Source: an archaeon
GTDB lineage: Archaea > Nanobdellota > Nanobdellia > Woesearchaeales > GW2011-AR15
Direction: 5' to 3'
NCBI GenBank assembly: GCA_018657065.1
Contig: JABHXU010000017.1
Span: 43,067-107,066 of the forward strand
DNA length: 64,000 nucleotides
Made by a program: the position numbers and the translations under genes
The notes under the pieces: generated by a model
What the model was told of the DNA's origin: nothing
What the model saw: the letters and a program-made list of their open reading frames with translations, nothing else
The model's database searches: none
In this document: positions 1 through 64,000 of the stretch, in pieces
How positions within the stretch are numbered: position 1 is the first letter of the stretch
Layout of the letters: every line of letters begins with the position of its first letter

Positions 1-1482
1 TCTGAGCTTACTGTTAATTGTTTTTTGTAATTATTTATTGTTTTTTCTTTAACTGAAGGAGCATCAGTGAAATAATTTAATTCAACTAGATCATTACTAT
101 TTTCAATTTCAATTGTTATATTTTCATTTATGTTAATAGATTCATCTGTTCTAAATGCATTTAGTTTTTGATTTATTTTTGTTAGTTTATTAAATGTGTT
201 TTTAGCATCTTTTTTATCTACAAGACCTTCTAGTTGAGTTGATTGTCTTTTGAGATTATTATAATCTAATATTTTATTTGTTTTTGCAAGACTTGTTTGT
301 TTTCCATTTATATTTGCATTTGTTAAACTTCTTGAACTAATATTAAATGCTAATTTAGGTAAAATTGTTTTATTTGTTTTTGTTGTATTAATTATTCTTT
401 TCCATTCAACTGGTTTATTTATTTCAACGGTAGAATAGTTTTCTGAAACTACTGCTTCGTTAATTAAAGTTAAATTTAGAGTGTCATTAATAGTAGTGTT
501 TAAAGTTTCATTTAATGTAACATTAATAGAAATATTTTGAGTCAAATTTTCTACAATTATTTCATCAATAAAGTAAGAGTATGAAATTAATGTTAAATTC
601 AAAGTTACATTATTAATTTCAATTTTTATTATTGAATTATTTGGAAGATTTAGATAGCATGATTCTTCACAATAGTTGTTAAATGATTTAATATTTATAG
701 TATAGTTTTGACTTATATTTTCAGATAAATTTGTCGTTATATTTTGAGGTAATATTTCAATAGTTTCATTAATTTTTTCACTAATATTTTCTGAGAGATT
801 TAATGTAATGTTTTGATTAATTGTACTTTCATTAGTGCTTAAATTTAATGTTATATTTTGTGAAATGTTGATGTCAATAAATGAGTCATTTGTTATATTT
901 TGAACAGTAGAAATATTTGAAACAGATTTGTTAATACGTGAATCATTAATTGAAATATTTAGAGTCAAATTAATTTTTGGAGTAACATTTTGAGAAATAT
1001 TAATTTTAATTGTTTCATTGTCAATGATACTATTATTTACTAATTCCATTATTGTATTATTTTCTATAATAGAATCATTTTCTGTTATGTTGTTTTCAAT
1101 AATTTCTTTTACAAGATCTCCACTAATATTTGTTTGATTTATATTAGTAATTGCGAGACCAGTAATTAAATTTGATTTAGATTTAATTATATTATTTGTA
1201 TCAAGGATTAATTTTTCATTAATGAAAATTTTTGCAAAACCAGTTCCTGCTACTTGTCCAGATATTTTTAATGAAGTAATATTACCTAGGAAATCTATAT
1301 CTAAACTTGAATTTTTACTATAACTATTATTTAATTCAATGTTATCAATTGATTCTTCTCTAATTACTTTTCCTATGAATGTTGGTGAAATATTTATTAA
1401 TGTTCCAACAAAAAATAAAGTCAAAATCAAAATTAAAATCTGACTTTCTTTTGATTTATGTTTTTCAAAAGGTGATCTCATC
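1..1482 (-). CDS. Secreted/surface protein, N-terminal part (gene continues beyond window start); signal peptide + extremely N-x-S/T sequon-rich low-complexity N/I/S/T domain
   Basis: Minus-strand ATG near 1480-1482 opens a frame that stays open to position 1. N-terminus MRSPFEKHKSKESQILILILTLFFVGTLINISPTF looks like a signal peptide / TM. Dozens of NIS/NLT/NIT/NET sequons follow. It is not in the ORF track because it is truncated by the window edge. Confidence 0.55.
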
Positions 1483-2029
1483 TTGAATCACCCCTTAATT
1501 TATTTTTAGGGGTACCAAAAATCTCTGATTTTTTCGTACCTTTTTTCTTAAGAGCTCTACTATAATGTGTCCAAATCGTTTTAGAATCTCGTTTTAATAA
1601 ACTAGCTATTTGAATATTTTTTAATCCAATATTTTTTTTAAGATAAAATACAACTAATTCAGCTATAGAAAGATTTTTCGAGAAAAGATTTGTTAATGGA
1701 ATAAAATATTTTGATTCTTTCTCACTAAATTTTTCAATTTTTTTCTGAGTTGATCTTTTATAGGTTAACCAAATAACTTGTCTATCTTTTCCTAGAAATT
1801 TTCCAATTTTTGAAAAGTTCAAACTATGATTTTCATATAAATATTTGACAATTGTTTCAAATGGAGTTAAAGTTTGAGAAAAAATTGACACGGGAATCTG
1901 AATTTCACTTTTCTTAACTAATTTTTTTTCGTAATTATTTATTGCAGATAATATTAAGGAACGTTCTTTTTTAGAATAAACACTAGAAATGTACTTCTTT
2001 AAATCTTGAAGTTTTTCTTTGTTTGTCAT
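1478..2029 (-). CDS. Small DNA-binding protein with two tandem LuxR/sigma-70 region-4-like HTH units
   Basis: Two internal repeats, ...SLNFSKIGKFLGKDRQVIWLTYKRSTQKK... and ...LSIAELVVFYLKKNIGLKNIQIASLLKRDSKTIWTHYSRALKKK..., each match the LuxR_C/sigma70_r4 HTH pattern. Sits directly upstream of, and co-directional with, the surface protein gene. Confidence 0.5.
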   Translation of the reverse strand: MTNKEKLQDLKKYISSVYSKKERSLILSAINNYEKKLVKKSEIQIPVSIFSQTLTPFETIVKYLYENHSLNFSKIGKFLGKDRQVIWLTYKRSTQKKIEKFSEKESKYFIPLTNLFSKNLSIAELVVFYLKKNIGLKNIQIASLLKRDSKTIWTHYSRALKKKGTKKSEIFGTPKNKLRGDSR

Positions 2030-2158
2030 GTTTTGTAAGATTATTTTCTCTTAGTTTACTCTAAATTAATCTACTTATGTAATGTTTTGTAAGAAATATT
2101 ATTTAAATGTTTTTGTTCTTTGAAAAGATTTATTAGATGGAACTATTATCGTGATGTA

Positions 2159-2524
2159 ATGAAGATTGCAATTATAGGTGCTTCCAAGGATAAAGAAAAA
2201 TTTAGTAACAAAGCAGTACGTGCCTATAAAAAGAATCATCATGTTGTTTTTCCAGTGAATCCTAATGAGAGAGAAATTGAAGGGTTGAAATGTTATAATT
2301 CTGTTATGTCTATTCCTCTTGATGTAGAAGTTGCTTCATTTTATTTACCTCCTGCTGTTGGGGAAAAAATTATTGATGAAGTGATAAAAAAAGGAATAAA
2401 AAAAGTTTTTTTAAATCCCGGAACAGAATCTGACGAAATTATTAAAAAATTAAAATCCGCAAAAATTGAAATTGTACAAACATGTTCAATTTTGGATATA
2501 GGAGAAGATCCTGAAAAGCTTTAA
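2159..2524 (+). CDS. CoA-binding domain protein (YccU/PF13380-like)
   Basis: MKIAIIGASKDKEKFSNKAVRAYKKNHHVVFPVNPNEREIEGLKCY...VASFYLPPAVG..KKVFLNPG is the typical succinyl-CoA-synthetase-like CoA-binding fold. The track ORF starts at a TTG at 2120; the ATG at 2159 fits family N-termini better. Confidence 0.65.
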   Translation: MKIAIIGASKDKEKFSNKAVRAYKKNHHVVFPVNPNEREIEGLKCYNSVMSIPLDVEVASFYLPPAVGEKIIDEVIKKGIKKVFLNPGTESDEIIKKLKSAKIEIVQTCSILDIGEDPEKL

Positions 2525-2665
2525 ATATAGTAATATCTTTTCATAGTAATTAGAATGCCGTTATGAACAAAAAGAAAGTTGTTTCTTTATTCAAAAAATA
2601 TTCAAAATTTATTTTATTATCTTTTATAGTACTTATTATGGGTTTTTTTTTTATACAAAAAATTA

Positions 2666-3112
2666 ATGATATTTTCAATTCTTTTAGTATTATCAACTTG
2701 GCTTCACATTTTTTCATATGGATTAAAATTTAGATTAAATTTTGGCCATGTGTTTTTTTTATCAATGTTAATTCTTAGGAATATAGGTGTTGTTGAGGCA
2801 ATTATTTTTATTTTGGTTTCAGAATATTATCCTAGATTTGCAAACACAGATGTGGATTTGAAATCTTTAATTTTAGTTCCAATTGAAATTTTATTAGTTT
2901 TATCTCTTTTAATTATAAAAGTTGAAATAGTTAAAATTGGAATTGTATTAGCAATTATTTATCATATTATTTCTTTTATTGTGGCAAAAACATTAGGAGA
3001 CACCTTAGTAGAAATAATGGAGGAAATTGGAGTTTCTTTTGTTATGAACATTGTATATTTTGTATCATTATCAGGACCAATGATAACATTAGTTAGTATG
3101 GTTGTTAGATAA
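2666..3112 (+). CDS. Hypothetical integral membrane protein
   Basis: Four hydrophobic helices; no recognisable domain. Confidence 0.35.
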   Translation: MIFSILLVLSTWLHIFSYGLKFRLNFGHVFFLSMLILRNIGVVEAIIFILVSEYYPRFANTDVDLKSLILVPIEILLVLSLLIIKVEIVKIGIVLAIIYHIISFIVAKTLGDTLVEIMEEIGVSFVMNIVYFVSLSGPMITLVSMVVR

Positions 3113-3297
3113 TTAGATTTATACAAGTTTTAGTTCCGAAGTTACTTTATCCAAGCCTTTTAGACGCTTCACATAGTTACGCTAAAAGCATAGAAAATCA
3201 AAGATTTTCGGGCTTTGAAAATTTAAATTTTCAAAACATTGGTGGAAAACTGGTGTGACATGCGCTTATTTTATAAGCTTAATCTCACTAAAAAGAA

Positions 3298-3642
3298 TTA
3301 AACTAATTTTAAATCAGAAGTTATTTCATCTATTTTTTCTTCATCATCAGGTCCTATAGCAAAACAGGTTCTTGTTCCTGGAGCAATAACTGTTTTACCT
3401 GCGTCTGTAATTAATGCAGTTGTTAATCCAGAATCTTTAGCAATTTGATTATATTTTAAAAGTGTTTTTTCATCAGGAACTTTAAGTACAATTTTTGCAC
3501 TTCCATTGTTTCGCCATTCTTTAACTAAATCTTTATCACTTCGTAAAACTGCTTCTACACTTGCGTGAGCTGCCTGAGCAGACATTTTTCCTTTAGGAAT
3601 TTTTAGATCTTGACGAATTATTATTGTTTGTTTTAATGACAT
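3298..3642 (-). CDS. pth2: Peptidyl-tRNA hydrolase, archaeal/eukaryotic PTH2 type
   Basis: 114 aa; ...KMSAQAAHASV...KIVLKVPDE...TDAG.T.IAPGT.T..AIGP are PTH2 family hallmarks. Confidence 0.85.
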   Translation of the reverse strand: MSLKQTIIIRQDLKIPKGKMSAQAAHASVEAVLRSDKDLVKEWRNNGSAKIVLKVPDEKTLLKYNQIAKDSGLTTALITDAGKTVIAPGTRTCFAIGPDDEEKIDEITSDLKLV

Positions 3643-3686
3643 ACCTTTGTAAGTAATTTAAGTCTATATAAAATTTATTATGAGAA

Positions 3687-4742
3687 TTAGGTAATCTTTC
3701 TATTTTTAACATAGAAACCCAAATTTGGAATATCGTTTCCAAAACCTCTTAGATTTAAATTAGCTACATTGACATCATAAAGTTGAGAAGCTCCACGAAC
3801 ATCACCATTTGTGTCAAATAGTCCCATCTCACCATAAGTAATATCAAAAAGTTGAATAGGATCAAGATTGTACTCCTCTGCAGTTTCACCTACAGAAACT
3901 TCCATTAAGGTATTTAACGCATTGTTTGAAGTGTTTGCGTTAATAGGTAACTTTACTCTTTCATGTAAATCTTGAATATATTCGTCCTTAACTTTTACAA
4001 TTACGTATCGAGCTCTATTTAAACCCAAATATCCTTCTGTTGATCCTGCACTAATATCATCAGATCTTTGGTTTGGTGTTGCTTTTGTTGGTTCATAATA
4101 ATCATTAATTGTTAAAACTTTGTCTGAAGCTTCACTAACTCTCATTCCAACAACTGTGGGGTTGTCTCCAAGAAGGATAGCATTGACTAATGACTCATAT
4201 ATACTACTAAATATAACTGCTTTAACACCACCACCATAATAGTCTTCTCCAAATTTCATGTTAAGCCATTTATTTTCATCTACTATTTCTAATGCAGTTC
4301 TTAGGTCATTGCTTCTTCTATCAGTCATTGTAAAACCATTGTTCATGAAAATTTTTTTTTCATCGGTAGAAAAAACAAGAGTGCCTTCACGTTTGTCATT
4401 TTCAATATCAACATGAGTAAAAGGATGGGGAAGTGTAGTTGGTTGTTTTGTACCTTCTTGAAGTGCATAAATAGCATAAGGTAAAGTAGATTGGGTATCT
4501 TTTGAAAAAAAAGAGTCTGTGATGTCTCCAATAGTTCTCGTATTAGGTCCAAACTGCCAATAAGTAGTTGAATCTTCTGGAAGAGTATTATCTCTTAAAA
4601 GAAGTGCAGAATTAATTGTTAGGCCCCCATCTTTATGGTTTTTATCTGATTTTGCGTCACTATAATTTAATTTAACATTTTGAGGATTCATTAAACTATT
4701 AAACAGTAAAGTGGCATGGCTTGCAACAATGTATCTTGACAT
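3687..4742 (-). CDS. Hypothetical protein (351 aa), compositionally GC-richer than its neighbours; possible 5' extension up to about 4897
   Basis: Long ORF with no recognisable domain. The frame remains open about 150 nt upstream of the annotated ATG without an in-frame ATG. An out-of-frame ATG at 4895-4897 (MKRFIKRK...) would become in-frame by +1 A in a short A-run. Confidence 0.5.
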   Translation of the reverse strand: MSRYIVASHATLLFNSLMNPQNVKLNYSDAKSDKNHKDGGLTINSALLLRDNTLPEDSTTYWQFGPNTRTIGDITDSFFSKDTQSTLPYAIYALQEGTKQPTTLPHPFTHVDIENDKREGTLVFSTDEKKIFMNNGFTMTDRRSNDLRTALEIVDENKWLNMKFGEDYYGGGVKAVIFSSIYESLVNAILLGDNPTVVGMRVSEASDKVLTINDYYEPTKATPNQRSDDISAGSTEGYLGLNRARYVIVKVKDEYIQDLHERVKLPINANTSNNALNTLMEVSVGETAEEYNLDPIQLFDITYGEMGLFDTNGDVRGASQLYDVNVANLNLRGFGNDIPNLGFYVKNRKIT

Positions 4743-4974
4743 ATCACCGATGTCTACACCATAATCAACAGGTTGTTGAAATAAGGGATTTAATTCTACT
4801 AACTTATCAATTACTTTTACTGGTGGATTAAGTTGTGGACCTTGGACTGGACTTATTTTATGTTTTCTATTCTTTTTCTCTTTATAAATCTTTTCATTTT
4901 TACCACTCTTTAATGGTGAAAATAATTAAATACCAACATTTAAGTATAAAAAACTCCTATATTATAAGGGGAAA

Positions 4975-5547
4975 ATGTCTAGAGTCAAAAGAAAAAAACA
5001 AAGAAAACATTGGAAATATTCCAAAAAATTTAGTCGAGAACCTGCATTAGTTGGATATATTTTTCTAGCTGTTTTACTCGTTTTTACAATGATTTCAAAA
5101 AATCCATTACTTTTATTTTTAATGGTAACATTATTTTGTTCAATTATTAATTATCAAACTAATATTACAACAGTTAGAATTAATCCAGAACCTGAGTTAT
5201 TTTTTAGTTTGCTTTTAACTCGAGTTATTGGATTAAAATATAGTTTAATTATGCTTCTTATTCCTACATTATTTATTGATATCTACACTGCTAGGTTAGA
5301 TAAAGATACCTTTGTATCTTTTATTTTAACAATTATTATTAATCATATTATGTATATTTTTCCAACATTTAATTTTGTAATTTTAGGAGTTACATTAGTT
5401 TCAATAAAATTTATTGCAGGACTAATGATAAATATGGCAATGAATATTTCAATTCAAGAAATTTTTTTTGAACATATTATAGGATTTGTAATTAATTTAT
5501 TGACTTTTCTTGCTTTTGGCAATATCATTTTAAATCTATTCATTTAA
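4975..5547 (+). CDS. Hypothetical polytopic membrane protein
   Basis: Basic N-terminus followed by 5-6 predicted TM helices. Confidence 0.4.
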   Translation: MSRVKRKKQRKHWKYSKKFSREPALVGYIFLAVLLVFTMISKNPLLLFLMVTLFCSIINYQTNITTVRINPEPELFFSLLLTRVIGLKYSLIMLLIPTLFIDIYTARLDKDTFVSFILTIIINHIMYIFPTFNFVILGVTLVSIKFIAGLMINMAMNISIQEIFFEHIIGFVINLLTFLAFGNIILNLFI

Positions 5548-5556
5548 CTAGTTTTT

Positions 5557-6213
5557 ATGAAACTAAAAACAGGGGATGGATCTGAAACATTATATAGTGA
5601 AGAATACAGTGAATATTATCATTCTAAATCTGGTGCTGTTCAAGAATCTGTTGAAAAATACGTTAAACCTTGTAAAATAATTGAATTAGCAAAAAAAGGA
5701 TTTATTTCAATATTAGATATTGGTTTTGGTTTAGGTTATAATGCAATTGCAGCAATTGATATGGCAAAAAAAGCAAATCCAAAAGTAGAAATTGAAATTC
5801 TTAGTTTCGAAAAAGATTTGCAGCTAGAAAAATTAAAGGATCTTAAAAATGGTTTAAAGAATTATGATATTATAAAAAAACTTGAATATGATCCAATAAC
5901 AAAGAGTTATCATTATGAAGATAGTAATATTTTTTTAAGAATAAAAATTGGAGATGCAACTAAATTAATTAAATCAGTTCCAAAAAAATTTGATGCTGTT
6001 TTTCAAGATGCTTTTTCTCCTTCAAAAAATCCAGAATTATGGACAAAAGAATATTTTACAAATATTTCAAAATTAATGAAGAAAAATGCAATTTTAGCTA
6101 CATATTCTTATGCAAGAAAAGTAAGGGAAAATTTAGCATTAGCTGGATTAGAAGTTTATGATGGTCCAATTATTGGGAGAAGAAGTCCATCTACTCTAGC
6201 ACGTAAAATTTAA
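5557..6213 (+). CDS. SAM-dependent methyltransferase, MnmC/MnmD-like (DUF752 family)
   Basis: ILDIGFGLGYNA (motif I) and DAVFQDAFSPSKNPELWT match the FLDGFAPAKNPxMW signature of the tRNA mnm5U methyltransferase domain. Confidence 0.6.
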   Translation: MKLKTGDGSETLYSEEYSEYYHSKSGAVQESVEKYVKPCKIIELAKKGFISILDIGFGLGYNAIAAIDMAKKANPKVEIEILSFEKDLQLEKLKDLKNGLKNYDIIKKLEYDPITKSYHYEDSNIFLRIKIGDATKLIKSVPKKFDAVFQDAFSPSKNPELWTKEYFTNISKLMKKNAILATYSYARKVRENLALAGLEVYDGPIIGRRSPSTLARKI

Positions 6214-6234
6214 AAGATCCAATTACTCTAATTA

Positions 6235-7308
6235 TTGATAATGGTAAAAAAAGGGTTGAATTATAATAATTTAATTTCTCAGCATTTAAAGATTTTAAAA
6301 GGTCTTCAGTATGAATCTGGTTTGTTTGCCGCGTCAGATAAAAGTGTAGGAACTGGGTATGATAAATCTTGGCTTAGAGATAATTTTTATGAATGTTTAG
6401 CTTTTGAAGTGATTAATGACTGGGATACAGTTGAAAAAACATACAGTGCGCTCTTAGAGATTTTTTTAAAACATGAAAAAAATATTGATAAAGCTATTGA
6501 AGTTAAACCTCAGCATAGACATCAATATATTCACGCACGGTTTCATCCAGAAACATTTGATGAATTTTGGGAAGAATGGGGAAACAAACAAAATGATAGT
6601 GTTGGAGCGATTTTATTTAGAATTGGAGAACTTGAACATCATCATAAAAGATCAATATTAAAAGAACCTAAATACTATCGAATTGTCAATAAACTTGTTA
6701 AATATTTAAGGAGTATAGAATACTGGCATGATGAAGATTCTGGTATGTGGGAAGAAAATGAAGAAATACATGCTTCATCAGTAGGTGCTTGCGTTGCTGG
6801 TCTTAAAGCTGTTAAAAAAATACCAGGCATTGAAGTTCCAAATGATTTAATTGAAAAAGGAAAAGAATCATTAATGAAATTATTACCTAGAGAATCAGAA
6901 AAAAAATTTGTTGATTTAGCTCTTCTTTCTTTGATTTATCCATATAATATTATTACTTCAACACAAAGAGAAGAAATTTTGAAAAATGTTGAATATTTAT
7001 TGCTTCGAAAAAAAGGAGTAATTAGATATAAGAATGATTATTATTATAATAAAAATCCTGATGGATATAGCGAGGAAGCTGAGTGGTGTTTTGGACTTAG
7101 TTGGTTAGCAATAATTTATCTTAAACTAGGAAGAATCAAAAAAGCAGAATTCTTTATTAAACAAATGCTTTCAATTGACACAAAAAAAGGAGTTCCAGAA
7201 TTATACTTTTCTAATACAAATAAACCCAATGAAAATACTCCGCTAGGCTGGGCAGAATCATTATTTATTGTTGCGCTGCATGAATTAAATGAAAAACACT
7301 TAGTTTAA
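6235..7308 (+). CDS. Glycoside hydrolase family 15-like (glucoamylase/glucodextranase six-hairpin) protein
   Basis: GYDKSWLRDNFY, DSVGAILFRIGE, EDSGMWEE, SSVGACVAGL, PLGWAESLFIVAL correspond to conserved GH15 (alpha/alpha)6 catalytic-domain blocks. Confidence 0.7.
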   Translation: MIMVKKGLNYNNLISQHLKILKGLQYESGLFAASDKSVGTGYDKSWLRDNFYECLAFEVINDWDTVEKTYSALLEIFLKHEKNIDKAIEVKPQHRHQYIHARFHPETFDEFWEEWGNKQNDSVGAILFRIGELEHHHKRSILKEPKYYRIVNKLVKYLRSIEYWHDEDSGMWEENEEIHASSVGACVAGLKAVKKIPGIEVPNDLIEKGKESLMKLLPRESEKKFVDLALLSLIYPYNIITSTQREEILKNVEYLLLRKKGVIRYKNDYYYNKNPDGYSEEAEWCFGLSWLAIIYLKLGRIKKAEFFIKQMLSIDTKKGVPELYFSNTNKPNENTPLGWAESLFIVALHELNEKHLV

Positions 7309-9063
7309 ATTTACTTTATTTATTTTGACAAAGATTTCTACATAAATTATATCAGAGTATAGAGGATTTTGTGTTATAATTTTTTCAGAATATGTTTTTC
7401 TAAAATAGGATCTAAAGGTTTCATAGTTGTTTACTTTGATGTATTCATAGATTTTAGTATAATAATTTGAATATTTAGAATCACTATACACAGGAATAGA
7501 ACTTGATATTAAAATAATATCATGTGATAATAAAAAATCAAGAATTAATTTATCATTAGTTAGATTGATGAAAGGATTATATTGATAAAGAAGAATTGAA
7601 AATTTGTTATTATTTTTTTGTAGATAATATCCAAGTACATCGTCTTCATAAGGTATTCCACCTAAAGAAAGAATGGAGTTACAATTAAAACAATTGTTTT
7701 GAATGTTTACAATTATTTTATTTAGATTATTTGAGTTGCTTAGATAGAATCTAGGAGTACCTCTAGAGTCAATTTGAGTTAATAAGTTGTTTGAGATTAA
7801 AATATTGTTTATTTTTTCTTGAAATGTATTTGTTGTAGTTGTATGTGGGATAGAATAAAAGATAATAAAAAAAAACAAAATAAACAAAATGAATCTTCTA
7901 ACACTTTTTTTAGTTTGATTAAGAAATACTGAAAAAATTATTGAGATAGGTAGAATTAATCCAAATATAACATAATAGTTTTTTGTTGGAAAAATTGAAA
8001 AAATTATCAGTGGGACAAAAATTAGAATTATCCAAAAATTAGAAAATAACTTTTTTGTTTTATGAAGTTTAGTTAGATACCAAAGTATACTTACGAAAAC
8101 AAAAATAGATAATATTAGATTCATTTGACCAAAAATTAGTGATTGTAGTTGGGTCAAATAACTCCAATTGAAATCAGGAGCTAGATATATTTTTAATATG
8201 CTTAATGTTCTTCGTATATACCACATTAGAGATATTGAAATAAAAATAAATCCACTTAAAAAAAAATTGTGGAAATTGTTTTTATGTTTTTTATTTAAGT
8301 AGGTAAAAAGTACAATTAATGCAATGATTAAAAAATACAAAAAAATAGAATTTGAAAAGAAAGATAATGTGTGAAATAATGTAAAGAACAGGAGCAAAAT
8401 AAAATTTTTTTGAATTAGTTGTTTAATGTTTTTAAATGTTAAATTTTTGTAATTTAAAAATATAGCAAAAATTACATGCGATAAAACATAAGGTGCTGCA
8501 GTAGGTTTGGTTAATAAAAATAAACCTAGAGAAATACCATAAAGAATTGAGAACTTTTTGTTGTGAAACTTTTCAGATTTTATCAAAAAGAATATACTTA
8601 AAGCATTAAAAAATAATAGTAATATTTGAGGATAATAAAACCTTGTAAAAAAAGTAAAAGAAGGAAAACTCAATAGAATTAATAGTGTATAAGTTGCCAC
8701 ATTTTTGTTATAAATTTTTGAAACACTAAAATAAACTAAAATAAGAGTTGTTAATGCAAGCTGTAAATTAAAAAAATAAAACACACTTTCATGCTGAAAA
8801 AATAGCATTAAAAAAAACGAGATAGTTTCAAACATAAAACTCTTATCAAATGTATCAATTGAAAATCTAATGTCTGTTTTTTCTTCATATAGTAATTGAA
8901 CAGCATTTGTTAAACCATAAGTTTCTTCATTAGTAAGTACTTCTTTGTTTGAAATAATCCAATAAACATTAGAAATAATAAACAACATTATAAGTAGAGC
9001 TAGGAAGATAAAAATACTTTTTGGATATTTTCTTGAAATTCTTTGAGTTTTTTTTTGATTCAT
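7300..9063 (-). CDS. Polytopic membrane protein, putative glycosyltransferase (PMT/ArnT-like topology)
   Basis: 587 aa; about 11 TM helices in the N-terminal two-thirds and a soluble C-terminal domain. Topology only; no catalytic motif verified. Confidence 0.4.
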   Translation of the reverse strand: MNQKKTQRISRKYPKSIFIFLALLIMLFIISNVYWIISNKEVLTNEETYGLTNAVQLLYEEKTDIRFSIDTFDKSFMFETISFFLMLFFQHESVFYFFNLQLALTTLILVYFSVSKIYNKNVATYTLLILLSFPSFTFFTRFYYPQILLLFFNALSIFFLIKSEKFHNKKFSILYGISLGLFLLTKPTAAPYVLSHVIFAIFLNYKNLTFKNIKQLIQKNFILLLFFTLFHTLSFFSNSIFLYFLIIALIVLFTYLNKKHKNNFHNFFLSGFIFISISLMWYIRRTLSILKIYLAPDFNWSYLTQLQSLIFGQMNLILSIFVFVSILWYLTKLHKTKKLFSNFWIILIFVPLIIFSIFPTKNYYVIFGLILPISIIFSVFLNQTKKSVRRFILFILFFFIIFYSIPHTTTTNTFQEKINNILISNNLLTQIDSRGTPRFYLSNSNNLNKIIVNIQNNCFNCNSILSLGGIPYEDDVLGYYLQKNNNKFSILLYQYNPFINLTNDKLILDFLLSHDIILISSSIPVYSDSKYSNYYTKIYEYIKVNNYETFRSYFRKTYSEKIITQNPLYSDIIYVEIFVKINKVNLN

Positions 9064-9126
9064 GGTATATATTATTTTTAATTAACAATAAACACCAAAT
9101 CTTTTTAATTTTTACTTAATGAAACT

Positions 9127-9136
9127 TTTATAAATT
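9127..9136 (+). promoter_or_regulatory. Putative archaeal TATA box for the downstream tRNA
   Basis: TTTTATAAAT centred about 27 nt upstream of the tRNA 5' end. Confidence 0.35.
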
Positions 9137-9158
9137 TAGTATTTATCTTTTTATTTAA

Positions 9159-9307
9159 GCCCCTGTAGTGTAATGGATAGCACGTAAGATTGCGGCAAGT
9201 GGTGCGTCGATTGATACCGCACCGTGTACTATCGAACAGGTTCGACAGTACTAACTTTCAAAATTTGCAAAAATCTTGAAATCGGAGTTCAATTCTTCGC
9301 TGGGGCG
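9159..9307 (+). tRNA. Intron-containing tRNA, tentatively tRNA-Arg(GCG), with about 77-nt intron in the anticodon loop
   Basis: Hand-folded. Acceptor GCCCCTG/CTGGGGC has one T-T mismatch. D arm GTGT/AATGGATA/GCAC. Anticodon stem TAAGA...TCTTG is split by 9196-9272. T arm CGGAG-TTCAATT-CTTCG; discriminator G. The intervening segment forms two strong hairpins (GGTGCG/CGCACC and GTACTATCGAAC/GTTCGACAGTAC). Confidence 0.6.
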
Positions 9308-9601
9308 TATTATTTTCAAGTAAAAAGAAAGTAATAAATCCTTATCCGTACATTTATAAAGGCATAAATCATTATAGAGGATAGGTGAGAACTTATGGCA
9401 GTAAAATATTTTATGAAAATACCTAAACCAGTAGAAGAAACAGATAAAAAACTTGATAAATCAGAAAGTAAAGTTATCTTAGATAATTAATTTTCTTTTG
9501 AAGGTAATTTTTTTGTTAGAATCTTTAATTCTTTGAAGTAGTGTTTCTTAATTTTTCACTATAGCTAATCTTTTATAAGGCATGAAGTTAACCTTATATG
9601 T

Positions 9602-10255
9602 ATGTCTCTTGAAAAAAGTAAGCCAGCACCAACTTTAAGAAAAATATGGAATAAATATAATTTATTAGAAGATGAAATTACTTGGGTAAAAGAAGAAACA
9701 AAATTTTTTGATAAAATTCTTCCAGTATTATCTAACAAATACTTTTTAAAATTTTTATTATTAATTTTTATTTTAATAATTTTAATAAGATTTTTTGCTG
9801 TTTTTATTACAATTGTTTTTTCTTTAATTACAAGTTATATTAAATTTAAAAGAACAAAATTTGGCTTTCCTATTGAAATAGAACCTACATATCTTTTTTC
9901 AATTGTTTTAATGCTTGCATTTGGAGTTCAATATGGACTTTTTTATATTTTAATTCCAGTAACTGTTCCTTTTTTAATGGCTGGACCTACAGCAGGAACT
10001 TTTGTTAATATTTGGAATAAGTTAGTTGTTTTTTTTGGAGTATATTTTTTCCAGTATTTTTTTCCAAGTAGTAAGTTCTTAGTTTTAGTTGCTGTTGTTT
10101 TAGTTTTAATTACTGATATTACAGGATATTTTTTAAGAAAAAAATTTGGACAACCTTTACCTGAAATTTTAATAGCTGTTTTTTCAAATATGTTTTTAAG
10201 ATATGTTTATTTTTCTTTTTTACTTGATATTGTTGTTAAACTAATTTATCGATAG
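9602..10255 (+). CDS. Hypothetical polytopic membrane protein
   Basis: Six or so hydrophobic helices; no known domain. Confidence 0.4.
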   Translation: MSLEKSKPAPTLRKIWNKYNLLEDEITWVKEETKFFDKILPVLSNKYFLKFLLLIFILIILIRFFAVFITIVFSLITSYIKFKRTKFGFPIEIEPTYLFSIVLMLAFGVQYGLFYILIPVTVPFLMAGPTAGTFVNIWNKLVVFFGVYFFQYFFPSSKFLVLVAVVLVLITDITGYFLRKKFGQPLPEILIAVFSNMFLRYVYFSFLLDIVVKLIYR

Positions 10256-10466
10256 TAAAATAAGGATTTAACTACAAAAGTAATTAAGTATTTTTTAATT
10301 TTTGTACCCAAAAAAACATTTTTAAACATGATAATTCTTACTTCTTTTAGATTACCTTGATATAATACTTAATCTTGATGTTTTTAATAATGTTTTTTTT
10401 TTCAAAATTTTAATATATTATCTAGAATTTTTGATAAATTAAAAAAAAGAATTAAAAACTTTTTAA

Positions 10467-11513
10467 TTATAATGTTGCAAGTTCAACATTATTAAATTTT
10501 CTTTTATAATATTGCATATAATTTACTTTTCTTTCTATTGCATTTAATACTACTTTAGTAAAATTAAGTCCTTCAAGTTTACTAGCAGTACCTAGACCAC
10601 CAGGAGTAAAGACATTAATTTCTAAAATTTTAGTTCCAACAATATCTAAACCTACAAAAAACATTCCATCTTGAACTAATTTAGGTCTAACCATCTCAGC
10701 AATTTTTAACATTTCTGGAGTTACCGTAGCTGGAGCAATAGTTCCACCTGCGTGAATATTACTTCTTAAATCATCTGGGGAACGAATTCTTCTTGCTGCA
10801 GCATATTTACCTCTATGTTTAAGAGGAACACCATTAACTAGGAAAAGTCTAGTGTCACCTTCAGCTGCTTCTGGAACATATTCTTGAGCAATAACATATC
10901 CTGCTCTACTAACAGTGTCAATAATCTGATTAATATTAGAAATATCTGTTTTTTCAAGTAAAAAAACATTTTGTCCACCAGATCCTGAAATAGGTTTTAC
11001 AACAATTTTTTCAAATTTTTTTGCAAATGCTTTGATTTCCTCTCTATTTCTAGTTATTAAGGTTTTAGGTCTAAGTTCTTCAGGAAATTCTTGAGAATAT
11101 AATTTGTTACTTGCTTTAGATAATCCATTTGGATCATTTAAAACAATCACACCGTGTTTTGTTGCAATTCTTCCAAAATTTATACCAACATTTCTAGCCC
11201 ATGCTCTATTTGATTGTTCAGAAGCAGGATCATTCCTAAGCATCAGAACATCAAGCTGATCAATAGATATTCTTTCAATAATATGTTTTTTTGGATCTTT
11301 TAAATCTTTTAAATGTACATCAAGAGATTTGTACTTTTTACCTTTAACTTTTCTAGCGTGTGCTTTTATTAGATCATCTACATCATATGAAAGTCCACCA
11401 ACATCCATAATCCATACATCGTGGCCTGCATTAATTGCAGCTTGTGATAATCTCATTGTAGTGTATCTAGGACGTTCTGTTTCAAAATCATTTATTAAAA
11501 AACCTATTTTCAT
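10467..11513 (-). CDS. gshB: Glutathione synthetase-like ATP-grasp ligase
   Basis: Aligns by eye along the whole length with E. coli GshB: MLRNDP vs LMRKDPP; LITRNREEIKAFAKKFEKIVVKPISGSGGQNVF vs LVTRNKAQLKAFWEKHSDIILKPLDGMGGASIF; RLFLVNGVPL; NIHAGGT; FFVGLDIVGTKILEINVFTPGG vs IFVGLDIIGDRLTEINVTSP. Confidence 0.75.
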   Translation of the reverse strand: MKIGFLINDFETERPRYTTMRLSQAAINAGHDVWIMDVGGLSYDVDDLIKAHARKVKGKKYKSLDVHLKDLKDPKKHIIERISIDQLDVLMLRNDPASEQSNRAWARNVGINFGRIATKHGVIVLNDPNGLSKASNKLYSQEFPEELRPKTLITRNREEIKAFAKKFEKIVVKPISGSGGQNVFLLEKTDISNINQIIDTVSRAGYVIAQEYVPEAAEGDTRLFLVNGVPLKHRGKYAAARRIRSPDDLRSNIHAGGTIAPATVTPEMLKIAEMVRPKLVQDGMFFVGLDIVGTKILEINVFTPGGLGTASKLEGLNFTKVVLNAIERKVNYMQYYKRKFNNVELATL

Positions 11514-11517
11514 TTTT

Positions 11518-12590
11518 TCACCTATATGTTTTATTAAAGTAGTAGGATTCTTGATGTAATTTCAAAAATATTTTACTTGGGTCATTTAAACTTGGGATAT
11601 TCATTATTGTATTAATTTGTTTAATGTTTATTTTTCCATAATGTAAAAGATGCAAACAACTTGCATTTTGGATGAAATTTTTTACATCTATATAACCTTT
11701 TAGGTAAACATAGTCTTTTGTAAATGCTCCAGGTTTAGAAGTATTACATAATCCTCGTTTAGCACGTAGAGTCATAAGCCAAGAACTTTCTTTTGAAAAA
11801 TAATTTAATAACTCATTATATGTTTCTCTAAAACTAGTATTTAATGCATAATGAACAGCAAGAACACGTCCAGCATATCCTTTTAAAACTCGTTTGGATA
11901 ATCCACCAATTTTTTTTCTTTATATAAAGCAAGGCCTTCTTCAGTTGATTCATATTTAGCAAAACCAATTGAAAACATTTTATAAGGTTGCATTTCTCCA
12001 CAAACAGATCTTAAAACATGTCCATATATTTCATGAGCTATTAATCTATCAACTTGTATTTTTGTAAACATATCATTTTTTTTAATATAGACTGTTTTGT
12101 TTGTTGGGTTTACCATAGCTTTTGCTAAAATTGGTGCTTCAAGAACTGTCCATTTATTTGAAAATAAAGAAATTTCATTTAAAAACAATTTTTGAACAAC
12201 AGAACTAGGTATTGAACCTTTAGTAGTTTCACGGGTTTTGCTTGGAACTCTAGTGATATAGATTTTTGCTTTTTCAATTAATTTTTCATTAGGAAAACCA
12301 TATGCTCTCTTTGAAAAATTAGTAAATTTTTTTGTACCCAAGAATTTTCGCATTAATAATTGTGCTCTTAATTCTTTTCCTTTGGCTTTCATAAGTTGAT
12401 CAATAGGTCTATATCCATAAGAAATGCTTTTTAATAATTTAAATGAATATTTAACTGGATTATAGGTGAATTGTGGGTTGTATGTTTTTGAAGCAAAAAA
12501 TTTAGATTTTTCACTATTTAAATTAGATGGATTAAAATGTTTTAAATCAATTGTTCTTGAAATTTTTGCAAGTTTTTTATCTGCTATCAT
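11518..12590 (-). pseudogene. DUF1704 / QEGLA-motif HExxH metallopeptidase-like gene, split by a frameshift in a T8/A8 homopolymer (11910-11917)
   Basis: N-terminal ORF 11883-12590 carries IAHEIYGHVL (HExxH) and TEEGLALY (QEGLA-like), then ends. The C-terminal continuation (…KGYAGRVLAVHYALNTSFRETYNELL… then ORF 11518-11775) is in the +1 frame. One additional A in the A8 run would fuse them into about 360 aa. Confidence 0.65.
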
Positions 12591-13069
12591 TTATTTGACT
12601 ACCTTGTTATTTTCAATATGTTCTAATGAACTTTAGTTTTAATATTTATTGTTTATTTTTAGTAACGAAAATATAATATGATGTTTAATGAAATAGAATT
12701 TTTTATAATAAGAAAGTTTAATTTATTTTTCTATTGATTAAATATTTAAATAGGCTAAGTAAATATGAATTTATGGTACTTATTAATTTTCTAAGAAAAC
12801 TTGGTATTTTTAGATTTGGTATGAAGAAAGGTAAATATACTAATGGAAAAAATAGACCTACGGAATTTCAAATGAATAGTGTTTATGATGAAAAAAAAGA
12901 TTTAATTAGTTCTAAAAAATAATTTTTCAAATAAATCATACATAAAATACCTTTAATTTTAGCATAACTGTTTTTTTTTGAATTATATAATGTTGAGGAT
13001 AAATATTTGAAAATCAATCTAGAATTTTTTTTATAATCTTTATATATACATTGCACTTAATCTTTTTTT

Positions 13070-13585
13070 ATGAATTATGTTTCACTATCAGATCTAACAA
13101 AATTAGTTAATGAGAAAGATAGTGAAAGAATCATAGATATTTTGATAAATTTTAAAGAACGCTGGAATGAGCTTATTCCTAAGTTAAAAGAAAAACAAGA
13201 AGTAAAACTTCAAGGATTAAATCTAAAAAACAGTGGGCTCTCGGGATTGGATTTATCAGATATAATTTTAGCAGATACAGATCTATCAGGATCAGATTTA
13301 TCAAATACTGATTTAAGTAATACGATAATTTCAAGAACAAATTTTTCAAATTCAAATATGTCAAATTCAAATTTATATTCTGCAAGAATTACACAAACAA
13401 ATTTTTCAGGTGCAAAAGTGTATAACGTTAAAATGCTTAATACTGTGATGACCGGAAGTGTAAATTTATTTGGAGTATACGATAGTGAACCTGAATATGA
13501 TACACATCCAGATAAAACTAAAGAAGGATTTATTTTACTTGAGGCATTGGAGCATTCTGGCGAGGAAGAATCAAACTATTACTAA
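13070..13585 (+). CDS. Pentapeptide-repeat protein
   Basis: LQGLNLKNSGLSGLDLSDIILADTDLSGSDLSNTDLSNTIISRTNFSNSNMSNSNLYSARITQTNFSGAKV shows consecutive A(D/N)LSx pentapeptides. Confidence 0.7.
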   Translation: MNYVSLSDLTKLVNEKDSERIIDILINFKERWNELIPKLKEKQEVKLQGLNLKNSGLSGLDLSDIILADTDLSGSDLSNTDLSNTIISRTNFSNSNMSNSNLYSARITQTNFSGAKVYNVKMLNTVMTGSVNLFGVYDSEPEYDTHPDKTKEGFILLEALEHSGEEESNYY

Positions 13586-13656
13586 TTCTTTTTTCGATAT
13601 AAATAAATATTACTTCTTCTCTCAAATTATTTAAGATATTTAGGGGTGAAGTTATT

Positions 13657-16600
13657 TTGAGGAAAAAAACACTATTAATTCTTTCGATTTTTTTGATATT
13701 ATTATTACAACTAACTTATGCTCAATATTTTGGTGGAGAGTGGAATGAAGGTGATTGTAAAAGCACAAAAGATCCATTGTATCTGGAAATGCCTAACACC
13801 ATTCACGCAATGATTCCAACAACTGTTAAAGTATATATCAATGATCCAATTGTCAAAGAACATGCACAGTATGTAGAGATTTTTGCAGGAAATTCCCATG
13901 TATATTCACTTTCTGGAAATGAGTTTTCAAGAAGTTCAGGTGGTAATTTTAGAGAGACTATGAAATATAATGGAGAAGATACAATAGAATTTGGTTTTAG
14001 ACCTCAAGACAGAGTTGGATTGTCTTCATCAGTAATAGTAACTTTCTACATAGTAAAAGAATCACCTGGATTAGAATGGCCAGATACAAGTGATGAAGAA
14101 TCTCCTTTTTACCAATATGGATGTCATCATGAAAGAAATAGTATAATGTGTAATAAAGAAGATGGTTGTATGATTTGTCATCATTCTATAGGACAAGTTA
14201 GTAAAGACTTTATAATGAGCGATACTGATGAAACAGTATCAATTCCAGATAGATTGGATTTTATAGATGAAAAAACAGAAAATAATTATCAGTCTGTAGC
14301 CTCTCAATATTTATCTTATAATGAGAAAAAAAAGTATATAAGTGAACAAGGAGACGAATATGAATCAAGTGATATTTACAAAATTGAACTTACAACACAG
14401 GAACTTTGGGATACATTTGAAGTATATAAAGAAAATGATCTTGATGGATATATCGGTCCAAAAGATAATATAAAAAATACTGACGTTACTACTAATGATC
14501 TTTCAGCGAGTGGTTCTGAGCTTACTGGGAAAGCATATGAAATGGTTTATAATGGACCGCTCAATCCACAGAACGGAGCTGACTTTATAGATATTTATTA
14601 TCAATTATTTGCTGAGATGTCGCCAAAAGGAAGCGGAGTTATGATAGTTAAAGCAACTAGACAAACAGTTTTTGAAAAAGGCACAGGTTCAAAAGCAGAA
14701 CTTAATGCAGTCAGAAGCGATGTTCTAAATATGCTCTCAAGCTACAAATTATCAAAAGGTAAAGTTATTGATAATAAAGATTATGATTATTTTTCTTTTA
14801 AATGGTATGTAAAAGGAGAATCTAAAGAAGAAGAAACAACTGAAGAATATTATGTAGCTGGTCATATTAGTGATTATTATGATCACCCATTATCTTATAT
14901 GAAGATAATAGCAAAAGTAGATAATATTGAATATGAAGGATACACTGATGACGAAGGAGTTTACATGATACCATTAACAGGACTAGAACTTAAAGAAGGT
15001 GAAGAAAAAGATGTTGCTTTATTTGCAATGTTTGATTATTATAGAAACGGCAATAATTATTTTGATACTTATTTTAGAAAGCCTAATGGCCAATATAGTC
15101 AAGTAATTGCATATAAAAAAGATAAATTAGTCTATGGAGAACATTTACAAATTGATTTTAGAATGGATGGTGAAGGAAACTTTTTTACTTCATTTGCTAG
15201 TAAAGCCGATATAAAACATTATTCACTTATTTATTTTCATACAGCTGAAGCAGTAGAATTTGTGTTAAGTACATTAAAGGAAGATATGGATTATAAACTT
15301 CCAGTAACAATTTATGTAGGAAATCAACATAAAAAAACATTGTATTCACCAGGAGATTCAAGGATTCTTATATCAGCTGCTCAAACCTCTCTTTCTGATT
15401 CAAATAGGCCTGACAATCGTGAATACCATGAATTCATGCATGCGCTTATGTATGATATATACAATGCATGGCCAGCAGGAAGAATGGAACCAGGTGTTAA
15501 GAATCATGATGGTTTTTTGAATAACAATACAGCAGATTCTTATTTGGAAGGTTTTGCAGAGTTTATGTCACTAGTTATATCTGATTATAATAAAGAACCA
15601 AGTCCTAGCATTTATGCAGGTTTTGGAAGTATGGAAAAAAATTATAAACCTTGGGATGGTAGAGGGATGGATGAAGAATTTGCTGTTGCATCCTTGTTAT
15701 GGGATATTTACGATGATAGAAACGAAAACGGAGATTCAATTACATTAACTTTGGATGAAATCTGGTCTGTTTTGAAAGTTAAAAGAAAGGATTTTTATGA
15801 ATACTATAAAGCATTTAAGGCAGAATTTCCTAAACAAGCAGATGCATTTGATGAATTATTTAAAATGCATGGATTTTTTTATGATACAAGAGCAGGGAAT
15901 AGTAAATATGATCTAGGTGAACCATGGAAATATACAAATGCTCAAAAAACTCAGTATAGATTCATTGATCTTTCAGGTAATATTTCACTAACAAAAACAA
16001 TTAATTATCAGCCTGGGTTCATTATAGGAAAAGCAGCAAATTACGATCGTCCGGATAGATCATCAGCAGTTAGAATTCCAAATGCATTTTTAAAAGTGAA
16101 AGATGATGAAGTTGATTTTTATACAATTAAGGTTATACATAAAGATAGTAGTCTTGACTATGAATATTTTATTGAAAGAGCTGAAGGAAAAATCTATATT
16201 CAACCATTACCTTTGGATGACAATGTTGAAATAATTGTAACTCCTATGTCAAAGGATTATAAATCTGAAAATATTTTTAGTATTAATAGTCAAGATATGA
16301 ATGAGATTATTTCTTCTGATAAAGAATTTGATGGATTTTTTGCAGAACATGATTTTGATTTAAAATCAACAGGTAATAATGTTGATGACAAATATATTTT
16401 ATTTGATGATACAGTTCCTTCTTATGAATATGAAGGAGATTTAGGTGAAGAATATGAAATTAAAGAATCAAAAAATAAAGGATTATCTGGGATAAACTCT
16501 GAACCAGGTTTTAAGTTTTCTTTTGGCAAATTTTTTTGGTTCATTATATTTGCAGCATTTGGATACTTTTATGTTGCAAAACCAATTATTAGAAAAAAAG

Positions 16601-16848
16601 CAAATAATATTTTTAAAAAAATAATTGATTTGATAGCAAAAGGAATTAAGTGGTTCATAAAATTTGGTATTCCTTTTATTGTTAAGATAATTAAATGGAT
16701 TGTTAGAGGAATAGTAAAATTATTCAAATTGGTTTTTCATCATAGTAAAAAAGCATATCATAAAGCAAAACCGCATGTTAAATCTGCGCATAAAAACTTA
16801 AAGAAAAAAGTAACTGATATGAAAAGTACTAAAAGGAAAAAGAATTAA
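13657..16848 (+). CDS. Large secreted zinc metallopeptidase (HExxH) with C-terminal TM anchor and highly cationic amphipathic tail
   Basis: Signal peptide MRKKTLLILSIFLILLLQLTYAQ. HEFMHALMYD (HExxH) with a downstream EGFAEFMS (candidate third-ligand Glu). C-terminal FWFIIFAAFGYFYV TM, then a K/R/H-rich helix-prone tail (KKIIDLIAKGIKWFIKFGIPFIVKIIKWIVRGIVKLFKLVFHHSKK...). Confidence 0.65.
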   Translation: MRKKTLLILSIFLILLLQLTYAQYFGGEWNEGDCKSTKDPLYLEMPNTIHAMIPTTVKVYINDPIVKEHAQYVEIFAGNSHVYSLSGNEFSRSSGGNFRETMKYNGEDTIEFGFRPQDRVGLSSSVIVTFYIVKESPGLEWPDTSDEESPFYQYGCHHERNSIMCNKEDGCMICHHSIGQVSKDFIMSDTDETVSIPDRLDFIDEKTENNYQSVASQYLSYNEKKKYISEQGDEYESSDIYKIELTTQELWDTFEVYKENDLDGYIGPKDNIKNTDVTTNDLSASGSELTGKAYEMVYNGPLNPQNGADFIDIYYQLFAEMSPKGSGVMIVKATRQTVFEKGTGSKAELNAVRSDVLNMLSSYKLSKGKVIDNKDYDYFSFKWYVKGESKEEETTEEYYVAGHISDYYDHPLSYMKIIAKVDNIEYEGYTDDEGVYMIPLTGLELKEGEEKDVALFAMFDYYRNGNNYFDTYFRKPNGQYSQVIAYKKDKLVYGEHLQIDFRMDGEGNFFTSFASKADIKHYSLIYFHTAEAVEFVLSTLKEDMDYKLPVTIYVGNQHKKTLYSPGDSRILISAAQTSLSDSNRPDNREYHEFMHALMYDIYNAWPAGRMEPGVKNHDGFLNNNTADSYLEGFAEFMSLVISDYNKEPSPSIYAGFGSMEKNYKPWDGRGMDEEFAVASLLWDIYDDRNENGDSITLTLDEIWSVLKVKRKDFYEYYKAFKAEFPKQADAFDELFKMHGFFYDTRAGNSKYDLGEPWKYTNAQKTQYRFIDLSGNISLTKTINYQPGFIIGKAANYDRPDRSSAVRIPNAFLKVKDDEVDFYTIKVIHKDSSLDYEYFIERAEGKIYIQPLPLDDNVEIIVTPMSKDYKSENIFSINSQDMNEIISSDKEFDGFFAEHDFDLKSTGNNVDDKYILFDDTVPSYEYEGDLGEEYEIKESKNKGLSGINSEPGFKFSFGKFFWFIIFAAFGYFYVAKPIIRKKANNIFKKIIDLIAKGIKWFIKFGIPFIVKIIKWIVRGIVKLFKLVFHHSKKAYHKAKPHVKSAHKNLKKKVTDMKSTKRKKN

Positions 16849-16940
16849 TTTTTTTTTTGATTTATTCTAATAAGACTCCTACTTAGATTTAATTGATAAA
16901 TATCTAAAAATTTATATTCTAATTATATTCTAAAAATTAT

Positions 16941-17129
16941 ATGGAACTAACACCAGAATTACTCGGAAACAGTTTTGTCATTATGTTAATAACTTATATG
17001 ATCGCTTTTGGGTTTCAAATATTTATGATGTATTTGAACTGGAAACAATCTAGAGTTAATAATCAAATGGATGAACTAATTAATGAAGTAAAAGAAATTA
17101 AAAAAGAAATTAAAAAAATGAAAAAGTAA
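16941..17129 (+). CDS. Small membrane protein (1 TM + K/E-rich helix)
   Basis: 62 aa; hydrophobic helix VIMLITYMIAFGFQIFMMYL, then a charged coiled segment. Confidence 0.3.
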   Translation: MELTPELLGNSFVIMLITYMIAFGFQIFMMYLNWKQSRVNNQMDELINEVKEIKKEIKKMKK

Positions 17130-17132
17130 TTT

Positions 17133-17820
17133 TTATACTTTTTCTCCTTTATTTAAACCAAGTAGAAATTGCCATAATGGTTCTTTTTTAGGCACTTTAC
17201 GTTCTTTTTCCACTTCGCTTTTCTCTACAACTGTTTTTGTTACTGTTTTATCTTCAAAGACTTCTTCATAATTACATTCAGGTGTTGTAGGTCCTTTAAC
17301 AAGTGTATATTCTCCTTTAACAGTGTCTCCAGATTTACAAATATCACTTGTGAATTCATATATGTATGATGTTCCTGATTGAATTTCAACTTCTTGTTCT
17401 TCAACAGGGAAATTTTTTCCATTTACATTAAACGTATATTTGTAAGTCCATTTTCCAGATGTATCAGCCATATTAGTGATTTTTATTTCAGCGTAACATC
17501 TATGATCTTTACCATAGGGATCAACAAATGGTGACAATGGGTGAGGTTCTTCTCTAACCTCTGCAGGTAAATCTACACATACTTCTTTTTCACCTAATGA
17601 AACTTTTTCAATCTCTTGTTTTTCTACTTGCGTTTCTACTATTTCAGTGTATGTTTCTAATGCTTCATAAGGAACTCTGATTGCAACTAGTAATAGTAGT
17701 ATTGCAATGAAAATAACAGGTACTGAAACTTTAGCTTTTAGATGATCATGAACTGTTTTTTTAGTTTCAGGTTTTTTTTCTTTTGTAGTTTTTGTACTGG
17801 ATTTCTTTTTTTTTTGCCAT
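17133..17820 (-). CDS. Signal-anchored (type II) membrane protein with Cys-containing extracellular domain; 5' end disrupted by a frameshift at an A10/T10 tract
   Basis: The track ORF (17133-17537) begins at a TTG. The same frame is open about 280 nt further upstream and encodes a Lys-rich N-terminus plus TM helix VSVPVIFIAILLLLVAIRV. An ATG at 17818-17820 sits one nucleotide out of frame; the T10 run is at 17806-17815. Confidence 0.5.
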
Positions 17821-18010
17821 GAATAGGACCTCCTCTTAAGATAAATATTACTTATTAGTTATATAAATTTTATTATTAATTTTAGTTAATATTGAAGTTT
17901 AACTCCAGTATATCTTTAGTAAAATATATAAGTAAATATATATTTCGCAAATTATATTTTGAAGTTCGAAAGACAAATTATTTAAACCCAAAATATTTTA
18001 GGTAAGTCAT

Positions 18011-18289
18011 ATGGCAAAAGTAGATATTTTCAATGTATTATTTAGGGAAAAACCAGCTAACATGTTAGTTGAAATGAGAAGAAATTCTAAAAAAGAAATC
18101 TATGCTTCTAATTTAGCTAAAACAGTAGATTGTACATATTCTCATGTTGTAAAAATTTTGCAGCAAATGCAAAAAGCAGGTTTAGTTAACTTTGATAAAC
18201 AAGGAAGATTAAAACTTTTAACCTTAACAAAAAAAGGTGAAGACGTAGCAAGCCATATTGACAAAGTTTTAACAATTCTTAATGAGTAG
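18011..18289 (+). CDS. Winged-helix transcriptional regulator (MarR/TrmB-like wHTH)
   Basis: 92 aa; ...IYASNLAKTVDCTYSHVVKILQQMQKAGLVNFDKQGR... fits an HTH recognition helix plus wing. Confidence 0.55.
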   Translation: MAKVDIFNVLFREKPANMLVEMRRNSKKEIYASNLAKTVDCTYSHVVKILQQMQKAGLVNFDKQGRLKLLTLTKKGEDVASHIDKVLTILNE

Positions 18290-18740
18290 AAAATACATGT
18301 TACTACTTTAAAATGCTCTTTTAACGAAACATTTAAATATAAACTGCCTATTTCTACATAATCAGGTAATACTTTGTGGGTATTATTTCAACGGGGGTAG
18401 TTAACGTTTATTAACAATTAACAACGTGATTATTCTCTATGCAAATCGTGGTGAAATTTGCATCCTAAAAAAAAGAGGTTCTTAACTAAAAAAGAGTGTG
18501 ACATAATAGATTAAAGTATAGTAACGCAACTGAAAAATCAAACAGCGTTACTAATAAGCAAAAAAATTTGCTAAATAAACTTTAGACTGATGTCGGGGTG
18601 AAACTCATATATAATTAGGGGGTGTAGAAGATTTACACATTCTTTCAACACTTGATGGATATTCAAGTAGAATTGAAATAGCAACCTATGAAAGGGGTGC
18701 TCAGTTAAAAGATAATTCAATTACTAATGAGAGAATTGTT

Positions 18741-21700
18741 ATGTTTGGCGCTGACGAAGCAACTTATTGGTCAGATGAAACAGAATTATTTTTTGAAAGA
18801 TCAGTAGTTTGGTTAACAGAATTTGTAGATACAGATGGTGACGGAACACCAGACTTCGAAGATAATTGTCCTTGTTCATATAATCCAGGTCAAGAAGATG
18901 CAGATGGAGATGGACTAGGAGATATTTGTGATAATTGTCCAGTTAATTATAATCCAAATCAAGCAGACAATGATGGAGATACATTAGGAAATGTTTGTGA
19001 TATCTGTCCAGATGACACAGGTAATGATGCAGATAGTGATGGTTTTTGTTACCCAGTTGATTGTGTCGACACAGATAATACTATTTATCCAGGTGCGGAT
19101 GAAACTGTTTGTAATGGAATAGATAATGATTGTGATATCCTTTTAGATGAAGATTACGAAGAGGTTTCTTGTGGAGAGGGTGATTGTTCTGGAATGACTT
19201 CTTGCGAATTTGGTGAAATTTTTTGTAAAAATCAAGAAATAAATCAAGCAGGAAGTGATTGTGGAACTTGTTGTCAATGTGAAAATGATAATGATCCTCA
19301 AGAAGTATATGATGGAGCTCAAGATTTAGATTGTTCAGGTAATAATTTGCCTGGAATTTCAACTTGTAATAGTGATCCAGATAATAATCCAATGACATAT
19401 GATACTGCTGTTGGTTTTATTAGTGAATGCAGTGCAATTGATGTGTGTACAGAGGGAGAATATGAATTTAATCATGAATGTGATGTAGACTCTTGTGATG
19501 CAGAATGTGAAGATGGAAATTTCGAAGATGGAGATGGATGTAGTTCATCTTGTATTTTAGAAATTTGTGGAGATAATATTTTACATGAAACATTAGGAGA
19601 AGAATGCGACGATGGTAATACAGTCGATTTAGATGGTTGTGATGCAAGTTGTGTTATTGAATACTGTGGAGACGGTATTGATAATGATGCAGACAATGAA
19701 GAATGTGATGATGGTAATGATGTCGATGACGATGCATGTTCAAATTTATGTGTAACTAATTACTGTGGGGATTCAATCACTAATAATGGTGAAGAATGTG
19801 ATGATGGTAATAACGCAGACGGAGATGGATGTTCCGCATTATGTTTAGATGAATATTGTGGAGACGGTATTGACAATGATGCAGACAATGAAGAATGTGA
19901 TGATGGTAATGACGTAGATGACGATGCATGTTCAAACTTATGTGTAACTAATTACTGTGGGGATTCAATCACTAATAATGGTGAAGAATGTGATGATGGT
20001 AATAACGCAGACGGAGATGGATGTTCCGCATTATGTTTAGATGAATATTGCGGAGATGGAATACCTCAACCAGGTGAACAATGTGATGATGGTAATAATG
20101 TTAATGGAGATGGATGTGACAGTTTATGTGTTTCAGAAGTTTGTGGGAATGGTATACCTCAATTTGGTGAAGTTTGTGATGATGGTAATTTAGATGATAC
20201 AGATGCATGTTTAAGTGATTGTACGGCACCAGTTTGTGGTGATAGTATTGTATGGTTTGGCCATGAAGAATGTGATGATGGTGCAAATGGGATTGATACT
20301 GATGAATGTACAGATTCATGTACTTTAACTTATTGTGGAGATCAAACTCTTCAAATTTGGAATGGAAATAATGAAGTTGAAGAATGTGATGATGGTGCAG
20401 ATGGAGATGATACAAATACTTGTTATGATGATTGTTCATTTACATATTGTGGAGATTCTATAGTTCAAGATCCAAATGGATACGGAGTTAGTGAAGTTTG
20501 TGATGGCAATTCAATAGTTTGTGAAAACTTTGAAGGATATGCAGGAACAAGAGAATGTCAAAGTTCATGTAGAGGATTCGAAGATTGTCACACTGATGAA
20601 TATTGTGGAGATTCAATTACAAATGGATTAGAAGAATGTGATGATGGTAATAATGTTAATAATGATGGATGTGATGCATTTTGTGTCATTGAATATTGTG
20701 GAGATTCAATTACAAACGGATTAGAAGAATGTGATGATGGAAACAATGATGATGGTGATGGATGTGACGCAAGTTGTTATGACGAAATTTGTGGAAATAA
20801 TATATTGCAATTTGGTGAACAATGTGATGATGGAAACAATGATGATGAAGATGGATGTTCTTCTCAATGTGTTATTGAGTCATGTGGAGACACAATTGTT
20901 CAACTTGGATTAGGTGAAGAATGTGATGATGGTCAAGGAGATAACACTGATTCATGTCTAGATACATGTATGGACGCTGAGTGCGGAGATACATTTGTAT
21001 GGGATGGACAAGAAGAATGTGATGACGGAAACACAATCGATTTAGACGGTTGTGATGCAAGTTGTGTTATTGAATACTGTGGAGACGGAATAATCAATAA
21101 TGTTAATGAAATCTGTGACGAAGGTATTGATAATGGAGAACCTCTTCATTGTGACGCAGAATGTGGTGGAATAACTCTTCCAGTTTGTGGAAACTCTTAT
21201 CTTGAAGAAGGAGAGGAATGTGATGATAGTAATGTAGAAAATAATGACGGTTGTAATTCCGTTTGTGTCCTAGAAATATGTGGTGATGGAATTGTTCAGG
21301 ATGGTATTGGCGAAGAATGTGAATACGATAACCAATGTAATGATCAAGATTATCATACTGCAGACTATTGTGTAGAATGTGGTTGTGAAAATCCAATTAT
21401 TTGTGAAGATGAATGTCTTCCAACTAGTGAAGATATTTGTTCAGAGGATAGTGACTCAATCTTAGAATGTAGAAATGATTTTGATTCAGATCCATGTTAC
21501 GAATATGGTCCTAAATATGATTGTACAAATAACGAAGCATGTACAGTTATAGATCTAGATGAAGCATATTGTGGATCTTGCCAAACAAATTGTGGAGGAA
21601 AATGTTATTACACTCAAACAATTTATGGTGAATGGTCATGCGGCGAAGGAGATTGTTTATACACACCAGTAATTGAGTTTATTGACATTGATAATGATTA

Positions 21701-22295
21701 CATTGATGATAGATGTGATGATTGTATTGATCTAGATAAGGATGGTATTTGTGACCATGAAGATACTTGTCCAGATGTTTATAATCCAACAAACGTAGAT
21801 ACTGATGGAGATGGTGTAGGAAATGCTTGTGACTATGATAGAGATAATGATGGGTATGATGCATCAGTAGATTGTCATGATTGGGACAAAGATATTAATC
21901 CAGGTATGAAAGAAATTAAGGGAGACGGGAAAGATAATGACTGTGATCCACTAACTTCAGACAAAGAAATCAAAATTAGAAGTCAAGATTTATTGCTTGG
22001 AACAAAAATCATGAACGAAGACACAGCAATTGATGATAGAGAATTAAGAGTAGCTGTTTATGTCAAAAACAAAGGAAGTAAAACTGCTAAAAATATTAAA
22101 CTTAAAGCAACACTTCTAGATGAATATGTTTCTGACGAAACAATTATGCCAACTCTTAAAGCAGGAAAAACTAGTAGAGTAATCTTAAATATTCCTCTTT
22201 ATGGTGGAGTAATGCCAGATGAATACTACTTAAGAACTACATTAAGTGTTGAAACAGTAAAAAAAGCAAAATATAGTCAAGTGTTATTGCACTGA
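18741..22295 (+). CDS. Giant cysteine-rich repeat protein: thrombospondin type-3-like Ca-binding repeats + about 20 Myxococcus-type cysteine-rich repeats ([11 protein letters not shown]...DGC...C) + C-terminal CARDB-like domain
   Basis: 1184 aa. [38 protein letters not shown] (TSP3-like). Reiterated YCGDxI..[15 protein letters not shown](S/D)xxC units. TSP3-like repeats again near the C-terminus, then a beta-rich tail. No N-terminal signal peptide at the annotated ATG. Confidence 0.8.
   Translation: [1184 protein letters not shown]
19665..20048. repeat. Near-perfect tandem duplication, 2 x 192 bp, inside the cysteine-rich repeat gene
   Basis: 19665-19856 and 19857-20048 differ at about 5 nt. 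Both encode [64 protein letters not shown]. Confidence 0.8.
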
Positions 22296-22355
22296 TTATT
22301 TCTTTTTTATTTTTATTAATTTTTTTTTGATTTTTATAAATTATTTAAGTGCTCC

Positions 22356-23702
22356 TTAGAATTCTAAATTATCTAAAACTTGAGTTGCTTGTTTAATAAA
22401 ATCTTCTTCTTGATCTTTTGAAATAATTGCACCAGCAGCGTTTTTATGTCCACCACCTTCACCTTCAATTTCAGTTAATATTTCTTTAACAATATCTCTT
22501 AAATCAATGTCAAATTCTCCTTTTATTCTAACAGAGACTTTGGAATTGTCTTTATCTCTAGCCATTGAGATAATAATGGTTTTGTCATCTAGTTCTTTAT
22601 CATTTGAAATTATTGAAGCTAAGGTACCTATGATAGTTGGTCTAATATTGTTTTTTGCATTAATTAAAATATATTTTTTTGTTTTAATTATTTTATCTTC
22701 ATTGTCTTTGTACCATCTTAATGAATCGCTAACTTCTTTTCTATATTGAGCAACTGTTTCTAATGCTTTTGCTTTACTATATTTATCATTTAAACAAGCA
22801 CCAATACCATATGAAGCTTTATCAAGTCTTCCACAAGCATTTAATAATGTTGATAACTCTTTTAAATCTTTAAATTGGCCTTTGTCTTTTGTTATTAATC
22901 TTTCAGTAAAAATATCTTGAGGATTTTCTAATTCCTTTCTTTTCATAATTATTCCACTTATTAGTTTTTGTTTTTCTTCATCATTTAAATCAGCAAATGA
23001 TTTCCAATTTTCTCCAAGTTTTGGTTCAATTCCAATACTCTCTAAAAACATAACTGCATCAGATTCATTTTCAATTCCAGGGAGTTCAATATCACCATAA
23101 ATCATATTTCTAATTATTGGTCGAGATTCAATACCATACCAATTTAGAGTTTTTTCTTTTTTTAATAAACCTAAAGATAAAGCAATATCTAAGATCTCAT
23201 TATGTAAAGAAGAAAATTTTGTTTGAACATCTCCAATTGCACCTAAAATTGCTAAGTGAGATAAATCTTTATTTTTTGCATTTAAAGCTGTTGCAAATAA
23301 ATATACAACACCAGCGCCACTAATATCTTTTGATCCGTCAATACCATATTTATGAGGATTAATTAAAGTAATATTTTTTGGAATTTTTAACTTTTTATCA
23401 TATTCGTGATGGTCTAAAATAATAATTCTTTTTTCTGGAAAAAATTTAATTATATTTTCTAATTGTCCAGCACCTAAGTCTGTGAATATAAAGATATCAT
23501 AAACTTCTTTTTTTAGAATTTCAAGCTCTTCTTCACTTAATTGTTTAATAATTGATAAACAAAATAACTTGTTTTCTCGTTTCAAAGCTTTTGAAATAAT
23601 AGCAGCAGAAGTAATTCCATCAGTATCTAGATGAGAAATAACCCTAATAACATAATTTAGGTTTTTAATTTCTTTAGCAACTTGTGCTAATTCAGATTTC
23701 AT
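22356..23702 (-). CDS. DHH-family phosphoesterase, archaeal RecJ/GAN-like nuclease (DHH + DHHA1)
   Basis: VISHLDTDGITSAAI, ILDHH, and C-terminal GGGHKNAAGA are the DHH/DHHA1 motifs. Confidence 0.8.
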   Translation of the reverse strand: MKSELAQVAKEIKNLNYVIRVISHLDTDGITSAAIISKALKRENKLFCLSIIKQLSEEELEILKKEVYDIFIFTDLGAGQLENIIKFFPEKRIIILDHHEYDKKLKIPKNITLINPHKYGIDGSKDISGAGVVYLFATALNAKNKDLSHLAILGAIGDVQTKFSSLHNEILDIALSLGLLKKEKTLNWYGIESRPIIRNMIYGDIELPGIENESDAVMFLESIGIEPKLGENWKSFADLNDEEKQKLISGIIMKRKELENPQDIFTERLITKDKGQFKDLKELSTLLNACGRLDKASYGIGACLNDKYSKAKALETVAQYRKEVSDSLRWYKDNEDKIIKTKKYILINAKNNIRPTIIGTLASIISNDKELDDKTIIISMARDKDNSKVSVRIKGEFDIDLRDIVKEILTEIEGEGGGHKNAAGAIISKDQEEDFIKQATQVLDNLEF

Positions 23703-23753
23703 AATAAAATAAAAGAAATAAAAAGTAATTATAAACTTAATGTAAGTCTATTT

Positions 23754-24209
23754 TTACTCAATTAATAAACTAACTCTCTTAGGATTATAATTCCAATCTA
23801 AAGCTAATTTTCCTGAATTTTTATAGTATTTAATTAGTCTTCTAACTTTTGATTCTGTTAGTTGTAAACCTCTTTTAGCAACAACATCATGTTTGTTTTG
23901 TTCTAAGTGTTTTTGAAGTGCAACAATTCTTTTTAGAAGTGCTGTTAAATTTTCAGGTAAAGTAGGTAATAATTTTCTTTTTTCCAAAATGTCTGAAATT
24001 GATGATTTTGTAATTGATTTAACATCTGGGATACCGTATGTATCTCTTAAAACCATACCAATTTTTGAAGTGTCGTTCCCTTCTTTAGCGATTTTAACTA
24101 TTAAAAGTTCAACTTCTTTAGGTTTATAATTCATCCACGTATATTTTTCTTTTTTAAGTGGTTTTGTACTTCCTGATTTTCCTTTTTTTCTTGAATGCAT
24201 TCTTGCCAT
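23754..24209 (-). CDS. rps15: 30S ribosomal protein S15 (uS15, archaeal S15P/S13e type)
   Basis: 151 aa; the basic N-terminus and ...TESKVRRLIKYYK... S15 fold signature. Confidence 0.85.
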   Translation of the reverse strand: MARMHSRKKGKSGSTKPLKKEKYTWMNYKPKEVELLIVKIAKEGNDTSKIGMVLRDTYGIPDVKSITKSSISDILEKRKLLPTLPENLTALLKRIVALQKHLEQNKHDVVAKRGLQLTESKVRRLIKYYKNSGKLALDWNYNPKRVSLLIE

Positions 24210-24385
24210 GTTTAATACCTCTGGTATTCAACAATTGAAAATCTTTGATTTTCATATTATTAAATTACCTCATCTAGTTTTTAATTCATTAGGAGAATAA
24301 GCTTTTATCCTCCAGCATAACCATGTTTTTCAACAAAGTTATCTTTTGTTAGAGTCTAGGAGATAAAAGATATTTAAAAAGATTA

Positions 24386-24619
24386 CTAAAAATGAGCTAC
24401 TGTAGCTCCATCATTATTTGATGAAGTCATATTTTTTACATAATAAAGTTGATTTAGAAAAGACCTAACATAGTCTTTTAAGACTCCAGTACCATGACCA
24501 TGAATGATTGTTACTTCTAAAAATCCTTGATCATGAAAACTTTTTAGATTTTGTCTAAGAATTAAATTTGCTTCTTTTACTGTTTTTCCATGGATGTCAA
24601 TGACTGGCAGTTGCTGCAT
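24386..24619 (-). CDS. Smr-domain protein
   Basis: MQQLPVIDIHGKTVKEANLIL...VTIIHGHGTGVLK matches the Smr (DLHG...HGKG.G.L) motif. The track ORF extends 18 codons further upstream but would overlap the tRNA-Gln gene, so the internal ATG is preferred. Confidence 0.6.
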   Translation of the reverse strand: MQQLPVIDIHGKTVKEANLILRQNLKSFHDQGFLEVTIIHGHGTGVLKDYVRSFLNQLYYVKNMTSSNNDGATVAHF

Positions 24620-24634
24620 TTTTTTTAAAAAAAG

Positions 24635-24707
24635 TAGCCCCTCCAGGATTCGAACCTGGGTCCCCACCTCCAAAGGGTAGGATGATTGGCCACTACACTA
24701 AGGGGCT
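24635..24707 (-). tRNA. tRNA-Gln(TTG)
   Basis: Minus-strand AGCCCCTTAGTGTAGTGGCCAATCATCCTACCCTTTGGAGGTGGGGACCCAGGTTCGAATCCTGGAGGGGCTA. Acceptor A1-U72 (typical of archaeal tRNA-Gln); anticodon loop CTTTGGA; T arm CCAGG-TTCGAAT-CCTGG; discriminator A. Confidence 0.8.
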
Positions 24708-24787
24708 ATAGAAAGCAAAGAATTTCGGGTAATTTAAAAAAGTTTCTTTATGAAAAGAAAAAATAATTTAAAAGAAAAATACTATTT

Positions 24788-25990
24788 CTACTTTTTTCTT
24801 CTTACGTACTCTGCACCACCAAGTCCAAGTAAAGCAAGAGTGCCAACAGTTGCATAAAATTTCCAATCAAACCCTTGTTTTGGATCTCCCATTAATGCAT
24901 TTGCAGTGTTTGAATTTGAACTTGTAGCGGCTAGAGCATCTAAATAAGATTGGTTGCTAAGCAATAGTGAATCTTCACCACCCCAACCTGTTTGTAAGAA
25001 TTCTGGACCATATACAGTTTGGATTCTTTTTAATATCTCTGTTTGATCACATCCAATTTCAGGATTAACTACAAAATACAAACCATTAGAACCCCACCAT
25101 GGCTGATCAATTTTGAAAATTGTTTCAGCAGTTGAACCTTCTCCTCCAACATGAGCATCAATAGCTTTTTGAAGGAAATCTTGATGAGTTGATAATGATA
25201 AATTTTCCACTTTATTTGAGTGTCTTAAAACAGCTATATCATTATCTGGAAATTCCTCTCCAAATGGAACACCTAAATTATAAGTGGCTGCAGATTTAAT
25301 TTGGTTCTGTGTTGAATCACCTAAATAATTCTGGGCCCCTCCTTCAGAGTATAAATTAACATCTGTAACTTCAAATTGTGAGTTAAAAGCAGAGGATTCT
25401 ATTGAGTGATCTGTTCTTAATGCTTGACACATGTTGTCTGCTTGTTGATACGCACTAGCAGAAGCACTACTTGATTGTGATTGAAAATAACCTTTTGCAT
25501 TTTCAATCATTTGAGGTACACCCAAAGCATTTGCAGCAATTAAATCAAAACCTGCAAAATTTAAAGCTTGATATGCTGCAGGAGTCATTGTGAATGCAGC
25601 ATGGTTTGCAGCCATGTTTACTTTATTAGCAAGGCTTGTACCTTCCATAACTGCAAAATTTTTCATTGCGACAGCTTTTTCTTTAAAGCTTAAATCTTCT
25701 TGAGCTAGAAATTCTGCATATACTTCTCTTCTTACTTCATCTAAAGTTGTAGTAGCAAGACTTCCTCTAGCTAAATCATAAGTTTCATTAACTCTTTGAG
25801 GTAATTCTTGAAAAATAAATCTTAATTGACCTAGAGTAAAATACTCTGCCAATTGCACTGTCCCCCTAGCAACATTTCCAATTGCTCGACCAGTATTGAC
25901 TATCCAACCAGGCAAATTAAGTTCAATAGGTTGATGAGCATGAGTTTGATTCCAGGTTATTGCATCCATTTTAGCACTGGATAGTAACAA
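24788..25990 (-). CDS. Hypothetical A/Q/S-rich protein with C-terminal TM anchor and RRKK tail; visibly GC-richer than the surroundings
   Basis: 400 aa; C-terminus ...KFYATVGTLALLGLGGAEYVRRKK. No obvious N-terminal signal peptide. Codon usage differs from neighbours (more GCA/CAA/GGT and G/C third positions). Confidence 0.5.
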   Translation of the reverse strand: MLLSSAKMDAITWNQTHAHQPIELNLPGWIVNTGRAIGNVARGTVQLAEYFTLGQLRFIFQELPQRVNETYDLARGSLATTTLDEVRREVYAEFLAQEDLSFKEKAVAMKNFAVMEGTSLANKVNMAANHAAFTMTPAAYQALNFAGFDLIAANALGVPQMIENAKGYFQSQSSSASASAYQQADNMCQALRTDHSIESSAFNSQFEVTDVNLYSEGGAQNYLGDSTQNQIKSAATYNLGVPFGEEFPDNDIAVLRHSNKVENLSLSTHQDFLQKAIDAHVGGEGSTAETIFKIDQPWWGSNGLYFVVNPEIGCDQTEILKRIQTVYGPEFLQTGWGGEDSLLLSNQSYLDALAATSSNSNTANALMGDPKQGFDWKFYATVGTLALLGLGGAEYVRRKK

Positions 25991-26019
25991 CTATTATATA
26001 AATATTACTGAATTTATAA

Positions 26020-26775
26020 TTAAGAGAATAGTTTTAACATATCTTCCTCAATAAAATGAAGTTTTCCTGGAACTATTAAACAGTGCAACGGTTCTCCTAA
26101 GTCTTTTTTTAATAAGTCAGATAGTTTAGCATATTTTATTTTAAAATCAGGATTTCCTAGTTTTGAACATCCAATAAGTTTCATATCTTTAGAAATAATA
26201 TTTTCCTTTCTTTTGTCTTCAATTTCTAGTAATTGTTTTAATGCAATATCAACAGTCATATATTTGTTTAAATCTTTTTTAATATCGAGTAAAACTAATG
26301 TGTGAAGTCTTTGAGAAAGATTTTGTTTAATTACGTCATATGGAGTTTCTGGCGTAAAACTTTTTTCAAAAAAAGGCATTGATGTTGTTTTTCCAAATTT
26401 GTATAATTCGAGGCCAGTTTGACCTACAGCAGTAAGAATTGAAGTATTATGAATTATTTTTATTTCAATATTTTTTTCTTTTGCTCGTAAAAATATGTCT
26501 GTATGAGTTGTTGCTCCAAAAACATCGCCAACAACTAAAAACGCCACGTTTTTTAAAGTGGCTTTTTCTAAAATTTCTTCAGCTTTTTTTTCTACAATTT
26601 CTCTAGAAGCTAAAATAATATTTTTTTTATAAAACTCTTCTAGTTTTGAGACAGGAACATTTAGTTTAGATGTATAATCTTCCAAATAGATATATTCACA
26701 ATTTTTTATGGCTTCTAATCCTTTAATGGTTATGTCTTTTTCATCATTAAGACCGAGGCCAATCATATATAACAT
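26020..26775 (-). CDS. dph5: Diphthine synthase (tetrapyrrole-methylase fold)
   Basis: MLYMIGLGLNDEKDITIKGLEAIKNCEYIYLE...VAFLVVGDVFGATTH... is the conserved diphthine synthase N-terminus. Confidence 0.85.
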   Translation of the reverse strand: MLYMIGLGLNDEKDITIKGLEAIKNCEYIYLEDYTSKLNVPVSKLEEFYKKNIILASREIVEKKAEEILEKATLKNVAFLVVGDVFGATTHTDIFLRAKEKNIEIKIIHNTSILTAVGQTGLELYKFGKTTSMPFFEKSFTPETPYDVIKQNLSQRLHTLVLLDIKKDLNKYMTVDIALKQLLEIEDKRKENIISKDMKLIGCSKLGNPDFKIKYAKLSDLLKKDLGEPLHCLIVPGKLHFIEEDMLKLFS

Positions 26776-26880
26776 AAAAAGAAGGGAAAACTAGGTTACT
26801 TTTAATTATGTTGGTTCACCATCATAGACTAAATGCACATCAAAAAATTTGATTAATTTAGGAAATTTTTTAAAATTTAT

Positions 26881-26943
26881 AAAAAAAAAGAAATAAAAAT
26901 TGCCTCTATCGTAAAACTTCGGGGGTGATTTACAGATAGAGGC
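26881..26943 (-). terminator. Hairpin + T-run immediately 3' of ftsZ
   Basis: GCCTCTATC...GATAGAGGC is a 9-bp stem (26902-26943). On the ftsZ sense strand it is followed by aatttttatttcttttttttt. Confidence 0.4.
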
Positions 26944-27001
26944 AAGAAGGCACCACACAAAGACTAAGGGGTGATCTTGAGTTTATCTGCCTCCATGAGG
27001 C

Positions 27002-28090
27002 TTACCTGACAATTTCTATTCCTAATTCCTCAGAGACTTCTACCATCTCTCGGTTTGGTTGAGCATTGACAGATTTACCAAGTATCCATGGGCTTTTAAC
27101 ACCAGTAACAATGGTCATGACAGTTAATTTACCTTTCATTTCTTCCATTATTCTAGCTCCCCAGATAACATTGGCATCCTCATCGAGACTTTCTGTTACT
27201 AATTCTCCAATCTGATTTATTTCATCTAGAGTTAAATCTGGTCCTCCACATACATGAATTAAAGCTCCCGTTGCTCCTTCATAGTTTATATCTAATAGTG
27301 GATTACTTAAAGCACCTTTAACTGCTTCTTCAACTCTGTTGTTTGTATCTGATGCACCTACTCCAATAGCGGCTACACCACCGTTTGTCATAATTGCTTT
27401 TACATCTGCATAGTCTAAATTGACTAACGAAGGTAGAGCAATTGTTTCGACAATTCCTTTAATCATTGTTGCAATTAATTCATTTGCGACAGCAAAAGCT
27501 TGTCTAATTGGAAGATTTCCAGCAATTTGAACTAATCTATTGTTATCAATTACAATGACAGTATCACTAACTTTTCTTAATTGTTGTAGACCAAATTCTG
27601 CTTTGTCTACTCTTGCTCTTTCAATTTTAAAAGGCATAGTTACAGTTCCTATAACAATTGAACCTAGGTCTCTAGCAACTTCTGCAATAACGTGAGCAGC
27701 TCCTGTACCTGTTCCTCCACCCATTCCTGCACAAACAAATACCATGTCAGAACCTTTTAAAGATTCTTTAATATCATTCATTTGCTCTTGAGCAGATTCA
27801 GTTCCTCGTTCAGGGAAACCACCACAACCAAGTCCTCTTGTAGTTTCGCGTCCGATTAAGAATTTTCTATCAGCTTCAGTGACACTTAAATGTTGCATAT
27901 CAGTATTACATGCAATAATTTCTGCGCCTTTGACGCCTTTTTGGTAAAGCCAGTTTACCATGTTGTTACCAGCGCCACCAGCACCAATTACTTTAATTGT
28001 TGCTTGGTGGACTTCCATTCCATCAAAATTTTGATCCGAATTTTTTAATGCGTTGTCCACAACGAAATCCATTTTTTCTATACCCCCCAA
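27002..28090 (-). CDS. ftsZ: Cell division GTPase FtsZ
   Basis: GGGTGTGAAHVIAEVARDLG tubulin signature, NTDMQHL, and full-length conservation. Confidence 0.95.
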   Translation of the reverse strand: MGGIEKMDFVVDNALKNSDQNFDGMEVHQATIKVIGAGGAGNNMVNWLYQKGVKGAEIIACNTDMQHLSVTEADRKFLIGRETTRGLGCGGFPERGTESAQEQMNDIKESLKGSDMVFVCAGMGGGTGTGAAHVIAEVARDLGSIVIGTVTMPFKIERARVDKAEFGLQQLRKVSDTVIVIDNNRLVQIAGNLPIRQAFAVANELIATMIKGIVETIALPSLVNLDYADVKAIMTNGGVAAIGVGASDTNNRVEEAVKGALSNPLLDINYEGATGALIHVCGGPDLTLDEINQIGELVTESLDEDANVIWGARIMEEMKGKLTVMTIVTGVKSPWILGKSVNAQPNREMVEVSEELGIEIVR

Positions 28091-28371
28091 TGTTAATTGG
28101 TCTTTGCGTGTAGAGCATTATATGTATACTAAAGCATATAGTTTAAACAAGATAAATCTTTAAATACTTGTTTAAAGGTTACTCTACATTAGAATTAGCC
28201 GTTCGAAATCGTTTAGCCGACGATATTGTTCTTATTTTAGTCTATTAATAGTTGAAGCAATTATTAGCCGTAAAAACCCCAATACGTACATAAACTGTTT
28301 TCTAGTATTTAAACATAATTATATTGAGAAATATATTTTGTAGAATATAGTAAAAAATATTTTCTAAAGAT

Positions 28372-29067
28372 TTATTCTTTTTTTCTCTTCTGAATAATAT
28401 CTTTTGCAGCGTTTACAACACCACCAATAAGTCCACCAACTTTGTCAAATATAAGTGGGTTTTGCATAACTCTAGCGACGTTAGAGATCTTGTTTCCATA
28501 TTGCTCGAAGAAGGTTACATTTTCCATTGTGAAATGTGAAGGAGCAGGAACAATTTCATCAGGATATCCTATAGGAAGTACAGCTTGAGGTCTAACATGC
28601 CCAGGCATTCCAAGTATTCTTTTAAGCACATCTTCATCAAATGCTCCAACCCAGCAGCTTGCCATTCCAAGTGAATGAGTTGTTAAAAGCATATTTTGAA
28701 TTGAAGCAGATACATTTTGAACTGAGAAAAACATTTCTCCTCTTTTACCATAGAATCTTTTGATTTTTTCTGTATCACTACAAACAACAAGAAATACAGG
28801 TGCTTCAGCCATCCAAAGTTGCTGTTGACATACTTCTGCAATCTTTTTTCTAGCATCAGGATTTTTAACAATAATCATTCGCCAATTTTGTAAGTTTCCA
28901 GACGAGGGAGCATATCTTCCAGCGTCAATAATTACACCTAAAAGTTCCATAGGAATATCTTGAGAGGTGAACTTTCTGACAGATCGACGAGTAGCTATAG
29001 CTTCAAAGACAGTCATCTTAATTTGATCTGATAGACTCTTATCTTTAGGCTTTTTGTCTTGATCCAT
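28372..29067 (-). CDS. Nitroreductase-family flavoprotein
   Basis: TRRSVRKFTSQDIP...APSSGNLQNWRMIIV is the NADH/FMN nitroreductase fold signature. Confidence 0.75.
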   Translation of the reverse strand: MDQDKKPKDKSLSDQIKMTVFEAIATRRSVRKFTSQDIPMELLGVIIDAGRYAPSSGNLQNWRMIIVKNPDARKKIAEVCQQQLWMAEAPVFLVVCSDTEKIKRFYGKRGEMFFSVQNVSASIQNMLLTTHSLGMASCWVGAFDEDVLKRILGMPGHVRPQAVLPIGYPDEIVPAPSHFTMENVTFFEQYGNKISNVARVMQNPLIFDKVGGLIGGVVNAAKDIIQKRKKE

Positions 29068-29184
29068 AAAAAGTTCTTAGTCTATCTCCTTTAAATATTT
29101 TGTTATGGTCTTTATGTTTCAAAAATGAAACAGTGTTTCAAAAATGAAAAGATTTATATATTTCTCCTCTAATTAAAAAGAATT

Positions 29185-29715
29185 ATGGAACCTTCTCAAA
29201 TTCTTGAAAATCTTTTTGACAATAAGATCTTAAAAATCATTAAACACTTTTTAAAAAACGAGGATAAAGAATATTATTTAAGAGAAGTTTCTAGACATAC
29301 GAGGGTTTCCCCAGCATCAACATATAGAATTCTAAACAAACTTTATGCTATGGATTTACTTCTAATGCGTGAAATTAAAACAATGAAATTGTATAAATTA
29401 AATATTAACAAAAATGTTGAATTTATCAAATCAATTATGGAAATAGATGTTTTGCAATACTTTATTGAAAATATTTTAAGAATTCCAAATATTGAAGAAA
29501 TACTTTTACTAGGCCAAAAAGGTAAATCAAAATCAAATGTTTTGTTACTTGGAACTAATATTGATGTTGCAAGTTTAAAATTAATTATTGCAGAGATTAA
29601 ACAAAAGTATGATTATACAATCAATCAAATGTCTCTTTCTAAGGAACAATATGAACAAATGAGTTCAATGGGACTTTATCCAGGAAGTAAGAAAGTTTTG
29701 TATAAACGGGTTTAA
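29185..29715 (+). CDS. Winged-helix (ArsR/MarR-like) transcription regulator with C-terminal uncharacterised domain
   Basis: N-terminal ...KILKIIKHFLKNEDKEYYLREVSRHTRVSPASTYRILNKLYAMDLL... is HTH-like. Confidence 0.45.
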   Translation: MEPSQILENLFDNKILKIIKHFLKNEDKEYYLREVSRHTRVSPASTYRILNKLYAMDLLLMREIKTMKLYKLNINKNVEFIKSIMEIDVLQYFIENILRIPNIEEILLLGQKGKSKSNVLLLGTNIDVASLKLIIAEIKQKYDYTINQMSLSKEQYEQMSSMGLYPGSKKVLYKRV

Positions 29716-29733
29716 TTCATGAGCTCAAGTATT

Positions 29734-30591
29734 TCATCTACTGTACCTTTGAATGGGCCAGAACTTTGAAGAGATTTTGAAGCAACGTGCTGCAAATTTT
29801 CCCCTATTCTCAAGATCTTTATAATGTTGTTGTTCGGCAGCAATATAACCAGCCATATAACTGTCACCAGCACCAATTGGATTAATTACTTCTACGGGAA
29901 AAGCAGGAACTTGTATTTTTTGAGAATTTGTATAAATTAGTGATCCTTTTTGACCTTGTGTTACAATAATTGTTTTAGCGCCAGAATCTAACAATTTTGC
30001 TGCACCTTTGTCAGTTTGTTGTTTGCCAGAAATTATCACTAATTCATTAGCATCTAAAAAAACATTATCAACATATGGTAATATTTCATATACGTCTTGA
30101 TTAAATTTTCTTATAAATTCTCCAGATTGAGGGTATGTGTTTTGCCCTTCAATATATCTAATCATTCCTTGAGGCGCAAGAGAAACAGGAGTTCCGTTTA
30201 ATTTTTTAACTAATTCTAATCCGATTTGACTATGAAACATTGGTCCGAGAACAATATGGTCAAGATCATCTAAATCTGAAGTAGAAATATCTTGAGGTAG
30301 TATTGAATTATCATAAACAATTGCTTGGTCATATCTTTTATCAGGCTCATTTTCAGGAGTAATATTTGTGTGAGTTGTTGTTCCCTGTTTTAATAAGTGA
30401 ATTATGTTTCCTTTAAAAGATTCTGGAAACTCAGGTACAGTTTCTCCACAAGATCCAAAGATTGTTACATCAACACCTAAAGAATCTAAAGCACATCCAG
30501 AATAAAACGTAACTCCTCCAGCTTGTTCTATTTTTTGATTTCCATAAATATTTACATCTTGGATAATTGGACCAATAACTCCTACTTTCAT
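29734..30591 (-). CDS. PfkB-family carbohydrate/nucleoside kinase (ribokinase-like)
   Basis: C-terminal NPIGAGDSYMAGY (GAGD anion-hole motif) and N-terminal GG..FY di-Gly region. Confidence 0.7.
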   Translation of the reverse strand: MKVGVIGPIIQDVNIYGNQKIEQAGGVTFYSGCALDSLGVDVTIFGSCGETVPEFPESFKGNIIHLLKQGTTTHTNITPENEPDKRYDQAIVYDNSILPQDISTSDLDDLDHIVLGPMFHSQIGLELVKKLNGTPVSLAPQGMIRYIEGQNTYPQSGEFIRKFNQDVYEILPYVDNVFLDANELVIISGKQQTDKGAAKLLDSGAKTIIVTQGQKGSLIYTNSQKIQVPAFPVEVINPIGAGDSYMAGYIAAEQQHYKDLENRGKFAARCFKISSKFWPIQRYSR

Positions 30592-30627
30592 AAATTTGCA
30601 GTTAGAATTTAATTTATTAACTTATCT

Positions 30628-31167
30628 CTAAACTTCACTTTTGACAATTTTAATCATTTCATTGACATAAAGTAATGTCTCCATAATAATTCTATGAGAT
30701 TTTTCAATATCTCCTAAAATTACACCAAATGATTCAATTTGAATTAGATCTTCTTTAACTAATTCTTCAATTTCAGTTAAATTTTCTTCTTCAGGCCAAA
30801 ATTTGTTCATTATTCTTTTAATGAGTTTTTCTAGTTCTTCAAAATGGGCCAAGCTATCAACTTTATGTTCTTCTCTAAGTAACGATGGGTGAAGCATTTT
30901 TTTTGCTTTAATATGTTCATCAACAATTGATTTAGAAACTTCTTTAAATTTATGAAATGAAAAATATAATTTTTCTTCAAGTTGAGCTTCTTTATGATGT
31001 TCTTCAATTAATTTTTCAGTCATTTCGTGAAGATATTCTTTTTTTTGTGTAGTTATATGTTTTTTTTTTGCTGCTTCTTTAAGTGTGTTTAAAATTACAC
31101 CCATAGTTATTAAGACATTGTGCTCTTCTTTTAGAATTGTTAGTGATTTGACCTCGTGCTCTCCCAT
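30628..31167 (-). CDS. Hemerythrin HHE-like cation-binding domain protein (tentative)
   Basis: Repeated H...E/HH...EE..LF spacing (HEMTEKLIEEHHKEAQLEEKLYF; EEHKVDSLAHFEELEKL). Weak assignment. Confidence 0.35.
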   Translation of the reverse strand: MGEHEVKSLTILKEEHNVLITMGVILNTLKEAAKKKHITTQKKEYLHEMTEKLIEEHHKEAQLEEKLYFSFHKFKEVSKSIVDEHIKAKKMLHPSLLREEHKVDSLAHFEELEKLIKRIMNKFWPEEENLTEIEELVKEDLIQIESFGVILGDIEKSHRIIMETLLYVNEMIKIVKSEV

Positions 31168-31243
31168 AATATTTTTTTTGATAATTAGCTATTTAATTTT
31201 TTCCTTTAGATTTTTATATGAGTAACTAATTTGATAATGAATA

Positions 31244-33127
31244 ATGGTTTCTAATGAGCGTAAAAAAGAGTTGTTGTTTCCTTATGATATTGTTAGAGAT
31301 GAACAAAATAAATTATTATTGTTAACAGATGCAACAATTGAAAATAGAAGGAATCTTATTGTTCATGCACCTACAGGTCTAGGAAAAACTGCAGCTGCGC
31401 TTGCCCCTGCATTAGCTCATGCAATTAAAAAAGATCTCACAATTTTATTTTTGACTTCTAGACATACTCAACATAAAATAGCAATTGACACATTAAAAGA
31501 AATTAAAAATAAATATGGGAATAATTTTGGGAGTGTTTCAATAATTGGAAAAAAATGGATGTGTTTAGTTCCTGGAGTCCAAACATTATATGGGAAAGAT
31601 TTTTTAGAATATTGTAAAAAAGCTAGAGAAGAGCGAAAGTGTGATTTTTATAATAATATTAGAAAAACAGCAACAAAGTTCACAGATTCTGCAGATATTC
31701 TTTTAAAACAAATTCATAATAAAGGGCCAATGGACACTAAAGAAGTAATTAATCAAGGAGACATGCATAAAATGTGTCCTTATGAAATCTCTTTAGGTAT
31801 GGCGTCTAAAGCTAAGGTAATTATTGCAGATTATTATTATTTATTTAATGAACATATAAATCAAAATTTTTTAGCAAGAATCAACAAAGATTTAGATAAA
31901 TTAATAGTAATTGTTGATGAAGCTCATAATTTACCTTATAGACTTAAAGACTTAGCGTCAGAATTTTTAACAAGCGTAGTGGTAGATCGATCAATCAAAG
32001 AAGCAAAAAAATTTGGTTATGATAATACTGTTGAAATTCTTGAAGAAATTAAACATACTTTGGATAAATTATCTCAAGGTATGAGTCCTGGAGATGAAAA
32101 AACAATTACAAGAAATATGTTTGAAGGATCATTAAATGATAAATATGATTATGATCAATTGATTGGAGATCTAGCTCATGTTGCAGATTCAATTAGAGAA
32201 GTAAACAAAAGATCCTATATTGGTGGAATTGCAAACTTTATGGAGATGTGGCAAGGAGATGAAGAAGGATTTGTAAGAATTATATCATATAAACGAGGAT
32301 CTAGAGAACCGTTTATTTCACTTTCATATCGATGTTTGGACGCTAGTGTTGTAAGTAAAGAAATTATTAATAATACTCATTCGACAATTTTAATGTCAGG
32401 AACACTTTTACCTACTTCAATGTATAAAGAATTGCTTGGTGTTGAATCTGTTCAAGAAGTTGTGTTTAAAGATCCATTTCCTAAAGATAATAGGCTTAAT
32501 TTGATTATACCTAAAACTACAACAAAATACACGTCAAGAAATGAGAAAATGTATGAAGAAATTGCAACAACTTTGGCTGAGATGGTTAATAAAATTCCAG
32601 GAAATTCCGCAATTTTTTTCCCAAGTTATTTTTTAAGAGACCAAGTATTAAGACATTTTGATGTTAAATCAATTAAAACAGTTTTTTCTGAACAACCAGG
32701 TCTAGGAAAAGATGAAAAACAAGCACTTCTTGAGAATTTTAAATCATATAAAGATATAGGTGCAGTTCTTTTAGCAGTGGCTTCAGGGAGTTTTGGAGAA
32801 GGAATTGATTTACCTGGAGATTTACTTAAAGCAGTAATTGTTGTAGGTCTTCCGCTTTCTCAACCAGATCTTGAAACAAAATCTTTAATTGAATATTTTG
32901 ATAAAAAGTTTTCAAAAGGTTGGGATTATGGTTATTTGTTTCCAGCATTTAACAAAACTTTGCAAAACGCAGGTAGATGTATTAGATCTGGTACAGATAG
33001 AGGGATAATAGCTTTTTTAGACGAACGATATGTCTGGAAAAATTATAGGAGATGCTTTCCTGAAGATTGGGATATGGTAGTTAGTACTAATTATATGGGC
33101 ATGATTGAAGAGTTTTTTGATAGTTAG
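31244..33127 (+). CDS. xpd: XPD/Rad3-family 5'-3' DNA helicase (FeS-cluster helicase)
   Basis: Walker A HAPTGLGKTAAAL, DEAH box IVDEAHNL, and four Cys of the FeS domain (WMC...C...C...MC). Confidence 0.85.
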   Translation: MVSNERKKELLFPYDIVRDEQNKLLLLTDATIENRRNLIVHAPTGLGKTAAALAPALAHAIKKDLTILFLTSRHTQHKIAIDTLKEIKNKYGNNFGSVSIIGKKWMCLVPGVQTLYGKDFLEYCKKAREERKCDFYNNIRKTATKFTDSADILLKQIHNKGPMDTKEVINQGDMHKMCPYEISLGMASKAKVIIADYYYLFNEHINQNFLARINKDLDKLIVIVDEAHNLPYRLKDLASEFLTSVVVDRSIKEAKKFGYDNTVEILEEIKHTLDKLSQGMSPGDEKTITRNMFEGSLNDKYDYDQLIGDLAHVADSIREVNKRSYIGGIANFMEMWQGDEEGFVRIISYKRGSREPFISLSYRCLDASVVSKEIINNTHSTILMSGTLLPTSMYKELLGVESVQEVVFKDPFPKDNRLNLIIPKTTTKYTSRNEKMYEEIATTLAEMVNKIPGNSAIFFPSYFLRDQVLRHFDVKSIKTVFSEQPGLGKDEKQALLENFKSYKDIGAVLLAVASGSFGEGIDLPGDLLKAVIVVGLPLSQPDLETKSLIEYFDKKFSKGWDYGYLFPAFNKTLQNAGRCIRSGTDRGIIAFLDERYVWKNYRRCFPEDWDMVVSTNYMGMIEEFFDS

Positions 33128-33162
33128 ATAATAATAAATATTGATCTTTATTACTTTTTTTA

Positions 33163-33495
33163 ATGGCAACATATGATGATTTTATAAAACTAGATATTAG
33201 AGTTGGTGAGATAACAAAAGTTGAAGATTTTCCTGAAGCTAGAAACCCTACATACAAATTATTAATTAATTTAGGAGATGAAATAGGAATAAAAAAATCT
33301 TGTGCTCAGCTTGTCAAAAATTATTCAAAAGAGGAATTAATAGGTAAACAGGTTTTATGTGTTGTAAATTTTCCTCCTAGGCAAATAGGTCCAGCAACTT
33401 CTGAAGTATTAACTTTAGGTGTTCCTGATGAGAATAATGAATGTGTTTTAATCCAACCTAATAATAATGTTCCTTTAGGTGGTAGATTATATTAG
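33163..33495 (+). CDS. tRNA-binding protein (CsaA/Trbp111, EMAP-type OB fold)
   Basis: LDIRVGEI...ARNPTYKLLINLGDE...ELIGKQVLCVVNFPPRQIGPATSEVLTLG. Confidence 0.7.
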   Translation: MATYDDFIKLDIRVGEITKVEDFPEARNPTYKLLINLGDEIGIKKSCAQLVKNYSKEELIGKQVLCVVNFPPRQIGPATSEVLTLGVPDENNECVLIQPNNNVPLGGRLY

Positions 33496-33543
33496 AATTA
33501 TTTAACACAAACTTTATATTGATTCTTTAACTTTTTTTATTTT

Positions 33544-34104
33544 ATGAAACGATGCGATTGGGTACCTAAAAATAACCCACTATATGAAAAGTATCATGAT
33601 GAGGAATGGGGATTACCATGTCATGATGAGAGAGAACTTTTTGAATTAATAATTTTAGAAGGAGCACAAGCTGGTTTAAGTTGGGAAACAGTTCTTAAAA
33701 AACGTGAGAACTATCGAGCAGCTTTTGATAACTTTGATGTAAAAAAGGTTGCCAAATATGATGAAAAAAAAGTTCAAGAATTATTACAAAATGCAGGTAT
33801 AATTAGAAATAGATTAAAAATAAGATCTTCTATTTTAAATGCTCAAAAGTTTTTAGAAATACAAAAAGAGTTTGGAAGCTTTGATAAATATATTTGGTCA
33901 TTTGTTAATTATAAAGTTATTAATAACAAGTTTAAAACAGTAGGTGAAATTCCTGCAAAAACTGAACTTTCTGATAAAATTTCTCAAGATTTAATAAAAA
34001 GAGGAATGAAATTTGTAGGTAGTACAATTATATATGCATATATGCAATCTATTGGTATGGTTAATGATCATACAACTGATTGTTTTAGATATAATAAAGT
34101 TTAA
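33544..34104 (+). CDS. tag: DNA-3-methyladenine glycosylase I
   Basis: C.W.......Y..YHDEEWG.P.HD.R.LFE...LEG.QAGLSW plus C-terminal H..DCF zinc-site residues. Confidence 0.8.
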   Translation: MKRCDWVPKNNPLYEKYHDEEWGLPCHDERELFELIILEGAQAGLSWETVLKKRENYRAAFDNFDVKKVAKYDEKKVQELLQNAGIIRNRLKIRSSILNAQKFLEIQKEFGSFDKYIWSFVNYKVINNKFKTVGEIPAKTELSDKISQDLIKRGMKFVGSTIIYAYMQSIGMVNDHTTDCFRYNKV

Positions 34105-34109
34105 ATTGT

Positions 34110-35147
34110 TTATATTGGAAGTTGAATTTTGAATATAACTCCGCCTTTAGGATCATCTTCAACCCAGATTTTCCCTTTATGAAGTTCAACAATATGTTTA
34201 CAAATAGAAAGTCCTAGACCAGATCCTTCAATAGCTTCTTTTGCATTAGCTCTTTCAAATCTATTAAATATCAACTCTTTGTACTCATTTTTAATTGTTT
34301 TACCTTTATTGCTAATTGAGAAAAGAACTGTTTCTTTAGACTTTTCAAATCTGATTTTAATATTAGTTTTAGGTAATCCATATTTTATACTATTGTCTAT
34401 GACATTATGAAATACCTCTTTAATCAATGGAAGACCTTTAAAATGAAAATTTGTTTTTGAGATAATTAAGTTAATATTTCTGTCCTTTAATTTTAAATAA
34501 AATTCTTTTTTAAGTTCCTTAAACATAGAATCAATATTTATTTTTATGGACTCTTTTTTATATTCATTCTGATCCAATTTTGAGTATGTTCTAGCATCAT
34601 TAATTAATTCAGACATATTATTAGAATCATTAATTATTATATTTGTATATGAAATAATTTTTTTATTTTTGGTTTTTGGTTTAATTAAATTAGCAAAACC
34701 TCTAATTGATGCAATTGGATTTTTTAAATCGTGATCCATGATTGAAATAAACAGATCTTTTAATTTGTTAGATCTTGTCAATTCACTAGTTCTTTTTCTA
34801 ACTTTTTCAATTAATTCAATGTTCCAATTTCTAAGTTGAAGAGATTTTTTTTGTAAATCTCCAATAAGTTTAGATAATAACCACATAACAACAAAAATAA
34901 ATAAAGCGCTATTAAAAAATACTACACCACTAAGCAGTCTAATTCTTTCAATATTTAGAGGTAATAATGTAACACTAAGGAGATATGAAATGAAACTTAT
35001 AAAGAAAAAAAAAGTGTGGATATAAATTACAATCCAAGTTCTTTTCATATCTTTTTTTTTAACTTGTTTTAATAATTTTAGGGCTCGTTGAATAATAAAA
35101 AAAAGGAGAATTAATGAAAGAAAAGTCAACACTATATCTATATACAT
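34110..35147 (-). CDS. Membrane sensor histidine kinase (HisKA + HATPase_c)
   Basis: Two or three N-terminal TM helices; H-box MDHDLKNPIASIRGFANLI; G-boxes ...GSGLGLSICKHIVELHKGKIWVE. Confidence 0.75.
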   Translation of the reverse strand: MYIDIVLTFLSLILLFFIIQRALKLLKQVKKKDMKRTWIVIYIHTFFFFISFISYLLSVTLLPLNIERIRLLSGVVFFNSALFIFVVMWLLSKLIGDLQKKSLQLRNWNIELIEKVRKRTSELTRSNKLKDLFISIMDHDLKNPIASIRGFANLIKPKTKNKKIISYTNIIINDSNNMSELINDARTYSKLDQNEYKKESIKINIDSMFKELKKEFYLKLKDRNINLIISKTNFHFKGLPLIKEVFHNVIDNSIKYGLPKTNIKIRFEKSKETVLFSISNKGKTIKNEYKELIFNRFERANAKEAIEGSGLGLSICKHIVELHKGKIWVEDDPKGGVIFKIQLPI

Positions 35148-35326
35148 ATAATTGTAAAAGGTTTTTAGAGTATATAATGATTTTGAAATTAGTTTTTTTT
35201 AAATTTATTTTTCTGTAAATTAGGCATAAAAATGAAGTGATTTCTGAAAGAACTAATATACAAAAATGTATACTAAGATAACTAAATAGTAACCTTTATA
35301 TACTAGTTATACCATTATTCTAAAAT

Positions 35327-35740
35327 ATGGTCATACTGTTCGACCAATTCAATTTGCCAGAGGACATATTTGAAATTGTTTTTGCAACGCAACAACAAGT
35401 CATCGTCTCAAAGCTATTGATAAGGCATATGAAAGAGAAAGGTAGCGAGATCGGGAAGACAGAGATGTCTTTATTCGCTACAAAACTTCACGAAGGTGAA
35501 TTAGTTACAACTCTAAACACACCAGAGTTTAAAGGCAAGAAGGTAAAAATTAGTTATAATAAGAGACAGTTTTACGACAGGATCTTAACTCCGATGAAGA
35601 GTATGGGAATTGTCGATTATGATCTCTATAAAAAAACATACAAAGTTTCAGAACGGTTCAATAAAAACATGATGAGAGTTGGTTTAATGTGGCTTCAAGA
35701 GCTGCGAAAACCACCTTTAGATTTTCAGGTTGTAGATTAA
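35327..35740 (+). CDS. Hypothetical protein, GC-richer than its neighbours
   Basis: 137 aa; no recognisable domain. Uses ctg/gac/gcg codons that are rare elsewhere in the window. Confidence 0.4.
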   Translation: MVILFDQFNLPEDIFEIVFATQQQVIVSKLLIRHMKEKGSEIGKTEMSLFATKLHEGELVTTLNTPEFKGKKVKISYNKRQFYDRILTPMKSMGIVDYDLYKKTYKVSERFNKNMMRVGLMWLQELRKPPLDFQVVD

Positions 35741-35743
35741 AAA

Positions 35744-35894
35744 GCTCCCCTGCCTGAATTCTTATACCCCACCCCAAAAAGTTAGGGGAGCATCAAACCC
35801 CTTGAAGAAATCAAAAATCTTCAAGGATCATAATTTTATGGCACCCTGTTGCCCTTCTTAATACCCCTCCCCCAATAAGAATTGATAGGGTGCC
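35744..35894. repeat. Cluster of three GC-rich hairpins between convergent genes; two have 8-bp stems and near-identical C-rich loops
   Basis: GCTCCCCT...AGGGGAGC (35744-35790); CCTTGAAGA...TCTTCAAGG (about 35798-35828); GGCACCCT...AGGGTGCC (35840-35894). Loops CTTATACCCCACCCCAAAAAG vs CTTAATACCCCTCCCCCAATAAG. Confidence 0.45.
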
Positions 35895-35903
35895 TTCTTT
35901 CTT

Positions 35904-36707
35904 TTAAGTTTTACCATAAAGAGAAGTTGGAAATCCAAAAGTTCTTAGTTTATTGAAATGATCGTAATAATTAATACCTTTTTTAGGAGGTGCAGCAAGT
36001 AGATATTTTATATCTTGAGTAGGAAAATTTCTGAGTTGGTCTTTTAATGCAAGTTTTTTGTCTTTATGTTTTTGAGAGAAATATGTTCCAGCAACTAAAG
36101 CAAGAGAGATACCTATTTGAGCGGGAGTAATTTTTTGATTTGTAAAAAGATTTTGTAAAATTGAAAAACCATTAATAGCAAGACCTGCAAACATAGTATA
36201 ATCTCCAAAATTATATCTTGGATCTCCTGCAAAAGATTCAACAAAATCATTATGACAATTATGATTTATAGACCAAATCATATAAGATATGTCTTTAGTA
36301 AATTCTTGAGGTTGAAGACCTATAGATTGCCATTTTTCTTGGAATTTTTTTAATAGTTGTTGACTATGTTCATCATTGAATATGTGGTTTTTAAGAGGAG
36401 AGTATTCTTGTCCTAAATATGTAAGAAATTCAGTAGGATTCTCACTTACAACTTTTTCAATTGTTTTGTAATGAATAAAATGTTTTAACTCATGCTCAAG
36501 AATTCCAGTTTGTACAAAAAGAGGAGCCCAAGAAAGAAGTGTAACTGTGGTATGATTTTCTTTAATATTTAATGGAGAAAATTGAGCTTCTTTACCTCTA
36601 TCAATTCTAATGTTAGTCATAAAATATTCTTTATCAATTCCAAGCAGTTCAGAATATTCAGCTGCTAATCTATCTAAAGTTATTTGTGCTTTTTCTTGGA
36701 ATGACAT
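35904..36707 (-). CDS. Hypothetical HExxH-motif protein with C-terminal hydrophobic segments (putative metallopeptidase-like)
   Basis: ILEHELKHFIHY contains HExxH. Hydrophobic helices sit near the C-terminus. No family assignment. Confidence 0.45.
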   Translation of the reverse strand: MSFQEKAQITLDRLAAEYSELLGIDKEYFMTNIRIDRGKEAQFSPLNIKENHTTVTLLSWAPLFVQTGILEHELKHFIHYKTIEKVVSENPTEFLTYLGQEYSPLKNHIFNDEHSQQLLKKFQEKWQSIGLQPQEFTKDISYMIWSINHNCHNDFVESFAGDPRYNFGDYTMFAGLAINGFSILQNLFTNQKITPAQIGISLALVAGTYFSQKHKDKKLALKDQLRNFPTQDIKYLLAAPPKKGINYYDHFNKLRTFGFPTSLYGKT

Positions 36708-36755
36708 TATAGACGAGAAAAAGATCTTATATTTAAATGAATTCTCTAAAAGTTG

Positions 36756-37559
36756 TTATGTGTCAATCGGATACTGTATTTCTGTGAGAGTATCATCTTT
36801 TTTAACTTGGTTCTCATTTGTTAAAAATAATAATCTATCAGGTAATTTCAAATTCAATTTATTTTCTTCTGCAAACTTGTAAACCCTTTTATAAGATTTA
36901 AGAAAATGATCCATTTCTGAAGGATGGCCTTGATGAATTAAAGAAACAATTTTTTGAGCTGGTAATTTTTTAATTTCATAATCTCCTTTTTCAAATTTAC
37001 CGCAAACAGGTATTGCTATTTCAATATCAGCATTTTTTTCTTTATATCCTTCATCATAGCAAAGTAAAGCAATTGGTCCTGTAATTTTTGCATTATTTTT
37101 TTCAATTGCTTTCATCAAGTGTTTTACTAAAAAAGATATTGATTTCTCATATGTACCTTTAACTCTTTTACTAATTGCTCTAATTTCTGGAAGTTCCTTG
37201 ATAATAGGCTTTTCTGCTTTCATAGTGAAAACTTCGTTTAAATTTTTTTTAAGTAATATTTTTTTTGCTTTGTTTAATTCTTGAATAGTAGAATTTGTTT
37301 TTTTAATTTGTATTTCAAAAAGTTCTTCTATCTCGTCTGTTTTTTTTGAATTAATTATTTTTTTAATATTATTTAGACTAAAACCAAGTCTAGATAAAAT
37401 TCTAATTTCAATTGCCTTATCAATTTGGTTTAAAGTGTAATACCTATAACCAGTTATTTCTCTTTTTATAGGAACAAGTAATCCTTTTTCATCATACAAT
37501 CTAAGTGCTTTTTCTGTAAGTTGTGTAAGTCTTGAAAATGCACTGATCTTAATTTCCAT
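36756..37559 (-). CDS. MerR-family transcription regulator with GyrI-like effector-binding domain (BmrR/BltR-like)
   Basis: MEIKISAFSRLTQLTEKALRLYDEKGLLVP.....GYRYY is the MerR HTH; C-terminal about 150 aa are GyrI-like. Start placed at the ATG at 37559 rather than the track's 37592. Confidence 0.7.
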   Translation of the reverse strand: MEIKISAFSRLTQLTEKALRLYDEKGLLVPIKREITGYRYYTLNQIDKAIEIRILSRLGFSLNNIKKIINSKKTDEIEELFEIQIKKTNSTIQELNKAKKILLKKNLNEVFTMKAEKPIIKELPEIRAISKRVKGTYEKSISFLVKHLMKAIEKNNAKITGPIALLCYDEGYKEKNADIEIAIPVCGKFEKGDYEIKKLPAQKIVSLIHQGHPSEMDHFLKSYKRVYKFAEENKLNLKLPDRLLFLTNENQVKKDDTLTEIQYPIDT

Positions 37560-37686
37560 ATTTTGCGTTAACATAATTGAATATTTAAACACTCCTTTCT
37601 TACCATGGGTGAGACTTTTTTAATAACTTCAACTTCGTTTAAAACTTACTTCTGAGTATTTAATTAACATTTGTCTACCAATTTTT

Positions 37687-38469
37687 ATGAAAAATAAAAT
37701 TATGACTATAATTACACTTTTGTTGATGCTTACAACGACTGTAGTTGCAACTAAATCTTTTGGAACTACATATATAACAAGTGCAAATCAGTATTATACT
37801 GTCTTTTTTGACGAAGAAGGAGAAGCTTATGTTGCATTACGGCTTGATATATTTAATAAAGATACTCAGCCAATTGAATTTTTGAATTTAGAAATTCCTG
37901 GGGATCATATGATTATCTATAAAATTATTCAGGAACATAGTTATGGGTATGAAGAAATTCAAGCTAAACCTACTAGATTAGCTGATTCAGTCTATTTAAC
38001 TCTTGATATTATGCCAATAGTTAAAGGACAAAAATCGACTTTTTTAGTTTTTTACAAAGTAGAAGGATATGTGGATAGTTTTCTAAAAAAACATGATTTT
38101 GAATTTGAAACTATTAGAATTCCATATTTAACTAACGACATAAAAGTAACAATTGATGTTCAAGAAGGTCTTGAACTTAAAGGAAAGGATTCAAAAGTCA
38201 ATTATATGCCTGACTTTAATATGTTAAATAAAGGCGCAGCACTTGAAGCAGCAGAATTTAGAAAAATGTCTGATGTTATGATTAGAGATTATGGATACAC
38301 AAAAAACGCGAACATGCTTGATCCTTATGAAAGTTTTTCAGTTACAGGAACATATGCAAAAAATTGGTTTTATATCCATCTTAACCTAATAATGGGAATT
38401 GCTTTTGGATTAATTGGTTTTATTGCAATTTTGATGTTTATTTTATTTGTTAAACTGATCGTGAAATAA
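37687..38469 (+). CDS. Secreted protein with C-terminal TM anchor
   Basis: Signal peptide MKNKIMTIITLLLMLTTTVVA; C-terminal IHLNLIMGIAFGLIGFIAILMFILFV. Confidence 0.45.
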   Translation: MKNKIMTIITLLLMLTTTVVATKSFGTTYITSANQYYTVFFDEEGEAYVALRLDIFNKDTQPIEFLNLEIPGDHMIIYKIIQEHSYGYEEIQAKPTRLADSVYLTLDIMPIVKGQKSTFLVFYKVEGYVDSFLKKHDFEFETIRIPYLTNDIKVTIDVQEGLELKGKDSKVNYMPDFNMLNKGAALEAAEFRKMSDVMIRDYGYTKNANMLDPYESFSVTGTYAKNWFYIHLNLIMGIAFGLIGFIAILMFILFVKLIVK

Positions 38470-38502
38470 TTTTTCTTTTATTTTCAAATTTTTTAGAGGA
38501 TA

Positions 38503-39150
38503 TTAATTATCACTGTTATTTACTTTAAATCTTATTCTTTTAATATCTTTTAAGATTCCTTTACCATATTCTCTTTCTTTTTCATTAGGAGAAAAAGAAG
38601 CTTCAACCCAATCTCTAAGATATGGGCTATTGGTTAGTTCAGTAAGTTCTGCAATTGTTGGTCTTGATATTTGTGGAGTTTTAAATCTAGAATCTCTCGT
38701 AACTATTTGACTAATTTCATTTGGAAATGCTTCAGTAATAATGTCTATTTCTGCATTTTCAAACAAAGCAAAAATAGAATAGATGTTTTCATGATCTCGA
38801 AGCGAAGTAACTAAGGTTCCTGAAGGAAAATACATTTGCACTTTTTCAACAAGTGGAGAAATAAATTCAAGCATGTCAGATGAATCAAAACTAGGATATA
38901 ATATGTTTTCCCCAATAAAATAAACAGTTTTATCAGGATAATTATTAGGATTTTCATTAAATAATTTTAAACCTTTTTCTAATTCAGATAAATATCCTTC
39001 AAATCCAATATATATTTTTTTGAAATCTTTTGCATGATAAATTCCTGAGAAATCACCAGAACCTATGTCAAGTATAACTTTGGGTGTTGGAGTTTCCATT
39101 ATAGCAATTGGAATTTCAGTAGGAAAGGACAGTGCATATTTTTTAACCAT
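38503..39150 (-). CDS. Putative class-I SAM-dependent methyltransferase
   Basis: VILDIGSGDF resembles motif I (hh.D.G.G.G). Otherwise unassigned. Confidence 0.35.
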   Translation of the reverse strand: MVKKYALSFPTEIPIAIMETPTPKVILDIGSGDFSGIYHAKDFKKIYIGFEGYLSELEKGLKLFNENPNNYPDKTVYFIGENILYPSFDSSDMLEFISPLVEKVQMYFPSGTLVTSLRDHENIYSIFALFENAEIDIITEAFPNEISQIVTRDSRFKTPQISRPTIAELTELTNSPYLRDWVEASFSPNEKEREYGKGILKDIKRIRFKVNNSDN

Positions 39151-39374
39151 TAAAGAGTAGCAAAATTACATAATATATATAATTAATTAAATTTTTTAAT
39201 TCATTTTTGTTCTTATTGCTTTAAATTTATATATTTGTTTTACTTATGTCATACACACATCATACAAGTATCGCCCTAGAAACATTTATATATTACTTAT
39301 GTACATGTTTTATCATACAAATATCATTTAAAGTACAAAAAGTGACATAGTATACAAAAGTGGTACCGGACCGA

Positions 39375-39530
39375 ATGAAAGTTACTGTAGTTAATGTTAG
39401 ACTACCTAAAAAAATAGTAGAGTGGATAGATTCTCTTGTAGAAAAAGATATTTATAATTCTCGTAGTGAAGCGATTCGTGATTTTTCTAGATCTTATGTA
39501 ATTGACAACAGGGGTGAGTCTAATAACTGA
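39375..39530 (+). CDS. Ribbon-helix-helix (CopG/Arc-like) DNA-binding protein, 51 aa
   Basis: MKVTVVNVRLPKKIVEWIDSLVEKDIYNSRSEAIRDFSRSY is a canonical RHH beta-strand + two helices. Below the track's size cutoff, so found by eye. Confidence 0.6.
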   Translation: MKVTVVNVRLPKKIVEWIDSLVEKDIYNSRSEAIRDFSRSYVIDNRGESNN

Positions 39531-39783
39531 TAAAATTGTTAGTGTTAGAATGCCTAAAGCTTTAGTTATTGAGCTAAAAGAAGTAGCTTCAAAAAATCAT
39601 TATTTAGATGTTAGTGAAACTATTCGTTCTCTTCTTAGAAAAAGATGGTTAGAGCAAAAAAAGCCACATAAAGCTAAATTAAATCAAATTAAGCAAAATC
39701 TTTCTGGAATTTCTGATCCTAAACAACTTAGGGCATTAAAACAAACAATTAAACTTTTGGAGGAAATAAATGAGATTCAATAA
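39511..39783 (+). CDS. Second ribbon-helix-helix (CopG-like) protein
   Basis: ...IVSVRMPKALVIELKEVASKNHYLDVSETIRSLLRKRWLE. Start is ambiguous (TTG 39502 / GTG 39511 / ATG about 39549). Overlaps the start of the next gene. Confidence 0.5.
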   Translation, partial: GVSLITDKIVSVRMPKALVIELKEVASKNHYLDVSETIRSLLRKRWLEQKKPHKAKLNQIKQNLSGISDPKQLRALKQTIKLLEEINEIQ

Positions 39784-42769
39784 ACAATTATTGTCATGGG
39801 TAATTTTGGCAATTATTGTAGCATTAGCTTTCTCATTTAGTGATACAGGAGTAAACGCTTCAGATAATACAACTAATCTTACTGTAATAAATTCATCTTT
39901 AGAAATTTGGGACACAAATTTTGTTTATGTAAATGAGTCAGTGACAATATATGCTAATTATAGTTATGAAAATGGAACTATTATTGGAATAGATATTTGT
40001 CAATTTATTGGAGAATACATGTCATTTAACATGACTTCAGGATTATATTATTACATTGAAACGTATGATACTCCAGGAAATTATAGTTATGATATTTATT
40101 GTTATAAAGAAGGATACGCTGAAAAAGAGGAGTTTGGAATTATTGAAGTAATTCAAAATACAACTCAAAATGAAACAAACATAACAATCATTGATGAAGA
40201 TAATGATGGATATAGTAGTGAAACAGATTGTGATGATAATAATGCTAATATTAATCCAGGAATGAATGAAGTATTTTATAATGGAATTGATGATGATTGT
40301 AATCCATTAACAAATGATTATGTATTTTTTAATGTAACAACTAGTAGAAGTTCTTACGCTCATCAAGAAACAGTTTCAATTCATATTAATGCCCTCAATC
40401 ATTCAGATACTTATATTACAATTAATACTCCAACAAACGTTTCATATGTTTACATTTTTGCAAATGGAAGCTATCCAGCAACTCAAGAATTTTCTCTAAC
40501 AGGCATATCAGGAATTTATTCAATTGATGCAATAAATTATTATGAAGATTATACTAATACAAAATCTGTAAATTTTACAGTATCTAATTCTATGGCAGTT
40601 AATATTGTAACAAATAAAAATACTATAGAATTAGGTGAATCAATTAATTTTAGGGCAGAAATTTCCGGAAACATTGGTGAAGCAAATCTTATTTGGAATA
40701 TGGATGATGGAAATGAAGAATATGATACTGTTTTTGATTATACATATGATAATCCAGGAACTTATAATATTGTTTTAATTGTAACAGATCAAGGAGGAAA
40801 CCAAGTAATTAAAACTAAACAAATAGTAGTTAATCCAAAATATTTCTTAGAAGTAAAAGTAGTAGATAATTCAACAGGAAATATAATTTTGAATTCAACA
40901 GTTGAATTAGATAATGATGAAAAAGAAGTAAATTTATCAGGAAAAGTTGAATATGAAGTAACAAATATTACTTATAATTTAGAAGTGTTTGCAGAAGGGT
41001 ATTATAGTTATGATGAAAATATAAAAATCAATAAATCTCTTGATTTTATAGTTAAACTAGTTAAAAATCCTAGTGATATAATTCCCTCAGTCTCTTTAAT
41101 ATCTCCAGGAAATAATTCTGATGTTTCAAATCCAGATTTTAGATTTAAGTTTACAGACAATGGCAAAGCAAAATGTACTTTATATGTAACAGAAGGTGAT
41201 GGATGGTGGCTTGACGTTAATGAATCTGATAATTTGAATCCTAATACTGAATACATGTTTAAACCTGAACTAGGGAAAGGTAATTATCATTGGAAGGTAC
41301 AATGTAGGGATGAAGATGATAATGTTGGAAGTAGTAAACAATATTATCTAAAAATAAAAGAAAGTACGACAAGTACTCAAAACATAAATAGTGAATCAGA
41401 GACAACTTACAATGTAATTCAAAATGTGTATAATGTGATTCCAGATTTTGACACTTATAGTCCAGATGAGAAGAAGATTGCAGAATATCTTAAAATGGAT
41501 GTTCTAATAAAAGATGCTCAAAGAAAATTAGAAATGGCTAATAGAGATCTTTTTAATTTACGAAACGAACCCGACACCCAATCAATAATTGACAAAAGAG
41601 ATGTAATCTATAATGACATTGATAAAATTAAGGATGATACACCTTTATCTGTTAGTGTAATAGACAAGGCAGATTTTGTAAAATATCCAACAGATGAAGA
41701 ACTAGAAAAATTATTTGAAGATTATATAGCATTAAAAGGAATAGAATTAAGCAAAAGTCAAAGAACCAGTCTTCTTGAGAAAAATAAACTTTTACAAAAA
41801 AAAGTTAGTGTTAGAACTTTGGCTTATTTAGTAGAAATTCAATATATTTCTGGAAGAAGCGAAGAAATAACATTAGTTTCTAGAATTTTAAGTACTGATG
41901 AAACTGCAACAGATATTATGTTTGTAGAATTTGTACCTAAAGATTTAATTGAAAGCGTAAATGAAATTGTGTTTATAACACCTGTAGATAATATTTTACA
42001 AGAGGATCCTGTATTTGAAATTCAACTAAATAAAGGAAAAGAATTTTTATATTATGTTAAAGAAACAATTGAACTAGATAAAATTCCTAAAATAGATATT
42101 GCGGCAATTAGTACAATAATAACACAACAAGATTCAAAATTAACAGGTTTTGTAGTATTTGATAATTTAGGTTTTTCAGAGTCAAATACTAAAATATTTA
42201 TAATTCAAATGATAGTTGTGTTTATACTACTCGGAGTATATTTATTTTTTTATTTTACTTCAGGATCTCAATTTACACTACCTAGTTTTAGTTTTAATTT
42301 TTTGAAAAAATCAAGTCCTGTAAGTCCAGTTGCAAATTATGGATCCACTAAAATTAAAGAAGTAGTTTATAAACCAGCTGTTCAAGAATCAGTTGTATCA
42401 AATATTCCATTGGATGAAGCACATAAAATTGAATACATGATTCAAGTTATTGGTAAAGCTCATGCATTACTTAATGTAGATTTAGAAAAAGCAGCATTAT
42501 ATTATCACGAGGTTAAGTTCTTATATGAATTTTTACCTAAAGGTGATCAAGATCATGTACATAATAAAGTAATTAATTTAGCAGATGAACTTAATTTAAA
42601 ACATGTTCAAAAATTAGTAGATAAAGCTGTAATTGAATTAGCTCATAATAATAAGGATAATGCTCATGAAATTTATGATCATATTGTTGAAGAATTTGAA
42701 AAATTATCAGAAAGTCACAAACAAAAAGTTTACAAAAAATGCTGTGAAATAGCACTCCACTTAAAATGA
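39770..42769 (+). CDS. 999-aa surface glycoprotein: signal peptide, sequon-saturated ectodomain with PKD-like domain, TM helix, about 180-aa cytoplasmic tail
   Basis: MRFNKQLLSWVILAIIVALAFSFS signal. PKD-like block ...IWNMDDGNEEYDTVFDYTYDNPGTYNIVLIVTDQGGNQ. TM IFIIQMIVVFILLGVYLFFYF. Confidence 0.7.
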   Translation: MRFNKQLLSWVILAIIVALAFSFSDTGVNASDNTTNLTVINSSLEIWDTNFVYVNESVTIYANYSYENGTIIGIDICQFIGEYMSFNMTSGLYYYIETYDTPGNYSYDIYCYKEGYAEKEEFGIIEVIQNTTQNETNITIIDEDNDGYSSETDCDDNNANINPGMNEVFYNGIDDDCNPLTNDYVFFNVTTSRSSYAHQETVSIHINALNHSDTYITINTPTNVSYVYIFANGSYPATQEFSLTGISGIYSIDAINYYEDYTNTKSVNFTVSNSMAVNIVTNKNTIELGESINFRAEISGNIGEANLIWNMDDGNEEYDTVFDYTYDNPGTYNIVLIVTDQGGNQVIKTKQIVVNPKYFLEVKVVDNSTGNIILNSTVELDNDEKEVNLSGKVEYEVTNITYNLEVFAEGYYSYDENIKINKSLDFIVKLVKNPSDIIPSVSLISPGNNSDVSNPDFRFKFTDNGKAKCTLYVTEGDGWWLDVNESDNLNPNTEYMFKPELGKGNYHWKVQCRDEDDNVGSSKQYYLKIKESTTSTQNINSESETTYNVIQNVYNVIPDFDTYSPDEKKIAEYLKMDVLIKDAQRKLEMANRDLFNLRNEPDTQSIIDKRDVIYNDIDKIKDDTPLSVSVIDKADFVKYPTDEELEKLFEDYIALKGIELSKSQRTSLLEKNKLLQKKVSVRTLAYLVEIQYISGRSEEITLVSRILSTDETATDIMFVEFVPKDLIESVNEIVFITPVDNILQEDPVFEIQLNKGKEFLYYVKETIELDKIPKIDIAAISTIITQQDSKLTGFVVFDNLGFSESNTKIFIIQMIVVFILLGVYLFFYFTSGSQFTLPSFSFNFLKKSSPVSPVANYGSTKIKEVVYKPAVQESVVSNIPLDEAHKIEYMIQVIGKAHALLNVDLEKAALYYHEVKFLYEFLPKGDQDHVHNKVINLADELNLKHVQKLVDKAVIELAHNNKDNAHEIYDHIVEEFEKLSESHKQKVYKKCCEIALHLK

Positions 42770-45700
42770 CAAAGAAAAAAACTAAAATTGACATAGACAC
42801 AATTTTAATGAATGTTTTAGTAGTTTTACTTATCTTAATTTCAACTATTTCATTAGTAATTATAAGAGATTATGTGGGGATGGTTGCTTCACATGGTGCA
42901 AGGGGAGGAAGAATAACTGAAATAAATGTTGTTCATCAGGCACCAGCCACAATTTGGAATGGAATATTTGGAATTGCAATTCAAGCAGCATTGGATACTC
43001 CTTGGTATGTATTTGCGAATAATGGAGAAGTATCTGAACTTAACCCTATTTATCCTTGTTTTGAAATTGATAAAGTTCATGAAATTTATTCCACAATTTT
43101 AAATGAAACAGAACTTATATGGGCAAATGTTACAGTTGGAAATACAACTATGTTGGATAACTGGGTAGGAATTTTATCAAATGATACCATGTCAGCAACA
43201 CAGACATTTAATGACACAATTTCTGTAGAGTTAGGTAATGTTACTTTTAGTAATGTTCCTGCTATTTACATGAAAGAATATAATGAACCAAATAGTACAG
43301 AGTTTCCAGTAGGAATTTTACAATACAATGGAACACCAATTATGGTTACACTAATTAACACAGATTACATAACTGGATTTAGACCTGATAAATTAGTGAA
43401 CTATGAAATGATGGTTCCAGTACCATTTAATTCAACAAATTTAAAGTATTATTTATATGTAGATCCTTATGATACTTGTCCTTATGGTTCAGGTGGATCA
43501 GCAGAAGAAATAGGAAGAGGAGAAGTATATGGATATGTAACGGATACGGATACAGGTCAATTTTTAGAAAATACTTTAGTTGCAATTGATGGAAAAATAT
43601 ATGTTACAAGTTCAGATGGATATTATAATATTTCTGAGGTGGCTGAAGGTGAACGATATATAGTTGCAACAAAGCTTGGATTTGGAAACTATGTTAGAAA
43701 TTTAACAATTGTTGAAGATGTTTCTTTAGAACATAATATTTCCATGGATATTGTATTTGATCAATCGTTTACTGGGACAGGTTCAGGAGTAGGAACTGGT
43801 GTAGACGATCCAGGAACAAAAACTAAATCAGGAGATGGTCCTGGTATAGGTCCTGGTATAGGTCCTGGTATAGGTCCATTTATTGAAAAACCAGAAAATA
43901 TTGGTGTTGATAATTGGATGTCTCTAGACCGACTTAAGAAAAGAATTAGATTAAATAATTTTTTTACTGAACATTTACTTGTGTTTAGTTTTAGATCTGA
44001 ACCTGCAGAAGTGAAAATTCAAATAACAGGTGACGCTGCAGAAATAATTGAACTTTCAGACACCTCTGCAACAATTGAACAAAATGAGTATGCAAATTTT
44101 TCAGTAAGAGGGTATGGTTTAGAAGAAGGTCAGTATAATGGGGAAATTGTAGTTAGTGGGGATTTTAATGGGACAATTCCAATTGAAATTACAGTTAGTG
44201 ATGAAGAAAGATTACCTGTAGAAGCACTTTTAATTCAATTAGATGTATTAACAAGAAGACCTCTTCCAGGAAAGAACTTTAAATTTAGTGTGAACCTTCA
44301 AAATTTACTTATTGATGAGAGATATGATGTAAGATTAGATTATTATTTAAGAGGTATTGAAAGTGAAACAGCTAATAATACATTATATATAGGAAATGAG
44401 ACTGTAAGCTTAAGAACAACAGAAACAGTTATTGAAGAATTTGTAATTCCGTCTGAATGGCCTAAAGGTGATTATTTCTTAATTATAGAAGCAAATTATT
44501 TTGATATGTATTCAAGAACTACAACAGTTTTTGAACTATTTGAGCCAATTCAAAATTACAAAGTATTTGGATTAGTTGAACTTTGGAAAGTATTAACTGT
44601 TTTAGGAGTTTTAGCTTTTATTCTTGGTTTAGTTTTGTATATTAGACGTGAAATTAATAAAAGAAAAAGATTCCATGCAAAAGTAGAATATAAATTACTT
44701 CCAAAAAAAGGACCTAGGTCATTATATGTAGGAAAAATCGCTGAAACAGAAAATGATACATATTTTGATATGGATAAATTAACAGTCCATAGTATTGTTG
44801 CAGGATCAACAGGAGGAGGTAAATCTATTTCTGCTCAAGTAATAATTGAAGAATGTTTAATGAAGGATGTAGCAGTTATTGTTATTGATCCTACAGCACA
44901 ATGGTCTGGAATGTTAAGAAAATGTCAAGATCAAAAAATGATGTCTTATTATCCTAGATTTCATTTAACAAAAAAAAGTTCTAGAGCATTTAATGGAAAT
45001 GTTAGAGCTATTATGAATCCACTTGAAAAAGTAGATTTACTTAAATTTTGGAAACCTGGAGAAATTCAAGTTATTACAACAAGTACTCTTGATCCAAAAG
45101 GCATGGATATTTTTGTTGCAAATACAGTTAGACAAGTTTTCAAATCAAATCTAAAAGAGTATAGGGGTTTACGATTTATGATGGTTTATGATGAAGTTCA
45201 CAGATTGCTACCTAAATTTGGTGGTACTGGAGAAGGATTTGTTCAAATTGAAAGGGCTTGTAGGGAATTTAGAAAGTGGGGTATAGGCGTTATGCTTATT
45301 TCACAGGTTTTAGCAGACTTCGTTGGACAAATTAAAGCAAACATTAACACTGAAGTACAAATGAAAACAAGAGATGAAAGTGATTTAGCTAGAATTAAGG
45401 ATAAATATGGAGCATCATTTATTCAAGAACTTGTTAAATCTCCAGTAGGAAGTGGCATGGTTCAAAACTCATCATGGAATCGAGGTTTACCTTATTATGT
45501 TACTTTTAGACCAATTTTACATAGTGTTGTAAGATTAAGTGATGAAGAACTTGAAAAATATAACAAATATAATTTGATTGCAGAAGACCTTGAATTTCAA
45601 TTAGATCAATTGGAAGAAACAGGTAAAGATGTGTTTGATTTAAGACTTGAATTAAAATTATCAGTTGATAAAATAAAACAAGGCGGTTTTAATATGGTTG

Positions 45701-46866
45701 AAATTTATTTAGAAGGATTAAAACCACGAATTGAAAAAATATGGAAAGATTTAGGCCAAGAACCTAAACATAAAGAAGTAGAACTTGTTAGTGAAAAAGA
45801 ATTAAAAGCGTCTATTGATGAAGCAGAATCTGAAAGTAAAAAAGCTAAAGAAGCTGCAGCTTCAGCAGTAAGTGGTGATGAAGAGGAAGGTGCAAAGTCT
45901 CTAGGATTAAATGATGATGTAGCACCAGATCAAATGTTAAAATTAGTTAATGGAACACTTGTCATTAAGTTAAAAGCATTGCTTGATGAAGTTAAAGTGT
46001 TAAAAGAACCAGAATTTAAAACTCATGTGGATGAAGGAAAAAACGATTTATCAGATTGGATTAGAACAGCTATAGGAAGTGATGCTTGGGCAGATTTAGC
46101 AGATCCAATTTTAACGAAAGGGGATTATATTAAATTTTTAGAAGCACTTGATTCAGGTAAAGAAAAAACATTTAAACCAACAACGCCAAGAAAAGAGCCT
46201 TATTCTAGTAAAAAAGAAGTTCCTGTTGAAGAGAAAAAAGAGGATGTTAAGGGAGAAGGAAAAGAAGAATCTAAGGAAGATAAAAACGAGGAATCTAAAT
46301 CTGATGAAATAAAAAAAACAGAAACTAATTCTGAAGAAAAAGTTCAAGAAACAAGTAGTCAGGAAGAAAAAAAAGAAGATGAATCAAATCTAAATAAGAA
46401 TCAAGAGATTCAATCTGAAAATAAAGAGCAAGAGCTTAAACTTGCACAAAATAATGAAAATCAAAAAAGTAATGAATCTCAAGAAGAGCAAAAAGGAACA
46501 AATTTTGATTTGAATGAAGTTAGACAAAAACTAGCATCATTACAAAACTCAGAGGAGAAAATAAATTATTTATTAGAATTAATAAATAAAAATCCAAATA
46601 ATAATGATTTATTGTTTTCATTAGCATCAGAATATCATAGAGCTCAAAAATATGATGAAGCTGAAATTAATTATAAAAAAATTTTAGAAAGAGATTCTGG
46701 AAATTTCAAAGTTATGTATTATTTGGCAAGTTTATATAGCACTATGAAAAAATATGATGAAGCTCTTGAATTGTTTAATAAGGTTAAAGCAATTAAACCA
46801 GATTATCAAAAGGTACAACAATATTTAGATTCAATAAATAAAATAAAACAAAAGGCAACACAATGA
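42766..46866 (+). CDS. 1366-aa membrane protein: N-terminal TM, extracellular CarboxypepD_reg-like domain + (GPGI)n, second TM, cytoplasmic HerA/FtsK-type (DUF87) P-loop ATPase, E/K-rich linker, C-terminal TPR repeats
   Basis: ATGA overlap with the upstream gene. GYVTDTDTGQFLENTLVAIDGKIYVTSSDGYYNISEV (CarboxypepD_reg-like). Walker A HSIVAGSTGGGKSISAQVIIEECLMKDVAVIVIDPTAQW. Walker B MMVYDEVHRL. ...GVMLISQ. TPR: LLFSLASEYHRAQKYDEAEINYKKILE... / YYLASLYSTMKKYDEALELFNKV. Confidence 0.7.
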   Translation: MTKKKTKIDIDTILMNVLVVLLILISTISLVIIRDYVGMVASHGARGGRITEINVVHQAPATIWNGIFGIAIQAALDTPWYVFANNGEVSELNPIYPCFEIDKVHEIYSTILNETELIWANVTVGNTTMLDNWVGILSNDTMSATQTFNDTISVELGNVTFSNVPAIYMKEYNEPNSTEFPVGILQYNGTPIMVTLINTDYITGFRPDKLVNYEMMVPVPFNSTNLKYYLYVDPYDTCPYGSGGSAEEIGRGEVYGYVTDTDTGQFLENTLVAIDGKIYVTSSDGYYNISEVAEGERYIVATKLGFGNYVRNLTIVEDVSLEHNISMDIVFDQSFTGTGSGVGTGVDDPGTKTKSGDGPGIGPGIGPGIGPFIEKPENIGVDNWMSLDRLKKRIRLNNFFTEHLLVFSFRSEPAEVKIQITGDAAEIIELSDTSATIEQNEYANFSVRGYGLEEGQYNGEIVVSGDFNGTIPIEITVSDEERLPVEALLIQLDVLTRRPLPGKNFKFSVNLQNLLIDERYDVRLDYYLRGIESETANNTLYIGNETVSLRTTETVIEEFVIPSEWPKGDYFLIIEANYFDMYSRTTTVFELFEPIQNYKVFGLVELWKVLTVLGVLAFILGLVLYIRREINKRKRFHAKVEYKLLPKKGPRSLYVGKIAETENDTYFDMDKLTVHSIVAGSTGGGKSISAQVIIEECLMKDVAVIVIDPTAQWSGMLRKCQDQKMMSYYPRFHLTKKSSRAFNGNVRAIMNPLEKVDLLKFWKPGEIQVITTSTLDPKGMDIFVANTVRQVFKSNLKEYRGLRFMMVYDEVHRLLPKFGGTGEGFVQIERACREFRKWGIGVMLISQVLADFVGQIKANINTEVQMKTRDESDLARIKDKYGASFIQELVKSPVGSGMVQNSSWNRGLPYYVTFRPILHSVVRLSDEELEKYNKYNLIAEDLEFQLDQLEETGKDVFDLRLELKLSVDKIKQGGFNMVEIYLEGLKPRIEKIWKDLGQEPKHKEVELVSEKELKASIDEAESESKKAKEAAASAVSGDEEEGAKSLGLNDDVAPDQMLKLVNGTLVIKLKALLDEVKVLKEPEFKTHVDEGKNDLSDWIRTAIGSDAWADLADPILTKGDYIKFLEALDSGKEKTFKPTTPRKEPYSSKKEVPVEEKKEDVKGEGKEESKEDKNEESKSDEIKKTETNSEEKVQETSSQEEKKEDESNLNKNQEIQSENKEQELKLAQNNENQKSNESQEEQKGTNFDLNEVRQKLASLQNSEEKINYLLELINKNPNNNDLLFSLASEYHRAQKYDEAEINYKKILERDSGNFKVMYYLASLYSTMKKYDEALELFNKVKAIKPDYQKVQQYLDSINKIKQKATQ

Positions 46867-47702
46867 TACCTAAAATTTCACCTACACATTATTTTAAACT
46901 TAGTAATGGTCAAATTATTAAACATATTAGTGAGTTGCCAGACTCTATAGATCGAATGCCCGTTGAATTGTTTAATGAGTATGTTAATTATAATAAGAAT
47001 GATTTTGCTAAATGGGCATATGATGTTTTTAGGTTTAAAGATTTAGCAATATTATTAAAAAGTGTAAAATCCAAAGAAGAATCTTCAAGAATACTTAGAG
47101 CATATTTACAAAAAAAATCTCAAAATTATAAAATATTAAATTCTCAAGAAGTAATTCAAATAAAAAAACAAGAATCTAAAGAAATTTCACAAAACAAAAC
47201 AGAACAGGAACCAAAAAGATATACCTGGAATTCACAAAAACCAATTAAAGTTCAAGAAAAAAAAGAAATAATTGAACCAGTATCAAAAAAAGAGATAATT
47301 CAAAAAGTTGTGATTGAAGAAAAAAATGTTCAACATAATGTAACGCAAAAAAACGTTTCTGAAGCAGATAAATATTTTGATGAAAATCCTGTGTTAGTTA
47401 GTCAAATGGTTGATACAAAAAAGAAGAATATACAATTAGAAAAAGTAGAGAAAATCGAATTTACAAATTTAGATATGCCTGAAAAAGTAATTGAATTGTT
47501 TAAAGATACGTATACAAAAGCATATGAAAAGCTTGTTTTGCTTAGAAAAAATGGATTTGACACTAAAATTGTTCAATTGATGCTTTTTAGAATTCCAAGT
47601 AGAATCAAAATCTATGAAGCTGCCAAAGAAAAAAAAGAAGCAATTCAAATTAATAGATATTTAAACGAAGTAATAGATGAACTTAATGCAATATATGAAT
47701 AA
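46863..47702 (+). CDS. Hypothetical K/E/Q-rich protein, translationally coupled to the ATPase gene
   Basis: ATGA overlap at 46863-46866; no known domain. Confidence 0.45.
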   Translation: MIPKISPTHYFKLSNGQIIKHISELPDSIDRMPVELFNEYVNYNKNDFAKWAYDVFRFKDLAILLKSVKSKEESSRILRAYLQKKSQNYKILNSQEVIQIKKQESKEISQNKTEQEPKRYTWNSQKPIKVQEKKEIIEPVSKKEIIQKVVIEEKNVQHNVTQKNVSEADKYFDENPVLVSQMVDTKKKNIQLEKVEKIEFTNLDMPEKVIELFKDTYTKAYEKLVLLRKNGFDTKIVQLMLFRIPSRIKIYEAAKEKKEAIQINRYLNEVIDELNAIYE

Positions 47703-47736
47703 AATATTTATACTATAAGAGGTAAAGAAATATAAT

Positions 47737-48843
47737 ATGTTTATTTTCAAAAAAAAATATCCGCGAGTTGAGGATGCAGAAAATGAAAAGGATGATGATT
47801 CATTTAATCAGGAATCTCAAGAGGAAAAGAAACCTGATATGCCTGCAACAACTGATAGAGTTACACAAGCACTTTCTGCAGATATTATAAAACTTAAAGC
47901 ACAATTTGATCAGTTTGCAGAGCTTAGAAAACTTATTAATGAAAGATTTACACGAATTAATGAACAAACAGGTGAACTTCGTGGAATGATTATGGATTCT
48001 AATAGAACCATGCAAGATATGGAAGTTAAAACAGCTAAAGCCGTCGATTTGGTCGAAGCAGTTCATCCAGATAAATTAATGGTGGATGTTAGAAAACAAG
48101 ACGCAAAAATTGAAGCATTAAAAGCAGGTATAGAAAGTAATGACACCATTATGAAATCTTTAATGGATCAATTAAAAGAGATGAGACACCAACTGAATTC
48201 ATTTACTGGAATTGAGGAAATGGTGAGTTTAAGTAAAGAAGTAAAAAAAGAATTAATGGAAATTAGAAAAGAAGAAGCAACAGTAAAAAGACATGCAGAT
48301 AAGATTGAAGGTATATTTATTGAAACACAAAAAAAATTTCAAGAATTTGAAGCAGTTACAGATAAATTAAAAGAATTACAAAAACAAGTTTCTCCTGTTG
48401 TTGCTCAAGTAGATCAAAATAAAGTAAAAATTCAAACACTAGCCCCAAAAAAAGATGTTGAAAATTTAATTTCAAAATTAAATGATTTTGAAAAACATGT
48501 TGGAAATATTATTGATTTATTAACAAAAAGATCAAATGAATTGCCTAAGGAAATTGACAAAAGATTTGAAAGACTTGAAAAAAGTATGAATGATTCATTT
48601 GAAAAGCATTTAAAGAAAGCTGAATTTATGAATAAAATAATATTAAAAATTGAACAAGATGCTCCAAGAATTGCAAAAGAATTGAAATTATCAGAGAACT
48701 TAAAAGACGTTGATGTAAAAAAAATAGAGTCAGAGGCATCACAAGAATTACAAGAAAATGTTGAAGAATCTGAAAAAGAAAGAAAAGGATTCTTTGCAAA
48801 AATCTTTGGTGGAAAAAAAGAAGAAGAGTCAAAGGAAGAATAA
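47737..48843 (+). CDS. Long coiled-coil protein (368 aa)
   Basis: Continuous heptad-like K/E/L/Q composition; acidic N- and C-termini. Confidence 0.5.
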   Translation: MFIFKKKYPRVEDAENEKDDDSFNQESQEEKKPDMPATTDRVTQALSADIIKLKAQFDQFAELRKLINERFTRINEQTGELRGMIMDSNRTMQDMEVKTAKAVDLVEAVHPDKLMVDVRKQDAKIEALKAGIESNDTIMKSLMDQLKEMRHQLNSFTGIEEMVSLSKEVKKELMEIRKEEATVKRHADKIEGIFIETQKKFQEFEAVTDKLKELQKQVSPVVAQVDQNKVKIQTLAPKKDVENLISKLNDFEKHVGNIIDLLTKRSNELPKEIDKRFERLEKSMNDSFEKHLKKAEFMNKIILKIEQDAPRIAKELKLSENLKDVDVKKIESEASQELQENVEESEKERKGFFAKIFGGKKEEESKEE

Positions 48844-48878
48844 AAGTCAAAATTAGGTAAAAAACGAGGTGTAAAAAA

Positions 48879-49388
48879 ATGTCAGAGTTTGTTATATTTA
48901 TGCATGTTATTATTTCAATTATTTCAGTAGTTTTATTTGTAATGTTATCACTAAGATTTTTTAAAGAATCAAAGGCATTAATTACAACTAGGTTAACTAA
49001 GGTTTTATTATTTTTATTGTTCTTTTTATTTCTTGATGGTTTTTTTAATACTATGACCTATTTTGTTGGAACTTTTACGATGTTTTATTCGACAGAAATT
49101 ATTCAAATTATATCAAAAGTAGGAGTATTTGGGTCTATTGTATTTCTAGCACATTTTGCATATGATAAAAAATTTGAAGAATTAAAAGACAAAGAACATT
49201 CTGTTCTTGAGTTAAAAGAAATTAATAAACAATTAGAAATTAAAACTCTTGAAATGGAAAGATCTCAAGCTATGCAAGAAAGAAAATTAAAAGAATTAGA
49301 ACGATTCAATACTATAGCAAAAGAGAGAGAAGCTAAAATGATGAAATTATTAAAGAAAGCTGATAAGATTGAAAGAAAATTAAAATAA
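48879..49388 (+). CDS. Small membrane protein (3 TM) with C-terminal coiled coil
   Basis: TM helices, then ...LELKEINKQLEIKTLEMERSQAMQERKLKELERF... Confidence 0.45.
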   Translation: MSEFVIFMHVIISIISVVLFVMLSLRFFKESKALITTRLTKVLLFLLFFLFLDGFFNTMTYFVGTFTMFYSTEIIQIISKVGVFGSIVFLAHFAYDKKFEELKDKEHSVLELKEINKQLEIKTLEMERSQAMQERKLKELERFNTIAKEREAKMMKLLKKADKIERKLK

Positions 49389-49392
49389 TTTT

Positions 49393-49551
49393 TTAATTTT
49401 TTTCTCTGAATAATAGTCTTACTGCATATTTAATGACATCTGTTCTTGATGTAAAGTCTCCTTGAGATTCTTTTGCTAAATCATCAATTTTTCTTGCTAG
49501 ACCTTCTGGTATTTTTACTGTGATATATTTGATTCCAGTTTTTTTCCTCAT
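49393..49551 (-). CDS. Third ribbon-helix-helix (CopG-like) protein, 52 aa
   Basis: MRKKTGIKYITVKIPEGLARKIDDLAKESQGDFTSRTDVIKYAVRLLFREKN. Convergent with the end of the 39.4-49.4 kb operon. Found by eye. Confidence 0.55.
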   Translation of the reverse strand: MRKKTGIKYITVKIPEGLARKIDDLAKESQGDFTSRTDVIKYAVRLLFREKN

Positions 49552-49860
49552 TGTATAACTCCCTAAATAATTATACTTAAAAGTTTAGACTACAAGTTTA
49601 TATTTTTTACTAATAAATTTGTTATTGGCTGGTAAGTACAAATTTAAATTTAATTGAAAAATATGAATATTATTTATCCTATTTTGATATTTATTTATCC
49701 GAGTATAAGATTTTTGTTTCAATGCACGATTTTTACATGATTTTTTTATAATTTTTTAATACATTTTGAATGTAAAACCTATTAAAATAGATTTATTTTC
49801 AGTTATTTAACCTTTTTTTATCCTAAATAGTGATAAGTTTATCCGATTTGTATCATAAAG

Positions 49861-50391
49861 TTAATATAAACTCTTTTTCGGATTAAAATTAAGAAAGGGG
49901 TGAATAAAATAAAGATTATTAGCTTTTACAAATTCATAAGTTGTTATTGCTAAGCATTCAGTTACTTTTCCACCAACTTCACGTACTGTATTAACCGCAG
50001 CAACACTACTCCCACCAGTACTAATATGATCTTCAATAACTAAAACTTTTTGTCCATGTTTAAGCAATCCTTCAATTTGGTTTTGTCTACCATGTGATTT
50101 TACTTTCCCTCTGATGTATATCATTGGTTTGTCAAAATAAGCAGCTAACCACGCTGCCCAATGAATTCCTGCAGTTGCTACTCCTGCAACTACGTCAAAT
50201 TCTAAATTCTGTGATTTAATTATTTCAATAAATTGTTTAACAATTTTTTTACGTTCCTCTGGAAAAGAAATCACTAACCTATTATCAATGTAAATCGGAC
50301 TTATTAATCCTGAAGTAAAAGTAAATGGATTATTTGGTTGTATCTTAACAGCTTTTAAGGTTAGTAATATTTCAGCAATTTGTTGTTTCAT
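49861..50391 (-). CDS. pyrE: Orotate phosphoribosyltransferase
   Basis: PRPP-binding loop VLVIEDHISTGGS and type-I PRT fold; C-terminal 20 aa atypical. Confidence 0.8.
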   Translation of the reverse strand: MKQQIAEILLTLKAVKIQPNNPFTFTSGLISPIYIDNRLVISFPEERKKIVKQFIEIIKSQNLEFDVVAGVATAGIHWAAWLAAYFDKPMIYIRGKVKSHGRQNQIEGLLKHGQKVLVIEDHISTGGSSVAAVNTVREVGGKVTECLAITTYEFVKANNLYFIHPFLNFNPKKSLY

Positions 50392-50601
50392 AAGTTAATC
50401 ACCTAATTTAATTAAGAAAAAAAAATAATATATAATTATTGTTATTTGCACTAATCAGCAACTGCTTTTGAAATCAATAACCCTATTGCCGCAAGCAGTG
50501 AGGTATGTCGCACAAATCAAAAGTGTATCTATTAATAAAAATAAACTCTTTAACAAAGAAAAATTTAAATACTTTATTCAATAAAAATTAAAATAATAGA
50601 G

Positions 50602-51483
50602 GTGATTTTATTGAATAAAAAAATAATTGTTTTTCTAATGATATTAACTATTGTTTCGTCAATGGTATATGCATTTAATTTAAGAGATATTTTTACAAAA
50701 ACAAATAAAGAAGCTGTACAAAATGACAGAGATTCTTTTAAAGAAGCAACTACAAAAAGTAATTCAAGAGAAAAAACAGAGAATACAAATAGGGAAGTTA
50801 GTAAAGAAACTTCAAAAAGAATAATTGATAATGATGATGATAATAAAGAACAAAGTGCAACATCTAGAAATACTGAATATTTAGTTGAAACATATTCTAA
50901 ATTAGGAATGTCAAATCCTGAAAAATATGTTAGTGAAGTAGGAGAATTATATGCTAATGAAAATTTATATATGTTTCCTGAGGCTGAATATTCAAATGAA
51001 GAAGATACAGATTATAATTATGAAATACCTATGTCTTTTAGTGGGCATTTTATAATACCTAAAATAAAATTATTAGACTTTCAATTCTTAAGAAATGAAG
51101 AAGGTAAACGTGAATATAGGATTCATTTCATGTTACAATCTGATGGTGGATTCTATGATAACAGAGTTATGGACAATAATTATTTTGATGAATCTAATCA
51201 GATTCCTACTAGTCCAATGAATAGCTTTAGTGTTTATTTTGATGACAGGGAAGAAGCAATGATGCTTTATAATTATGTAATTGAAAGTTTAAAAAGTTAT
51301 CAAGGAAATAGTGATTTGGAAATTGACCCAGAAGACACTAAGATTAAATTCTCAACTAAAAATAAACCTTCAGTATCTGAATATGAAGATTTTAATGGTA
51401 AATTAAAAACAACAGCTTCAGCATGGGTTTATTTAACTAAAGACAGCTATGACACAATTATGTATGTTGTTGACCCAGAATAA
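50602..51483 (+). CDS. Secreted hypothetical protein
   Basis: Signal peptide MILLNKKIIVFLMILTIVSSMVYA; acidic, no domain. Confidence 0.45.
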   Translation: MILLNKKIIVFLMILTIVSSMVYAFNLRDIFTKTNKEAVQNDRDSFKEATTKSNSREKTENTNREVSKETSKRIIDNDDDNKEQSATSRNTEYLVETYSKLGMSNPEKYVSEVGELYANENLYMFPEAEYSNEEDTDYNYEIPMSFSGHFIIPKIKLLDFQFLRNEEGKREYRIHFMLQSDGGFYDNRVMDNNYFDESNQIPTSPMNSFSVYFDDREEAMMLYNYVIESLKSYQGNSDLEIDPEDTKIKFSTKNKPSVSEYEDFNGKLKTTASAWVYLTKDSYDTIMYVVDPE

Positions 51484-51492
51484 AATTATTTT

Positions 51493-52734
51493 TTATTTTT
51501 TTGTTCCATTAACAAATGTCATAACACCTTTTCCTTTTGTCTTAAAACCTTCAAAAGGCGTCCATTTAGATTTAGAAATCATTTTTTTTCCTTTAATAAT
51601 ACCTTCTTTTTCTAAATCAATTATTGTTAGATTTGCTTCAAACCCTTCTTTAATTTCTCCTTTATTTTTCAATCCAAAAATTTTAGCAGGATTAACACTC
51701 ATTAATTTTACAAATTGTTCTAATTTAATTTTCCCTTTATTAACAGAACTTAACATTAAAGGAACGCTCAATTCAACACTAGAAAATCCAGAAGGACATT
51801 TATTATATTCTTGTGATTTTTCTTCAAATGTATGAGGAGCATGATCACTACATATACAGTCAATATCTCCATTTATTAAAAATTCCCATAATGCTTTTCT
51901 ATCTTCTTTAGATTTTAAACTTGGATTAACTTTTGCTTTGTTACCTATTTTATTATACATTGAATTATCTAAAAATAAATAATGAGGACAAGAATCACAC
52001 GTTATTTTTAATCCTTTATTTTTTGCTTGTTTAATAAGTAGCATTGATTCTTTTGTACTAACATGAGTAATATGAAGCCTATTACCATATTTTTCAGCTA
52101 ATTCTATAAGAAAATTAACAGCTGTGTATTCAGCTTTATTATCTCTAATTAAAGAATGAAAATTGATTTCATCAATTGAATAATTTTTTTTATTTAATTT
52201 AATAATATCATTTTCTTCAGCATGAGCTACTATTAAAATATCTTTATTTAAATTTTTGAAAATTTTTTCAACTTTACCTGGATTAATTTCACCAGTAGTT
52301 TCACCATAATATAATTTAACATATTTCAAATCAGTTTTATTAATTTCTTCAATGTTATGTTCAGTAATTGCAATATACAATCCAAAATTAATTAATGATT
52401 TTTCACTAACTAATTTTTCTTTAAGTTTTAATTTTTCAATTGTTGTTATTGGTTCATTATTATTAGGCATATCAAGAACAGTTGTAATCCCTCCAGATAA
52501 CGCAGCTTTACTTCCACTTATCCAATCTTCTTTTTCTTCTTGACCAAAATCTCTAAAGTGAACATGGATATCTATCAACCCTGGAAGAATGTGTTTATTT
52601 GAACAATCAATTATATTTTCAGCGTTATTTAATTCATTATCAATCTTAGAAATCATATTATTTTCAATTAAAATACTAGTTTCTACAAATTTATTATCAA
52701 GAAAAACTTTTCCTCTTTTAAGCAGTAAACTCAT
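51493..52734 (-). CDS. pyrC: Dihydroorotase (amidohydrolase superfamily)
   Basis: PGLIDIHVHFRDFGQ...DWISGSKAALSGGITTVLDMPNN, later HxH/ D metal ligands. Confidence 0.8.
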   Translation of the reverse strand: MSLLLKRGKVFLDNKFVETSILIENNMISKIDNELNNAENIIDCSNKHILPGLIDIHVHFRDFGQEEKEDWISGSKAALSGGITTVLDMPNNNEPITTIEKLKLKEKLVSEKSLINFGLYIAITEHNIEEINKTDLKYVKLYYGETTGEINPGKVEKIFKNLNKDILIVAHAEENDIIKLNKKNYSIDEINFHSLIRDNKAEYTAVNFLIELAEKYGNRLHITHVSTKESMLLIKQAKNKGLKITCDSCPHYLFLDNSMYNKIGNKAKVNPSLKSKEDRKALWEFLINGDIDCICSDHAPHTFEEKSQEYNKCPSGFSSVELSVPLMLSSVNKGKIKLEQFVKLMSVNPAKIFGLKNKGEIKEGFEANLTIIDLEKEGIIKGKKMISKSKWTPFEGFKTKGKGVMTFVNGTKK

Positions 52735-52737
52735 TTT

Positions 52738-53121
52738 TTAATAATAATTTTTCTTCCCAGAACCATCTCTATGATATTTACCAAATTCTGTTACTTTTTT
52801 AGCAGTTTCTTTATCAATGCACGGTCCTTCAACACACATTCTTATACCCATTGGATCAACGCAACAACTTCCACATATTCCATAACCACATTTCATGTAT
52901 CTTTCTAAAGATAATTGACAATCCACTTTAAATTCATCACAAATTTCAACAACTTTTTTCATCATTATTTCAGGACCAACTGTATAAACTATATCTATAT
53001 TACTATTGTTTAGAACTTCTTTAAGTTTATTGGTTGTAAATCCACTAAATTCAAATGAGCCGTCATCAGTACAATAATGTCTTTTAATTGAATCATGATA
53101 TTCTTTATCCATATATAACAA
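52738..53121 (-). pseudogene. pyrK: Truncated dihydroorotate dehydrogenase electron-transfer subunit (PyrK C-terminal about half only)
   Basis: Retains ...GAKTKELLLYMDKEY...TDDGSFEFSGF and the FeS-binding CGYGICGSCCVDPMG...C..GP tail. The FAD/NAD N-terminal roughly 130 aa are absent (an in-frame stop lies 30 codons upstream). No pyrD nearby. Confidence 0.55.
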
Positions 53122-53234
53122 TAATTCTTTAGTTTTTGCACCAATAATTAACTCAGATTTTATTATGCTTATCTTTAATTATACTATACGCTGCAGTAGG
53201 AATACAAAATGCAAAAAAAGATAATGATTATAAA

Positions 53235-53945
53235 TTGCCTAAATATACAGATAATGTTGTGATAATTTTAGTTTTTATCTCTATTTTAATTTCATTGAAA
53301 CACTGGATATTGTTTTTAACTACATTTGGGATATTAGTTTTAGGACTAATATATAATTTTATATCTAGGTATTTTTTGTTTATGGACGTGACTGTTGTGA
53401 CAGCAACACACCATGCAATTCCAATGTTTAGTACAGCATTACTACTAAAACTTAGTTTTATTGAATCAATTAAAATTAGTATATTTGTTTATATTGTATA
53501 TTGGTTGTTTGTTCATATAAAGAATTTAAAAGGTATTGGAGAAGATAAGCAGAGAAATTACAAAACAATTGGTACTGTTTTTAATGCTCCAAAAAAAATA
53601 GGATTAATTTTTTTTGAGCTTTCTTTTATTTTGATGTTTATGGGTTATTTTCTTTTTAATTTTAAAATAAGTTATTTATTTTTTATTGTAGTCCTATATA
53701 TTCTTAAAACAATTATTACTCAAAATATAATTCTAGGAAACTGCGAAAAAGCTCTTAATTTTCTAAGATTTATGAGTGTTTTTTTTGTTTATTCAATTGT
53801 ATTACAATTTAATTTATCAACATACACATTTTTGTTTTGTTCAATTCCAATAGTTTCTTCAATGGTTGTTACATCAAAAGAACTTGATTTCAAATTTATT
53901 TCAAATATTAAATTTTGGACTGAGCAAAGTAGCTATCAAAAATGA
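53235..53945 (+). CDS. Polytopic membrane protein (possibly prenyltransferase-like; unverified)
   Basis: 7-8 TM helices. Stop overlaps the start of the downstream FAD oxidoreductase (ATGA). Confidence 0.4.
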   Translation: MPKYTDNVVIILVFISILISLKHWILFLTTFGILVLGLIYNFISRYFLFMDVTVVTATHHAIPMFSTALLLKLSFIESIKISIFVYIVYWLFVHIKNLKGIGEDKQRNYKTIGTVFNAPKKIGLIFFELSFILMFMGYFLFNFKISYLFFIVVLYILKTIITQNIILGNCEKALNFLRFMSVFFVYSIVLQFNLSTYTFLFCSIPIVSSMVVTSKELDFKFISNIKFWTEQSSYQK

Positions 53946-55093
53946 AATATTACGATGTGATTATACTTGGATCTGGAATAGCAGGTTCAAGCCTAGCATA
54001 TCATCTTAAAAAAAATGATTATAAAGGGGAAATATTGGTTTTAAGTAGTAAAATAAGAGCTAATTTAGGTTATAACCATAGATTAGTTTTTAAAAAAGAT
54101 ATTGATGAATACAATTTACCAGTTGCAAAAAAATACAAAAAAGTAAGTGTAGGAGCTTATGACAAATCATATTTTACTTTGAATCACGATGTTTATTTTA
54201 TTAATTATAGTGAAACTTGTGATTTTTTATTAACTAAAAGTGGTGTTGAACAAAAAAATGAAATTGCATTAGATATGACAAATAATATTTTAAAAACTAA
54301 TAAAACAAATTACAAATTCAAATATTTGATTGATTGTACAGGGTCAGCTTTTTTTTTAAGAAAAAAATTAAATTTTACACTTCCTCATATTTACTGGCTT
54401 GTTAAAACTTCGATTTATAAAAATTCAAATGAATTTGATAAGGACACATTTTATTTTTCTTTTTCCAATGAAGAATATTTTGAAGATGTATATCCAATAG
54501 GAGATAAAATTGCATATGGCGAATGGGTGTATACTAAAAGTACAAATTACAATAACATAATTCCTAATAAAAAGAATTTTTTTAAAAATAAGGCAAATAA
54601 ACTCCAACCTTTAGAAGTGAAATATGCAACTTTTCCTGTAGCATTATCTCTTCCCTTAATACATAAAAATTTTGCATTCTTAGGAGATAGTTTTGGAAAT
54701 GGACTTCCGTCAGTAGGTAGAGGAATAACCGTAATTTTAGATTCTGCAAAAATTCTTTCAAAAGCAATTAAAAAACGAGATTTAAATTATTATGATAAAA
54801 TGTGGAAACAAAAATATTTAGAAAAATATATTAAAATTATTTCATTAAAAGAAAATACTCATTTTAATAATATGTTTATTAAAAAAATAAAGAATTATCC
54901 CGGAATTAAAAAAATACTATCTGAAGTTAAAAAAAAACCAGAACATTTTATTAACATGATTACTGATAAAGGTGATCCTAATTTCACAAAAGATTTACAA
55001 AAAATATTTCCAAAAAGAGTGGTTCTTTGGCAAGCATATCACTATTTTAAAACAAAAGTAAGGTATTTTTTCATGGACAAAAAGAGAGTGTAG
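53942..55093 (+). CDS. FAD-dependent oxidoreductase, geranylgeranyl-reductase/lycopene-cyclase-like
   Basis: N-terminal dinucleotide fold YDVIILGSGIAGSSLAYHL and FLGDSFGNGLPSVGRGI (GDAAG..P..G.GI-like). Confidence 0.55.
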   Translation: MKYYDVIILGSGIAGSSLAYHLKKNDYKGEILVLSSKIRANLGYNHRLVFKKDIDEYNLPVAKKYKKVSVGAYDKSYFTLNHDVYFINYSETCDFLLTKSGVEQKNEIALDMTNNILKTNKTNYKFKYLIDCTGSAFFLRKKLNFTLPHIYWLVKTSIYKNSNEFDKDTFYFSFSNEEYFEDVYPIGDKIAYGEWVYTKSTNYNNIIPNKKNFFKNKANKLQPLEVKYATFPVALSLPLIHKNFAFLGDSFGNGLPSVGRGITVILDSAKILSKAIKKRDLNYYDKMWKQKYLEKYIKIISLKENTHFNNMFIKKIKNYPGIKKILSEVKKKPEHFINMITDKGDPNFTKDLQKIFPKRVVLWQAYHYFKTKVRYFFMDKKRV

Positions 55094-56153
55094 CGGAATT
55101 AGTATTATATCTTTTAATGTTTTCAAATTTTATTTTTTTTGCATAAATACAATCTAGAAATCCTAATATATGAGAAATAAAATAATTTTCACTTTGTTTT
55201 GAAAAAGGAATTTCATCAACATTAATAATTAATTTTTTTCCTTTGGTTATATCTACGTGGCCCCATCCAAAGGCACTATATATGTGTTGTAATTTTTGGA
55301 GACTTTGATTGTTATTTTGATTATTAAATAATGTTTTTCCAATTTTATTTGTTGAATTTCTAATAGCTAAATTCAATTCATTTTCTAAATTATTATCTTG
55401 ATATTTTTTTATTATTAAATCTAGGAATCTTGGGGAAGTTGGAAGAATTAAAAAATTTTCAAAAAAGTTTTTTCCATCTTCATTAATTTTAATTTTTTTA
55501 AACTTAACAAAATCTTGAAATGAAAATCCTTTTGTTGGAGTTTTTTGTTTAAGTTCATATGTTTCTACGTTGTTTAATATTTTTTGTGGAATATATTTTT
55601 CTTTAATTTTAGGGGAGAGAAATATCTTACAATTATCGGGACAATTTTTACATAACGCATTTGCTTCAATATTTTCTTCCATAAAAAAACTAAATATTCC
55701 GCTCATTAGACCGGCAGTCATTGATGCATCAGCGGTTTTTCTACAATAGGCATTACTTTTGCCTGAAAGCATAAGAGTTTTGTTTTTCATATCAAATTTA
55801 AAAGTATTTAAGCCAGACCCACCTGACACTTGGAGATTTTTAATTATATATTCTAAAATGTTAGGAATAAGTGATTTAGGGATTTTTTTATTTTTTGAAA
55901 AAGAGAAATACATTGTTCCAACATCTTTGCCAATTTCATACCACAATTTACTTGTTTTTTTTTTGCCAATTTTTTTAGTTGTAGTTTTATAAATTTCAAT
56001 TATTATATTTTCAAAATCAAAGATAATTCTTTTTAGACTACTATGTTTACTATATTTTCTTGTTGTTTTACTTAAAATAATACCTGGAGTTTCTATTAGT
56101 GCAACTTTAGGAAAAAATAATTTATTAAGAAAATAGTCTTTTATTTTTTTCAT
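55071..56153 (-). CDS. Hypothetical Cys-containing protein (weak resemblance to V4R-type ligand-binding modules; uncertain)
   Basis: 360 aa. Cys cluster ...AYCRKTADASMTAGLMSGIFSFFMEE...CKNCPDNC. Immediately upstream of the KaiC-like ATPase on the same strand (3-nt gap). Confidence 0.35.
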   Translation of the reverse strand: MKKIKDYFLNKLFFPKVALIETPGIILSKTTRKYSKHSSLKRIIFDFENIIIEIYKTTTKKIGKKKTSKLWYEIGKDVGTMYFSFSKNKKIPKSLIPNILEYIIKNLQVSGGSGLNTFKFDMKNKTLMLSGKSNAYCRKTADASMTAGLMSGIFSFFMEENIEANALCKNCPDNCKIFLSPKIKEKYIPQKILNNVETYELKQKTPTKGFSFQDFVKFKKIKINEDGKNFFENFLILPTSPRFLDLIIKKYQDNNLENELNLAIRNSTNKIGKTLFNNQNNNQSLQKLQHIYSAFGWGHVDITKGKKLIINVDEIPFSKQSENYFISHILGFLDCIYAKKIKFENIKRYNTNSATLSFCP

Positions 56154-56155
56154 AA

Positions 56156-56851
56156 TTAATCATCATCTTCAATTAAAATTCCTTTTTTAGAAATTTTTAA
56201 CATTAATGATGAATCAAATTGTTTTGTCCAACGCATTTTTGGAACAAAAGCTCTTCTTTCAATATTTCCGAGTGAAATGTAATCTAAATGAATTAAACCA
56301 TCAACCATATAACTAACATAATGATTCAATTGTGAATTATGGGAACTACCATTTTCTAAAAGTAGAAGTGTGGTCATGTCTTTTTTTCTAAATGAATAAA
56401 AGGATTGAGACAATATTTTTCTAATTTCATAATTTACTTTTTCAGATTTATCAAAATTCAAATAAGAAAAAAAGCAATTGAAGCTATCAACAACAAGTCT
56501 TTTAATTTTTTTATCTTTTGAAATTTTTTCTAGTAGAGTTGGATAAACTTTTTCAAATTCACTGAAATTTAAACAAATTATTTTGATTAATCCTTTTTCT
56601 TCGAAATCAAAAAATTCTTTTCCAAATGACATAGAATCAAGAGTTCTATCAATATTTGTTCTAGGTTCTTCTAAATTAATATAAACACTTTTTTCATTAT
56701 TTTTTGCTCCTTGTAATAAAAATTGCATAGCAAAAATTGATTTACCTACACCTGCTGGACCTTTTAATCCAATAATACTTTGTGTTGGTAATCCTCCCTG
56801 GACCATGTTGTCAAAACCATTGATTCCAGAAGGTATTCGCTTAATTTTCAT
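56156..56851 (-). CDS. KaiC/RadA-like RecA-superfamily ATPase
   Basis: GFDNMVQGGLPTQSIIGLKGPAGVGKSIFAMQFLLQG (Walker A) ...LVVDSF (Walker B-like). Confidence 0.65.
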   Translation of the reverse strand: MKIKRIPSGINGFDNMVQGGLPTQSIIGLKGPAGVGKSIFAMQFLLQGAKNNEKSVYINLEEPRTNIDRTLDSMSFGKEFFDFEEKGLIKIICLNFSEFEKVYPTLLEKISKDKKIKRLVVDSFNCFFSYLNFDKSEKVNYEIRKILSQSFYSFRKKDMTTLLLLENGSSHNSQLNHYVSYMVDGLIHLDYISLGNIERRAFVPKMRWTKQFDSSLMLKISKKGILIEDDD

Positions 56852-56888
56852 GGTATTTTTAAAATTAATTATATTAATAAATCTTTAC

Positions 56889-57191
56889 TTATATTTTAAT
56901 TTTATCAACATAAAAAATATAGACAGATTTTGCACTAGTATCGATTTTTTGACATGTGACTTCTTTACTTTTTTTAATATCTTCGCGAAATTCTCTAGGT
57001 ATTAAAAAATATTTTGTTGCATCATTTTTTCCTCTAAGTGAGATTCGTGATTTTGTTTCAGCTGCTTTTTCACTAATAACATGAATACCATCTAAATTTC
57101 CTTTAAGTTGGAGCGCTTCATCTCTATCAATAACTACTTCGTATGTAATTTTACCATCTTCCTGAACTTTTGAACTTAATATTGATCCCAT
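56889..57191 (-). CDS. Hypothetical protein (100 aa)
   Basis: ORF with reasonable codon usage; no domain. Confidence 0.35.
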   Translation of the reverse strand: MGSILSSKVQEDGKITYEVVIDRDEALQLKGNLDGIHVISEKAAETKSRISLRGKNDATKYFLIPREFREDIKKSKEVTCQKIDTSAKSVYIFYVDKIKI

Positions 57192-57400
57192 CTAATCACC
57201 ATTTTTTATTTAGAATTCTATTATTTATATATTTTATGCGAAAAGGGATAAAAAATGTTAAAATATACCCTTTTTTTACAAAAATTATCCGATATAATGA
57301 TATATATTAGAATATCTGGGATAAATCTTTGATGATCAAATAAATTATGGCAAAATATATAAACTTTTGAGATCTTAAACATTTTAAAGAGGGGAAATTA

Positions 57401-58063
57401 ATGAAGAGTTTTCTAAGAACAGTAGATCCAACAGTATTTATTTCTCTGAAGAGTAAAAATATCACTTCATTAAATGATTTAAGTGGAAAAACTATTGCCA
57501 GTATTGGAGCTCAAAAAACAATAATGAAAATTATATTACAAAAAAATGGTTTCAATCATAGAAATTCTGAATTTATTCCAAAAAAATATGGAATCAACTC
57601 TCTATATGATGAAAATGTAGACCTTTTATGAGGAGTATCCATTAATGAATTAATTGAAATTCAATCTAACAATTTAGATGTTAACATTTTATATCCAAAG
57701 GATTATGGATTTGAGTCACAATATAATGTGATATTTACAACAAAAGAGTTAGTGAAAAAGAATCCAGAATTAGTTTTTTCCTTTGTTCAAGCAACACTAA
57801 AAGGATGGCAATATGTGTTAGATAATCCAACTAAGTCACAAAATTTTGTTTTTGAGTATGATTCAGGTTTAAATGTTAGGCATCAAGAATTTATGTTTAT
57901 TGAATCTTTAAATTATATTAATCCTGAAAAATCAGTAGAATTAGGAACAATGACTAAAGAAAAATGGCAAAAATTGTACAATGAGTTAGAATCAATCAAT
58001 GAAATTGAACAATCATTTAATGTTGAAGAAATGTTCACAAATGAATTTATAATAAAAGAATAA
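57401..58063 (+). pseudogene. NMT1/SsuA-like ABC substrate-binding protein remnant, N-terminally truncated and interrupted by an in-frame TGA (57629-57631)
   Basis: Track ORFs 57401-57631 and 57728-58063 are in the same frame, separated only by the TGA. ...SLYDENVDLL*GVSINE... TGG (Trp) is likely at that position in the family. Confidence 0.5.
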
Positions 58064-58069
58064 GAAAAC

Positions 58070-59836
58070 ATGGCTAAAAGAATATTAAGCAACATCAGTA
58101 TTTCAAAAAAATTGATTTTGATATTCTTAGCTATAGTCTTGTTTTCAACATCAATTAGTGGATATTTGGGTTATTTAAATAGTAAAAAAATAGTGGAAGA
58201 AAGAATTCAAGATCAATTGCTTAGTGTTTTAGTTTTAAAAGAAAATAGTATGGAAAATTTTTTTAAATTATTAAGAGAAGACATTGAAAATTTTGCAGGA
58301 AATAAGGAAATTAAAGCTTATTTTGAAGAATTTCACTTTTCAACTAATAAGGTTAATCCAGAATTGGAAGAGTTAAAAGAAGAAGAAATTGAATTATATT
58401 TTCGAGAAGAACTAATCCATCATGCACATTTTTTAGAGATATTTTTATTAGATGTAAATGGGAAAATTGATATTTCAACAGAAGCAAATCAAAAAGGAAA
58501 AATAAAAAGTTCAGATGATATTTTTTTGAAAGGAAAAGAAAGAACATATATAAAAAATATATATTACTCAGTTTCCAGGCAAGAACCAACATTAACAATT
58601 TCAACTCCAGTCTTAGCAGAAAATAATAAAGTTTTAGGAGTTCTTGTTGGAAGGGTGAATTTAAATGAACTATCAGCTATTTTAGAAGAAAATTCCGGAT
58701 TAGGTAAAACAGGTGAAACCTATCTGGTGAATAAATTTAATTATGCAACAACAAATTTATTAGAAAATAGCGATAAAACATTGAAAACAATTATTACAAC
58801 GGATGCAGTCCAACATTGTTTAAATCGTGAGAATGCAAATTTGCATGATTCACCTTATTTTATGTCTGGTTATAAAAATTACAATAATGATCCAGTTATA
58901 GGAAGTCACAGATGGATCGATAATAGAGAAGTATGCATAATAACTGAAATTAATCAAGCTGAGGCTTTTACTCCAATTTATAGATTAAGAAAAATTGTTA
59001 TTTATATCTCTTTTATTTTAACATTTGTTACATTTATTATCGCAATAATATTTTCTCGAACAATTAGAGATCCAATTCAAAAATTGCAAAAATCAGCTGA
59101 AAAAATTGCAACTGGAGATTTGGATTCTTCGATTTTAATTGAATCAAATGATGAGATTTGGTATTTAGCAAAAACATTGGATGATATGAGAATTAAATTA
59201 AAAGAAACATTGGATGAAATTAGAAAACATCAAAATGAACTTCACACAGTTGTAAATGAAAAAACTGAAGATTTAAATAAAAAACTTCAGGAACTTGAAG
59301 ATACAAAATTAGCAATTATTAATATTTTAGAAGACACTGATTATGCTAACAAAGATCTTATGAATACAAGAGACGCTTTAAAAAATAATATTAAAGAATT
59401 AAAAGCAATGGATAAAACTAAAGATGAATTTTTATCTATTACTGCTCATGAACTTAAGACTCCATTGACAAGTATTAAAGGTTTTATCGGATTATTAAAA
59501 AACGAAAAAGTTATGCAAAATATGGTCCAACGAAATAAATATTTTGATATTATTATTGAGGATACAAAAAGACTTGGGCAATATTCAGCAAAAAACCAAT
59601 TATTATATGATGAAACAATAAGTAAAGTAGTTGATGTAAATCCATCAGATACTGCTTCAGCAATATTAAGATATAATACCTTTTCTGAAGAATTTGAAGT
59701 CACAGTTCATTGGCCAGGATTTGGATGGTTCCCTAGTTTTAATAATCAAGATTTTCTTTATTTAAAATCTTTTGAAGGATATTATTTTGATCAAACAGGA
59801 GGTGCGAATTGGACACATGATCCAGAAAAAAATTAA
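58070..59836 (+). CDS. Sensor histidine kinase-like protein: TM, Cache-like extracellular domain, HAMP, HisKA; no recognisable HATPase_c
   Basis: H-box LSITAHELKTPLTSIKGFIGLL. HAMP ...IRDPIQKLQKSAEKIATGDLD.... The C-terminal 130 aa lack N/G1/G2 boxes. Confidence 0.6.
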   Translation: MAKRILSNISISKKLILIFLAIVLFSTSISGYLGYLNSKKIVEERIQDQLLSVLVLKENSMENFFKLLREDIENFAGNKEIKAYFEEFHFSTNKVNPELEELKEEEIELYFREELIHHAHFLEIFLLDVNGKIDISTEANQKGKIKSSDDIFLKGKERTYIKNIYYSVSRQEPTLTISTPVLAENNKVLGVLVGRVNLNELSAILEENSGLGKTGETYLVNKFNYATTNLLENSDKTLKTIITTDAVQHCLNRENANLHDSPYFMSGYKNYNNDPVIGSHRWIDNREVCIITEINQAEAFTPIYRLRKIVIYISFILTFVTFIIAIIFSRTIRDPIQKLQKSAEKIATGDLDSSILIESNDEIWYLAKTLDDMRIKLKETLDEIRKHQNELHTVVNEKTEDLNKKLQELEDTKLAIINILEDTDYANKDLMNTRDALKNNIKELKAMDKTKDEFLSITAHELKTPLTSIKGFIGLLKNEKVMQNMVQRNKYFDIIIEDTKRLGQYSAKNQLLYDETISKVVDVNPSDTASAILRYNTFSEEFEVTVHWPGFGWFPSFNNQDFLYLKSFEGYYFDQTGGANWTHDPEKN

Positions 59837-60605
59837 ACAAGTATTTTTGTATTTTTGTATGATTTTTTTAATCATAGGATTAGCTAAAGCAGTTCCTGTT
59901 CCTTTTGGAATTGATGGAACTGTTTATGGTTTGAATGGTCAAAGAGCAAATACTAGTGTAAATGTTCAAATTAAAAATCTTAATACAAGTTTTGTTGTAT
60001 CTGGAAATTTAAGAGTTGATGGGTCTTATTCAGTATCATTAATTGGAGAATCTGGAGATACAGTTATTGTTAGCATATGGACACCTTATAATTATGCAAA
60101 TAAAAGTTTTATTATTGAAAATGAAATTCATGGATTTAATTTGAGTTTAAATTTATCTTATCCTTTACCACCTAAACCTATTCCAGAAGAGGATGTAGGT
60201 CATGGTGCAAGATTTAGAAGATTTTTAAGAAGACCTAGAATAATTATTGGATTAATTGATTTACTAGATGAACCAGCACCAGAAGGATTACCTTATAGTT
60301 TAACAAATTTACAAACAGGTGAGGAAATTTTAGGAGAAATCCAAGAAGGGTTTAATGCATTTGCTGAAGTAATAGAAGGAAAAGAAGGGGATTTATTAGA
60401 ATTAAATGTGGGAGAAGATTCAGTAAACCATAGAAATGTATTTCCAATAACGGGAGAAGTTACAAGAAACGATGTGAATTTGAATGTTTCCAAATTTGAG
60501 TATGATTTAATCAATGTAAAAAACAAATATGGAGTTTTTGCTTTGATTGGTTTAAGTTTAATTATAGTACTTATTGCTGTAAAATATGTAAAAAAGAAAA
60601 AATGA
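59772..60605 (+). CDS. Secreted protein with C-terminal TM anchor (beta-sandwich/CarboxypepD_reg-like N-domain)
   Basis: Signal-like MIFLIIGLAKAVPVPFG; C-terminal VFALIGLSLIIVLIAVKYVKKKK. Confidence 0.5.
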   Translation: MKDIILIKQEVRIGHMIQKKIKQVFLYFCMIFLIIGLAKAVPVPFGIDGTVYGLNGQRANTSVNVQIKNLNTSFVVSGNLRVDGSYSVSLIGESGDTVIVSIWTPYNYANKSFIIENEIHGFNLSLNLSYPLPPKPIPEEDVGHGARFRRFLRRPRIIIGLIDLLDEPAPEGLPYSLTNLQTGEEILGEIQEGFNAFAEVIEGKEGDLLELNVGEDSVNHRNVFPITGEVTRNDVNLNVSKFEYDLINVKNKYGVFALIGLSLIIVLIAVKYVKKKK

Positions 60606-62347
60606 AAAAAACATTAATTTGGTTAACAATAGGATGTTTGATTTTAATTAGTGTTATTGCTCCACCTCCAACAGAAAAAACAATAAAAGGAGAAATTAGA
60701 CAGATAAATGGTATAGATCAAGTAGAATCAGGTCTAGAAGTTTATATTAATAATACTAATACAACCTACAACAAAACAACTCAAACGTATGGTCCTCCTG
60801 TAATGCCTGGATTATATTCTACGACAATATTGGCAAGCGAAGGTGATGTGATTTATATTGAATCACACAATGCAACTAATTGGGGTTATGTGTATGGTAT
60901 TGTAGGCAAAACTCAATTAGATATTAATGTTAATTTAAACAGGACAAGAGCATCTGAAGCTATTGTTTTAATTGAAATTCCTCAAAATAATTCTAATTTG
61001 AATACTTCAATGGATTTAAACGTAACAGTAGATATAACTATTGTAGGAGGAAATGGAATTAATTGCGAAGCAATACTTAATTTTAGTGTTGGAGGAATTT
61101 TTGGGTTAGAAGAAGGTGAAACATATGTTCATGATTTAGGAAATGTAAATAGAGGTGTAACGGCTACAGAAGTTTGGCAAATAAAAGGACTAATAGATGG
61201 AGAAACAAATATTTCAGTGCACGCTGAATGTGCATCAGATAGGCGTATTTTTGAAGATAAAAATACAGATTACGTTTATAATTTAACAAATTTAGATGTT
61301 AGTCCACCAATAATTGAAATACAATTCCCTGTTAATAATACAAAATCAAATAATCCTATTTGGATCTATTATAATGTTAGTGAAGAATCTAGTTTAGAAA
61401 ATTGTACTCTGTCACTGAATGATTTAATTGTGAATTTAACAAATGCTCCAAATAAATTGTTTTTACTAAATTTTTCAAATTTACTTTCTACAGGAGAAAA
61501 TAACGCTGAAATAAATTGTAGTGATGATTCCTCTCGTTTTAATATGGGGACATCTGGAATTTTTAATTTTAGTTTGAATAATTTTCCATTTATTTCAAGT
61601 ATTTTTACAGATAATCCAATTAATTTATTGGCAGCAAATAATAAAACAGTATATTGTAATGGGACAGCCACAGATTTAGATTCATTTAGTGATATAGTTA
61701 ATGTCAATGCATCACTTTTCTTTAAAGATTTAAATCCTGAATCAAATGATAATCGCTCAAATAAATATTCTAACACAAGTTGTACTCTTTTAAATCCTAG
61801 TGGAAATAATATAGATTTTATTTGTGGGTTTAATATTGAATATTACGCAAATAATGGAACATGGTATTGTAATGTTAGTGCAATTGATTTAATTAATAGT
61901 ACAAATTCTTCAATTGACTCAACTCTTGTGAATGATTTGCTTGCTTTAAGTGTGACAGATATAATTGATTTTAGAAGTTTAGAACCACTTCAAATAAGTC
62001 CAATTGATGTAGCATCAAATATAACGAATTTTGGAAATGTTCCTATGGATCTTAGTATATATGGATATGCTATGACAGAGGGAGATGATTTGGCTTTAGA
62101 CTGTGTCAAAGGAACTATAGGGTATGAATTTGAAAAGTTTTCAATGTTTGAATATCAAAATTTTAATATCATGCAAGCAATAAATAATTCAGCAAATGCG
62201 GTTTATGTTGATTTTAATCATACTCAAAAGGTTTATGGGGCAGCACAAAATTCCTTTAAATCTTTGTTTTGGAAGCTCCAAATTCCTTTTGCAACTGATG
62301 GTCAATGTAATGGAAAAGTAGTTATTTCGGCTATTACTAATTCTTAA
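60602..62347 (+). CDS. Secreted sequon-rich surface protein (581 aa)
   Basis: ATGA overlap with the upstream gene. Signal peptide MKKTLIWLTIGCLILISVIAPPP. Many N-x-S/T sites. Confidence 0.55.
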   Translation: MKKTLIWLTIGCLILISVIAPPPTEKTIKGEIRQINGIDQVESGLEVYINNTNTTYNKTTQTYGPPVMPGLYSTTILASEGDVIYIESHNATNWGYVYGIVGKTQLDINVNLNRTRASEAIVLIEIPQNNSNLNTSMDLNVTVDITIVGGNGINCEAILNFSVGGIFGLEEGETYVHDLGNVNRGVTATEVWQIKGLIDGETNISVHAECASDRRIFEDKNTDYVYNLTNLDVSPPIIEIQFPVNNTKSNNPIWIYYNVSEESSLENCTLSLNDLIVNLTNAPNKLFLLNFSNLLSTGENNAEINCSDDSSRFNMGTSGIFNFSLNNFPFISSIFTDNPINLLAANNKTVYCNGTATDLDSFSDIVNVNASLFFKDLNPESNDNRSNKYSNTSCTLLNPSGNNIDFICGFNIEYYANNGTWYCNVSAIDLINSTNSSIDSTLVNDLLALSVTDIIDFRSLEPLQISPIDVASNITNFGNVPMDLSIYGYAMTEGDDLALDCVKGTIGYEFEKFSMFEYQNFNIMQAINNSANAVYVDFNHTQKVYGAAQNSFKSLFWKLQIPFATDGQCNGKVVISAITNS

Positions 62348-62777
62348 TTTTTGAAGTTTTTCATATTTTTCTCGACTTATGAATTAATAATTAATTAAAT
62401 AATTAATTTGTTAATGTTGTTAGGTATTAAAATATATTAAAAAGAAAAATATATAAATGAGTTAAAATAATAATTTAAATTATAAAAGGTGAATAACAAA
62501 TTACAGTGATAAATTATAATGAGTTTCTATTTAATTCCTTTTTATTATTAATTATTGTAAATTATTATTTTATTTTAATAATTAAAGAAACGAAATATTT
62601 AAATACTAGTTGATGAATTAATATCATTAATATACAAAAAAATATACTGATCGCTTGAAATCATCAAGCTTCAGAACCGGACACATACAAAAAATCAACA
62701 AAAATCGTTGATTTTTAAGATGCTGAAAATGAAATCATTTTCAAGCATAAATAAAAATGGGGAAAAAGGGGTAAACA

Positions 62778-63320
62778 TTGGAAATTGAGTCTTTGTTCAG
62801 CAGCACTCGGTGGGAGATATTAAGAGAGCTATCAAAAAGAAAATTATCTCCCATGGAGCTTGCTTCATCCCTTAATACAACTTCTGCAAATATTTCACAA
62901 CAATTAAGACTTTTAGAGTTAGGAGGATTAGTAAAAAGTGAGAAAACCTCTAATGTTGACAAAGGTAAACCTAGAGTTATTTATTCTTTAGCTGGTGATA
63001 ATGCATATTTAATTTATGCTGGCCAAGATTTTGCTAATAAGAAACTTGTTTCTTTATCAAATTATCATAAGTTTATGATGAAATCTTGGTTTTTAGATAA
63101 TACAGAACATCATATGTTAATACCTAGAGTCTATGAGGAACTGCAACCTTATCTTAAAAAAATAAAAATAGTTGCAGCTAGCAGTGGTTCAGGTCTTAAT
63201 TTGTATATTGTAGGACAAAAATTTAATTTATCAATAGAAAAAGTGAGGATTAACTTTGTTTCTATTGAAGATTTGAAAAAGAAATCAGATATAGTGATTT
63301 TACATGGTGATATAGAATGA
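62778..63320 (+). CDS. ArsR-family wHTH regulator with C-terminal uncharacterised domain
   Basis: STRWEILRELSKRKLSPMELASSLNTTSANISQQLRLLELGGLV is a canonical ArsR HTH. Confidence 0.6.
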   Translation: MEIESLFSSTRWEILRELSKRKLSPMELASSLNTTSANISQQLRLLELGGLVKSEKTSNVDKGKPRVIYSLAGDNAYLIYAGQDFANKKLVSLSNYHKFMMKSWFLDNTEHHMLIPRVYEELQPYLKKIKIVAASSGSGLNLYIVGQKFNLSIEKVRINFVSIEDLKKKSDIVILHGDIE

Positions 63321-63402
63321 ATACATATGTTAAATTTATCGAGAAATTAGCTTTTAATCAGCTAAAAGCAGCATCTTGTGCTGCTGTTAGGAGGGGTATG
63401 CA

Positions 63403-64000
63403 ATGAAATTAGTAGGAAAAATATATTAGTTTTGACACTCACATTAATGTTAATAGCAACAGTGTTGGGTGCACCAGGAAATTCTACGATTACTGAAGGA
63501 GCTTCAGAAAAAGGACCAAGTAATCCAACAGAGGATACAACAACTGCAGAAGCAGGGAATATTACGCATTTAGATATTGATTGGACTAGAAGAACTGAAG
63601 TTTGGCAAGGTTTTTATGGAAATGTATCAGGATCTATAAGTTTACAAACAGGTGGAGGAGATGTGTTTTATGAATGGAATGCGACTACAATGCAAGGAGA
63701 AGTACTTGCAACAAGAGATTCCATAACAGATTGGAGTGCAATTAATTGTACCAATTCAACTCACTGGGAAACTGAGGAATCTGCACTAAGTATATCAACA
63801 ACGTCAGTAGAAGGAATCAATGAAACTTATGACACAACAACACATGCAGAATTTTCTATTGGTTCAAAAACATTTGATGCAAATACTTGTAGAGCAGTAA
63901 GACCATTTGTAACCGGTGGAGTAGAAGGAGCATTTTATAATATTATGCTTAACACAGATGTTGACACAACAGTATATACAGCAATATTAGCTGAAGATAC
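63403..64000 (+). CDS. Secreted sequon-rich protein, 5' part (continues beyond window); start region frameshifted at an A5 run
   Basis: AGGAGGGG SD, then ATG at 63403 (MKLVGK..) which hits a stop after 8 codons. The +1 frame continues as a signal peptide (..ILVLTLTLMLIATVLGAPGNST..) and stays open to the window end. One extra A in aaaaa (63417-63421) fuses them. Confidence 0.45.

Follow-up and report, generated by a model that had tools for sequence, protein, structure and literature searches.

One-base shifts at poly(A) tracts in an AT-rich DPANN archaeon are reproducible across independent short-read assemblies

In this study, we analyzed frame breaks at or beside short A runs in a window of 64,000 nucleotides (the whole stretch of DNA presented here), which belongs to a Woesearchaeota-type DPANN MAG of marine origin (Saanich Inlet). 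In the most likely reading, these breaks are genuine one-base indels in A tracts and not sequencing errors: replication slippage probably generated them in a genome exposed to strong AT pressure, a near-clonal population then fixed them, and any full-length product would be made via slippage. We assign this reading a probability of about 0.7. It is established that the run lengths are reproducible, that two genes (sites 1 and 2) are out of frame when compared with intact orthologues, that the downstream frames carry no further damage, and that the shifts go in both directions. An initial annotation had listed four runs at which a long ORF continues in another frame, and all four are present. 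It had also read them as one recurrent single-A deficit. This holds for sites 1, 3 and 4, which are mended by one additional nucleotide, but site 2 requires the removal of one, so that a common signature of this kind is wrong.

Results

Frameshift in a MATCAP/DUF1704 gene at an A8 tract

Site 1 is an A8 tract in sense orientation (T8 on the plus strand, 11910..11917; gene on the minus strand), which was identical in nine loci from eight samples. Its zero-frame context, GA A_AAA_AAA TTG, contains a canonical X_XXY_YYZ heptamer. The upstream ORF (11883..12590, minus strand; Pfam PF08014) encodes 235 aa of a MATCAP/DUF1704 protein and stops eight codons past the tract, while the downstream part (11518..11919, minus strand; peptide VLAVHYALNTSFR) continues in the -1 frame for 133 open codons without a secondary lesion and is better conserved than the N-terminal part. 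Changing the tract to A9 (+1) or A6 restores the frame and joins both ORFs to a MATCAP/DUF1704 protein of 357 aa, as had been suggested initially for +1 A. The repaired protein aligns with the intact 381-aa homologue P0001 at 69% identity, gapless and straight across the junction (YKEKKIGGLSKRVLKGY). The 120 listed matches are mostly of full length (about 335-460 aa), and a coverage of at least 83% of the query is reached by nearly all of them, including the closest one (69% identity); among the few shorter entries is the 235-aa fragment of the window itself. Homologues of 69% and about 47% identity do not carry the frameshift. By this comparison, a frameshift relative to the intact orthologue is confirmed at site 1. 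A downstream stimulatory structure exceeding shuffled sequences was not found at this site (106-nt fold, -14.1 kcal/mol; shuffle mean -14.5; z = 0.16), and no Shine-Dalgarno (SD)-like element was seen upstream of it.

An additional A in the A10 tract of a membrane protein gene

Site 2 is an A10 tract (T10 on the plus strand, 17806..17815; gene on the minus strand) occupying codons 2-5 (ATG GCA AAA AAA AAA G), identical in five loci. The start codon (17818-17820) is separated by a 7-nt spacer from the SD sequence GGAGGT at 17828-17833 (whole element 17818..17833, minus strand). The main ORF (17133..17805, minus strand; downstream part with peptide VPYEALETYTEIVETQVEK) encodes a membrane protein that combines one TM helix with an N-terminus rich in K and a domain containing Cys, and has 107 open codons without ATG, GTG or TTG. 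Three homologues (P0123-P0125; 231-244 aa, 47-52% identity) all start with MAKKK, and the same spacing between SD and start codon is seen in relatives. In these homologues, whose genomes have a GC content of 32-33%, the A run is interrupted by AAG (ATGGCAAAGAAAAAATCA, ATGGCTAAGAAAAAATCT). Measured against these orthologues, the frameshift at site 2 is also confirmed, and the initial annotation was right to place one at this start. However, its direction has to be reversed: the frame is restored by A9 (-1) or A12 (+2), whereas +1 A results in 27 aa only, and the tract therefore contains one A in excess and not a deficit.

Putative shifts close to A5 runs in two further genes

Site 3 (63390..63429, plus strand; identical in eight loci) consists of an SD sequence GGAGG (63390-63394) located 8 nt upstream of an out-of-frame ATG at 63403, an A5 run (63417-63421) and an out-of-frame stop TAG (63427-63429). 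The N-terminus read from this ATG is MKLVGKN..., and one additional nucleotide connects it in frame with the main ORF of a secreted protein, giving MKLVGKNILVLTLTLMLIATVLGAPG...; this ORF (63432..64000, plus strand) runs on to about 64100 in the record. Two in-frame starts, TTG 63432 and ATG 63447, are also available, neither of them with an SD. The protein family (724 matches) has an N-terminal signal-like segment, its alignments extend upstream of both in-frame starts, and homologues as well as the neighboring paralogue begin with 'MK..K' and about 20 hydrophobic residues. Thus, a frameshift at site 3 is moderately supported by SD and ATG and by the N-terminal architecture of the family.

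At site 4 (4853..4897, minus strand), ATG 4895-4897 opens a short out-of-frame ORF (MKRFIKRKRIENIK) ending with the stop at 4853-4855 and containing T5 at 4873-4877 (A5 in sense); the N-terminus from this ATG is MKRFIKRKKN.... The main ORF (3687..4925 from stop to stop, minus strand) reaches its first in-frame ATG at 4742 after 61 open codons. Any +1 nucleotide within 4856-4894 joins the upstream ATG to the main ORF. Since a start-less open stretch of this length is expected by chance with about 0.005 per gene, it makes a frameshift plausible. The repaired protein had no homologues among 5.8 billion proteins, and the gene is missing at the syntenic position in the relative L015. The start-less stretch agrees with the initial suspicion for this gene, described as a 351-aa gene with a start near 4860-4895, and at site 3 the proposed +1 A works. 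The particular A5 runs cannot be blamed with significance at either site, because an A5/T5 run occurs about every 140 bases.

Sites 3 and 4 might need no frameshift if translation starts elsewhere, i.e. at TTG 63432 or ATG 63447 and at ATG 4742, respectively. These starts were chosen by gene callers; at site 3, TTG 63432 lies 2 nt past the stop of the 8-codon leader ORF, a geometry suited for termination-reinitiation, and the open stretch upstream comprises only 27 codons, which is within chance. Nevertheless, we regard this as unlikely, because at site 3 the SD belongs to the out-of-frame ATG and only the repaired N-terminus reproduces the charged n-region and the hydrophobic residues of homologues and adjacent paralogue, and because of the improbable start-less stretch at site 4.

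Run-length statistics and reproducibility across assemblies

The window has a GC content of 27.7% and contains 468 A5/T5 runs and 13.5 runs of at least 5 per kb. A/T runs of at least 8 number 64 (1.0 per kb, compared with 0.35-0.45 per kb in relatives), corresponding to a long-run density two to three times that of the relatives. The frame is broken at just two of these 64 runs. Within ORFs, the frame stays intact at about 42 other A/T runs of 8-10, among them A10 tracts at 31060 and 55955. In coding sequence, sense-strand A runs of at least 9 are depleted (7 observed, 16.7 expected from synonymous shuffles). This depletion and the density of long runs show that slippage matters in this genome. 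An Rfam scan of the window returned two tRNAs only.

All assemblies covering a site were identical there, with 7, 4, 6 and 6 further samples for sites 1 to 4 (8, 5, 7 and 7 including the source). They comprise MEGAHIT short-read contigs, JGI assemblies, three other NCBI MAGs, and one scaffold from BioSample SAMN05224527, which is documented as Saanich Inlet and Illumina HiSeq 2500. No tract-length variant was detected in them at any of the four sites at the consensus level, and a full-length, near-identical ('ON') version of the repaired proteins of sites 1, 2 and 4 was not found among 5.8 billion proteins. An intergenic T9 at 12971 is T10 in four of six assemblies; thus, tract-length differences are visible where present. 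Population SNPs are few and concentrated in a repeat. All samples seem to originate from one fjord population, and therefore identity across samples indicates reproducibility, not evolutionary conservation. The shifts are present in all samples of this near-clonal population and absent from the nearest other lineages; because the closest relatives keep intact genes, the shifts are not conserved and could represent young pseudogenes.

The initial annotation had suspected a systematic homopolymer-deletion artefact. The breaks are indeed at or beside A runs, +1 A would mend three of the four, and frameshifts at homopolymers resemble the indel errors of 454, Ion Torrent and nanopore sequencing. 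However, the sequences recur identically in 4-7 independent samples per site, including the HiSeq 2500 sample, processed by different assemblers and centers, all of the short-read type, and the run lengths called into question are thereby confirmed by independent data at the consensus level. Moreover, site 2 carries an additional and not a missing A, the breaks are independent of run length, A5 runs are not known to be a source of errors on Illumina, and intact near-identical copies of sites 1, 2 and 4 are absent from the database. Given the identity of all covering assemblies, the in-frame long runs and the bidirectional shifts, a sequencing or assembly artefact is effectively refuted, and we consider it extremely unlikely.

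Bias of the shifts to gene starts

In four of the five out-of-frame genes found, the shift lies within the first 14 codons, right after SD and ATG. These are three genes in the window and a Na+/H+ exchanger gene located 8 kb to the right of it, and their shifts are bidirectional. Three of them encode membrane or secreted proteins; the remaining one, at site 4, is uncharacterised. Just 6% of the A/T runs occur that early in genes (P between about 8e-5 and 1e-2, according to the cases counted).

Other truncated or split genes nearby

Other apparently truncated genes had been thought to be possibly intact. This was not borne out for a histidine kinase (HK) of 588 aa without HATPase, for pyrK and for the fragments of an NMT1-type substrate-binding protein (SBP) gene, none of which can be mended by an A-run edit. 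The SBP fragments have a TGA nonsense codon and a missing 5′ end, and pyrK and a UbiA-like gene are truncated at the 5′ end. A hidden HATPase of the kinase was searched for by tblastn in the other frames with the catalytic domain of another kinase; only the HisKA part matched, in agreement with Pfam. Thus, the region is losing genes by other routes, too. Adjacent same-strand pairs (999/1366/279 aa, 262/581 aa, UbiA/383 aa and 183/977 aa) were rejected as disguised frameshifts, because each downstream gene has a plausible N-terminus of its own (signal peptide, TM helix or Rossmann motif) and an ATGA-type overlap. A tandem RHH pair at 39375-39783 and a Smr gene near a tRNA were likewise rejected.

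Discussion

In the reading we prefer, strong AT pressure together with replication slippage would have led to one-base indels in A tracts, and these would have become fixed in the near-clonal Saanich Inlet population, leaving genes that are probably freshly broken. Full-length protein from sites 1 and 2, if any, would result from slippage during transcription or translation of the same tract. A few percent of full-length MATCAP might arise at site 1 when the ribosome slips by -1 on A_AAA_AAA or when the transcript gains an A, and at the A10 tract of site 2, RNA polymerase stuttering or ribosome sliding may create a mixed product pool. Transcriptional slippage usually becomes efficient only on tracts longer than A8, and A5 falls far short of such lengths. 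Because sites 3 and 4 have A5 only, rescue by slippage is unlikely there, and both genes would be read from the downstream in-frame starts or be dead. The fallback offered by the initial annotation thus survives insofar as genuine slippage-prone sites in an extremely AT-rich genome are concerned; expression through slippage would be a further, hypothetical step.

The indels could also be real without anything useful being made, the genes then being plain young pseudogenes that mark the onset of gene loss as the genome shrinks. This is possible, though we give it clearly less than even odds. It agrees with neighbors clearly decaying by other routes (NMT1-type SBP, HK, pyrK, UbiA-like), with intact orthologues in relatives, with the lack of a frameshift-stimulating fold at site 1 and with site 4 being a lineage-specific gene without homologues. 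However, none of the four downstream frames is interrupted by a stop (over 133, 225, about 210 and about 400 codons), whereas a random frame in this genome meets a stop about every 12 codons; the C-terminal part is the best-conserved part of MATCAP; an A10 tract and an A_AAA_AAA heptamer have proved inherently slippery in all systems tested; and neutral knock-outs would not be expected to favor the first 14 codons so strongly. This bias might instead reflect a tolerated or selected throttling of expression in this DPANN archaeon, which we consider improbable. Full-length protein would then be made in low and possibly condition-dependent amounts, governed by early-elongation slippage of the ribosome or stuttering of RNA polymerase, and no more than a waste peptide of 8-17 residues would be lost.

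Quite improbable, in our view, are phase-variable contingency loci, in which tract length acts within the population as an on/off switch for membrane or surface proteins. The classical layout is present at sites 2 and 3 and in the exchanger gene outside the window: the products are membrane or secreted proteins, and the tract lies among the first codons (codons 2-5 at site 2, codon 6 at site 3), as in the phase variation of bacterial surface proteins, where the tract length sets the frame, and tract-length polymorphism exists in the population at the intergenic T9/T10. In contrast to the bacterial systems, the tracts here consist of A instead of the usual G/C and are mostly too short, A5 in particular for useful switching rates; none of the four sites has a length variant at the consensus level in any assembly, ON-length proteins of sites 1, 2 and 4 are absent from the database, and MATCAP is a cytoplasmic enzyme. 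Selected, programmed ribosomal frameshifting at site 1 of the fucA1/dnaX type is very improbable: a perfect zero-frame heptamer followed by a stop eight codons downstream, similar to A-AAA-AAT of archaeal fucA1, faces the lack of a downstream structure, the absence of the shift from the 69% and about 47% identical homologues and from any other related lineage in the sampled data, and a truncated 235-aa product without an obvious role.

The closest parallels to genuine A-tract indels are found in insect endosymbionts. We know of no measurement of tract slippage by archaeal RNA polymerase. In Blochmannia vafer, eight genes have poly(A)/(T) indels, and transcriptional slippage was demonstrated for endosymbiont genes (PMC3017870). 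The organism studied here shares with Buchnera and Blochmannia a small genome of extreme AT-richness in which long A/T tracts abound, and single-base tract indels, fixed across samples, in otherwise intact genes with in-frame orthologues (here sites 1 and 2). Like dnaX of Blochmannia pennsylvanicus, a relative in which the tract is interrupted and the frame kept (PMC3017870), the site 2 homologues have interrupted A runs and are in frame. In contrast to the endosymbionts, the organism is an archaeon and transcribes its genes with an archaeal RNA polymerase; its tracts (A8, A10, A5) are shorter than the typical 9-12, conservation between species was not seen, and most cases are at the extreme 5′ end of genes. 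Site 1 resembles fucA1 of Sulfolobus solfataricus, an archaeal gene split in two ORFs with a -1 shift at an all-A zero-frame heptamer and Lys at the site in full-length homologues (PMC1616953, PMC8211752), which is expressed through A-AAA-AAT at 5-10% efficiency (PMC1616953). However, fucA1 has a flanking putative stem-loop, rare codons and experimentally shown expression, whereas no structure was found at site 1 and a full-length product is hypothetical there.

To our knowledge, recoding in Archaea has been demonstrated so far for very few genes. Since matched metagenomes, metatranscriptomes and metaproteomes exist for Saanich Inlet, archaeal A-tract slippage is directly testable there in nature. 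For annotation, the MAG is correct as assembled; its frameshifts are to be kept and not 'polished away' or taken for assembly errors, and the broken genes are best labelled as frameshifted, neither silently repaired nor split into fragments. The findings extend the pattern of AT-rich insect endosymbionts, in which breakage at poly(A) tracts may be buffered by slippage of polymerase or ribosome, to a free-water DPANN archaeon, with poly(A) tracts as the first points at which genes break.

Frame breaks at two long A tracts

In the MATCAP/DUF1704 gene, which lies on the minus strand, the sense strand reads ...TAT AAA GAA AAA AAA TTG GTG... across the A8 tract at 11910–11917, and the downstream part of the gene continues in the −1 frame. 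Changing the tract to A9 or A6 joins the 235-aa upstream ORF to the downstream frame and gives a 357-aa protein. From end to end, this protein matches an intact 381-aa homologue in a gapless alignment at 69% identity, conservation being unbroken over the junction (EEGLALYKEKKIGGLSKRVLKGYAGRVLAVHYALN vs EEGLAMYKEKKIGGLSKRVLKGYAGRVLAVHYALN). The frame break proposed in the initial annotation is thereby upheld. On the contig carrying this closest intact relative (P0001, JGI 3300072015; 69% identical), MATCAP is intact, and the neighboring ATP-grasp gene (GSH-S/RimK-like) has been annotated in two pieces of 65 and 258 aa in place of 348 aa, possibly through a frameshift that arose there independently.

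The start of the membrane-protein gene (minus strand) consists of GGAGGT, a 7-nt spacer and ATG GCA AAA AAA AAA GAA..., with an A10 tract at 17806–17815. Its long ORF opens with 107 codons devoid of ATG, GTG and TTG, and the only TM helix is found among these. All three homologues (47–52% identity, 231–244 aa) begin with MAKKKSK, M1-A2-K3-K4-K5 being invariant; in their DNA, from genomes of 32–33% GC, the SD, spacer and ATG are unchanged and the Lys run is interrupted by AAG. With simulated tract lengths, the frame was restored by A9 or A12, but not by A11. The break itself is thus confirmed by the MAKKK homologues, while its direction is opposite to the one proposed: the tract has one A in excess, so that a single-A deficit is not a signature common to the sites. 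Judged by homology, we regard the MATCAP and membrane-protein breaks as proven frameshifts.

Probable and possible frame breaks at gene starts

In the window, 220 A5 and 248 T5 runs were counted, and A/T runs of 5 or more occur at 13.5 per kb. Because any stretch of 30–40 nt is likely to contain such a run, linking the A5 runs at the starts of the secreted-protein gene and the orphan gene to their breaks is meaningless, which leaves A8 and A10 as the only informative tracts.

At the start of the secreted-protein gene (plus strand, A5 at 63417–63421), GGAGG is followed after 8 nt by ATG AAA TTA GTA GGA AAA ATA TAT TAG, and the addition of one base restores the frame as proposed, giving MKLVGKNILVLTLTLMLIATVLGAPG. 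ORF statistics are weak here, with 27 open codons upstream and an in-frame TTG (63432) and ATG (63447). The break is moderately supported by the N-terminus of the protein family, for which an exhaustive search found 724 members: in many members of ~235–250 aa, residues 2–17 onward align upstream of TTG 63432 and ATG 63447, with the layout 'MK..K/R + about 20 hydrophobic residues + A/G-x-P', which the adjoining 251-aa paralogue shares. A true shift is therefore the probable, though by no means certain, reading of these alignments.

The ATG at 4897 (minus strand) of the orphan gene opens an ORF of 14 codons, and one additional base anywhere within ~40 nt of this start region (4853–4897) fuses it with a start-less 61-codon open stretch. 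The proposed joining of frames by +1 base hence stands, whereas the link to the A5 run has to be dropped, since A5 runs are too common. The protein had no homologue among 5.8 billion sequences. On a related Woesearchaeal contig (L015 11590–12581), the 190-aa and PTH2 genes are conserved, and the gene (3687–4925) does not occur between them. It looks like a lineage-specific insertion, and a putative frameshift at its start is plausible.

The scan for frame breaks was also widened by 10 kb on either side of the window. Outside the window, a fifth start-out-of-frame case was observed in a Na+/H+ exchanger gene (L023, JABHRG010000001.1, 19150–19300; window-equivalent ~71930–72080). The stop-to-stop ORF, whose residue 18 marks the start of the Pfam domain, has no in-frame ATG, GTG or TTG for 39 codons and is overlain by an out-of-frame ATG AAAAA TTT (L023 19176); −1 nt would restore the frame, unless translation starts at an ATT 6–7 nt after GGGGGA. 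Four of the five breaks (all except MATCAP) are located within the first 14 codons, and only 6.3% of the A/T runs of 5 or more fall into the first 15 codons. This 5′ bias has P ~8e-5 for 4/5, 1e-3 for 3/4 in the window and 0.012 for 2/3 best-supported cases, in a small sample including two unverified cases. Adjacent same-strand gene pairs were checked as hidden internal frameshifts and rejected.

Comparison with other assemblies

GC content is 27–28% across the whole window, which is 99.995–100% identical to the MAG contig JABHRG010000001.1 (GCA_018670325.1; record coordinate = window position + 43066). Proteins of the window were found in 74–106 blocks of the public assembly collection, and one matching scaffold belongs to BioSample SAMN05224527, i.e. 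Saanich Inlet station S3, 120 m, September 2009, Illumina HiSeq 2500 (Saanich Inlet compendium). MATCAP homologues with names are mostly labeled Woesearchaeota or Nanoarchaeota, on which basis we treat the source as a DPANN archaeon of Woesearchaeota type. A tRNA match extends over 149 nt (9159–9307), from which an intron in the tRNA gene follows; intron-containing tRNAs are an archaeal trait.

For the site comparison, 25 loci were taken from other records, comprising MEGAHIT-style k141 contigs from several ENA analyses, three JGI assemblies, three other NCBI MAGs and a low-coverage SPAdes contig from a separate ENA analysis. The initial annotation had preferred a systematic homopolymer-deletion artefact of sequencing, repairable by one additional A. 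All assemblies covering a site carried exactly the assembled sequence, namely 9 loci from 8 samples for MATCAP, 5 loci from 5 samples for the membrane protein, and 8 loci from 7 samples each for the secreted protein and the orphan gene (sample counts include the source), so that independent data confirm the run lengths at assembly level. Over all loci, only three indels relative to the window were detected: 2 bp are inserted at 29786, 10 bp are deleted at 58984, and the intergenic T9 tract 12971–12979 is T10 in 4 of 6 independent assemblies. This last difference is a genuine polymorphism of homopolymer length within the population; differences in tract length are hence visible where they exist, and none occurred at the four sites. 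Also, the frame corrections at these sites run in both directions, and A/T runs of 8 or more number 64, ~42 of them being in frame inside ORFs and only two at a break. A sequencing artefact thus fails on all three of its defining features, and we consider it very improbable. A contingency locus fails on polymorphism at the consensus level. We classify the breaks as genuine frameshifts at poly(A) tracts of an AT-rich DPANN archaeon, of a kind already known from Buchnera and Blochmannia, whose poly(A)/(T) frameshift class is the closest known phenomenon. Of the fallback in the initial annotation, genuine slippage-dependent expression in an extremely AT-rich genome, the part that survives is the genuine slippage-prone sites; expression through slippage is putative.

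The agreement among assemblies represents reproducibility and not evolutionary conservation, because the samples seem to derive from a single near-clonal population with ~50 SNP positions, most of them within a repeat. This repeat (19724–19994) belongs to a 1184-aa DUF4215 gene (18741–22295), and its SNP concentration probably reflects repeat collapse. The product is a large Cys-repeat/CARDB protein without recognisable signal peptide, and a start-less open stretch of 42 codons (18615–18740) lies upstream. In the otherwise near-identical MAG GCA_018665325.1 (L007), 11 SNPs cluster in a 110-bp intergenic stretch (35201–35311).

Other truncated genes

The suggestion that the histidine kinase, pyrK and substrate-binding protein fragments might be intact did not hold, as no A-run edit repairs any of them. 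The 588-aa kinase (58070–59836) has dCache and HAMP domains, a HisKA domain that breaks off at profile position 52/66, and then an 84-aa tail; HATPase-like sequence is absent in every frame nearby, and the following ORF has an SD and a signal peptide of its own and encodes a distinct secreted protein. In JGI assembly 3300025660 (L010), the 10-bp deletion splits the gene further, so that its decay can be seen within the population. The NMT1-type substrate-binding protein gene (57401–58063) lacks the first ~73 profile positions and contains an in-frame TGA at 57629 (DLL*GVS), which marks it as decaying rather than as an A-run problem. Of pyrK (region 52738–53945), only the C-terminal Fe-S domain remains, and the divergent UbiA-like gene matches Pfam UbiA from profile position 75 only, which suggests loss of the two 5′ ends together with the intergenic region between them, possibly in one deletion. 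Genes in this part of the genome are being lost in several ways.

Origin of the shifts and possible expression

Long A/T runs are 2–3 times as numerous in the window as in the relatives of 32–33% GC. We infer that replication slippage made the indels, because the genome is AT-rich and tract-dense, the membrane-protein tract of the relatives is interrupted and in frame, and the A8 and A10 tracts carry fixed single-base indels with undamaged downstream frames. The same tracts may also make expression leaky. At codons 2–5 of the membrane-protein gene, A10 should yield longer and shorter transcripts, or ribosome sliding, and a frame-restoring fraction would be expected by analogy with bacteria and endosymbionts, for which ~30% full-length transcripts of frameshifted genes were reported (PMC3017870).

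The zero-frame context of the MATCAP tract, GA A_AAA_AAA TTG, is a canonical −1 heptamer with a stop 8 codons downstream. The closest archaeal precedent for this geometry is Sulfolobus fucA1 (A-AAA-AAT, 5–10% efficiency; PMC1616953), the only −1 frameshift experimentally established in Archaea (PMC8211752). Programmed −1 frameshifting fails here on structure and conservation: no stimulatory RNA structure was found in the fold 3′ of the tract (z = 0.16), and among the MATCAP homologues listed, the shift was found in no other lineage. For these reasons, we favor putative adventitious 'savior' slippage over programmed recoding. At the two A5 runs, rescue through slippage is unlikely. Peptides predicted at junctions or from downstream parts include ...EEGLALYKEKKIGGLSK, VLAVHYALNTSFR, MAKKKKSSTK..., VPYEALETYTEIVETQVEK and MKLVGKNILVL....

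The coding sequence contains 2.4-fold fewer sense-strand A runs of at least 9 than synonymous codon shuffles (7 observed, 16.7 expected), with no depletion for runs of 8 or less. The AAG share for Lys rises from 9% to 23% when flanked by two Lys (flanked class of 13 codons only). The genome seems to 'feel' slippage. Early shifts may be cheaper owing to short waste peptides, and they may be easier to bypass or be used as throttles.

Follow-up and report, generated by a model that had tools for sequence, protein, structure and literature searches.

In eukaryotes, MATCAP opposes TTL/TTLL, and the human enzymes MATCAP1/TMCP1 (KIAA0895L) and TMCP2 (7z5g, 7z6s; PMC10499314) belong to the same Pfam family, PF08014, as a peptidase that is encoded, in two pieces, within a 64-kb stretch of archaeal DNA (the whole of the stretch that was analysed, hereafter the window). 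The two have in common HExxxH and EEGLA-type motifs and a RAKRG...TS.PG.F.KD..YL.G block, and human MATCAP is the best structural match of the modelled fused protein, yet with ~22% identity and a TM-score of ~0.55. By analogy, the archaeal protein would act as a carboxypeptidase that takes single residues off C-termini, in opposition to an ATP-grasp ligase. Unlike the human system, this one is found in an archaeon without a tubulin substrate or microtubule-binding regions, its partner is GshB-like rather than TTL-like, and the peptidase gene is frameshifted. As a side observation, FtsZ is encoded within the window. In the library that was searched, no relevant paper on prokaryotic DUF1704/QEGLA/MATCAP homologues was found, and none that links MATCAP with ATP-grasp enzymes.

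A prokaryotic parallel is the bacterial grouping of a QEGLA/DUF1704 peptidase (TIGR02421), a PRK12458 ligase and an FGase, in which the first two represent the same families, in the same order and on the same strand, as the pair in the window. The ligase of the window is 58-62% identical to the bacterial partner ligases, whereas the peptidase belongs to a DPANN clade of its own, has no more than 20-29% identity to its bacterial counterparts, does not have their N-terminal extension and is broken. No FGase-family amidohydrolase (PF05013) gene adjoins the pair in the window, although the full three-gene form does exist in a DPANN relative (L168). The ligase also shares the ATP-grasp fold of E. 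coli GshB (1gsa, 1gsh, 2glt), with its GSH-S_N and GSH-S_ATP domains, and the positions of the small Gly-rich loop, the large flexible loop and the Mg/ATP ligands are conserved. The differences are that its N-terminal substrate domain does not align, that it scores below the equivalog cutoffs and that it is tied genomically to a carboxypeptidase, not to gshA.

As for the break itself, AT-rich reduced genomes such as those of Buchnera and Blochmannia carry poly(A)-tract frameshifts that are partly rescued by transcriptional slippage, usually at tracts of A10 or longer, some of which are conserved across lineages. The present case resembles these (a small AT-rich genome, an indel of one base within a coding poly(A) and an intact downstream frame), but its tract is an A8 and has been seen in one near-clonal population only. 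The other precedent is archaeal, since the fucA1 gene of S. solfataricus has been shown experimentally to undergo programmed -1 frameshifting on A-AAA-AAT with 5% efficiency (PMC1616953). Here too there is an archaeal gene in two ORFs that are related by a -1 shift, with an A-rich X_XXY_YYZ heptamer in a short overlap. However, at fucA1 there are rare codons and a putative stem-loop next to the site, while the site in the window has no structure, its break is not shared by relatives and the same heptamer is frequent in intact genes.

Layout of the locus and the split peptidase

All features of the pair lie on the minus strand. The first open reading frame, ORF-A (11883..12590), is identified by its reading frame and PF08014 as the N-terminal 235 codons of a MATCAP/DUF1704 metallocarboxypeptidase gene and is named 'DUF1704 domain-containing protein [archaeon]' at NCBI. 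It holds the metal-binding and catalytic motif H186-E-I-Y-G-H191 (codons 186-191, 12018..12035), recognised from sequence and from conservation in homologues, and a TEEGLA motif (codons 216-221, 11928..11945), which homologue conservation marks as a form of the (Q/E)EGLA of the family. The break is at an A8 tract in the mRNA sense (11910..11917), identical in all independent assemblies examined, which forms an A_AAA_AAA heptamer. Beyond it, the C-terminal 129 codons (I229-R357) and the TGA stop are read in the -1 frame (11518..11910), from ATT at 11908-11910 to TGA at 11518-11520; NCBI annotates the two pieces as separate CDSs, with PGAP starting the second at the ATT. A 4-nt spacer (AAAA) separates this stop from the ATG (11511-11513) of the ligase gene (10467..11513), and an AGGTGA read from the sequence (11518..11523), which overlaps the peptidase stop 4-5 nt 5' of this ATG, might act as an SD-like element for the ligase. 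On the 3' side of the ligase gene, 211 nt of intergenic DNA precede a membrane protein gene.

An earlier note on this DNA had described a DUF1704-like gene broken at the A8 tract, carrying its EEGLA-type motif in the upstream ORF and ending 4 nt before a gshB-like start on the same strand. All of this agrees with the coordinates above, and the split gene is real, with DUF1704 on both sides of the break and a pairing that proved to be conserved (see below). Three details have to be amended: HEIYGH is not HExxH but HExxxH, the form typical of the MATCAP family (PMC10499314), and the downstream continuation lies in the -1 frame rather than +1 and measures 129 codons instead of 125.

The peptidase gene thus does not read without interruption, the -1 break being at A8. 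Since both frames are open together only over ~37 nt (11883-11919), and this overlap, in which the slippery X_XXY_YYZ heptamer A_AAA_AAA is present, contains the A8 (read in frame 0 as GA_A AAA AAA TTG), the lesion maps to the tract. As the C-terminal codons are read in -1, the gene is made whole by a single additional A; one added nucleotide or a -1 slip would have this effect, whereas a +1 ribosomal shift would not. The ancestral tract was presumably an in-frame A9 encoding K-E-K-K-I, because the protein of the closest intact relative (P0001; JGI 3300072015) is identical at K-E-K-K-I-G-G and another relative (L006) has an in-frame A8, GAA AAA AAA GCA, at the corresponding site. In its present form, ORF-A encodes 228 native residues, and its last 7 codons (LVDYPNEF) are an out-of-frame read-through to a TAA; this frame-0 stop comes 8 codons past the tract. 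We found no convincing case of a second homopolymer frameshift in the window; a histidine kinase ending at an A7 was considered as a candidate and rejected, since the ORF that follows it has no kinase domain.

Once repaired, the fused protein (357 aa) matches PF08014 over profile positions 2-330 (166.4 bits, cutoff 27, E = 1.2e-48), and its C-terminal piece alone matches positions 229-330 (67.3 bits, E = 1.6e-18). The fused protein aligns gap-free with homologues across the junction, where KEKKIGGLSKRVLKGYAGRVLAVHYAL is identical to P0001; identity to this relative is 69% for the repaired protein and 78% for the C-terminal piece, which keeps all invariant alignment columns. Among 65 homologues, H186, H191, E217, E218 and G219 are invariant, and 90% or more of the homologues also have E187, T216, L220, A221 and the other residues of the motifs; a Glu within TEEGLA is the presumed third metal ligand. 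For the proteobacterial QEGLA equivalog (TIGR02421), the protein scores 183.7 bits, below the cutoff of 338.65; a bacterial partner peptidase scores 336 bits.

The AF2 model of the fused protein is a single domain (pLDDT 95.5, pTM 0.92) whose best PDB match in Foldseek is human MATCAP (7z5g_A, E = 9.6e-12, probability 1.00, TM 0.55-0.58), followed by M32 carboxypeptidases, and by analogy the repaired protein would be a metallocarboxypeptidase removing a C-terminal residue. In the predicted domain core, the junction is a short loop (residues 228-232) between helices 213-227 and 233-251. The truncated product keeps the metal motifs, and the lost C-terminal third holds the conserved R276, K278, R279, K292, D293 and Y296. 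Because this third belongs to one compact domain in the model, the 235-aa product is most likely inactive.

The ligase and its genomic partners

The second gene is an intact GshB-like ATP-grasp ligase of 348 aa, assigned by NF009110 and Pfam to the PRK12458 subfamily: it scores 453.9 bits against NF009110 (cutoff 408), with residues 1-348 covered by the 349-position model. It falls short of both canonical GshB models (201 vs 299.05 for TIGR01380 and 215.2 vs 272 for NF003573), in keeping with the earlier note, which held that a bona fide glutathione synthetase would be unexpected in a minimal archaeon. With phmmer, E. coli GshB (1gsa) is matched at E = 1.2e-35, aligned over residues 82-330 only. 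All 119 columns that are invariant in an alignment of 15 sequences are kept in the ligase; R222, R242, R250, N252, D290, E298 and N300, which correspond to R210, R225, R233, N235, D273, E281 and N283 of E. coli, are invariant in that alignment, and we take them to have the catalytic and loop roles of these equivalents. The contig collection lists the exact protein in 76 of its index blocks.

Seen from the ligase, the pairing is a conserved module, as the earlier note had supposed in proposing a check of co-occurrence. A DUF1704 homologue is encoded, usually directly upstream and on the same strand, at 51 of the 56 metagenomic loci of GshB-like ligases with at least 1100 nt of upstream sequence, and an FGase-family amidohydrolase is present in half of all the ligase loci (40/80). 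The order of peptidase then ligase is the same in three DPANN loci (L007, L166 and L168), and in one DPANN relative a RimK-type ligase adjoins the peptidase instead. Seen from the peptidase, a GshB-like ligase is present at only 2 of 80 GTDB loci, mostly DPANN. We therefore rejected the pairing as a general DPANN trait and regard it as a feature of a subclade. The other GTDB peptidase genes have as neighbours PTH2, an RsmB/F-type methyltransferase, or a CorA-like or ThrRS-like protein (the last two identified from sequence only).

Weighing the explanations

The earlier note had left open whether the break is a sequencing error, a true frameshift or a slippage-dependent gene. Homopolymers are the classic place for length errors and a single base is missing, as would be expected if the true genome carried A9 and an intact gene, but such an artefact is very unlikely, indeed essentially excluded. 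The A8, as read from assembled contigs, is the same in four independent assemblies (99.98-100% identical to each other) and across samples, pipelines and archives (NCBI MAGs, JGI, ENA and Logan; MEGAHIT k141 and SPAdes NODE contigs); at least 50 contigs carry the truncated 235-aa ORF and 69 carry the downstream ORF, and the repaired 357-aa sequence is absent among 15 billion proteins, with no intact copy on record. Moreover, an intergenic tract near 12980 is A9 or A10 depending on which of these same assemblies is read, so homopolymer variation is resolved where it exists. The frameshift is therefore genuine, and the recurrence of the two-ORF split in related genomes points the same way by the criterion that the earlier note had set, though these genomes are conspecific and nearly identical (up to three differing positions in 13 kb; the few ORF-A variants are all singletons). 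A full-length peptidase made on purpose, by -1 ribosomal frameshifting or by RNA polymerase adding an A, would hold the removal enzyme (or two isoforms) at a low, constant proportion to the ligase, and the perfect frame-0 heptamer, the archaeal precedent on A-AAA-AAT (PMC1616953) and the frame-0 stop so soon after the tract speak for it. So does the downstream frame, which is fully open over its 129 codons in a genome of 28% GC, keeps all conserved residues and is conserved like that of unbroken homologues (C-part/N-part identity ratio 1.19-1.60, against 1.28 +/- 0.15 for intact pairs); an open frame is, however, equally expected of a very recent lesion and of a full-length protein that is still made and selected. 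Against deliberate slippage, the break is not conserved in diverged relatives, since P0001, the top matches (the conspecific 235-aa ORF left out) and the GTDB relatives followed across the site are all unbroken, and there is no stimulatory RNA structure downstream of the heptamer, where the MFE of -16.7 kcal/mol matches the shuffle mean of -16.71 (z = 0.00) and the folding of 93 among 200 shuffled sequences is as good or better. The signal is not specific either, because the intact ORFs of the window hold the A_AAA_AAA heptamer in frame 70 times and a sense A tract of at least 8 nt 36 times, and the heptamer alone thus cannot drive efficient shifting without harming many genes. With nothing positive for it, we consider the slippage-dependent gene unlikely. 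A minority A9 subpopulation may exist (phase variation); that the A8 is a functional recoding or phase-variation site, tuning the MATCAP-type carboxypeptidase against its partner ligase by slippage on A_AAA_AAA, is an idea to which we give little credence, but if true it would adjust a C-terminal add/remove cycle in a prokaryote, comparable to the tyrosination/detyrosination of tubulin.

Two further readings take the genes as they stand. The 235-aa fragment, which has the metal motifs, could associate non-covalently with a 130-aa fragment that has its own start, to give an active split enzyme, in keeping with their annotation as separate CDSs and with the retention of every conserved residue across both pieces. 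This is highly improbable, since no SD-like sequence precedes the ATT, the next ATG gives only 85 aa, the junction is buried within what is predicted to be a single compact domain, in its core, and no relative has such a split. As for the ligase, it could be a plain housekeeping glutathione synthetase whose adjacency to the peptidase is functionally meaningless. NCBI and JGI do label it glutathione synthase, it scores above the cutoff of the PRK12458 'glutathione synthetase' subfamily model with GshB catalytic residues conserved, and a GCS2-family ligase gene adjoins on the sister contig (JGI, 39.6 kb) that encodes P0001, where the counterpart of the ligase is in two pieces of 65 and 258 aa. 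We nevertheless hold this to be improbable, given that both canonical equivalog cutoffs are missed, that adjacency to the peptidase holds in loci spanning 35-69% GC, that the FGase-family amidohydrolase is a third conserved partner and that no GCS2 gene is among the conserved neighbours; in the window, no gamma-Glu-Cys ligase gene is adjacent to the pair. What the evidence favours, and what we think probable, is an incipient pseudogene of the removal arm, created by a recent A9-to-A8 deletion in a near-clonal DPANN population in which the ligase is intact.

Meaning of the pair

The proposed mechanism starts from what would be an operon of two genes in a Woesearchaeota-like member of the DPANN archaea, consisting of a MATCAP/DUF1704 HExxxH metallocarboxypeptidase and, 4 nt on, a GshB-like ligase. 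Using ATP to activate a terminal carboxylate, the ligase would extend the C-terminus of a peptide or protein, or a small Glu-containing molecule, by an amino acid, and the peptidase would take a C-terminal residue off again, so that the pair would make up a cycle of addition and removal; this tagging-and-removal function is suggested by the chemistry of the families together with the gene order. The deletion of a single A in the poly-A tract truncates the peptidase and would thereby disable the removal arm. This deletion is recent and fixed in a nearly clonal population, with no further decay of the downstream frame. Slippage on the A8 at background level, during transcription or translation, could still provide a little full-length enzyme, and such low-level rescue is possible, with no evidence of programming.

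For the locus alone, little is at stake: a frameshift in a poly-A tract has become fixed in a DPANN population with AT-rich DNA, and the case, which is well documented, tells us which of two enzymes in such a unit can be the first to go. What matters more is the two-gene unit, which is widely conserved and uncharacterised: a family known for tubulin detyrosination in animals is tightly linked, in diverse bacteria and in a DPANN subclade, to ATP-grasp ligases of a C-terminus-extending kind, which makes the prokaryotic pair a candidate C-terminal add/remove cycle, and a natural knock-out of its removal arm could help to find the substrate of the pair.

The split peptidase gene and its ligase neighbour

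The MATCAP/DUF1704 metallocarboxypeptidase gene is divided into two reading frames on the minus strand. ORF-A, its 235-aa N-terminal piece (11883-12590, -), carries HEIYGH and TEEGLA, reads through an A8 tract (11910-11917, -; mRNA ...TAT AAA GAA AAA AAA TTG...) and stops eight codons past it. The -1 frame has stops up to three codons ahead of the tract and is then open for 129 codons to a TGA at 11518-11520, so the two frames overlap by only ~37 nt, with A8 inside the overlap. The GshB-like ATP-grasp ligase (348 aa; 10467-11513, -) starts at an ATG (11511-11513) 4 nt beyond that TGA, and an SD-like AGGTGA ahead of it overlaps the peptidase stop. The earlier note had these coordinates and this gene order right on reading the sequence, but three details need amending: its HExxH is HExxxH, the form typical of the MATCAP/DUF1704 family (PMC10499314); the C-terminal part sits in the -1 rather than the +1 frame and is brought back by the addition of an A or by a slip of -1; and the continuation measures 129 codons, not 125. 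The same gene contains a second A8 tract, in frame (12076-12083, -; ATT AAA AAA AAT), which illustrates how many slippage-prone targets a single gene may hold.

Once one A is added, the 357-aa product matches PF08014 (MATCAP, formerly DUF1704) with 166 bits over profile positions 2-330 (67 bits for the C-terminal piece alone) and falls under the cutoff of TIGR02421, the proteobacterial QEGLA equivalog. It aligns gap-free with 15 and with 64 homologues, keeping all invariant columns on either side of the break, and its junction, KEKKIGGLSKRVLKGYAGRVLAVHYAL, is the same in the closest intact relative, P0001, an unbroken 381-aa protein of 69% identity. A sequence match with human MATCAP (7z5g; E = 2e-16) runs across the junction, and AlphaFold2 predicts one compact domain (pLDDT 95.5, pTM 0.92), a model whose top solved-structure matches are human MATCAP followed by M32 carboxypeptidases. 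The truncated peptidase retains the metal motifs and has lost the conserved C-terminal third. The ligase gene is intact; its product exceeds the NF009110 cutoff (PRK12458 'glutathione synthetase' subfamily; 454 bits vs 408), lies under the cutoffs of both canonical GshB equivalogs and is alignable to E. coli GshB, with catalytic and loop positions kept.

Origin of the A8 tract

That the A8 is an assembly artefact, as the earlier note's sequencing-error option would have it, is very unlikely, since the same tract recurs across separate samples, studies and archives and no intact sequence is on record. In the contig collection, 76 index blocks list the exact ligase protein. Over 13 kb, the window is matched at 99.98-100% identity by four loci, which come from different ENA samples and the NCBI MAG GCA_018670325.1; all four carry A8 and the split gene, as does a fifth, low-coverage contig from a separate study. 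Exact look-up in sources including NCBI (several MAG accessions), JGI, ENA and Logan gave 50 contigs for ORF-A and 69 for the downstream ORF, and found no exact copy of the repaired 357-aa sequence among about 15 billion proteins. Moreover, neighbouring homopolymer variation does show up in these assemblies: ~1 kb away, between the peptidase gene and a pentapeptide-repeat gene, the intergenic tract at 12972-12980 is A10 in L003, L004 and L005 and A9 in the window, L001 and L002 (lengths in the sense orientation); either the population is truly polymorphic here or this non-coding tract is unstable. Homopolymer length differences thus get recorded where present. One ORF-A variant, P0243 (6.9-kb ENA contig), has a singleton T216I in the near-invariant TEEGLA (at least 90% conserved), which may reflect weakened constraint, or else an error in sequencing.

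Functional slippage or phase variation could in principle restore the protein, as the tract holds a heptamer, A_AAA_AAA, that fits the slippery pattern perfectly, fucA1 (A-AAA-AAT, 5% efficiency; PMC1616953) provides a precedent from another archaeon, and the downstream frame is undamaged, with a C-part/N-part identity ratio to homologues of 1.19-1.60 against 1.28 +/- 0.15 in intact pairs. We nevertheless consider it improbable, because the break is present in none of the relatives examined, shuffled versions fold just as well as the 121 nt from the tract onward (z = 0.00), and in the window's intact ORFs A_AAA_AAA occurs 70 times in frame and there are 36 runs of 8 or more A on the sense strand, which makes the signal non-specific; efficient shifting there would harm many genes. 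An intact downstream frame is also just what a recent lesion should show, because the population is nearly clonal, and by rough estimate neutral decay would need ~3% divergence before a stop arises. At the equivalent site, the GTDB locus L006 reads GAA AAA AAA GCA in frame; we infer that the window's ancestor carried GAA AAA AAA ATT (A9), one A then being lost at a hot spot. We conclude that the break is a recent, fixed A9-to-A8 deletion; full-length peptidase, if any, would come from background slippage.

Pairing of peptidase and ligase across genomes

Pairing is strong from the ligase side. Among 80 JGI metagenome loci (ligases 58-62% identical, 35-69% GC), the upstream sequence reaches 1100 nt or more in 56, and 51 of these encode a DUF1704 homologue. 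In most cases the homologue immediately precedes the ligase gene in the same orientation; occasionally it follows it in the opposite one. In 40/80 there is also a third partner, an amidohydrolase of the FGase family (PF05013). From the peptidase side, pairing is a subclade feature: the ligase occurs in only two of 80 GTDB peptidase loci, mostly DPANN, the remainder adjoining PTH2 (19 loci), an RsmB/F-type methyltransferase, or a CorA-like or ThrRS-like protein (both recognised by sequence alone). In loci that lack the ligase, the next gene after the MATCAP-like one is PTH2 peptidyl-tRNA hydrolase in 17/80 and the RsmB/F-type methyltransferase in 12/80, a hint that the stand-alone form is connected with translation.

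Pairing is enriched among the closest homologues of the window peptidase, and in a neighbour-joining tree these homologues form one subclade in a DPANN clade that lies apart from the bacterial partners. Two of them show the pair with a 4-nt overlap (L166) or together with FGase (L168). The 39.6-kb contig of P0001 (JGI sample 3300072015) is also paired, with an intact peptidase, a GCS2-family (PF04107) ligase divergently upstream and a GshB-like ligase that may be broken (called as 65 aa + 258 aa; the piece P0126 begins at Met91). Within this subclade L167 shows a second kind of ligase neighbour: its 47%-identical MATCAP-like gene (7084-8351) is flanked, convergently, by a RimB-like aspartic protease and an ATP-grasp ligase of RimK type in place of the GshB-like one. 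When L086-L165, L007, L013, L166 and L168 are compared with the window, the two partners differ greatly in how they diverge: ligase identity is equal between archaea and bacteria (0.48-0.67) and among archaeal-side loci (0.52-0.68), vs 0.20-0.29 and 0.35-0.47 for the peptidase. This suggests that the ligase is under extreme constraint or has been transferred repeatedly.

The host and a possible ligation-removal cycle

The host is fairly described as a DPANN archaeon: the window has 27.7% GC and encodes PTH2, an XPD-type helicase, FtsZ, an intron-containing tRNA and a ribosomal protein with an S13/S15 N-terminal domain, of a type typical of archaea and eukaryotes, NCBI labels exact window proteins '[archaeon]', and the nearest peptidase homologues belong to MAGs of Woesearchaeota and Nanoarchaeota. 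The tRNA (9159-9307, +), for which ARAGORN made no call, matches Rfam over 149 nt for a 71-position model, implying the intron. Elsewhere, a 1184-aa ORF (18741-22295, +) is made up of numerous repeats rich in Cys and Asp (C..GDG....EECDDGN), and a sensor kinase-like ORF (58070-59836, +) with dCache, HAMP and HisKA domains and no recognisable HATPase_c ends at an A7 tract, the ORF after it, in another frame, having no Pfam match.

The split peptidase beside a ligase, first seen in the earlier note, is confirmed in the sequence; its interpretation is borne out in part, for the family, the conserved ligase pairing and a genuine frameshift, and the sequencing-error option is made very unlikely by the same A8 in separate assemblies. 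Both family memberships and the conserved gene order of the pair are plain. A literature search found no experimental work on prokaryotic MATCAP/DUF1704 members. GshB, RimK and TTL turn a terminal carboxylate into an acyl-phosphate intermediate and so attach an amino acid to it. MATCAP/TMCP enzymes take off single C-terminal residues (PMC10499314). Judging by family chemistry, the pair may thus run a cycle of C-terminal ligation and removal on a peptide, a protein or a Glu-containing metabolite. What the locus adds is a new, damaged example of a gene pair already known though uncharacterised, and the removal arm of such a cycle would be largely or wholly lost in this archaeon.

Follow-up and report, generated by a model that had tools for sequence, protein, structure and literature searches.

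Does the membrane-anchored protease predicted at this locus carry a tail that reaches into the membrane of another cell, or does the tail stay inside the cell that makes it? The gene spans 13657..16848 on the forward strand of a 64,000-nucleotide stretch of archaeal DNA, which we refer to as the window; all features of the gene given below lie on the same strand. A preliminary description had presented its product as a surface zinc metalloprotease ending in a transmembrane (TM) anchor and a cationic amphipathic tail, and had suggested that this tail might insert into or associate with a foreign membrane. The GC-content is 27%, the organism is a DPANN-type archaeon, and the nearest relatives of the protein are labelled Nanoarchaeota and Woesearchaeota.

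The open reading frame begins with TTG and encodes 1063 amino acids plus a stop codon; the product is predicted to be a type I membrane-anchored metallopeptidase. In the sequence, a Shine-Dalgarno-like GGGGTGA is found at 13643..13649, 7 nt 5' of the TTG. In the JGI annotation, this gene (P0001) begins 12 codons further downstream and yields 1051 amino acids. We favour the 1063-amino-acid reading because the Shine-Dalgarno-like site precedes the TTG; in alignments, the longer N-terminus also lines up with the MKK... starts of the homologs, and the JGI start would cut into the signal peptide. The protein has only two hydrophobic segments, the signal peptide at residues 1-26 and the TM helix at about 956-978, in agreement with the architecture first described for a protein of this length. 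The signal peptide itself covers residues 1-22 (MRKKTLLILSIFLILLLQLTYA, followed by QY; 13657..13722) and presents a basic n-region, a hydrophobic segment and a small residue at position -1. Its insertion ΔG (+0.9) is the lowest in the whole protein, and cleavage would occur after residue 22.

Between the signal peptide and the TM helix, the protein is organized into several domains. Residues 23-394 (13723..14838) form a beta-rich region in the full-length AF2 model (pLDDT about 70-87), with a cluster of cysteines (C156, C165, C171, and C174). Based on profile coverage, this region is common to the closer relatives only, and Foldseek searches with the full-length model returned nothing more specific there than generic Ig-like or adhesin folds. 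It is followed by a transthyretin/CarboxypepD_reg-like beta-sandwich (residues 395-495; 14839..15141) and by a thermolysin-like catalytic domain (residues about 496-745; 15142..15891). The C-terminal beta-rich domain (residues 746-910; 15892..16386) is conserved across the family, with a profile core extending to about residue 900; it is modelled as strands (pLDDT about 70-96), and G747, E755, D771, G791, and R801 are invariant in an alignment of 80 sequences. Finally, an acidic linker with pLDDT below 50 (YEYEGDLGEEYE...; residues 911-955; 16387..16521), delineated from the alignments, ends with EPGFKFSFG.

The assignment of a gluzincin-type active site originally relied on HEFMH and a downstream EGFAEF. 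Both motifs are present, at residues 591-595 (15427..15441) and 631-636, respectively, and both are unchanged in all nine close homologs. Across 80 diverse sequences (24-81% identity), H591, E592, H595, H617, D627, E631, and E673 are invariant. By analogy with gluzincin chemistry, H591 and H595 would be zinc ligands and E592 the general base, and E631, in the glutamate helix DSYLEGFAEF (residues 627-636; 15535..15564), is the proposed third ligand; H617 or D627 in the place of E631 is formally possible. E635 lies at +4 from E631, the position occupied by Asp170 in thermolysin. The invariant pair N616-H617 (15502..15507) is located in the loop between both active-site helices and represents a candidate transition-state stabiliser by analogy with Tyr157/His231 of thermolysin. 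Among 157 representatives of the family, HExxH was found in 145 and the extended pattern HExxH-x30-55-EGxA (mode 35) in 134; the spacing from H595 to E631 is 35 residues.

The full-length AF2 model, built from nine sequences, presented a pLDDT below 50 across residues 555-807, which include the catalytic region. The fold of the core was consequently taken from a model based on the 80-sequence core alignment (pLDDT 91.9; pTM 0.83), in which HExxH and E631 lie on consecutive helices. Indeed, HEFMH falls within model helix 195-208 (residues 589-602), placing HExxH in an alpha-helix as in gluzincins, and E631 is found five residues into the next long helix, 232-250 (residues 626-644). The model also presents the two-lobed thermolysin-type fold of gluzincins (clan MA(E)). 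The helix and the fold both agree with a gluzincin-type site; no peptidase sequence model matched it. A non-catalytic ectodomain, i.e., a pseudo-protease or an adhesin acting as a binding module on a retained thermolysin fold, could be envisioned given the adhesin-like beta-sandwich domains that flank the catalytic domain. We consider this improbable: the H, E, H, E set is invariant across the 80 sequences despite their divergence, as expected under catalytic selection.

We compared the protein with the known peptidase families. Searches of Pfam, NCBIfam, and PDB with phmmer and hmmsearch, using the whole protein and alignments A1 and A2, left the catalytic region unmatched and recovered the beta-sandwich alone. 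With hmmscan, no peptidase family was detected in the window protein (E ≤ 1), in the nine close homologs (E ≤ 10), or in 15 distant members (E ≤ 0.01 to 1). Identity to M4 enzymes (thermolysin, pseudolysin/LasB, and aureolysin) is only 8-10%, and the Peptidase_M4 and M4_C models do not match the window protein. An hhalign comparison of A2 with the thermolysin sequence gave a probability of 0.4% and aligned the HExxH region alone; this alignment was left out of the residue equivalences. Relative to M4, the distance from the second histidine to the glutamate is 35 instead of 19 residues, the inserted loop holding the invariant N616-H617, and the glutamate motif is LEGFAEF instead of NExxSD. hmmscan detected no FTP/PepSY propeptide in the window protein, which is membrane-anchored, about 1000 amino acids long, and flanked by beta domains, whereas M4 enzymes are secreted. 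The M1 family (aminopeptidase N, ERAP1, LTA4 hydrolase, and tricorn factor F3) presents a spacing of 18 residues; the window protein lacks the GxMEN exopeptidase motif (G.MEN) and the M1-type N-terminal and C-terminal ERAP1-like domains, and it does not match the Peptidase_M1 model. M36 fungalysin, M9 collagenase, M60 mucinases, M61, and M30 yielded no sequence-model match either and differ in domain order.

The protein belongs to a large family: clustered at 50% identity, it numbers at least 1011 representatives (E ≤ 1e-3), 249 of which are detected at E ≤ 1e-30. The profile core common to its members covers positions about 395-900. The family is distributed across DPANN lineages, Altiarchaeota, Thermoplasmatota, cultured Methanolobus and Methanosarcina, and some Clostridia; members from Methanosarcinales share 45-49% core identity with those of Woese- and Nanoarchaeota. 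In RefSeq, these proteins are named "hypothetical" or "carboxypeptidase-regulatory-like". Relatives carry CarboxypepD_reg, EF-hand, TSP3, dockerin, or beta-helix domains, indicating an extracellular context. We found no description of this protease family in the literature. The enzyme is of a known kind, but the family is previously unannotated and has no model in the curated databases.

Most family members possess a C-terminal TM helix, but what follows it varies: nothing, a PGF-type signal, a Cys-rich motif, a zinc ribbon, or a conserved Lys-rich tail. In the window protein, the single TM helix spans residues about 956-978 (core F959-A974; 16522..16590) based on Kyte-Doolittle windows, and AF2 models a helix at 956-974. 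Its hydrophobic core is short (16 residues) and its Hessa ΔG of +2.4 is the second lowest in the protein. The flanking charges are 0 outside and +4 inside. Together with the signal peptide and the single TM helix, these charges place the tail most likely in the cytoplasm according to the positive-inside rule, this topology being derived from simple scales plus that rule. A second TM helix or a re-entrant hairpin in the tail was ruled out, since the insertion ΔG does not fall below +8.3 kcal/mol in any 19-residue window of the tail. A plain Kyte-Doolittle threshold flags part of the tail in homologs P0004, P0007, and P0013.

The sequence preceding the TM helix raises the possibility that the helix and the tail constitute a cleavable archaeosortase/PGF-CTERM-like sorting signal, of which the tail would be a leftover peptide. 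EPGF is found 6 residues before the helix, relatives carry xGF(K/R)FP at this position, and PGF-type C-terminal signals of some Thermoplasmatota members match Heimdall/Loki-CTERM models (relative L066 scored 25.6 bits against Heimdall-CTERM for a cutoff of 24). However, no NCBIfam CTERM model matched the whole window protein or its C-terminal 61 amino acids, PGF varies even among the closest homologs, and no archaeosortase was found among the membrane proteins of the 64-kb window. In known sorting signals, the TM helix is followed by just a few basic residues before the protein ends. The window protein, by contrast, continues with a conserved module of 85 residues, and we regard the sorting-signal explanation as having little chance of being correct.

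The tail comprises residues 979-1063, i.e., 85 amino acids instead of the 70 initially reported (62 of which were quoted), although it does follow the TM helix as described. It contains 24 Lys, 3 Arg, 2 Asp, and 5 His, for a net charge of +25. Over 18-residue windows, the helical hydrophobic moment of the tail peaks at 0.76, whereas elsewhere in the protein it averages 0.20 (SD 0.10) and does not exceed 0.56. The hydrophobicity of the tail peaks at a periodicity of 96-98 degrees, which is alpha-helical. These values bear out the cationic amphipathic character noticed at first. The full-length AF2 model represents the tail as one long helix only (pLDDT 52-67). The sequence and alignments delineate three segments. 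Helix 1 (residues 979-1002, RKKANNIFKKIIDLIAKGIKWFIK; 16591..16662) is a cationic amphipathic juxtamembrane helix on the helical wheel, with a moment of up to 0.74 and a peak at 96 degrees. It is separated by the helix break G1004-x-P1006 (16666..16674), invariant in a 14-sequence tail alignment of DPANN and Methanosarcinales, from helix 2 (residues 1007-1027, FIVKIIKWIVRGIVKLFKLVF; 16675..16737), which has a moment of 0.75, a wide hydrophobic face, and a narrow Lys/Arg stripe; with a minimum ΔG of +8.3, helix 2 is not transmembrane. A His/Lys motif follows (HHSKKAYHKAKPHVKSAH; residues 1028-1045, with invariant P1039; 16738..16791), and a Lys-rich end closes the protein (residues 1046-1063; 16792..16845). 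No other protein in the 64-kb window carries a similar tail. As a separate observation, the protein at 58070-59836 presents a high helical moment due to its HAMP domain.

Homologous tail modules were found in cultured, free-living Methanolobus and Methanosarcina, which share with the window protein the motif (S/T)K.AY.KAKPH.KKA. In a neighbour-joining tree, the long-tail proteins fall in one clade. The composition of the tail differs markedly between the two groups: from Methanosarcinales to the clade of the window protein, hydrophobic residues increase from 15% to 37%, Asp and Glu together decrease from 16% to 3%, and His increases from 1% to 6%, with a His stripe. The ectodomains of both groups present the same composition (26% hydrophobic residues; 16-17% Asp and Glu). 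AT-bias was ruled out as the source of the character of the tail, as the ectodomain composition shows no such shift.

These results bear directly on the idea of a tail exposed to, and entering or associating with, the membrane of a host or partner cell as an ectosymbiotic adaptation. The strongly cationic, amphipathic sequence resembles membrane-active peptides, helix 2 displays a wide hydrophobic face, and the combination of hydrophobic and cationic character is confined to the DPANN clade. Nevertheless, a signal peptide combined with one TM helix points to a cytoplasmic location, as does the positive-inside rule, and none of the tail windows is predicted to span a membrane. Paralogs bear zinc ribbons where the tail would follow the TM helix, the free-living methanogens carry a homologous tail, and the close DPANN relative P0009, like most of the family, has none. 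The proposed link with an epibiotic lifestyle is likewise not supported. The tail resembles the C-terminal helices of MinD and FtsA and antimicrobial-type helices in physical character only (cationic, helical, high moment). Unlike the MinD/FtsA helices, it comes after a TM helix and is thus not the only anchor; it is also much longer, with two helices plus the conserved His/Lys motif, and no homology was detected. Because it is predicted to be cytoplasmic, it would not be an exported toxin-like peptide. An action on foreign membranes is the least probable of all the explanations considered here, and the notion of a tail attacking or entering the membrane of a host should be abandoned.

Is the tail simply a cytoplasmic stop-transfer signal, as the preliminary description had allowed? 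The tail would then lack a specific function, and its amphipathic look would result from a Lys/Ile/Phe-rich composition at 27% GC. In about 90 of the 157 representatives, only 0-25 residues follow the TM helix, often poly-Lys/Arg, and P0009 ends with HKRK. The genome is AT-rich, and no known domain matches the tail: Pfam searches with isolated tails gave only an insignificant YtxH-like similarity (E about 1). Yet the G-x-P and K-P-H elements and the three-segment layout are kept from Methanosarcinales to DPANN, the composition shifts in the tail alone, and only 15 of 2000 same-composition shuffles reached the observed moment. The cytoplasmic location is retained from this explanation, but the conserved architecture and the tail-specific compositional shift indicate more than a stop-transfer signal, and we consider the absence of a specific function unlikely. 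The lack of a tail in P0009 and most of the family suggests that it is not needed for protease function.

A somewhat better alternative, though still a doubtful one, is that the tail acts as a cytoplasmic adaptor binding an intracellular protein or nucleic-acid partner and not as a lipid anchor. The Methanosarcinales tail, with its few hydrophobic and many acidic residues, is not hydrophobic, which argues against membrane insertion as its ancestral role. The conserved motif (S/T)K.AYEKAKPH.KKA, the zinc ribbons found at the same site in other members, which may link to partners, and the His stripe in the clade of the window protein are also compatible with an adaptor. Against it, helices 1 and 2 of this clade are too hydrophobic to be soluble by themselves, and no conserved neighbour gene points to a partner: neither synteny nor an operon partner was conserved, the neighbours in the contigs of P0009, P0006, and P0004 being different, and the neighbours of the gene in the window recur only in same-species contigs. 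Searches for the tail on other ectodomains, with a single sequence or a 14-sequence profile, were empty and missed even known members, the query being short and compositionally biased.

Overall, the evidence favours a membrane-anchored surface zinc protease of thermolysin fold, with a conserved cytoplasmic tail that probably serves as an in-plane anchor. The Sec signal peptide would export about 930 residues, tethered to the single TM helix by the acidic linker. The two histidines and E631 would hold the zinc and E592 would activate the water molecule, while the backbone of the substrate is probably bound by the strand RILISA (residues 568-573). From its position at the surface of its own cell, the enzyme would cleave polypeptides that are extracellular or exposed on the cell surface, peptide scavenging and surface-protein processing being the obvious options for its task. 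The tail module (helix 1, G-x-P, helix 2, K-P-H, Lys-rich helix 3) goes back to a common ancestor with Methanosarcinales, in which it looks soluble and is Ala/Glu/Lys-rich; in the clade of the window protein, the tail but not the ectodomain has become very hydrophobic, lost acidic residues, and gained His. This hydrophobic, cationic, and His-rich character suggests an anchor in the inner leaflet: helices 1 and 2 may lie flat in the cytoplasmic leaflet, with Lys side chains snorkelling to anionic archaeal lipid head groups, and this second anchor may determine how the protease is oriented, clustered, or localised. More speculatively, and with low probability, the tail could be a coupling device whose Lys-striped helices and His stripe cluster the protease in membrane patches (e.g., at cell-cell contacts) or sense curvature, pH, or metals, or a stub of TM helix and tail left after shedding could be membrane-active in the producer's own membrane; together with the family shared by Methanosarcinales and Woese- and Nanoarchaeota, this would hint at a surface-proteolysis system exchanged between methanogens and putative DPANN partners.

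If our prediction is correct, current annotation misses a family of surface zinc proteases that is widespread in archaea; neither Pfam nor NCBIfam has a model for the catalytic domain. Naming the family would allow better estimates of how much proteolysis outside cells and scavenging of peptides takes place in anoxic sediments and waters, and would be useful for organisms that rely on external amino acids, such as DPANN archaea. Because homologs exist in cultured strains of Methanolobus and Methanosarcina, the family is open to experiment, and the variable cytoplasmic ends found on one ectodomain constitute a natural series for studying how archaeal surface enzymes are anchored and organized.

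The gene at 13657-16848 (+) encodes a protein of 1063 aa from a TTG start codon, with a Shine-Dalgarno-like GGGGTGA read 7 nt 5' of it. The resulting N-terminus (MRKKTLLILSIFLILLLQLTYA followed by QY) aligns with the MKK... N-termini of the homologs. The public JGI call of this gene (P0001, 1051 aa) starts 12 codons further 3' and omits window positions 13657-13692; this start would cut away half of the signal peptide, and export of the protein could escape automated predictors. The ORF, its motifs, the transmembrane (TM) helix and the cationic amphipathic tail had been accurately recognized in the preliminary description, except that the tail comprises 85 aa and not 70.

The ectodomain carries the motifs HEFMH (residues 591-595) and EGFAEF (residues 631-636). 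A word-indexed database search retrieved nine homologs, all annotated as "hypothetical" and originating from Nanoarchaeota, Woesearchaeota or unclassified archaeal metagenome-assembled genomes (MAGs); REYHEFxH, NH and DSYxEGFAEF are invariant across these close homologs. An exhaustive profile search yielded 1011 representatives of 50% identity clusters at E ≤ 1e-3 (249 at E ≤ 1e-30), which have in common a core spanning profile positions of about 395-900. Among the 157 best representatives, HExxH was found in 145 (the other 12 are mostly fragments) and EGxA was found 30-55 residues after the second His in 134 (mode 35). In an alignment of 80 sequences with 24-81% identity, H591, E592, H595, H617, G619, N622, D627, E631 and E673 are invariant, as are five further positions in the C-terminal domain. 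Searches against Pfam (E ≤ 1), NCBIfam (E ≤ 10) and the PDB (phmmer and profile) returned no match to the catalytic region, and no Pfam or NCBIfam peptidase model matched any of 15 distant members tested.

We then considered the predicted structure. With nine sequences, AlphaFold was uninformative over residues 555-807 (pLDDT < 50); with 80 aligned sequences, the model of the core (residues 395-910) reached a mean pLDDT of 91.9 and a pTM of 0.83. This core model scored highest against thermolysin (18.5; 249 residues aligned at 2.9 Å with 9-10% identity), followed by pseudolysin/LasB (15.5), M36 fungalysin (14.2), M1 aminopeptidases (11-14.7) and the M61, M30, M9 and M60 families (8-10). Foldseek was consistent with this result (thermolysin, E = 1.3e-6, probability 1.0). 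In the model, helix 589-602 contains HExxH, and the long helix that comes next (626-644) carries E631 at five residues from its start and E635 another four residues on. Gluzincins present a "glutamate helix" with this layout (E166/D170 in thermolysin, NEGFA in M1). Because the arrangement of the two helices in the model matches it, the protein is best read as a thermolysin-fold gluzincin with H591, H595 and E631 as predicted zinc ligands and E592 as predicted general base. The gluzincin-type active site proposed in the preliminary description is thus supported at the level of the fold and by invariant catalytic residues. The spacer between the second His and the Glu is 35 residues long and carries the invariant N616-H617, relative to 19 residues in M4 and 18 in M1. 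H617, H738 and E673 are candidate counterparts of Tyr157, His231 and Asp226 of thermolysin. N-terminal to the catalytic domain, we observed a beta-sandwich resembling transthyretin and CarboxypepD_reg. The first approximately 370 mature residues are beta-rich, are common to the closer relatives only and matched only generic Ig-like and adhesin folds.

A scan of one genome per species identified 127 family loci in Woese-, Nano-, Micr- and Altiarchaeota, Thermoplasmatota and Bathyarchaeia, as well as in many Methanosarcinales, including the cultured Methanolobus halotolerans, M. psychrotolerans and M. bombayensis. The cultured Methanosarcinales with such loci also include Methanosarcina sp. KYL-1 and Methanolobus sp. 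WCC5, the latter with a complete genome, and the family extends to some Clostridia (e.g., Phosphitispora sp. TUW77). The core of our protein is 45-49% identical to Methanolobus and Methanosarcina proteins (L011-L023, L038) and only 29-42% identical to several homologs labeled as Woesearchaeota (L035, L050, L052). This pattern and a mixed clade of long-tailed proteins are compatible with gene exchange between methanogens and DPANN archaea, for which MAG labels and a neighbor-joining tree constitute weak evidence.

We further analyzed the topology of the protein. Membrane-spanning hydrophobicity is limited to residues 1-26 and about 956-978. Since a cleaved N-terminal signal peptide is followed by a single TM helix, simple scales predict a type I protein with its C-terminus inside the cell. 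Over 15 residues on either side of the TM helix, the net charge is 0 towards the ectodomain and +4 towards the tail. Insertion energies, summed on the Hessa scale across 19-residue windows, were +0.9 kcal/mol for the signal peptide, +2.4 kcal/mol for the TM helix and at least +8.3 kcal/mol for every window of the tail; therefore, no membrane crossing or re-entrant hairpin is predicted there, and we discarded both on these grounds. Paralogs carry zinc ribbons, which are cytoplasmic modules, at the position of the tail, and this independently supports its location inside the cell.

The tail itself (residues 979-1063, 85 aa) contains 24 Lys, 3 Arg, 2 Asp and 5 His, with a net charge of +25. Its helical hydrophobic moment peaks at 0.76 in an 18-residue window, a value that shuffling of the tail reproduced in only 15 of 2000 trials (rest of the protein: mean 0.20, SD 0.10, maximum 0.56), and the periodicity of its hydrophobicity, with a peak at 96-98 degrees, is that of an alpha-helix. 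On helix 2 (1007-1027), the hydrophobic face is wide, and K1010, K1013, R1017, K1021, K1024 and H1028 line up in a narrow stripe.

Almost all complete members of the family possess a signal peptide and a C-terminal TM helix, and the sequences that follow this helix vary. In 90 of the 157 representatives only 0-25 residues follow, often poly-Lys/Arg; zinc ribbons (CxxC...CxxC) were found in 10, long Lys-rich tails with a K-P-H-type motif in 16 and other long tails in another 16, and the remaining 25, fragments included, have no C-terminal TM helix. In Thermoplasmatota members (L005, L059, L065, L066 and L069), TPGF(E/Q) precedes a terminal TM helix, after which the sequence closes with a KK(T)KR-type end. 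The three that we tested (L005, L059 and L066) matched the Heimdall-CTERM and Loki-CTERM (PGF-type) models, with 25.6 bits for L066 against a curated cutoff of 24. These matches indicate that one ectodomain has been joined to different anchoring systems across phyla. The EPGF found just before the TM helix of our protein matched no CTERM model and is not kept even among the closest homologs. In Altiarchaeota, Micrarchaeota and related homologs (L030, L032, L033, L037, L063, L071, L074, L077 and L078), CC(C)-x-P or C-x-C directly precedes the terminal hydrophobic helix (e.g., PVCCCLGPLAALAAS..., KGCCCIPALPLLL... and LQCCAPAVVILSL...). No NCBIfam sorting-domain model matched the three of these ends that were tested (L030, L037 and L078), and they may represent an uncatalogued C-terminal sorting or lipidation signal.

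The tails of Methanolobus and Methanosarcina (75-90 aa) align with the tail of our protein over its full length (e.g., ...KGS.EFNEKG(M/L/V)PAIK.A.KKAAEYTAKGAEFA..QTKEGYEKAKPH.KKAQEDIKKKI.E.KEKK), which rules out a feature restricted to DPANN archaea. Both groups have the order helix 1, G-x-P, helix 2, K-P-H and, finally, helix 3, which is Lys-rich. An alignment of 14 tails drawn from the two shows no variation at G1004, P1006 and P1039 and very little at F1000, A1044 and K1051. A quick neighbor-joining tree of the core domain, built without support values and leaning on MAG taxon labels, groups all long-tail proteins in a single clade that also includes a few members lacking the tail. The preliminary description had suggested that the tail could insert into or associate with the membrane of another cell, as would suit an ectosymbiont or epibiont. 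This is contradicted by the predicted cytoplasmic topology and the zinc-ribbon paralogs, and also by the homologous tails of free-living methanogens and by tail-less close relatives. Among the latter, a DPANN homolog with 48% identity (P0009, on a 938-kb contig) has nothing but HKRK beyond its TM helix; the tail is thus dispensable for the enzyme.

Tail composition differs between Methanosarcinales and the DPANN clade of our protein: respectively, 15% and 37% hydrophobic residues, 16% and 3% Asp+Glu, and 1% and 6% His. The ectodomains of both groups present the same composition (26% hydrophobic; 16-17% Asp+Glu). The window is AT-rich (GC-content of about 22-35%). A shift confined to the tail is not explained by AT-bias. 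The alternative that the tail is simply a stop-transfer signal agrees with its predicted cytoplasmic location but not with a conserved module that has undergone a lineage-specific physicochemical shift. The ancestral tail would have been soluble, basic and cytoplasmic, and would have turned into a pair of interfacial amphipathic helices in the DPANN clade. These helices probably lie in the cytoplasmic leaflet, where they could contribute to anchoring, orientation or clustering. Alternatively, the tail may bind protein or nucleic acid, a role that is perhaps more likely for the methanogen form. A stripe of His residues (H1028, H1029, H1035, H1040 and H1045; residues 1028-1045, window positions 16738-16791) is conserved in the DPANN clade, and methanogen homologs keep at most the His of K-P-H; it is possibly a metal-binding or pH-sensing feature of the cytoplasmic side.

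The gene is flanked by a pentapeptide-repeat protein of 171 aa (13070-13585, +; 71 nt upstream) and a 62-aa single-TM protein with a Lys/Glu-rich helix (16941-17129, +; 92 nt downstream), both also called on JGI contigs of the same population. Other neighbors include a split MATCAP-like peptidase adjoining an ATP-grasp ligase, a winged-helix regulator and a giant DUF4215/CARDB protein. There is no evidence for an operon partner, because these neighbors recur solely on contigs of the same population; no neighbor conservation was found around more distant homologs. In the 64-kb window, we found no similar tail on other proteins and no archaeosortase among the membrane proteins tested.

Several other genes of the window encode unusual proteins. 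A MATCAP-like (PF08014) metallopeptidase with the motif AHEIYGH...EEGLALY is split into two ORFs (11883-12590, −, 235 aa; 11518-11775, −, 85 aa); this split recurs on three independent metagenome contigs (L082-L084) and is therefore not a sequencing error. The metallopeptidase adjoins a glutathione-synthetase/RimK-type ATP-grasp ligase (10467-11513, −), with which it possibly forms a peptide-ligase/peptidase pair. In the Cys-rich protein at 18741-22295 (+; 1184 aa), 13 DUF4215 repeats occur together with many D/N-rich repeats of CxxC type and, at the C-terminus, a CARDB domain. Neither a signal peptide nor a TM helix is obvious in this ORF as annotated, so the N-terminus may have been called wrongly. 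Two large membrane proteins are encoded in frames that overlap by 4 nt. In the first (39770-42769, +; 999 aa), a signal peptide precedes PKD/Big/MopE-like domains, and a cytoplasmic tail of some 165 residues follows the TM helix at 805-834. In the second (42766-46866, +; 1366 aa), CarboxypepD_reg lies outside the cell between an N-terminal and another TM helix (about 599-630), after which come a cytoplasmic HerA/FtsK-like ATPase (DUF87) and TPR repeats. It is unusual for a surface-exposed domain to be fused to an ATPase of the HerA/FtsK translocase type, and the fusion might bear on the transfer of DNA or protein across the envelope.

RefSeq lists WP_135389658.1 of M. halotolerans as "carboxypeptidase-like regulatory domain-containing protein" and WP_407354715.1 of WCC5 as "hypothetical protein", and a full-text literature search found no description of the family. 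Given also the lack of matches to peptidase models, the family appears to be an unannotated one inside a well-known clan. The novelty is mainly one of annotation: a large family of membrane-anchored archaeal metallopeptidases with a predicted thermolysin fold escapes sequence methods. It combines an atypical HExxH-x35-E spacing with a modular cytoplasmic end, and the cultured strains of Methanolobus and Methanosarcina would allow the family to be tested.

What the first reader, a model, noticed from the sequence alone, without database searches (positions are those of the whole stretch)
19665..20048. Very recent 192-bp tandem duplication inside the cysteine-rich repeat gene
Two adjacent 192-bp units (19665-19856 and 19857-20048) are about 97% identical at the nucleotide level (about 5 substitutions). 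Both encode the same 64-aa double repeat. Other repeats in the same gene are much more diverged. A second, shorter near-duplication occurs at about 20590-20720 (EYCGDSITNGLEECDDGNN...). This indicates ongoing expansion/contraction of the repeat array. It is also a likely site for assembly collapse.
Basis: seen in the sequence. Interest (0 to 1): 0.5.

Follow-up and report, generated by a model that had tools for sequence, protein, structure and literature searches.

The report
Unstable 192-bp repeat in archaeal gene
A gene for a large cysteine-rich repeat protein in a tiny marine DPANN archaeon carries a real head-to-tail duplication of two repeat modules, which short-read assemblies of the same population rebuild with one, two, three or more copies; this is an ordinary kind of repeat instability and a proven assembly trap.

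Summary
Window 19665-19856 and 19857-20048 are tandem 192-bp copies with 188/192 identical bases. All 4 differences are synonymous and lie in the first 81 bp. Other repeat pairs in the gene have a median identity of 60% and a maximum of 81%.

The gene (18741-22295, 1184 aa) is a DUF4215/TIGR02232 cysteine-rich acidic repeat protein of a Woesearchaeota-like archaeon.

Eighteen contigs from other assemblies have flanks almost identical to the window (7 differences in about 129 kb). They rebuild the array as 1, 2, 3 or at least 3-4 copies, with contig breaks or N-gaps inside it.
- The copy-to-copy junction cannot arise from a single-copy genome, so the duplication is real.
- Single-copy contigs occur only in MEGAHIT assemblies and are mostly explainable as collapse.
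- Some variant units carry bases found nowhere in the window and recur in independent assemblies, so some heterogeneity, or a longer true array, is real.

The copies differ about 400-fold more than the flanks do, so the duplication is recent for this gene but older than the sampled population's diversity. The second "near-duplication" (units 11/12) is a 51-nt gene-conversion tract between old units.

This is a known kind of phenomenon and of modest interest. Two copies is a lower bound.

The parts
18741..22295 (+). Gene for a 1184-aa cysteine-rich (123 Cys, 10.4%), very acidic modular repeat protein. NCBI names the identical protein 'DUF4215 domain-containing protein [archaeon]'.
   Evidence: ORF list and translation. 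Pfam DUF4215 scores 138 bits in 10 stretches; TIGR02232 scores 249.5 bits in 13 stretches. Names come and composition.
19566..21371 (+). Array of 18 DUF4215 modules, each 31-38 aa with 4 Cys, except that unit 10 is an aberrant 52-aa module.
   Evidence: Parsed on the CG[DNE] motif. Pairwise identity matrix. Direct-repeat families.
19665..19856 (+). Copy A of the 192-bp unit (modules 2 and 3). The variable-site haplotype at columns 18/57/60/81 is T,T,C,T.
19857..20048 (+). Copy B of the 192-bp unit (modules 4 and 5). The haplotype at the same columns is C,C,A,C.
19682..19745 (+). The 64-bp interval of copy A that holds all four sites differing from copy B (19682, 19721, 19724, 19745). Site 19724 is C in the window and A, the copy-B base, in NCBI MAG contig L001.
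19746..19856 (+). The 111-bp tail of copy A, identical to 19938-20048 in copy B. It is the substrate for unequal recombination or slippage and the cause of assembly ambiguity.
19845..19880 (+). Copy-to-copy junction (...GATGAATAT|TGTGGAGACGG...). It contains 10-mers absent from all single-copy contigs. The duplication boundaries fall in the conserved E-Y-C-G-D-G module boundary.
20597..20647 (+). Head of unit 11, with 51 of 52 bases identical to 20690-20740 (head of unit 12). Read here as a gene-conversion tract between two old adjacent units.
   Evidence: Orthology of units 11 and 12 to separate units of P0013.
20690..20740 (+). Head of unit 12, the partner of the 20597-20647 tract.
19598..19675 (+). 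Tail of unit 1. It shares 71/78 bases with the tail of unit 15 (21011-21088), including an exact 41-nt run (19635-19675 = 21048-21088). Unit-1-like tails also appear patched into the duplicated unit in other assemblies.
18825..19010 (+). N-terminal thrombospondin type-3-like calcium-binding repeats (residues 29-90).
   Evidence: PDB sequence search: COMP 3fby at E 7e-25 and thrombospondin-2 at E 8e-21. TRF period 69 at 18861-19011.
21681..21953 (+). Second thrombospondin type-3-like stretch plus a MopE-like metal-binding motif (residues 981-1071).
   Evidence: PDB hits 1ux6 (E 1.5e-5) and 2vov (E 0.0045).
21987..22202 (+). C-terminal CARDB domain (residues 1083-1154).
   Evidence: Pfam PF07705 scores 24.0 bits against a cut-off of 22.7.

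Best explanation
What it is: a two-module, 64-codon segment of a DUF4215 cysteine-rich repeat gene in a Woesearchaeota-like (DPANN) archaeon has been duplicated head to tail and in frame. The breakpoints lie in the conserved module boundary, GAATAYTGYGGAGAYGG (E-Y-C-G-D-G).

The protein (inferred): it is a string of small disulfide-knotted acidic modules, flanked by thrombospondin-type-3-like calcium-binding repeats and a CARDB domain. Adding or removing a 64-aa block should therefore only lengthen or shorten a stalk.

Mechanism (inferred from sequence patterns): the two copies keep 111-128 bp of perfect identity. That is enough for homologous unequal crossing-over, replication slippage and gene conversion. 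The same process has homogenised the heads of units 11/12 and the tails of units 1/15. In other members of the population it has patched unit-1-like tails into the duplicated unit.

Shown: the duplication is real and both copies are under purifying selection.

Inferred: it predates the diversity of the sampled population.

Shown: short-read assemblies cannot resolve this array. Single-copy contigs are most likely collapses, and the window's two copies are a lower bound.

Inferred: part of the differences between contigs reflects real heterogeneity of the array, or a longer real array.
For: Duplication and its coding state:
- 188/192 identical bases, in frame, identical peptides.
- All 4 differences are synonymous. 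The probability of that by chance is 0.001-0.005 for kappa 1-4.

The duplication is real:
- The identical 1184-aa protein occurs on 6 contigs, including four NCBI MAG protein accessions.
- The junction contains 10-mers absent from single-copy contigs, so a de Bruijn assembler cannot create it from a single-copy genome.

Assemblies disagree at this spot only:
- The 90% cluster holds 1120-, 1184- and 1248-aa forms, plus partial proteins broken in the repeat.
- Flanks are identical (7 differences in about 129 kb), but about 12 different array structures were seen.
- Single-copy contigs occur only under MEGAHIT-style names: 5 of 6 MEGAHIT contigs against 0 of 9 others, Fisher p = 0.002.
- Three of the single-copy contigs contain no k-mer shorter than 136-178 nt that is missing from multi-copy contigs.

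Some of the variation is real:
- Variant units carry bases absent from the window and from the relative L016. These are patch 1 (G at column 159, A at column 171), patch 2 (GTA AAC) and the head haplotype CTCT.
- Patch 1 recurs in 4 independent assemblies and CTCT in 2.
- Site 19724 takes the copy-B base in L001, and it is the only difference in 9.5 kb.

Gene conversion elsewhere in the gene:
- Units 11 and 12 each have a separate collinear orthologue in P0013.
- Units 1 and 15 share a 41-nt exact run.

Module string:
- AlphaFold model with pLDDT 71.8, pTM 0.32 and almost no regular secondary structure.
- The best structural match is a single module of PAPP-A, over 35-39 columns at 56-63% identity and rmsd 1.1-2.4 A.
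Against: - No reads were available, so no copy number is verified for any genome.
- Assembler and study are confounded, so real single-copy strains cannot be excluded.
- The mosaic heads in L003 and L004 (novel 40-mer and 25-mer) could be real crossover products or small-k chimeras.
- All variant units might coexist in one longer clonal array that each assembler threads differently. In that case there would be no population heterogeneity.
- The protein has no signal peptide or hydrophobic segment (the highest 19-residue Kyte-Doolittle mean is 0.95). The extracellular stalk role therefore rests only on family analogy.
- All 4 differences falling in the first 81 bp is only marginally non-random (p = 0.03).
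Confidence: 0.65

Rival explanations
1. The array is fixed in all cells of the population, at two copies or, more likely, at several slightly different copies. Every difference among contigs is then an assembly artefact: collapse, wrong threading through a repeat tangle, or chimeric bubbles.
For: - Copy number tracks the assembler: single copy occurs only in k141_ contigs, and MEGAHIT resolves two copies only when copy 1 carries the distinguishing patch 1 (L008).
- Contig ends overlap by exactly 132 nt inside copy B (L015/L017).
- A scaffold gap hides a 55-nt, k-mer-sized overlap (L012).
- All three HAWL17-1 scaffolds have N-gaps here.
- L011 plus L014, from one MAG, imply at least 4 distinct units.
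- The flanks are clonal.
Against: - Unit 1 is followed by both TTCT and TTAT heads. All four combinations of column 60 (C or A) with a plain or patch-1 tail occur directly after unit 1. A single fixed array would need many near-identical units to explain this.
- Patch 2 and CTCT are seen in only some assemblies.
Confidence: 0.3
2. The two-copy state is itself an artefact. The real genome has one copy, and two co-occurring strain variants were strung together.
For: - Six contigs that could be read, and up to four more that were not shown, are single copy.
- The four differences between copies look like synonymous strain SNPs.
Against: - The tail-to-head junction sequence does not exist in a single-copy genome. 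Its 10-mers are absent from all single-copy contigs.
- The junction is nevertheless assembled by SPAdes, MEGAHIT, JGI and NCBI-MAG pipelines.
- The phasing of the haplotypes is consistent across assemblies.
Confidence: 0.03
3. This is a selected contingency locus. Fast, reversible gain, loss and reshuffling of 64-aa blocks varies a host-attachment or surface protein among otherwise clonal cells of an episymbiotic archaeon.
For: - About 12 array structures sit on identical flanks.
- The reciprocal-looking hybrids TCAC (single copy) and CTCT (extra copy) both switch between columns 18 and 57.
- All variants stay in frame.
- Relatives carry about 5, 15 and 18-20 modules.
- The family occurs in adhesive or extracellular proteins.
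Against: - There is no evidence of function, surface location or switching rate.
- The duplicated blocks have identical peptides, so copy number changes only the length.
- The assembler confound described above applies here too.
- No dedicated recombinase or reverse transcriptase was found among the 35 ORFs scanned.
Confidence: 0.15
4. The head of copy B (the 64-bp interval with all four differences) did not diverge in place. It was imported by recombination with a diverged allele of another strain, so the duplication could be younger than the 2% divergence suggests.
For: - All four differences cluster in 64 bp and are synonymous, next to a 111-bp identical tail.
- The copies are about 400 times more divergent than the flanks.
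Against: - No contig with a diverged allele of this gene lying between 56% and about 100% identity was found.
- The clustering is only marginal (p = 0.03).
Confidence: 0.12

Closest known systems
DUF4215 / TIGR02232 'Myxococcus cysteine-rich (acidic) repeat' proteins
   Same: The repeat motif C-G-D-G-x(4-9)-E-x-C-D-D-G-N-x(3)-D-G-C-x(3)-C is the same, and the HMM scores lie far above the cut-offs. Thousands of homologues exist, mostly large multi-domain proteins of Myxococcota.
   Different: The host is a DPANN archaeon with about 27% GC. The flanking modules are thrombospondin type-3 repeats, a MopE motif and CARDB. No signal peptide is detectable. The family itself has no known function.
The single DUF4215-like module of human pappalysin-1 (PAPP-A; PDB 7ufg, 8hgg, 8a7e)
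   Same: This is the only solved structure that matches the model of one module. The match spans 35-39 columns at 56-63% identity and rmsd 1.1-2.4 A.
   Different: The Foldseek E-values are weak (0.015-0.05). PAPP-A has one such module inside a metalloprotease, whereas here 18 form an array. The model confidence is moderate (pLDDT 72).
Intragenic tandem-repeat copy-number variation in cell-surface proteins, for example yeast FLO/adhesin genes, the group B Streptococcus alpha C protein, and Giardia cysteine-rich CRP170 with long tandem repeats and frequent rearrangements (PMC2188815 for Giardia; the others from general knowledge)
   Same: Long, in-frame, near-identical repeats lie inside a modular protein that is presumably on the surface. 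Copy number differs among close relatives. Recombination or slippage is the presumed mechanism.
   Different: Here the variation is seen only across short-read metagenome assemblies. No phenotype, localisation or switching rate is known. The host is an uncultured archaeon.
Concerted evolution / gene conversion in repeat arrays
   Same: Short identical tracts (51 nt in units 11/12, 41 nt in units 1/15) sit in otherwise diverged units. A copy-B base is copied into copy A at 19724 in one MAG. Unit-1-like patches occur in the duplicated unit.
   Different: The tracts are inferred from sequence patterns alone. Donor-to-recipient direction is inferred from one outgroup (P0013).

Membership tests
DUF4215 / TIGR02232 cysteine-rich acidic repeat family | The whole-protein HMM score exceeds the curated cut-off, with multiple repeat matches. 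| tested here: met
   PF13948 scores 138.3 bits against a cut-off of 27, in 10 stretches. TIGR02232 scores 249.5 bits against 20.8, in 13 stretches.
DUF4215 / TIGR02232 cysteine-rich acidic repeat family | Modules of about 31-38 aa with four conserved cysteines and an E-x-C-D-D-G-N core. | tested here: met
   18 units were parsed. The Cys and DDGN columns are invariant in a 30-sequence alignment with homologues.
Genuine intragenic tandem duplication (not an assembly artefact) | Head-to-tail adjacency, in frame, with a junction sequence that a single-copy genome cannot supply, reproduced by independent assemblies. | tested here: met
   Period 192 with 0 indels. The junction 10-mers are absent from single-copy contigs. 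Multi-copy arrays that include the junction appear in SPAdes, MEGAHIT, JGI and NCBI MAG contigs.
Genuine intragenic tandem duplication (not an assembly artefact) | Copy number confirmed by reads that span the whole array. | not testable with these tools
   No read data were available. The array (at least 384 bp, with 111-128-bp identical stretches) exceeds what 150-nt reads resolve.
Contingency / phase-variable repeat locus | Repeat number differs among otherwise clonal cells. | tested here: inconclusive
   Arrays of 1, 2, 3 and at least 3-4 copies sit on identical flanks. However, single-copy forms track the assembler (p = 0.002) and are explainable as collapse.
Contingency / phase-variable repeat locus | Measured high switching rate, and a functional or expression consequence of repeat number. 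| not testable with these tools
   The organism is uncultured. All variants are in frame, so there is no on/off switching.
Diversity-generating retroelement target | A nearby reverse transcriptase and a template/variable repeat pair whose mismatches fall at template adenines. | tested here: not met
   The differences between copies are T/C, T/C, C/A and T/C, at synonymous third positions. No reverse transcriptase was found among the 35 ORFs scanned against Pfam. Ten ORFs of at least 150 aa were not scanned.
Thrombospondin type-3 calcium-binding repeats (flanking modules) | Significant sequence match to solved type-3 repeat regions. | tested here: met
   COMP 3fby at E 7e-25, thrombospondin-2 at E 8e-21 and thrombospondin-1 at E 1.5e-5.
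Secreted / cell-surface protein | An N-terminal signal peptide or a membrane/cell-wall anchor. | tested here: not met
   There is no hydrophobic stretch: the highest 19-residue Kyte-Doolittle mean is 0.95. The N-terminus is conserved in relative P0016, which also lacks a signal peptide. No dedicated signal-peptide predictor was available.

The most novel reading that the evidence does not exclude
The locus may be an archaeal contingency locus. In a natural, otherwise clonal population of a DPANN archaeon, unequal recombination and gene conversion would continuously reshuffle and resize the module array of a giant cysteine-rich, presumably host-contact, protein. Cells that are identical elsewhere would then differ at this one spot.
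Probability: 0.15. Interest if true: 0.5.

Novelty: new member of a known kind. Interest (0 to 1): 0.3.

Why it matters
For genome users, the lesson is practical. The gene length in every public MAG of this organism (1120, 1184 or 1248 aa, or broken) is unreliable at this spot, and the window's two copies are a lower bound.

For biology, the locus gives a small, well-delimited case in which a DPANN archaeal repeat protein shows duplication, gene conversion and possible copy-number polymorphism against a clonal background. A single amplicon or long-read experiment could test this.

It does not reveal a new mechanism.

Tried and rejected
- Exact-pattern scans of metagenome contigs and genome contigs with the head of the unit found nothing.
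- The search for related loci with the neighbouring DHH protein found no relatives in those two collections.
- Rfam found nothing in the 450-nt ORF-free stretch upstream of the gene.
- A self-paralogue alignment of overlapping windows (A2) was staggered and unusable. It was replaced by an alignment with homologue segments (A3).
- A literature search for the sample and assembly identifiers only showed that JGI 3300022916 is treated as a marine metagenome. My recollection that these samples come from Saanich Inlet is unverified and was not used.
- A diversity-generating retroelement was considered and rejected, because the mismatch pattern is wrong and no reverse transcriptase was found.
- A pseudogene or 5'-truncated gene was considered because there is no signal peptide. 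It was set aside because relative P0016 has the same N-terminus and all differences between copies are synonymous.
Full report
**1. Observation**

Tandem Repeats Finder reports a period-192 array at 19658-20056, with 2.1 copies, 97% matches and no indels. Aligning 19665-19856 with 19857-20048 gives 188/192 identical bases. The four differences are at unit columns 18, 57, 60 and 81, which are window 19682, 19721, 19724 and 19745 against the same positions +192.

All four are third-codon-position changes, so the two copies encode the same 64 residues. The last 111 bp of the copies are identical.

The enclosing ORF (18741-22295, + strand, 1184 aa) contains 18 modules of 31-38 aa; unit 10 is an exception at 52 aa. 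Apart from the duplicated pairs (96% and 100%), module pairs have a median nucleotide identity of 60%. The best are 81% (units 11/12) and 77% (units 1/15).

The second near-duplication is also present. Window 20597-20647 and 20690-20740 share 51 of 52 bases, and then the units diverge.

**2. The gene and its host**

- Pfam DUF4215 scores 138 bits in 10 stretches, and TIGR02232 'cysteine-rich acidic repeat' scores 249.5 bits in 13 stretches. Both identify the array.
- Residues 29-90 and 981-1039 match thrombospondin type-3 calcium-binding repeats: COMP at 7e-25, thrombospondin-2 at 8e-21, thrombospondin-1 at 1.5e-5.
- Residues 1032-1071 match MopE weakly.
- A CARDB domain closes the protein.
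- The protein is 10.4% Cys and 17.6% Asp and has no hydrophobic segment.
- An AlphaFold model of units 1-6, built with a 30-sequence alignment, has pLDDT 71.8 and pTM 0.32, with almost no regular secondary structure. It looks like a string of small knots.
- Its best solved-structure match is a single module of PAPP-A, over 35-39 columns at 56-63% identity and rmsd 1.1-2.4 A. The E-values are weak.
- The family has no established function. It is reported in extracellular or adhesive proteins.

The neighbours are chromosomal archaeal genes: an S15 with the archaeal/eukaryotic N-domain, FtsZ, a DHH nuclease, and tRNA-Gln. GC content is about 27%. The closest named FtsZ relatives, at 79-89% identity, are Candidatus Woesearchaeota or Nanoarchaeota. 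NCBI labels the identical protein 'DUF4215 domain-containing protein [archaeon]'.

**3. Related sequences**

The 90%-identity cluster of this protein has 11 members:
- two 1184-aa forms;
- two 1120-aa forms, lacking exactly one 64-aa block;
- one 1248-aa form, with one extra block;
- four partial proteins that end or start inside the repeat;
- two 496-aa gene calls that lie downstream of scaffold gaps.

I retrieved 18 contigs carrying the gene, L001-L019 without L016. Their flanks are nearly identical to the window, with 7 differences in about 129 kb compared. The array differs almost everywhere.

Head haplotypes below give the bases at columns 18/57/60/81. 'Plain' means the tail seen in the window.

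| Contig(s) | Array structure |
|---|---|
| window, L002 | [TTCT][CCAC] |
| L001 | [TTAT][CCAC] |
| L003 | [TCAC] |
| L004 | [TTAC] |
| L005, L006 | [TTAT] |
| L018 | [TTCT] |
| L007 | [TTCT+patch 1][CCAC][CCAC] |
| L008 | [TTCT+patch 1][CCAC] |
| L009, L010 | [TTAT+patch 1][CCAC] |
| L011 | [TTCT][CCAC+patch 2][CTCT..., then the contig ends |
| L014 (same MAG as L011) | starts ...?CAC plain], then unit 6. Together with L011 this gives at least 4 units |
| L015 / L017 (one MAG) | contig ends overlapping by exactly 132 nt inside copy B |
| L012, L013, L019 | 100-N scaffold gaps inside the array. In L012 the gap hides a 55-nt overlap |

L001 differs from the window by one base in 9.5 kb. That base is 19724, where copy A takes the copy-B base.

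**4. What is real and what is assembly**

The duplication is real.
- The tail-to-head junction contains 10-mers that occur in no single-copy contig. A graph assembler therefore cannot create it from a single-copy genome.
- The junction is nevertheless produced by SPAdes-named, MEGAHIT-named, JGI and NCBI-MAG contigs.

The single-copy contigs are weak evidence.
- All five that I could read, plus the E-to-G variant, carry k141_ (MEGAHIT) names. None of nine other contigs is single copy (Fisher p = 0.002). Assembler and study are confounded.
- The one MEGAHIT contig with two copies (L008) is the one whose first copy carries patch 1, and patch 1 makes the copies easier to tell apart.
- L005, L006 and L018 contain no k-mer shorter than 136, 136 and 178 nt that is missing from multi-copy contigs. 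They are fully explainable as collapse.
- L003 and L004 carry mosaic heads with novel 40-mers and 25-mers. These are either true crossover products or small-k chimeras.

Not everything is artefact.
- Patch 1 has a 32-nt unit-1-like stretch, followed by G at column 159 and A at column 171.
- Patch 2 is a unit-1-like tail with GTA AAC.
- Together with the CTCT head, these contain bases absent from the window and from the related gene in L016.
- Patch 1 recurs in four independent assemblies and CTCT in two.

Either the population is heterogeneous at this locus, or the true array is longer than any contig and holds all these units. In both cases the window's two copies are a lower bound.

**5. Age and selection**

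The 192-bp unit has 36-51 synonymous sites, depending on the transition bias assumed. The chance that 4 random substitutions are all synonymous is 0.001-0.005. Both copies are therefore under purifying selection, and the differences are not noise.

Synonymous divergence is about 0.12 over the unit and 0.36 over the first 81 bp. The flanks differ among contigs at about 5e-5 per site. The duplication is thus the youngest event in this gene, but it is much older than the common ancestor of the sampled genomes. The alternative is that the head of copy B was imported from a diverged allele.

All four differences lie in the first 81 bp (p = 0.03). That hints that the tail is kept identical by gene conversion.

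**6. Wider dynamics of the array**

The closest relative outside the cluster is P0013. It has 1140 aa, is 56% identical, comes from the same marine metagenome, and is partly syntenic.
- It is collinear with the window protein from unit 9 to the C-terminus.
- Units 11, 12, 13 and 14 each have their own orthologue.
- The identical 51-nt heads of units 11 and 12 in the window are therefore a conversion tract, not a new duplication.
- Units 2-5 have no one-to-one orthologue in P0013.
- P0013 has its own near-duplicated modules elsewhere in the array.
- Another relative, P0016, has only about five modules.

Units 1 and 15, which lie 1.4 kb apart, share 71/78 bases including a 41-nt exact run.

The array evolves by duplication, loss and conversion on several time scales.

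**7. Mechanism**

- Shown: a real in-frame duplication, purifying selection on both copies, conversion-like tracts, and failure of short-read assembly at this locus.
- Inferred: the first duplication arose by misalignment at the conserved module boundary (GAATAYTGYGGAGAYGG). The resulting 111-128-bp identical stretches now support homologous unequal crossing-over, slippage and conversion, which add or remove 64-aa blocks of a modular stalk.
- Not shown: surface location (there is no signal peptide), any function, any rate, or the true copy number.

**8. Comparison and verdict**

The gene is a clear member of the DUF4215/TIGR02232 family. The phenomenon is the familiar instability of long intragenic tandem repeats in modular, often surface-located, proteins. 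An old parallel is the cysteine-rich Giardia CRP170 gene, which has long tandem repeats and frequent rearrangements (PMC2188815).

It is not a target of a diversity-generating retroelement. The mismatches are not adenine-specific, and no reverse transcriptase was found among the 35 ORFs scanned.

I rate it as a new member of a known kind, with interest 0.3. Its main value is as a documented assembly trap and a cheap test case for repeat polymorphism in a DPANN archaeon.

Noticed in passing
window 18290-18740 and the gene start at 18741: A 450-nt stretch without ORFs or Rfam hits precedes the gene. The protein has no signal peptide or hydrophobic segment. Relative P0016 starts 11 codons further upstream (MKIKANNERIVIFGAD...). 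The in-frame upstream codons in the window (…LKDNSITNERIV) are similar to that sequence but contain no ATG, GTG or TTG. How a protein with 123 Cys would be exported is unexplained.
   Followed up: partly
window 19598-19675 vs 21011-21088: The tails of repeat units 1 and 15, 1.4 kb apart, share 71/78 bases, including an exact 41-nt run that crosses the module boundary. This suggests long-range gene conversion inside the gene.
   Followed up: partly
window 9159-9307 (+): Rfam reports a tRNA (41.5 bits, full model) spanning 149 nt that ARAGORN did not call. It is probably an intron-containing archaeal tRNA.
   Followed up: no
window 10467-11513 (-) and 11883-12590 (-): A glutathione-synthetase/RimK-like ATP-grasp ligase lies next to a MATCAP-family (PF08014) peptidase. 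This could be an amino-acid ligase and carboxypeptidase pair in a DPANN archaeon.
   Followed up: no
window 39770-42769 (+) and 42766-46866 (+): Two large ORFs overlap. One has 999 aa, with a PKD domain and a MopE-like motif. The other has 1366 aa, with a HerA/DUF87 ATPase domain, a CarboxypepD_reg domain and C-terminal TPRs. They may form another surface or secretion module.
   Followed up: no
window 13657-16848 (+): A 1063-aa ORF just upstream of the region has no Pfam match. It has a lysine-rich 16-nt tandem repeat at its 3' end (16795-16842).
   Followed up: no
L016 1326-4748 and 6871-8154: The 56%-identical orthologue in a related archaeon from the same metagenome has its own adjacent near-duplicate modules (two units sharing CDDGADGDDTNVCYDDCT). 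A phage-type integrase gene lies about 2 kb downstream, and the synteny is only partial (S15 and Smr are kept, DHH is replaced by a methyltransferase).
   Followed up: partly
L009 6616-7962 (window equivalent 22356-23702; the difference is at window 23400): In NCBI MAG GCA_018664525.1 the neighbouring DHH nuclease gene is called as two ORFs (249 and 100 aa). The only flank difference from the window there is A to T at window 23400. This is either a possible nonsense polymorphism or a sequencing error.
   Followed up: no
L012, L013, L019 (HAWL17-1_SAMN052245xx scaffolds): All three scaffolds from this pipeline place a 100-N gap inside the 192-bp array. In L012 the sequences on the two sides of the gap overlap by 55 nt, so the gap is spurious. 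As a result the gene is called as a 496-aa fragment.
   Followed up: yes
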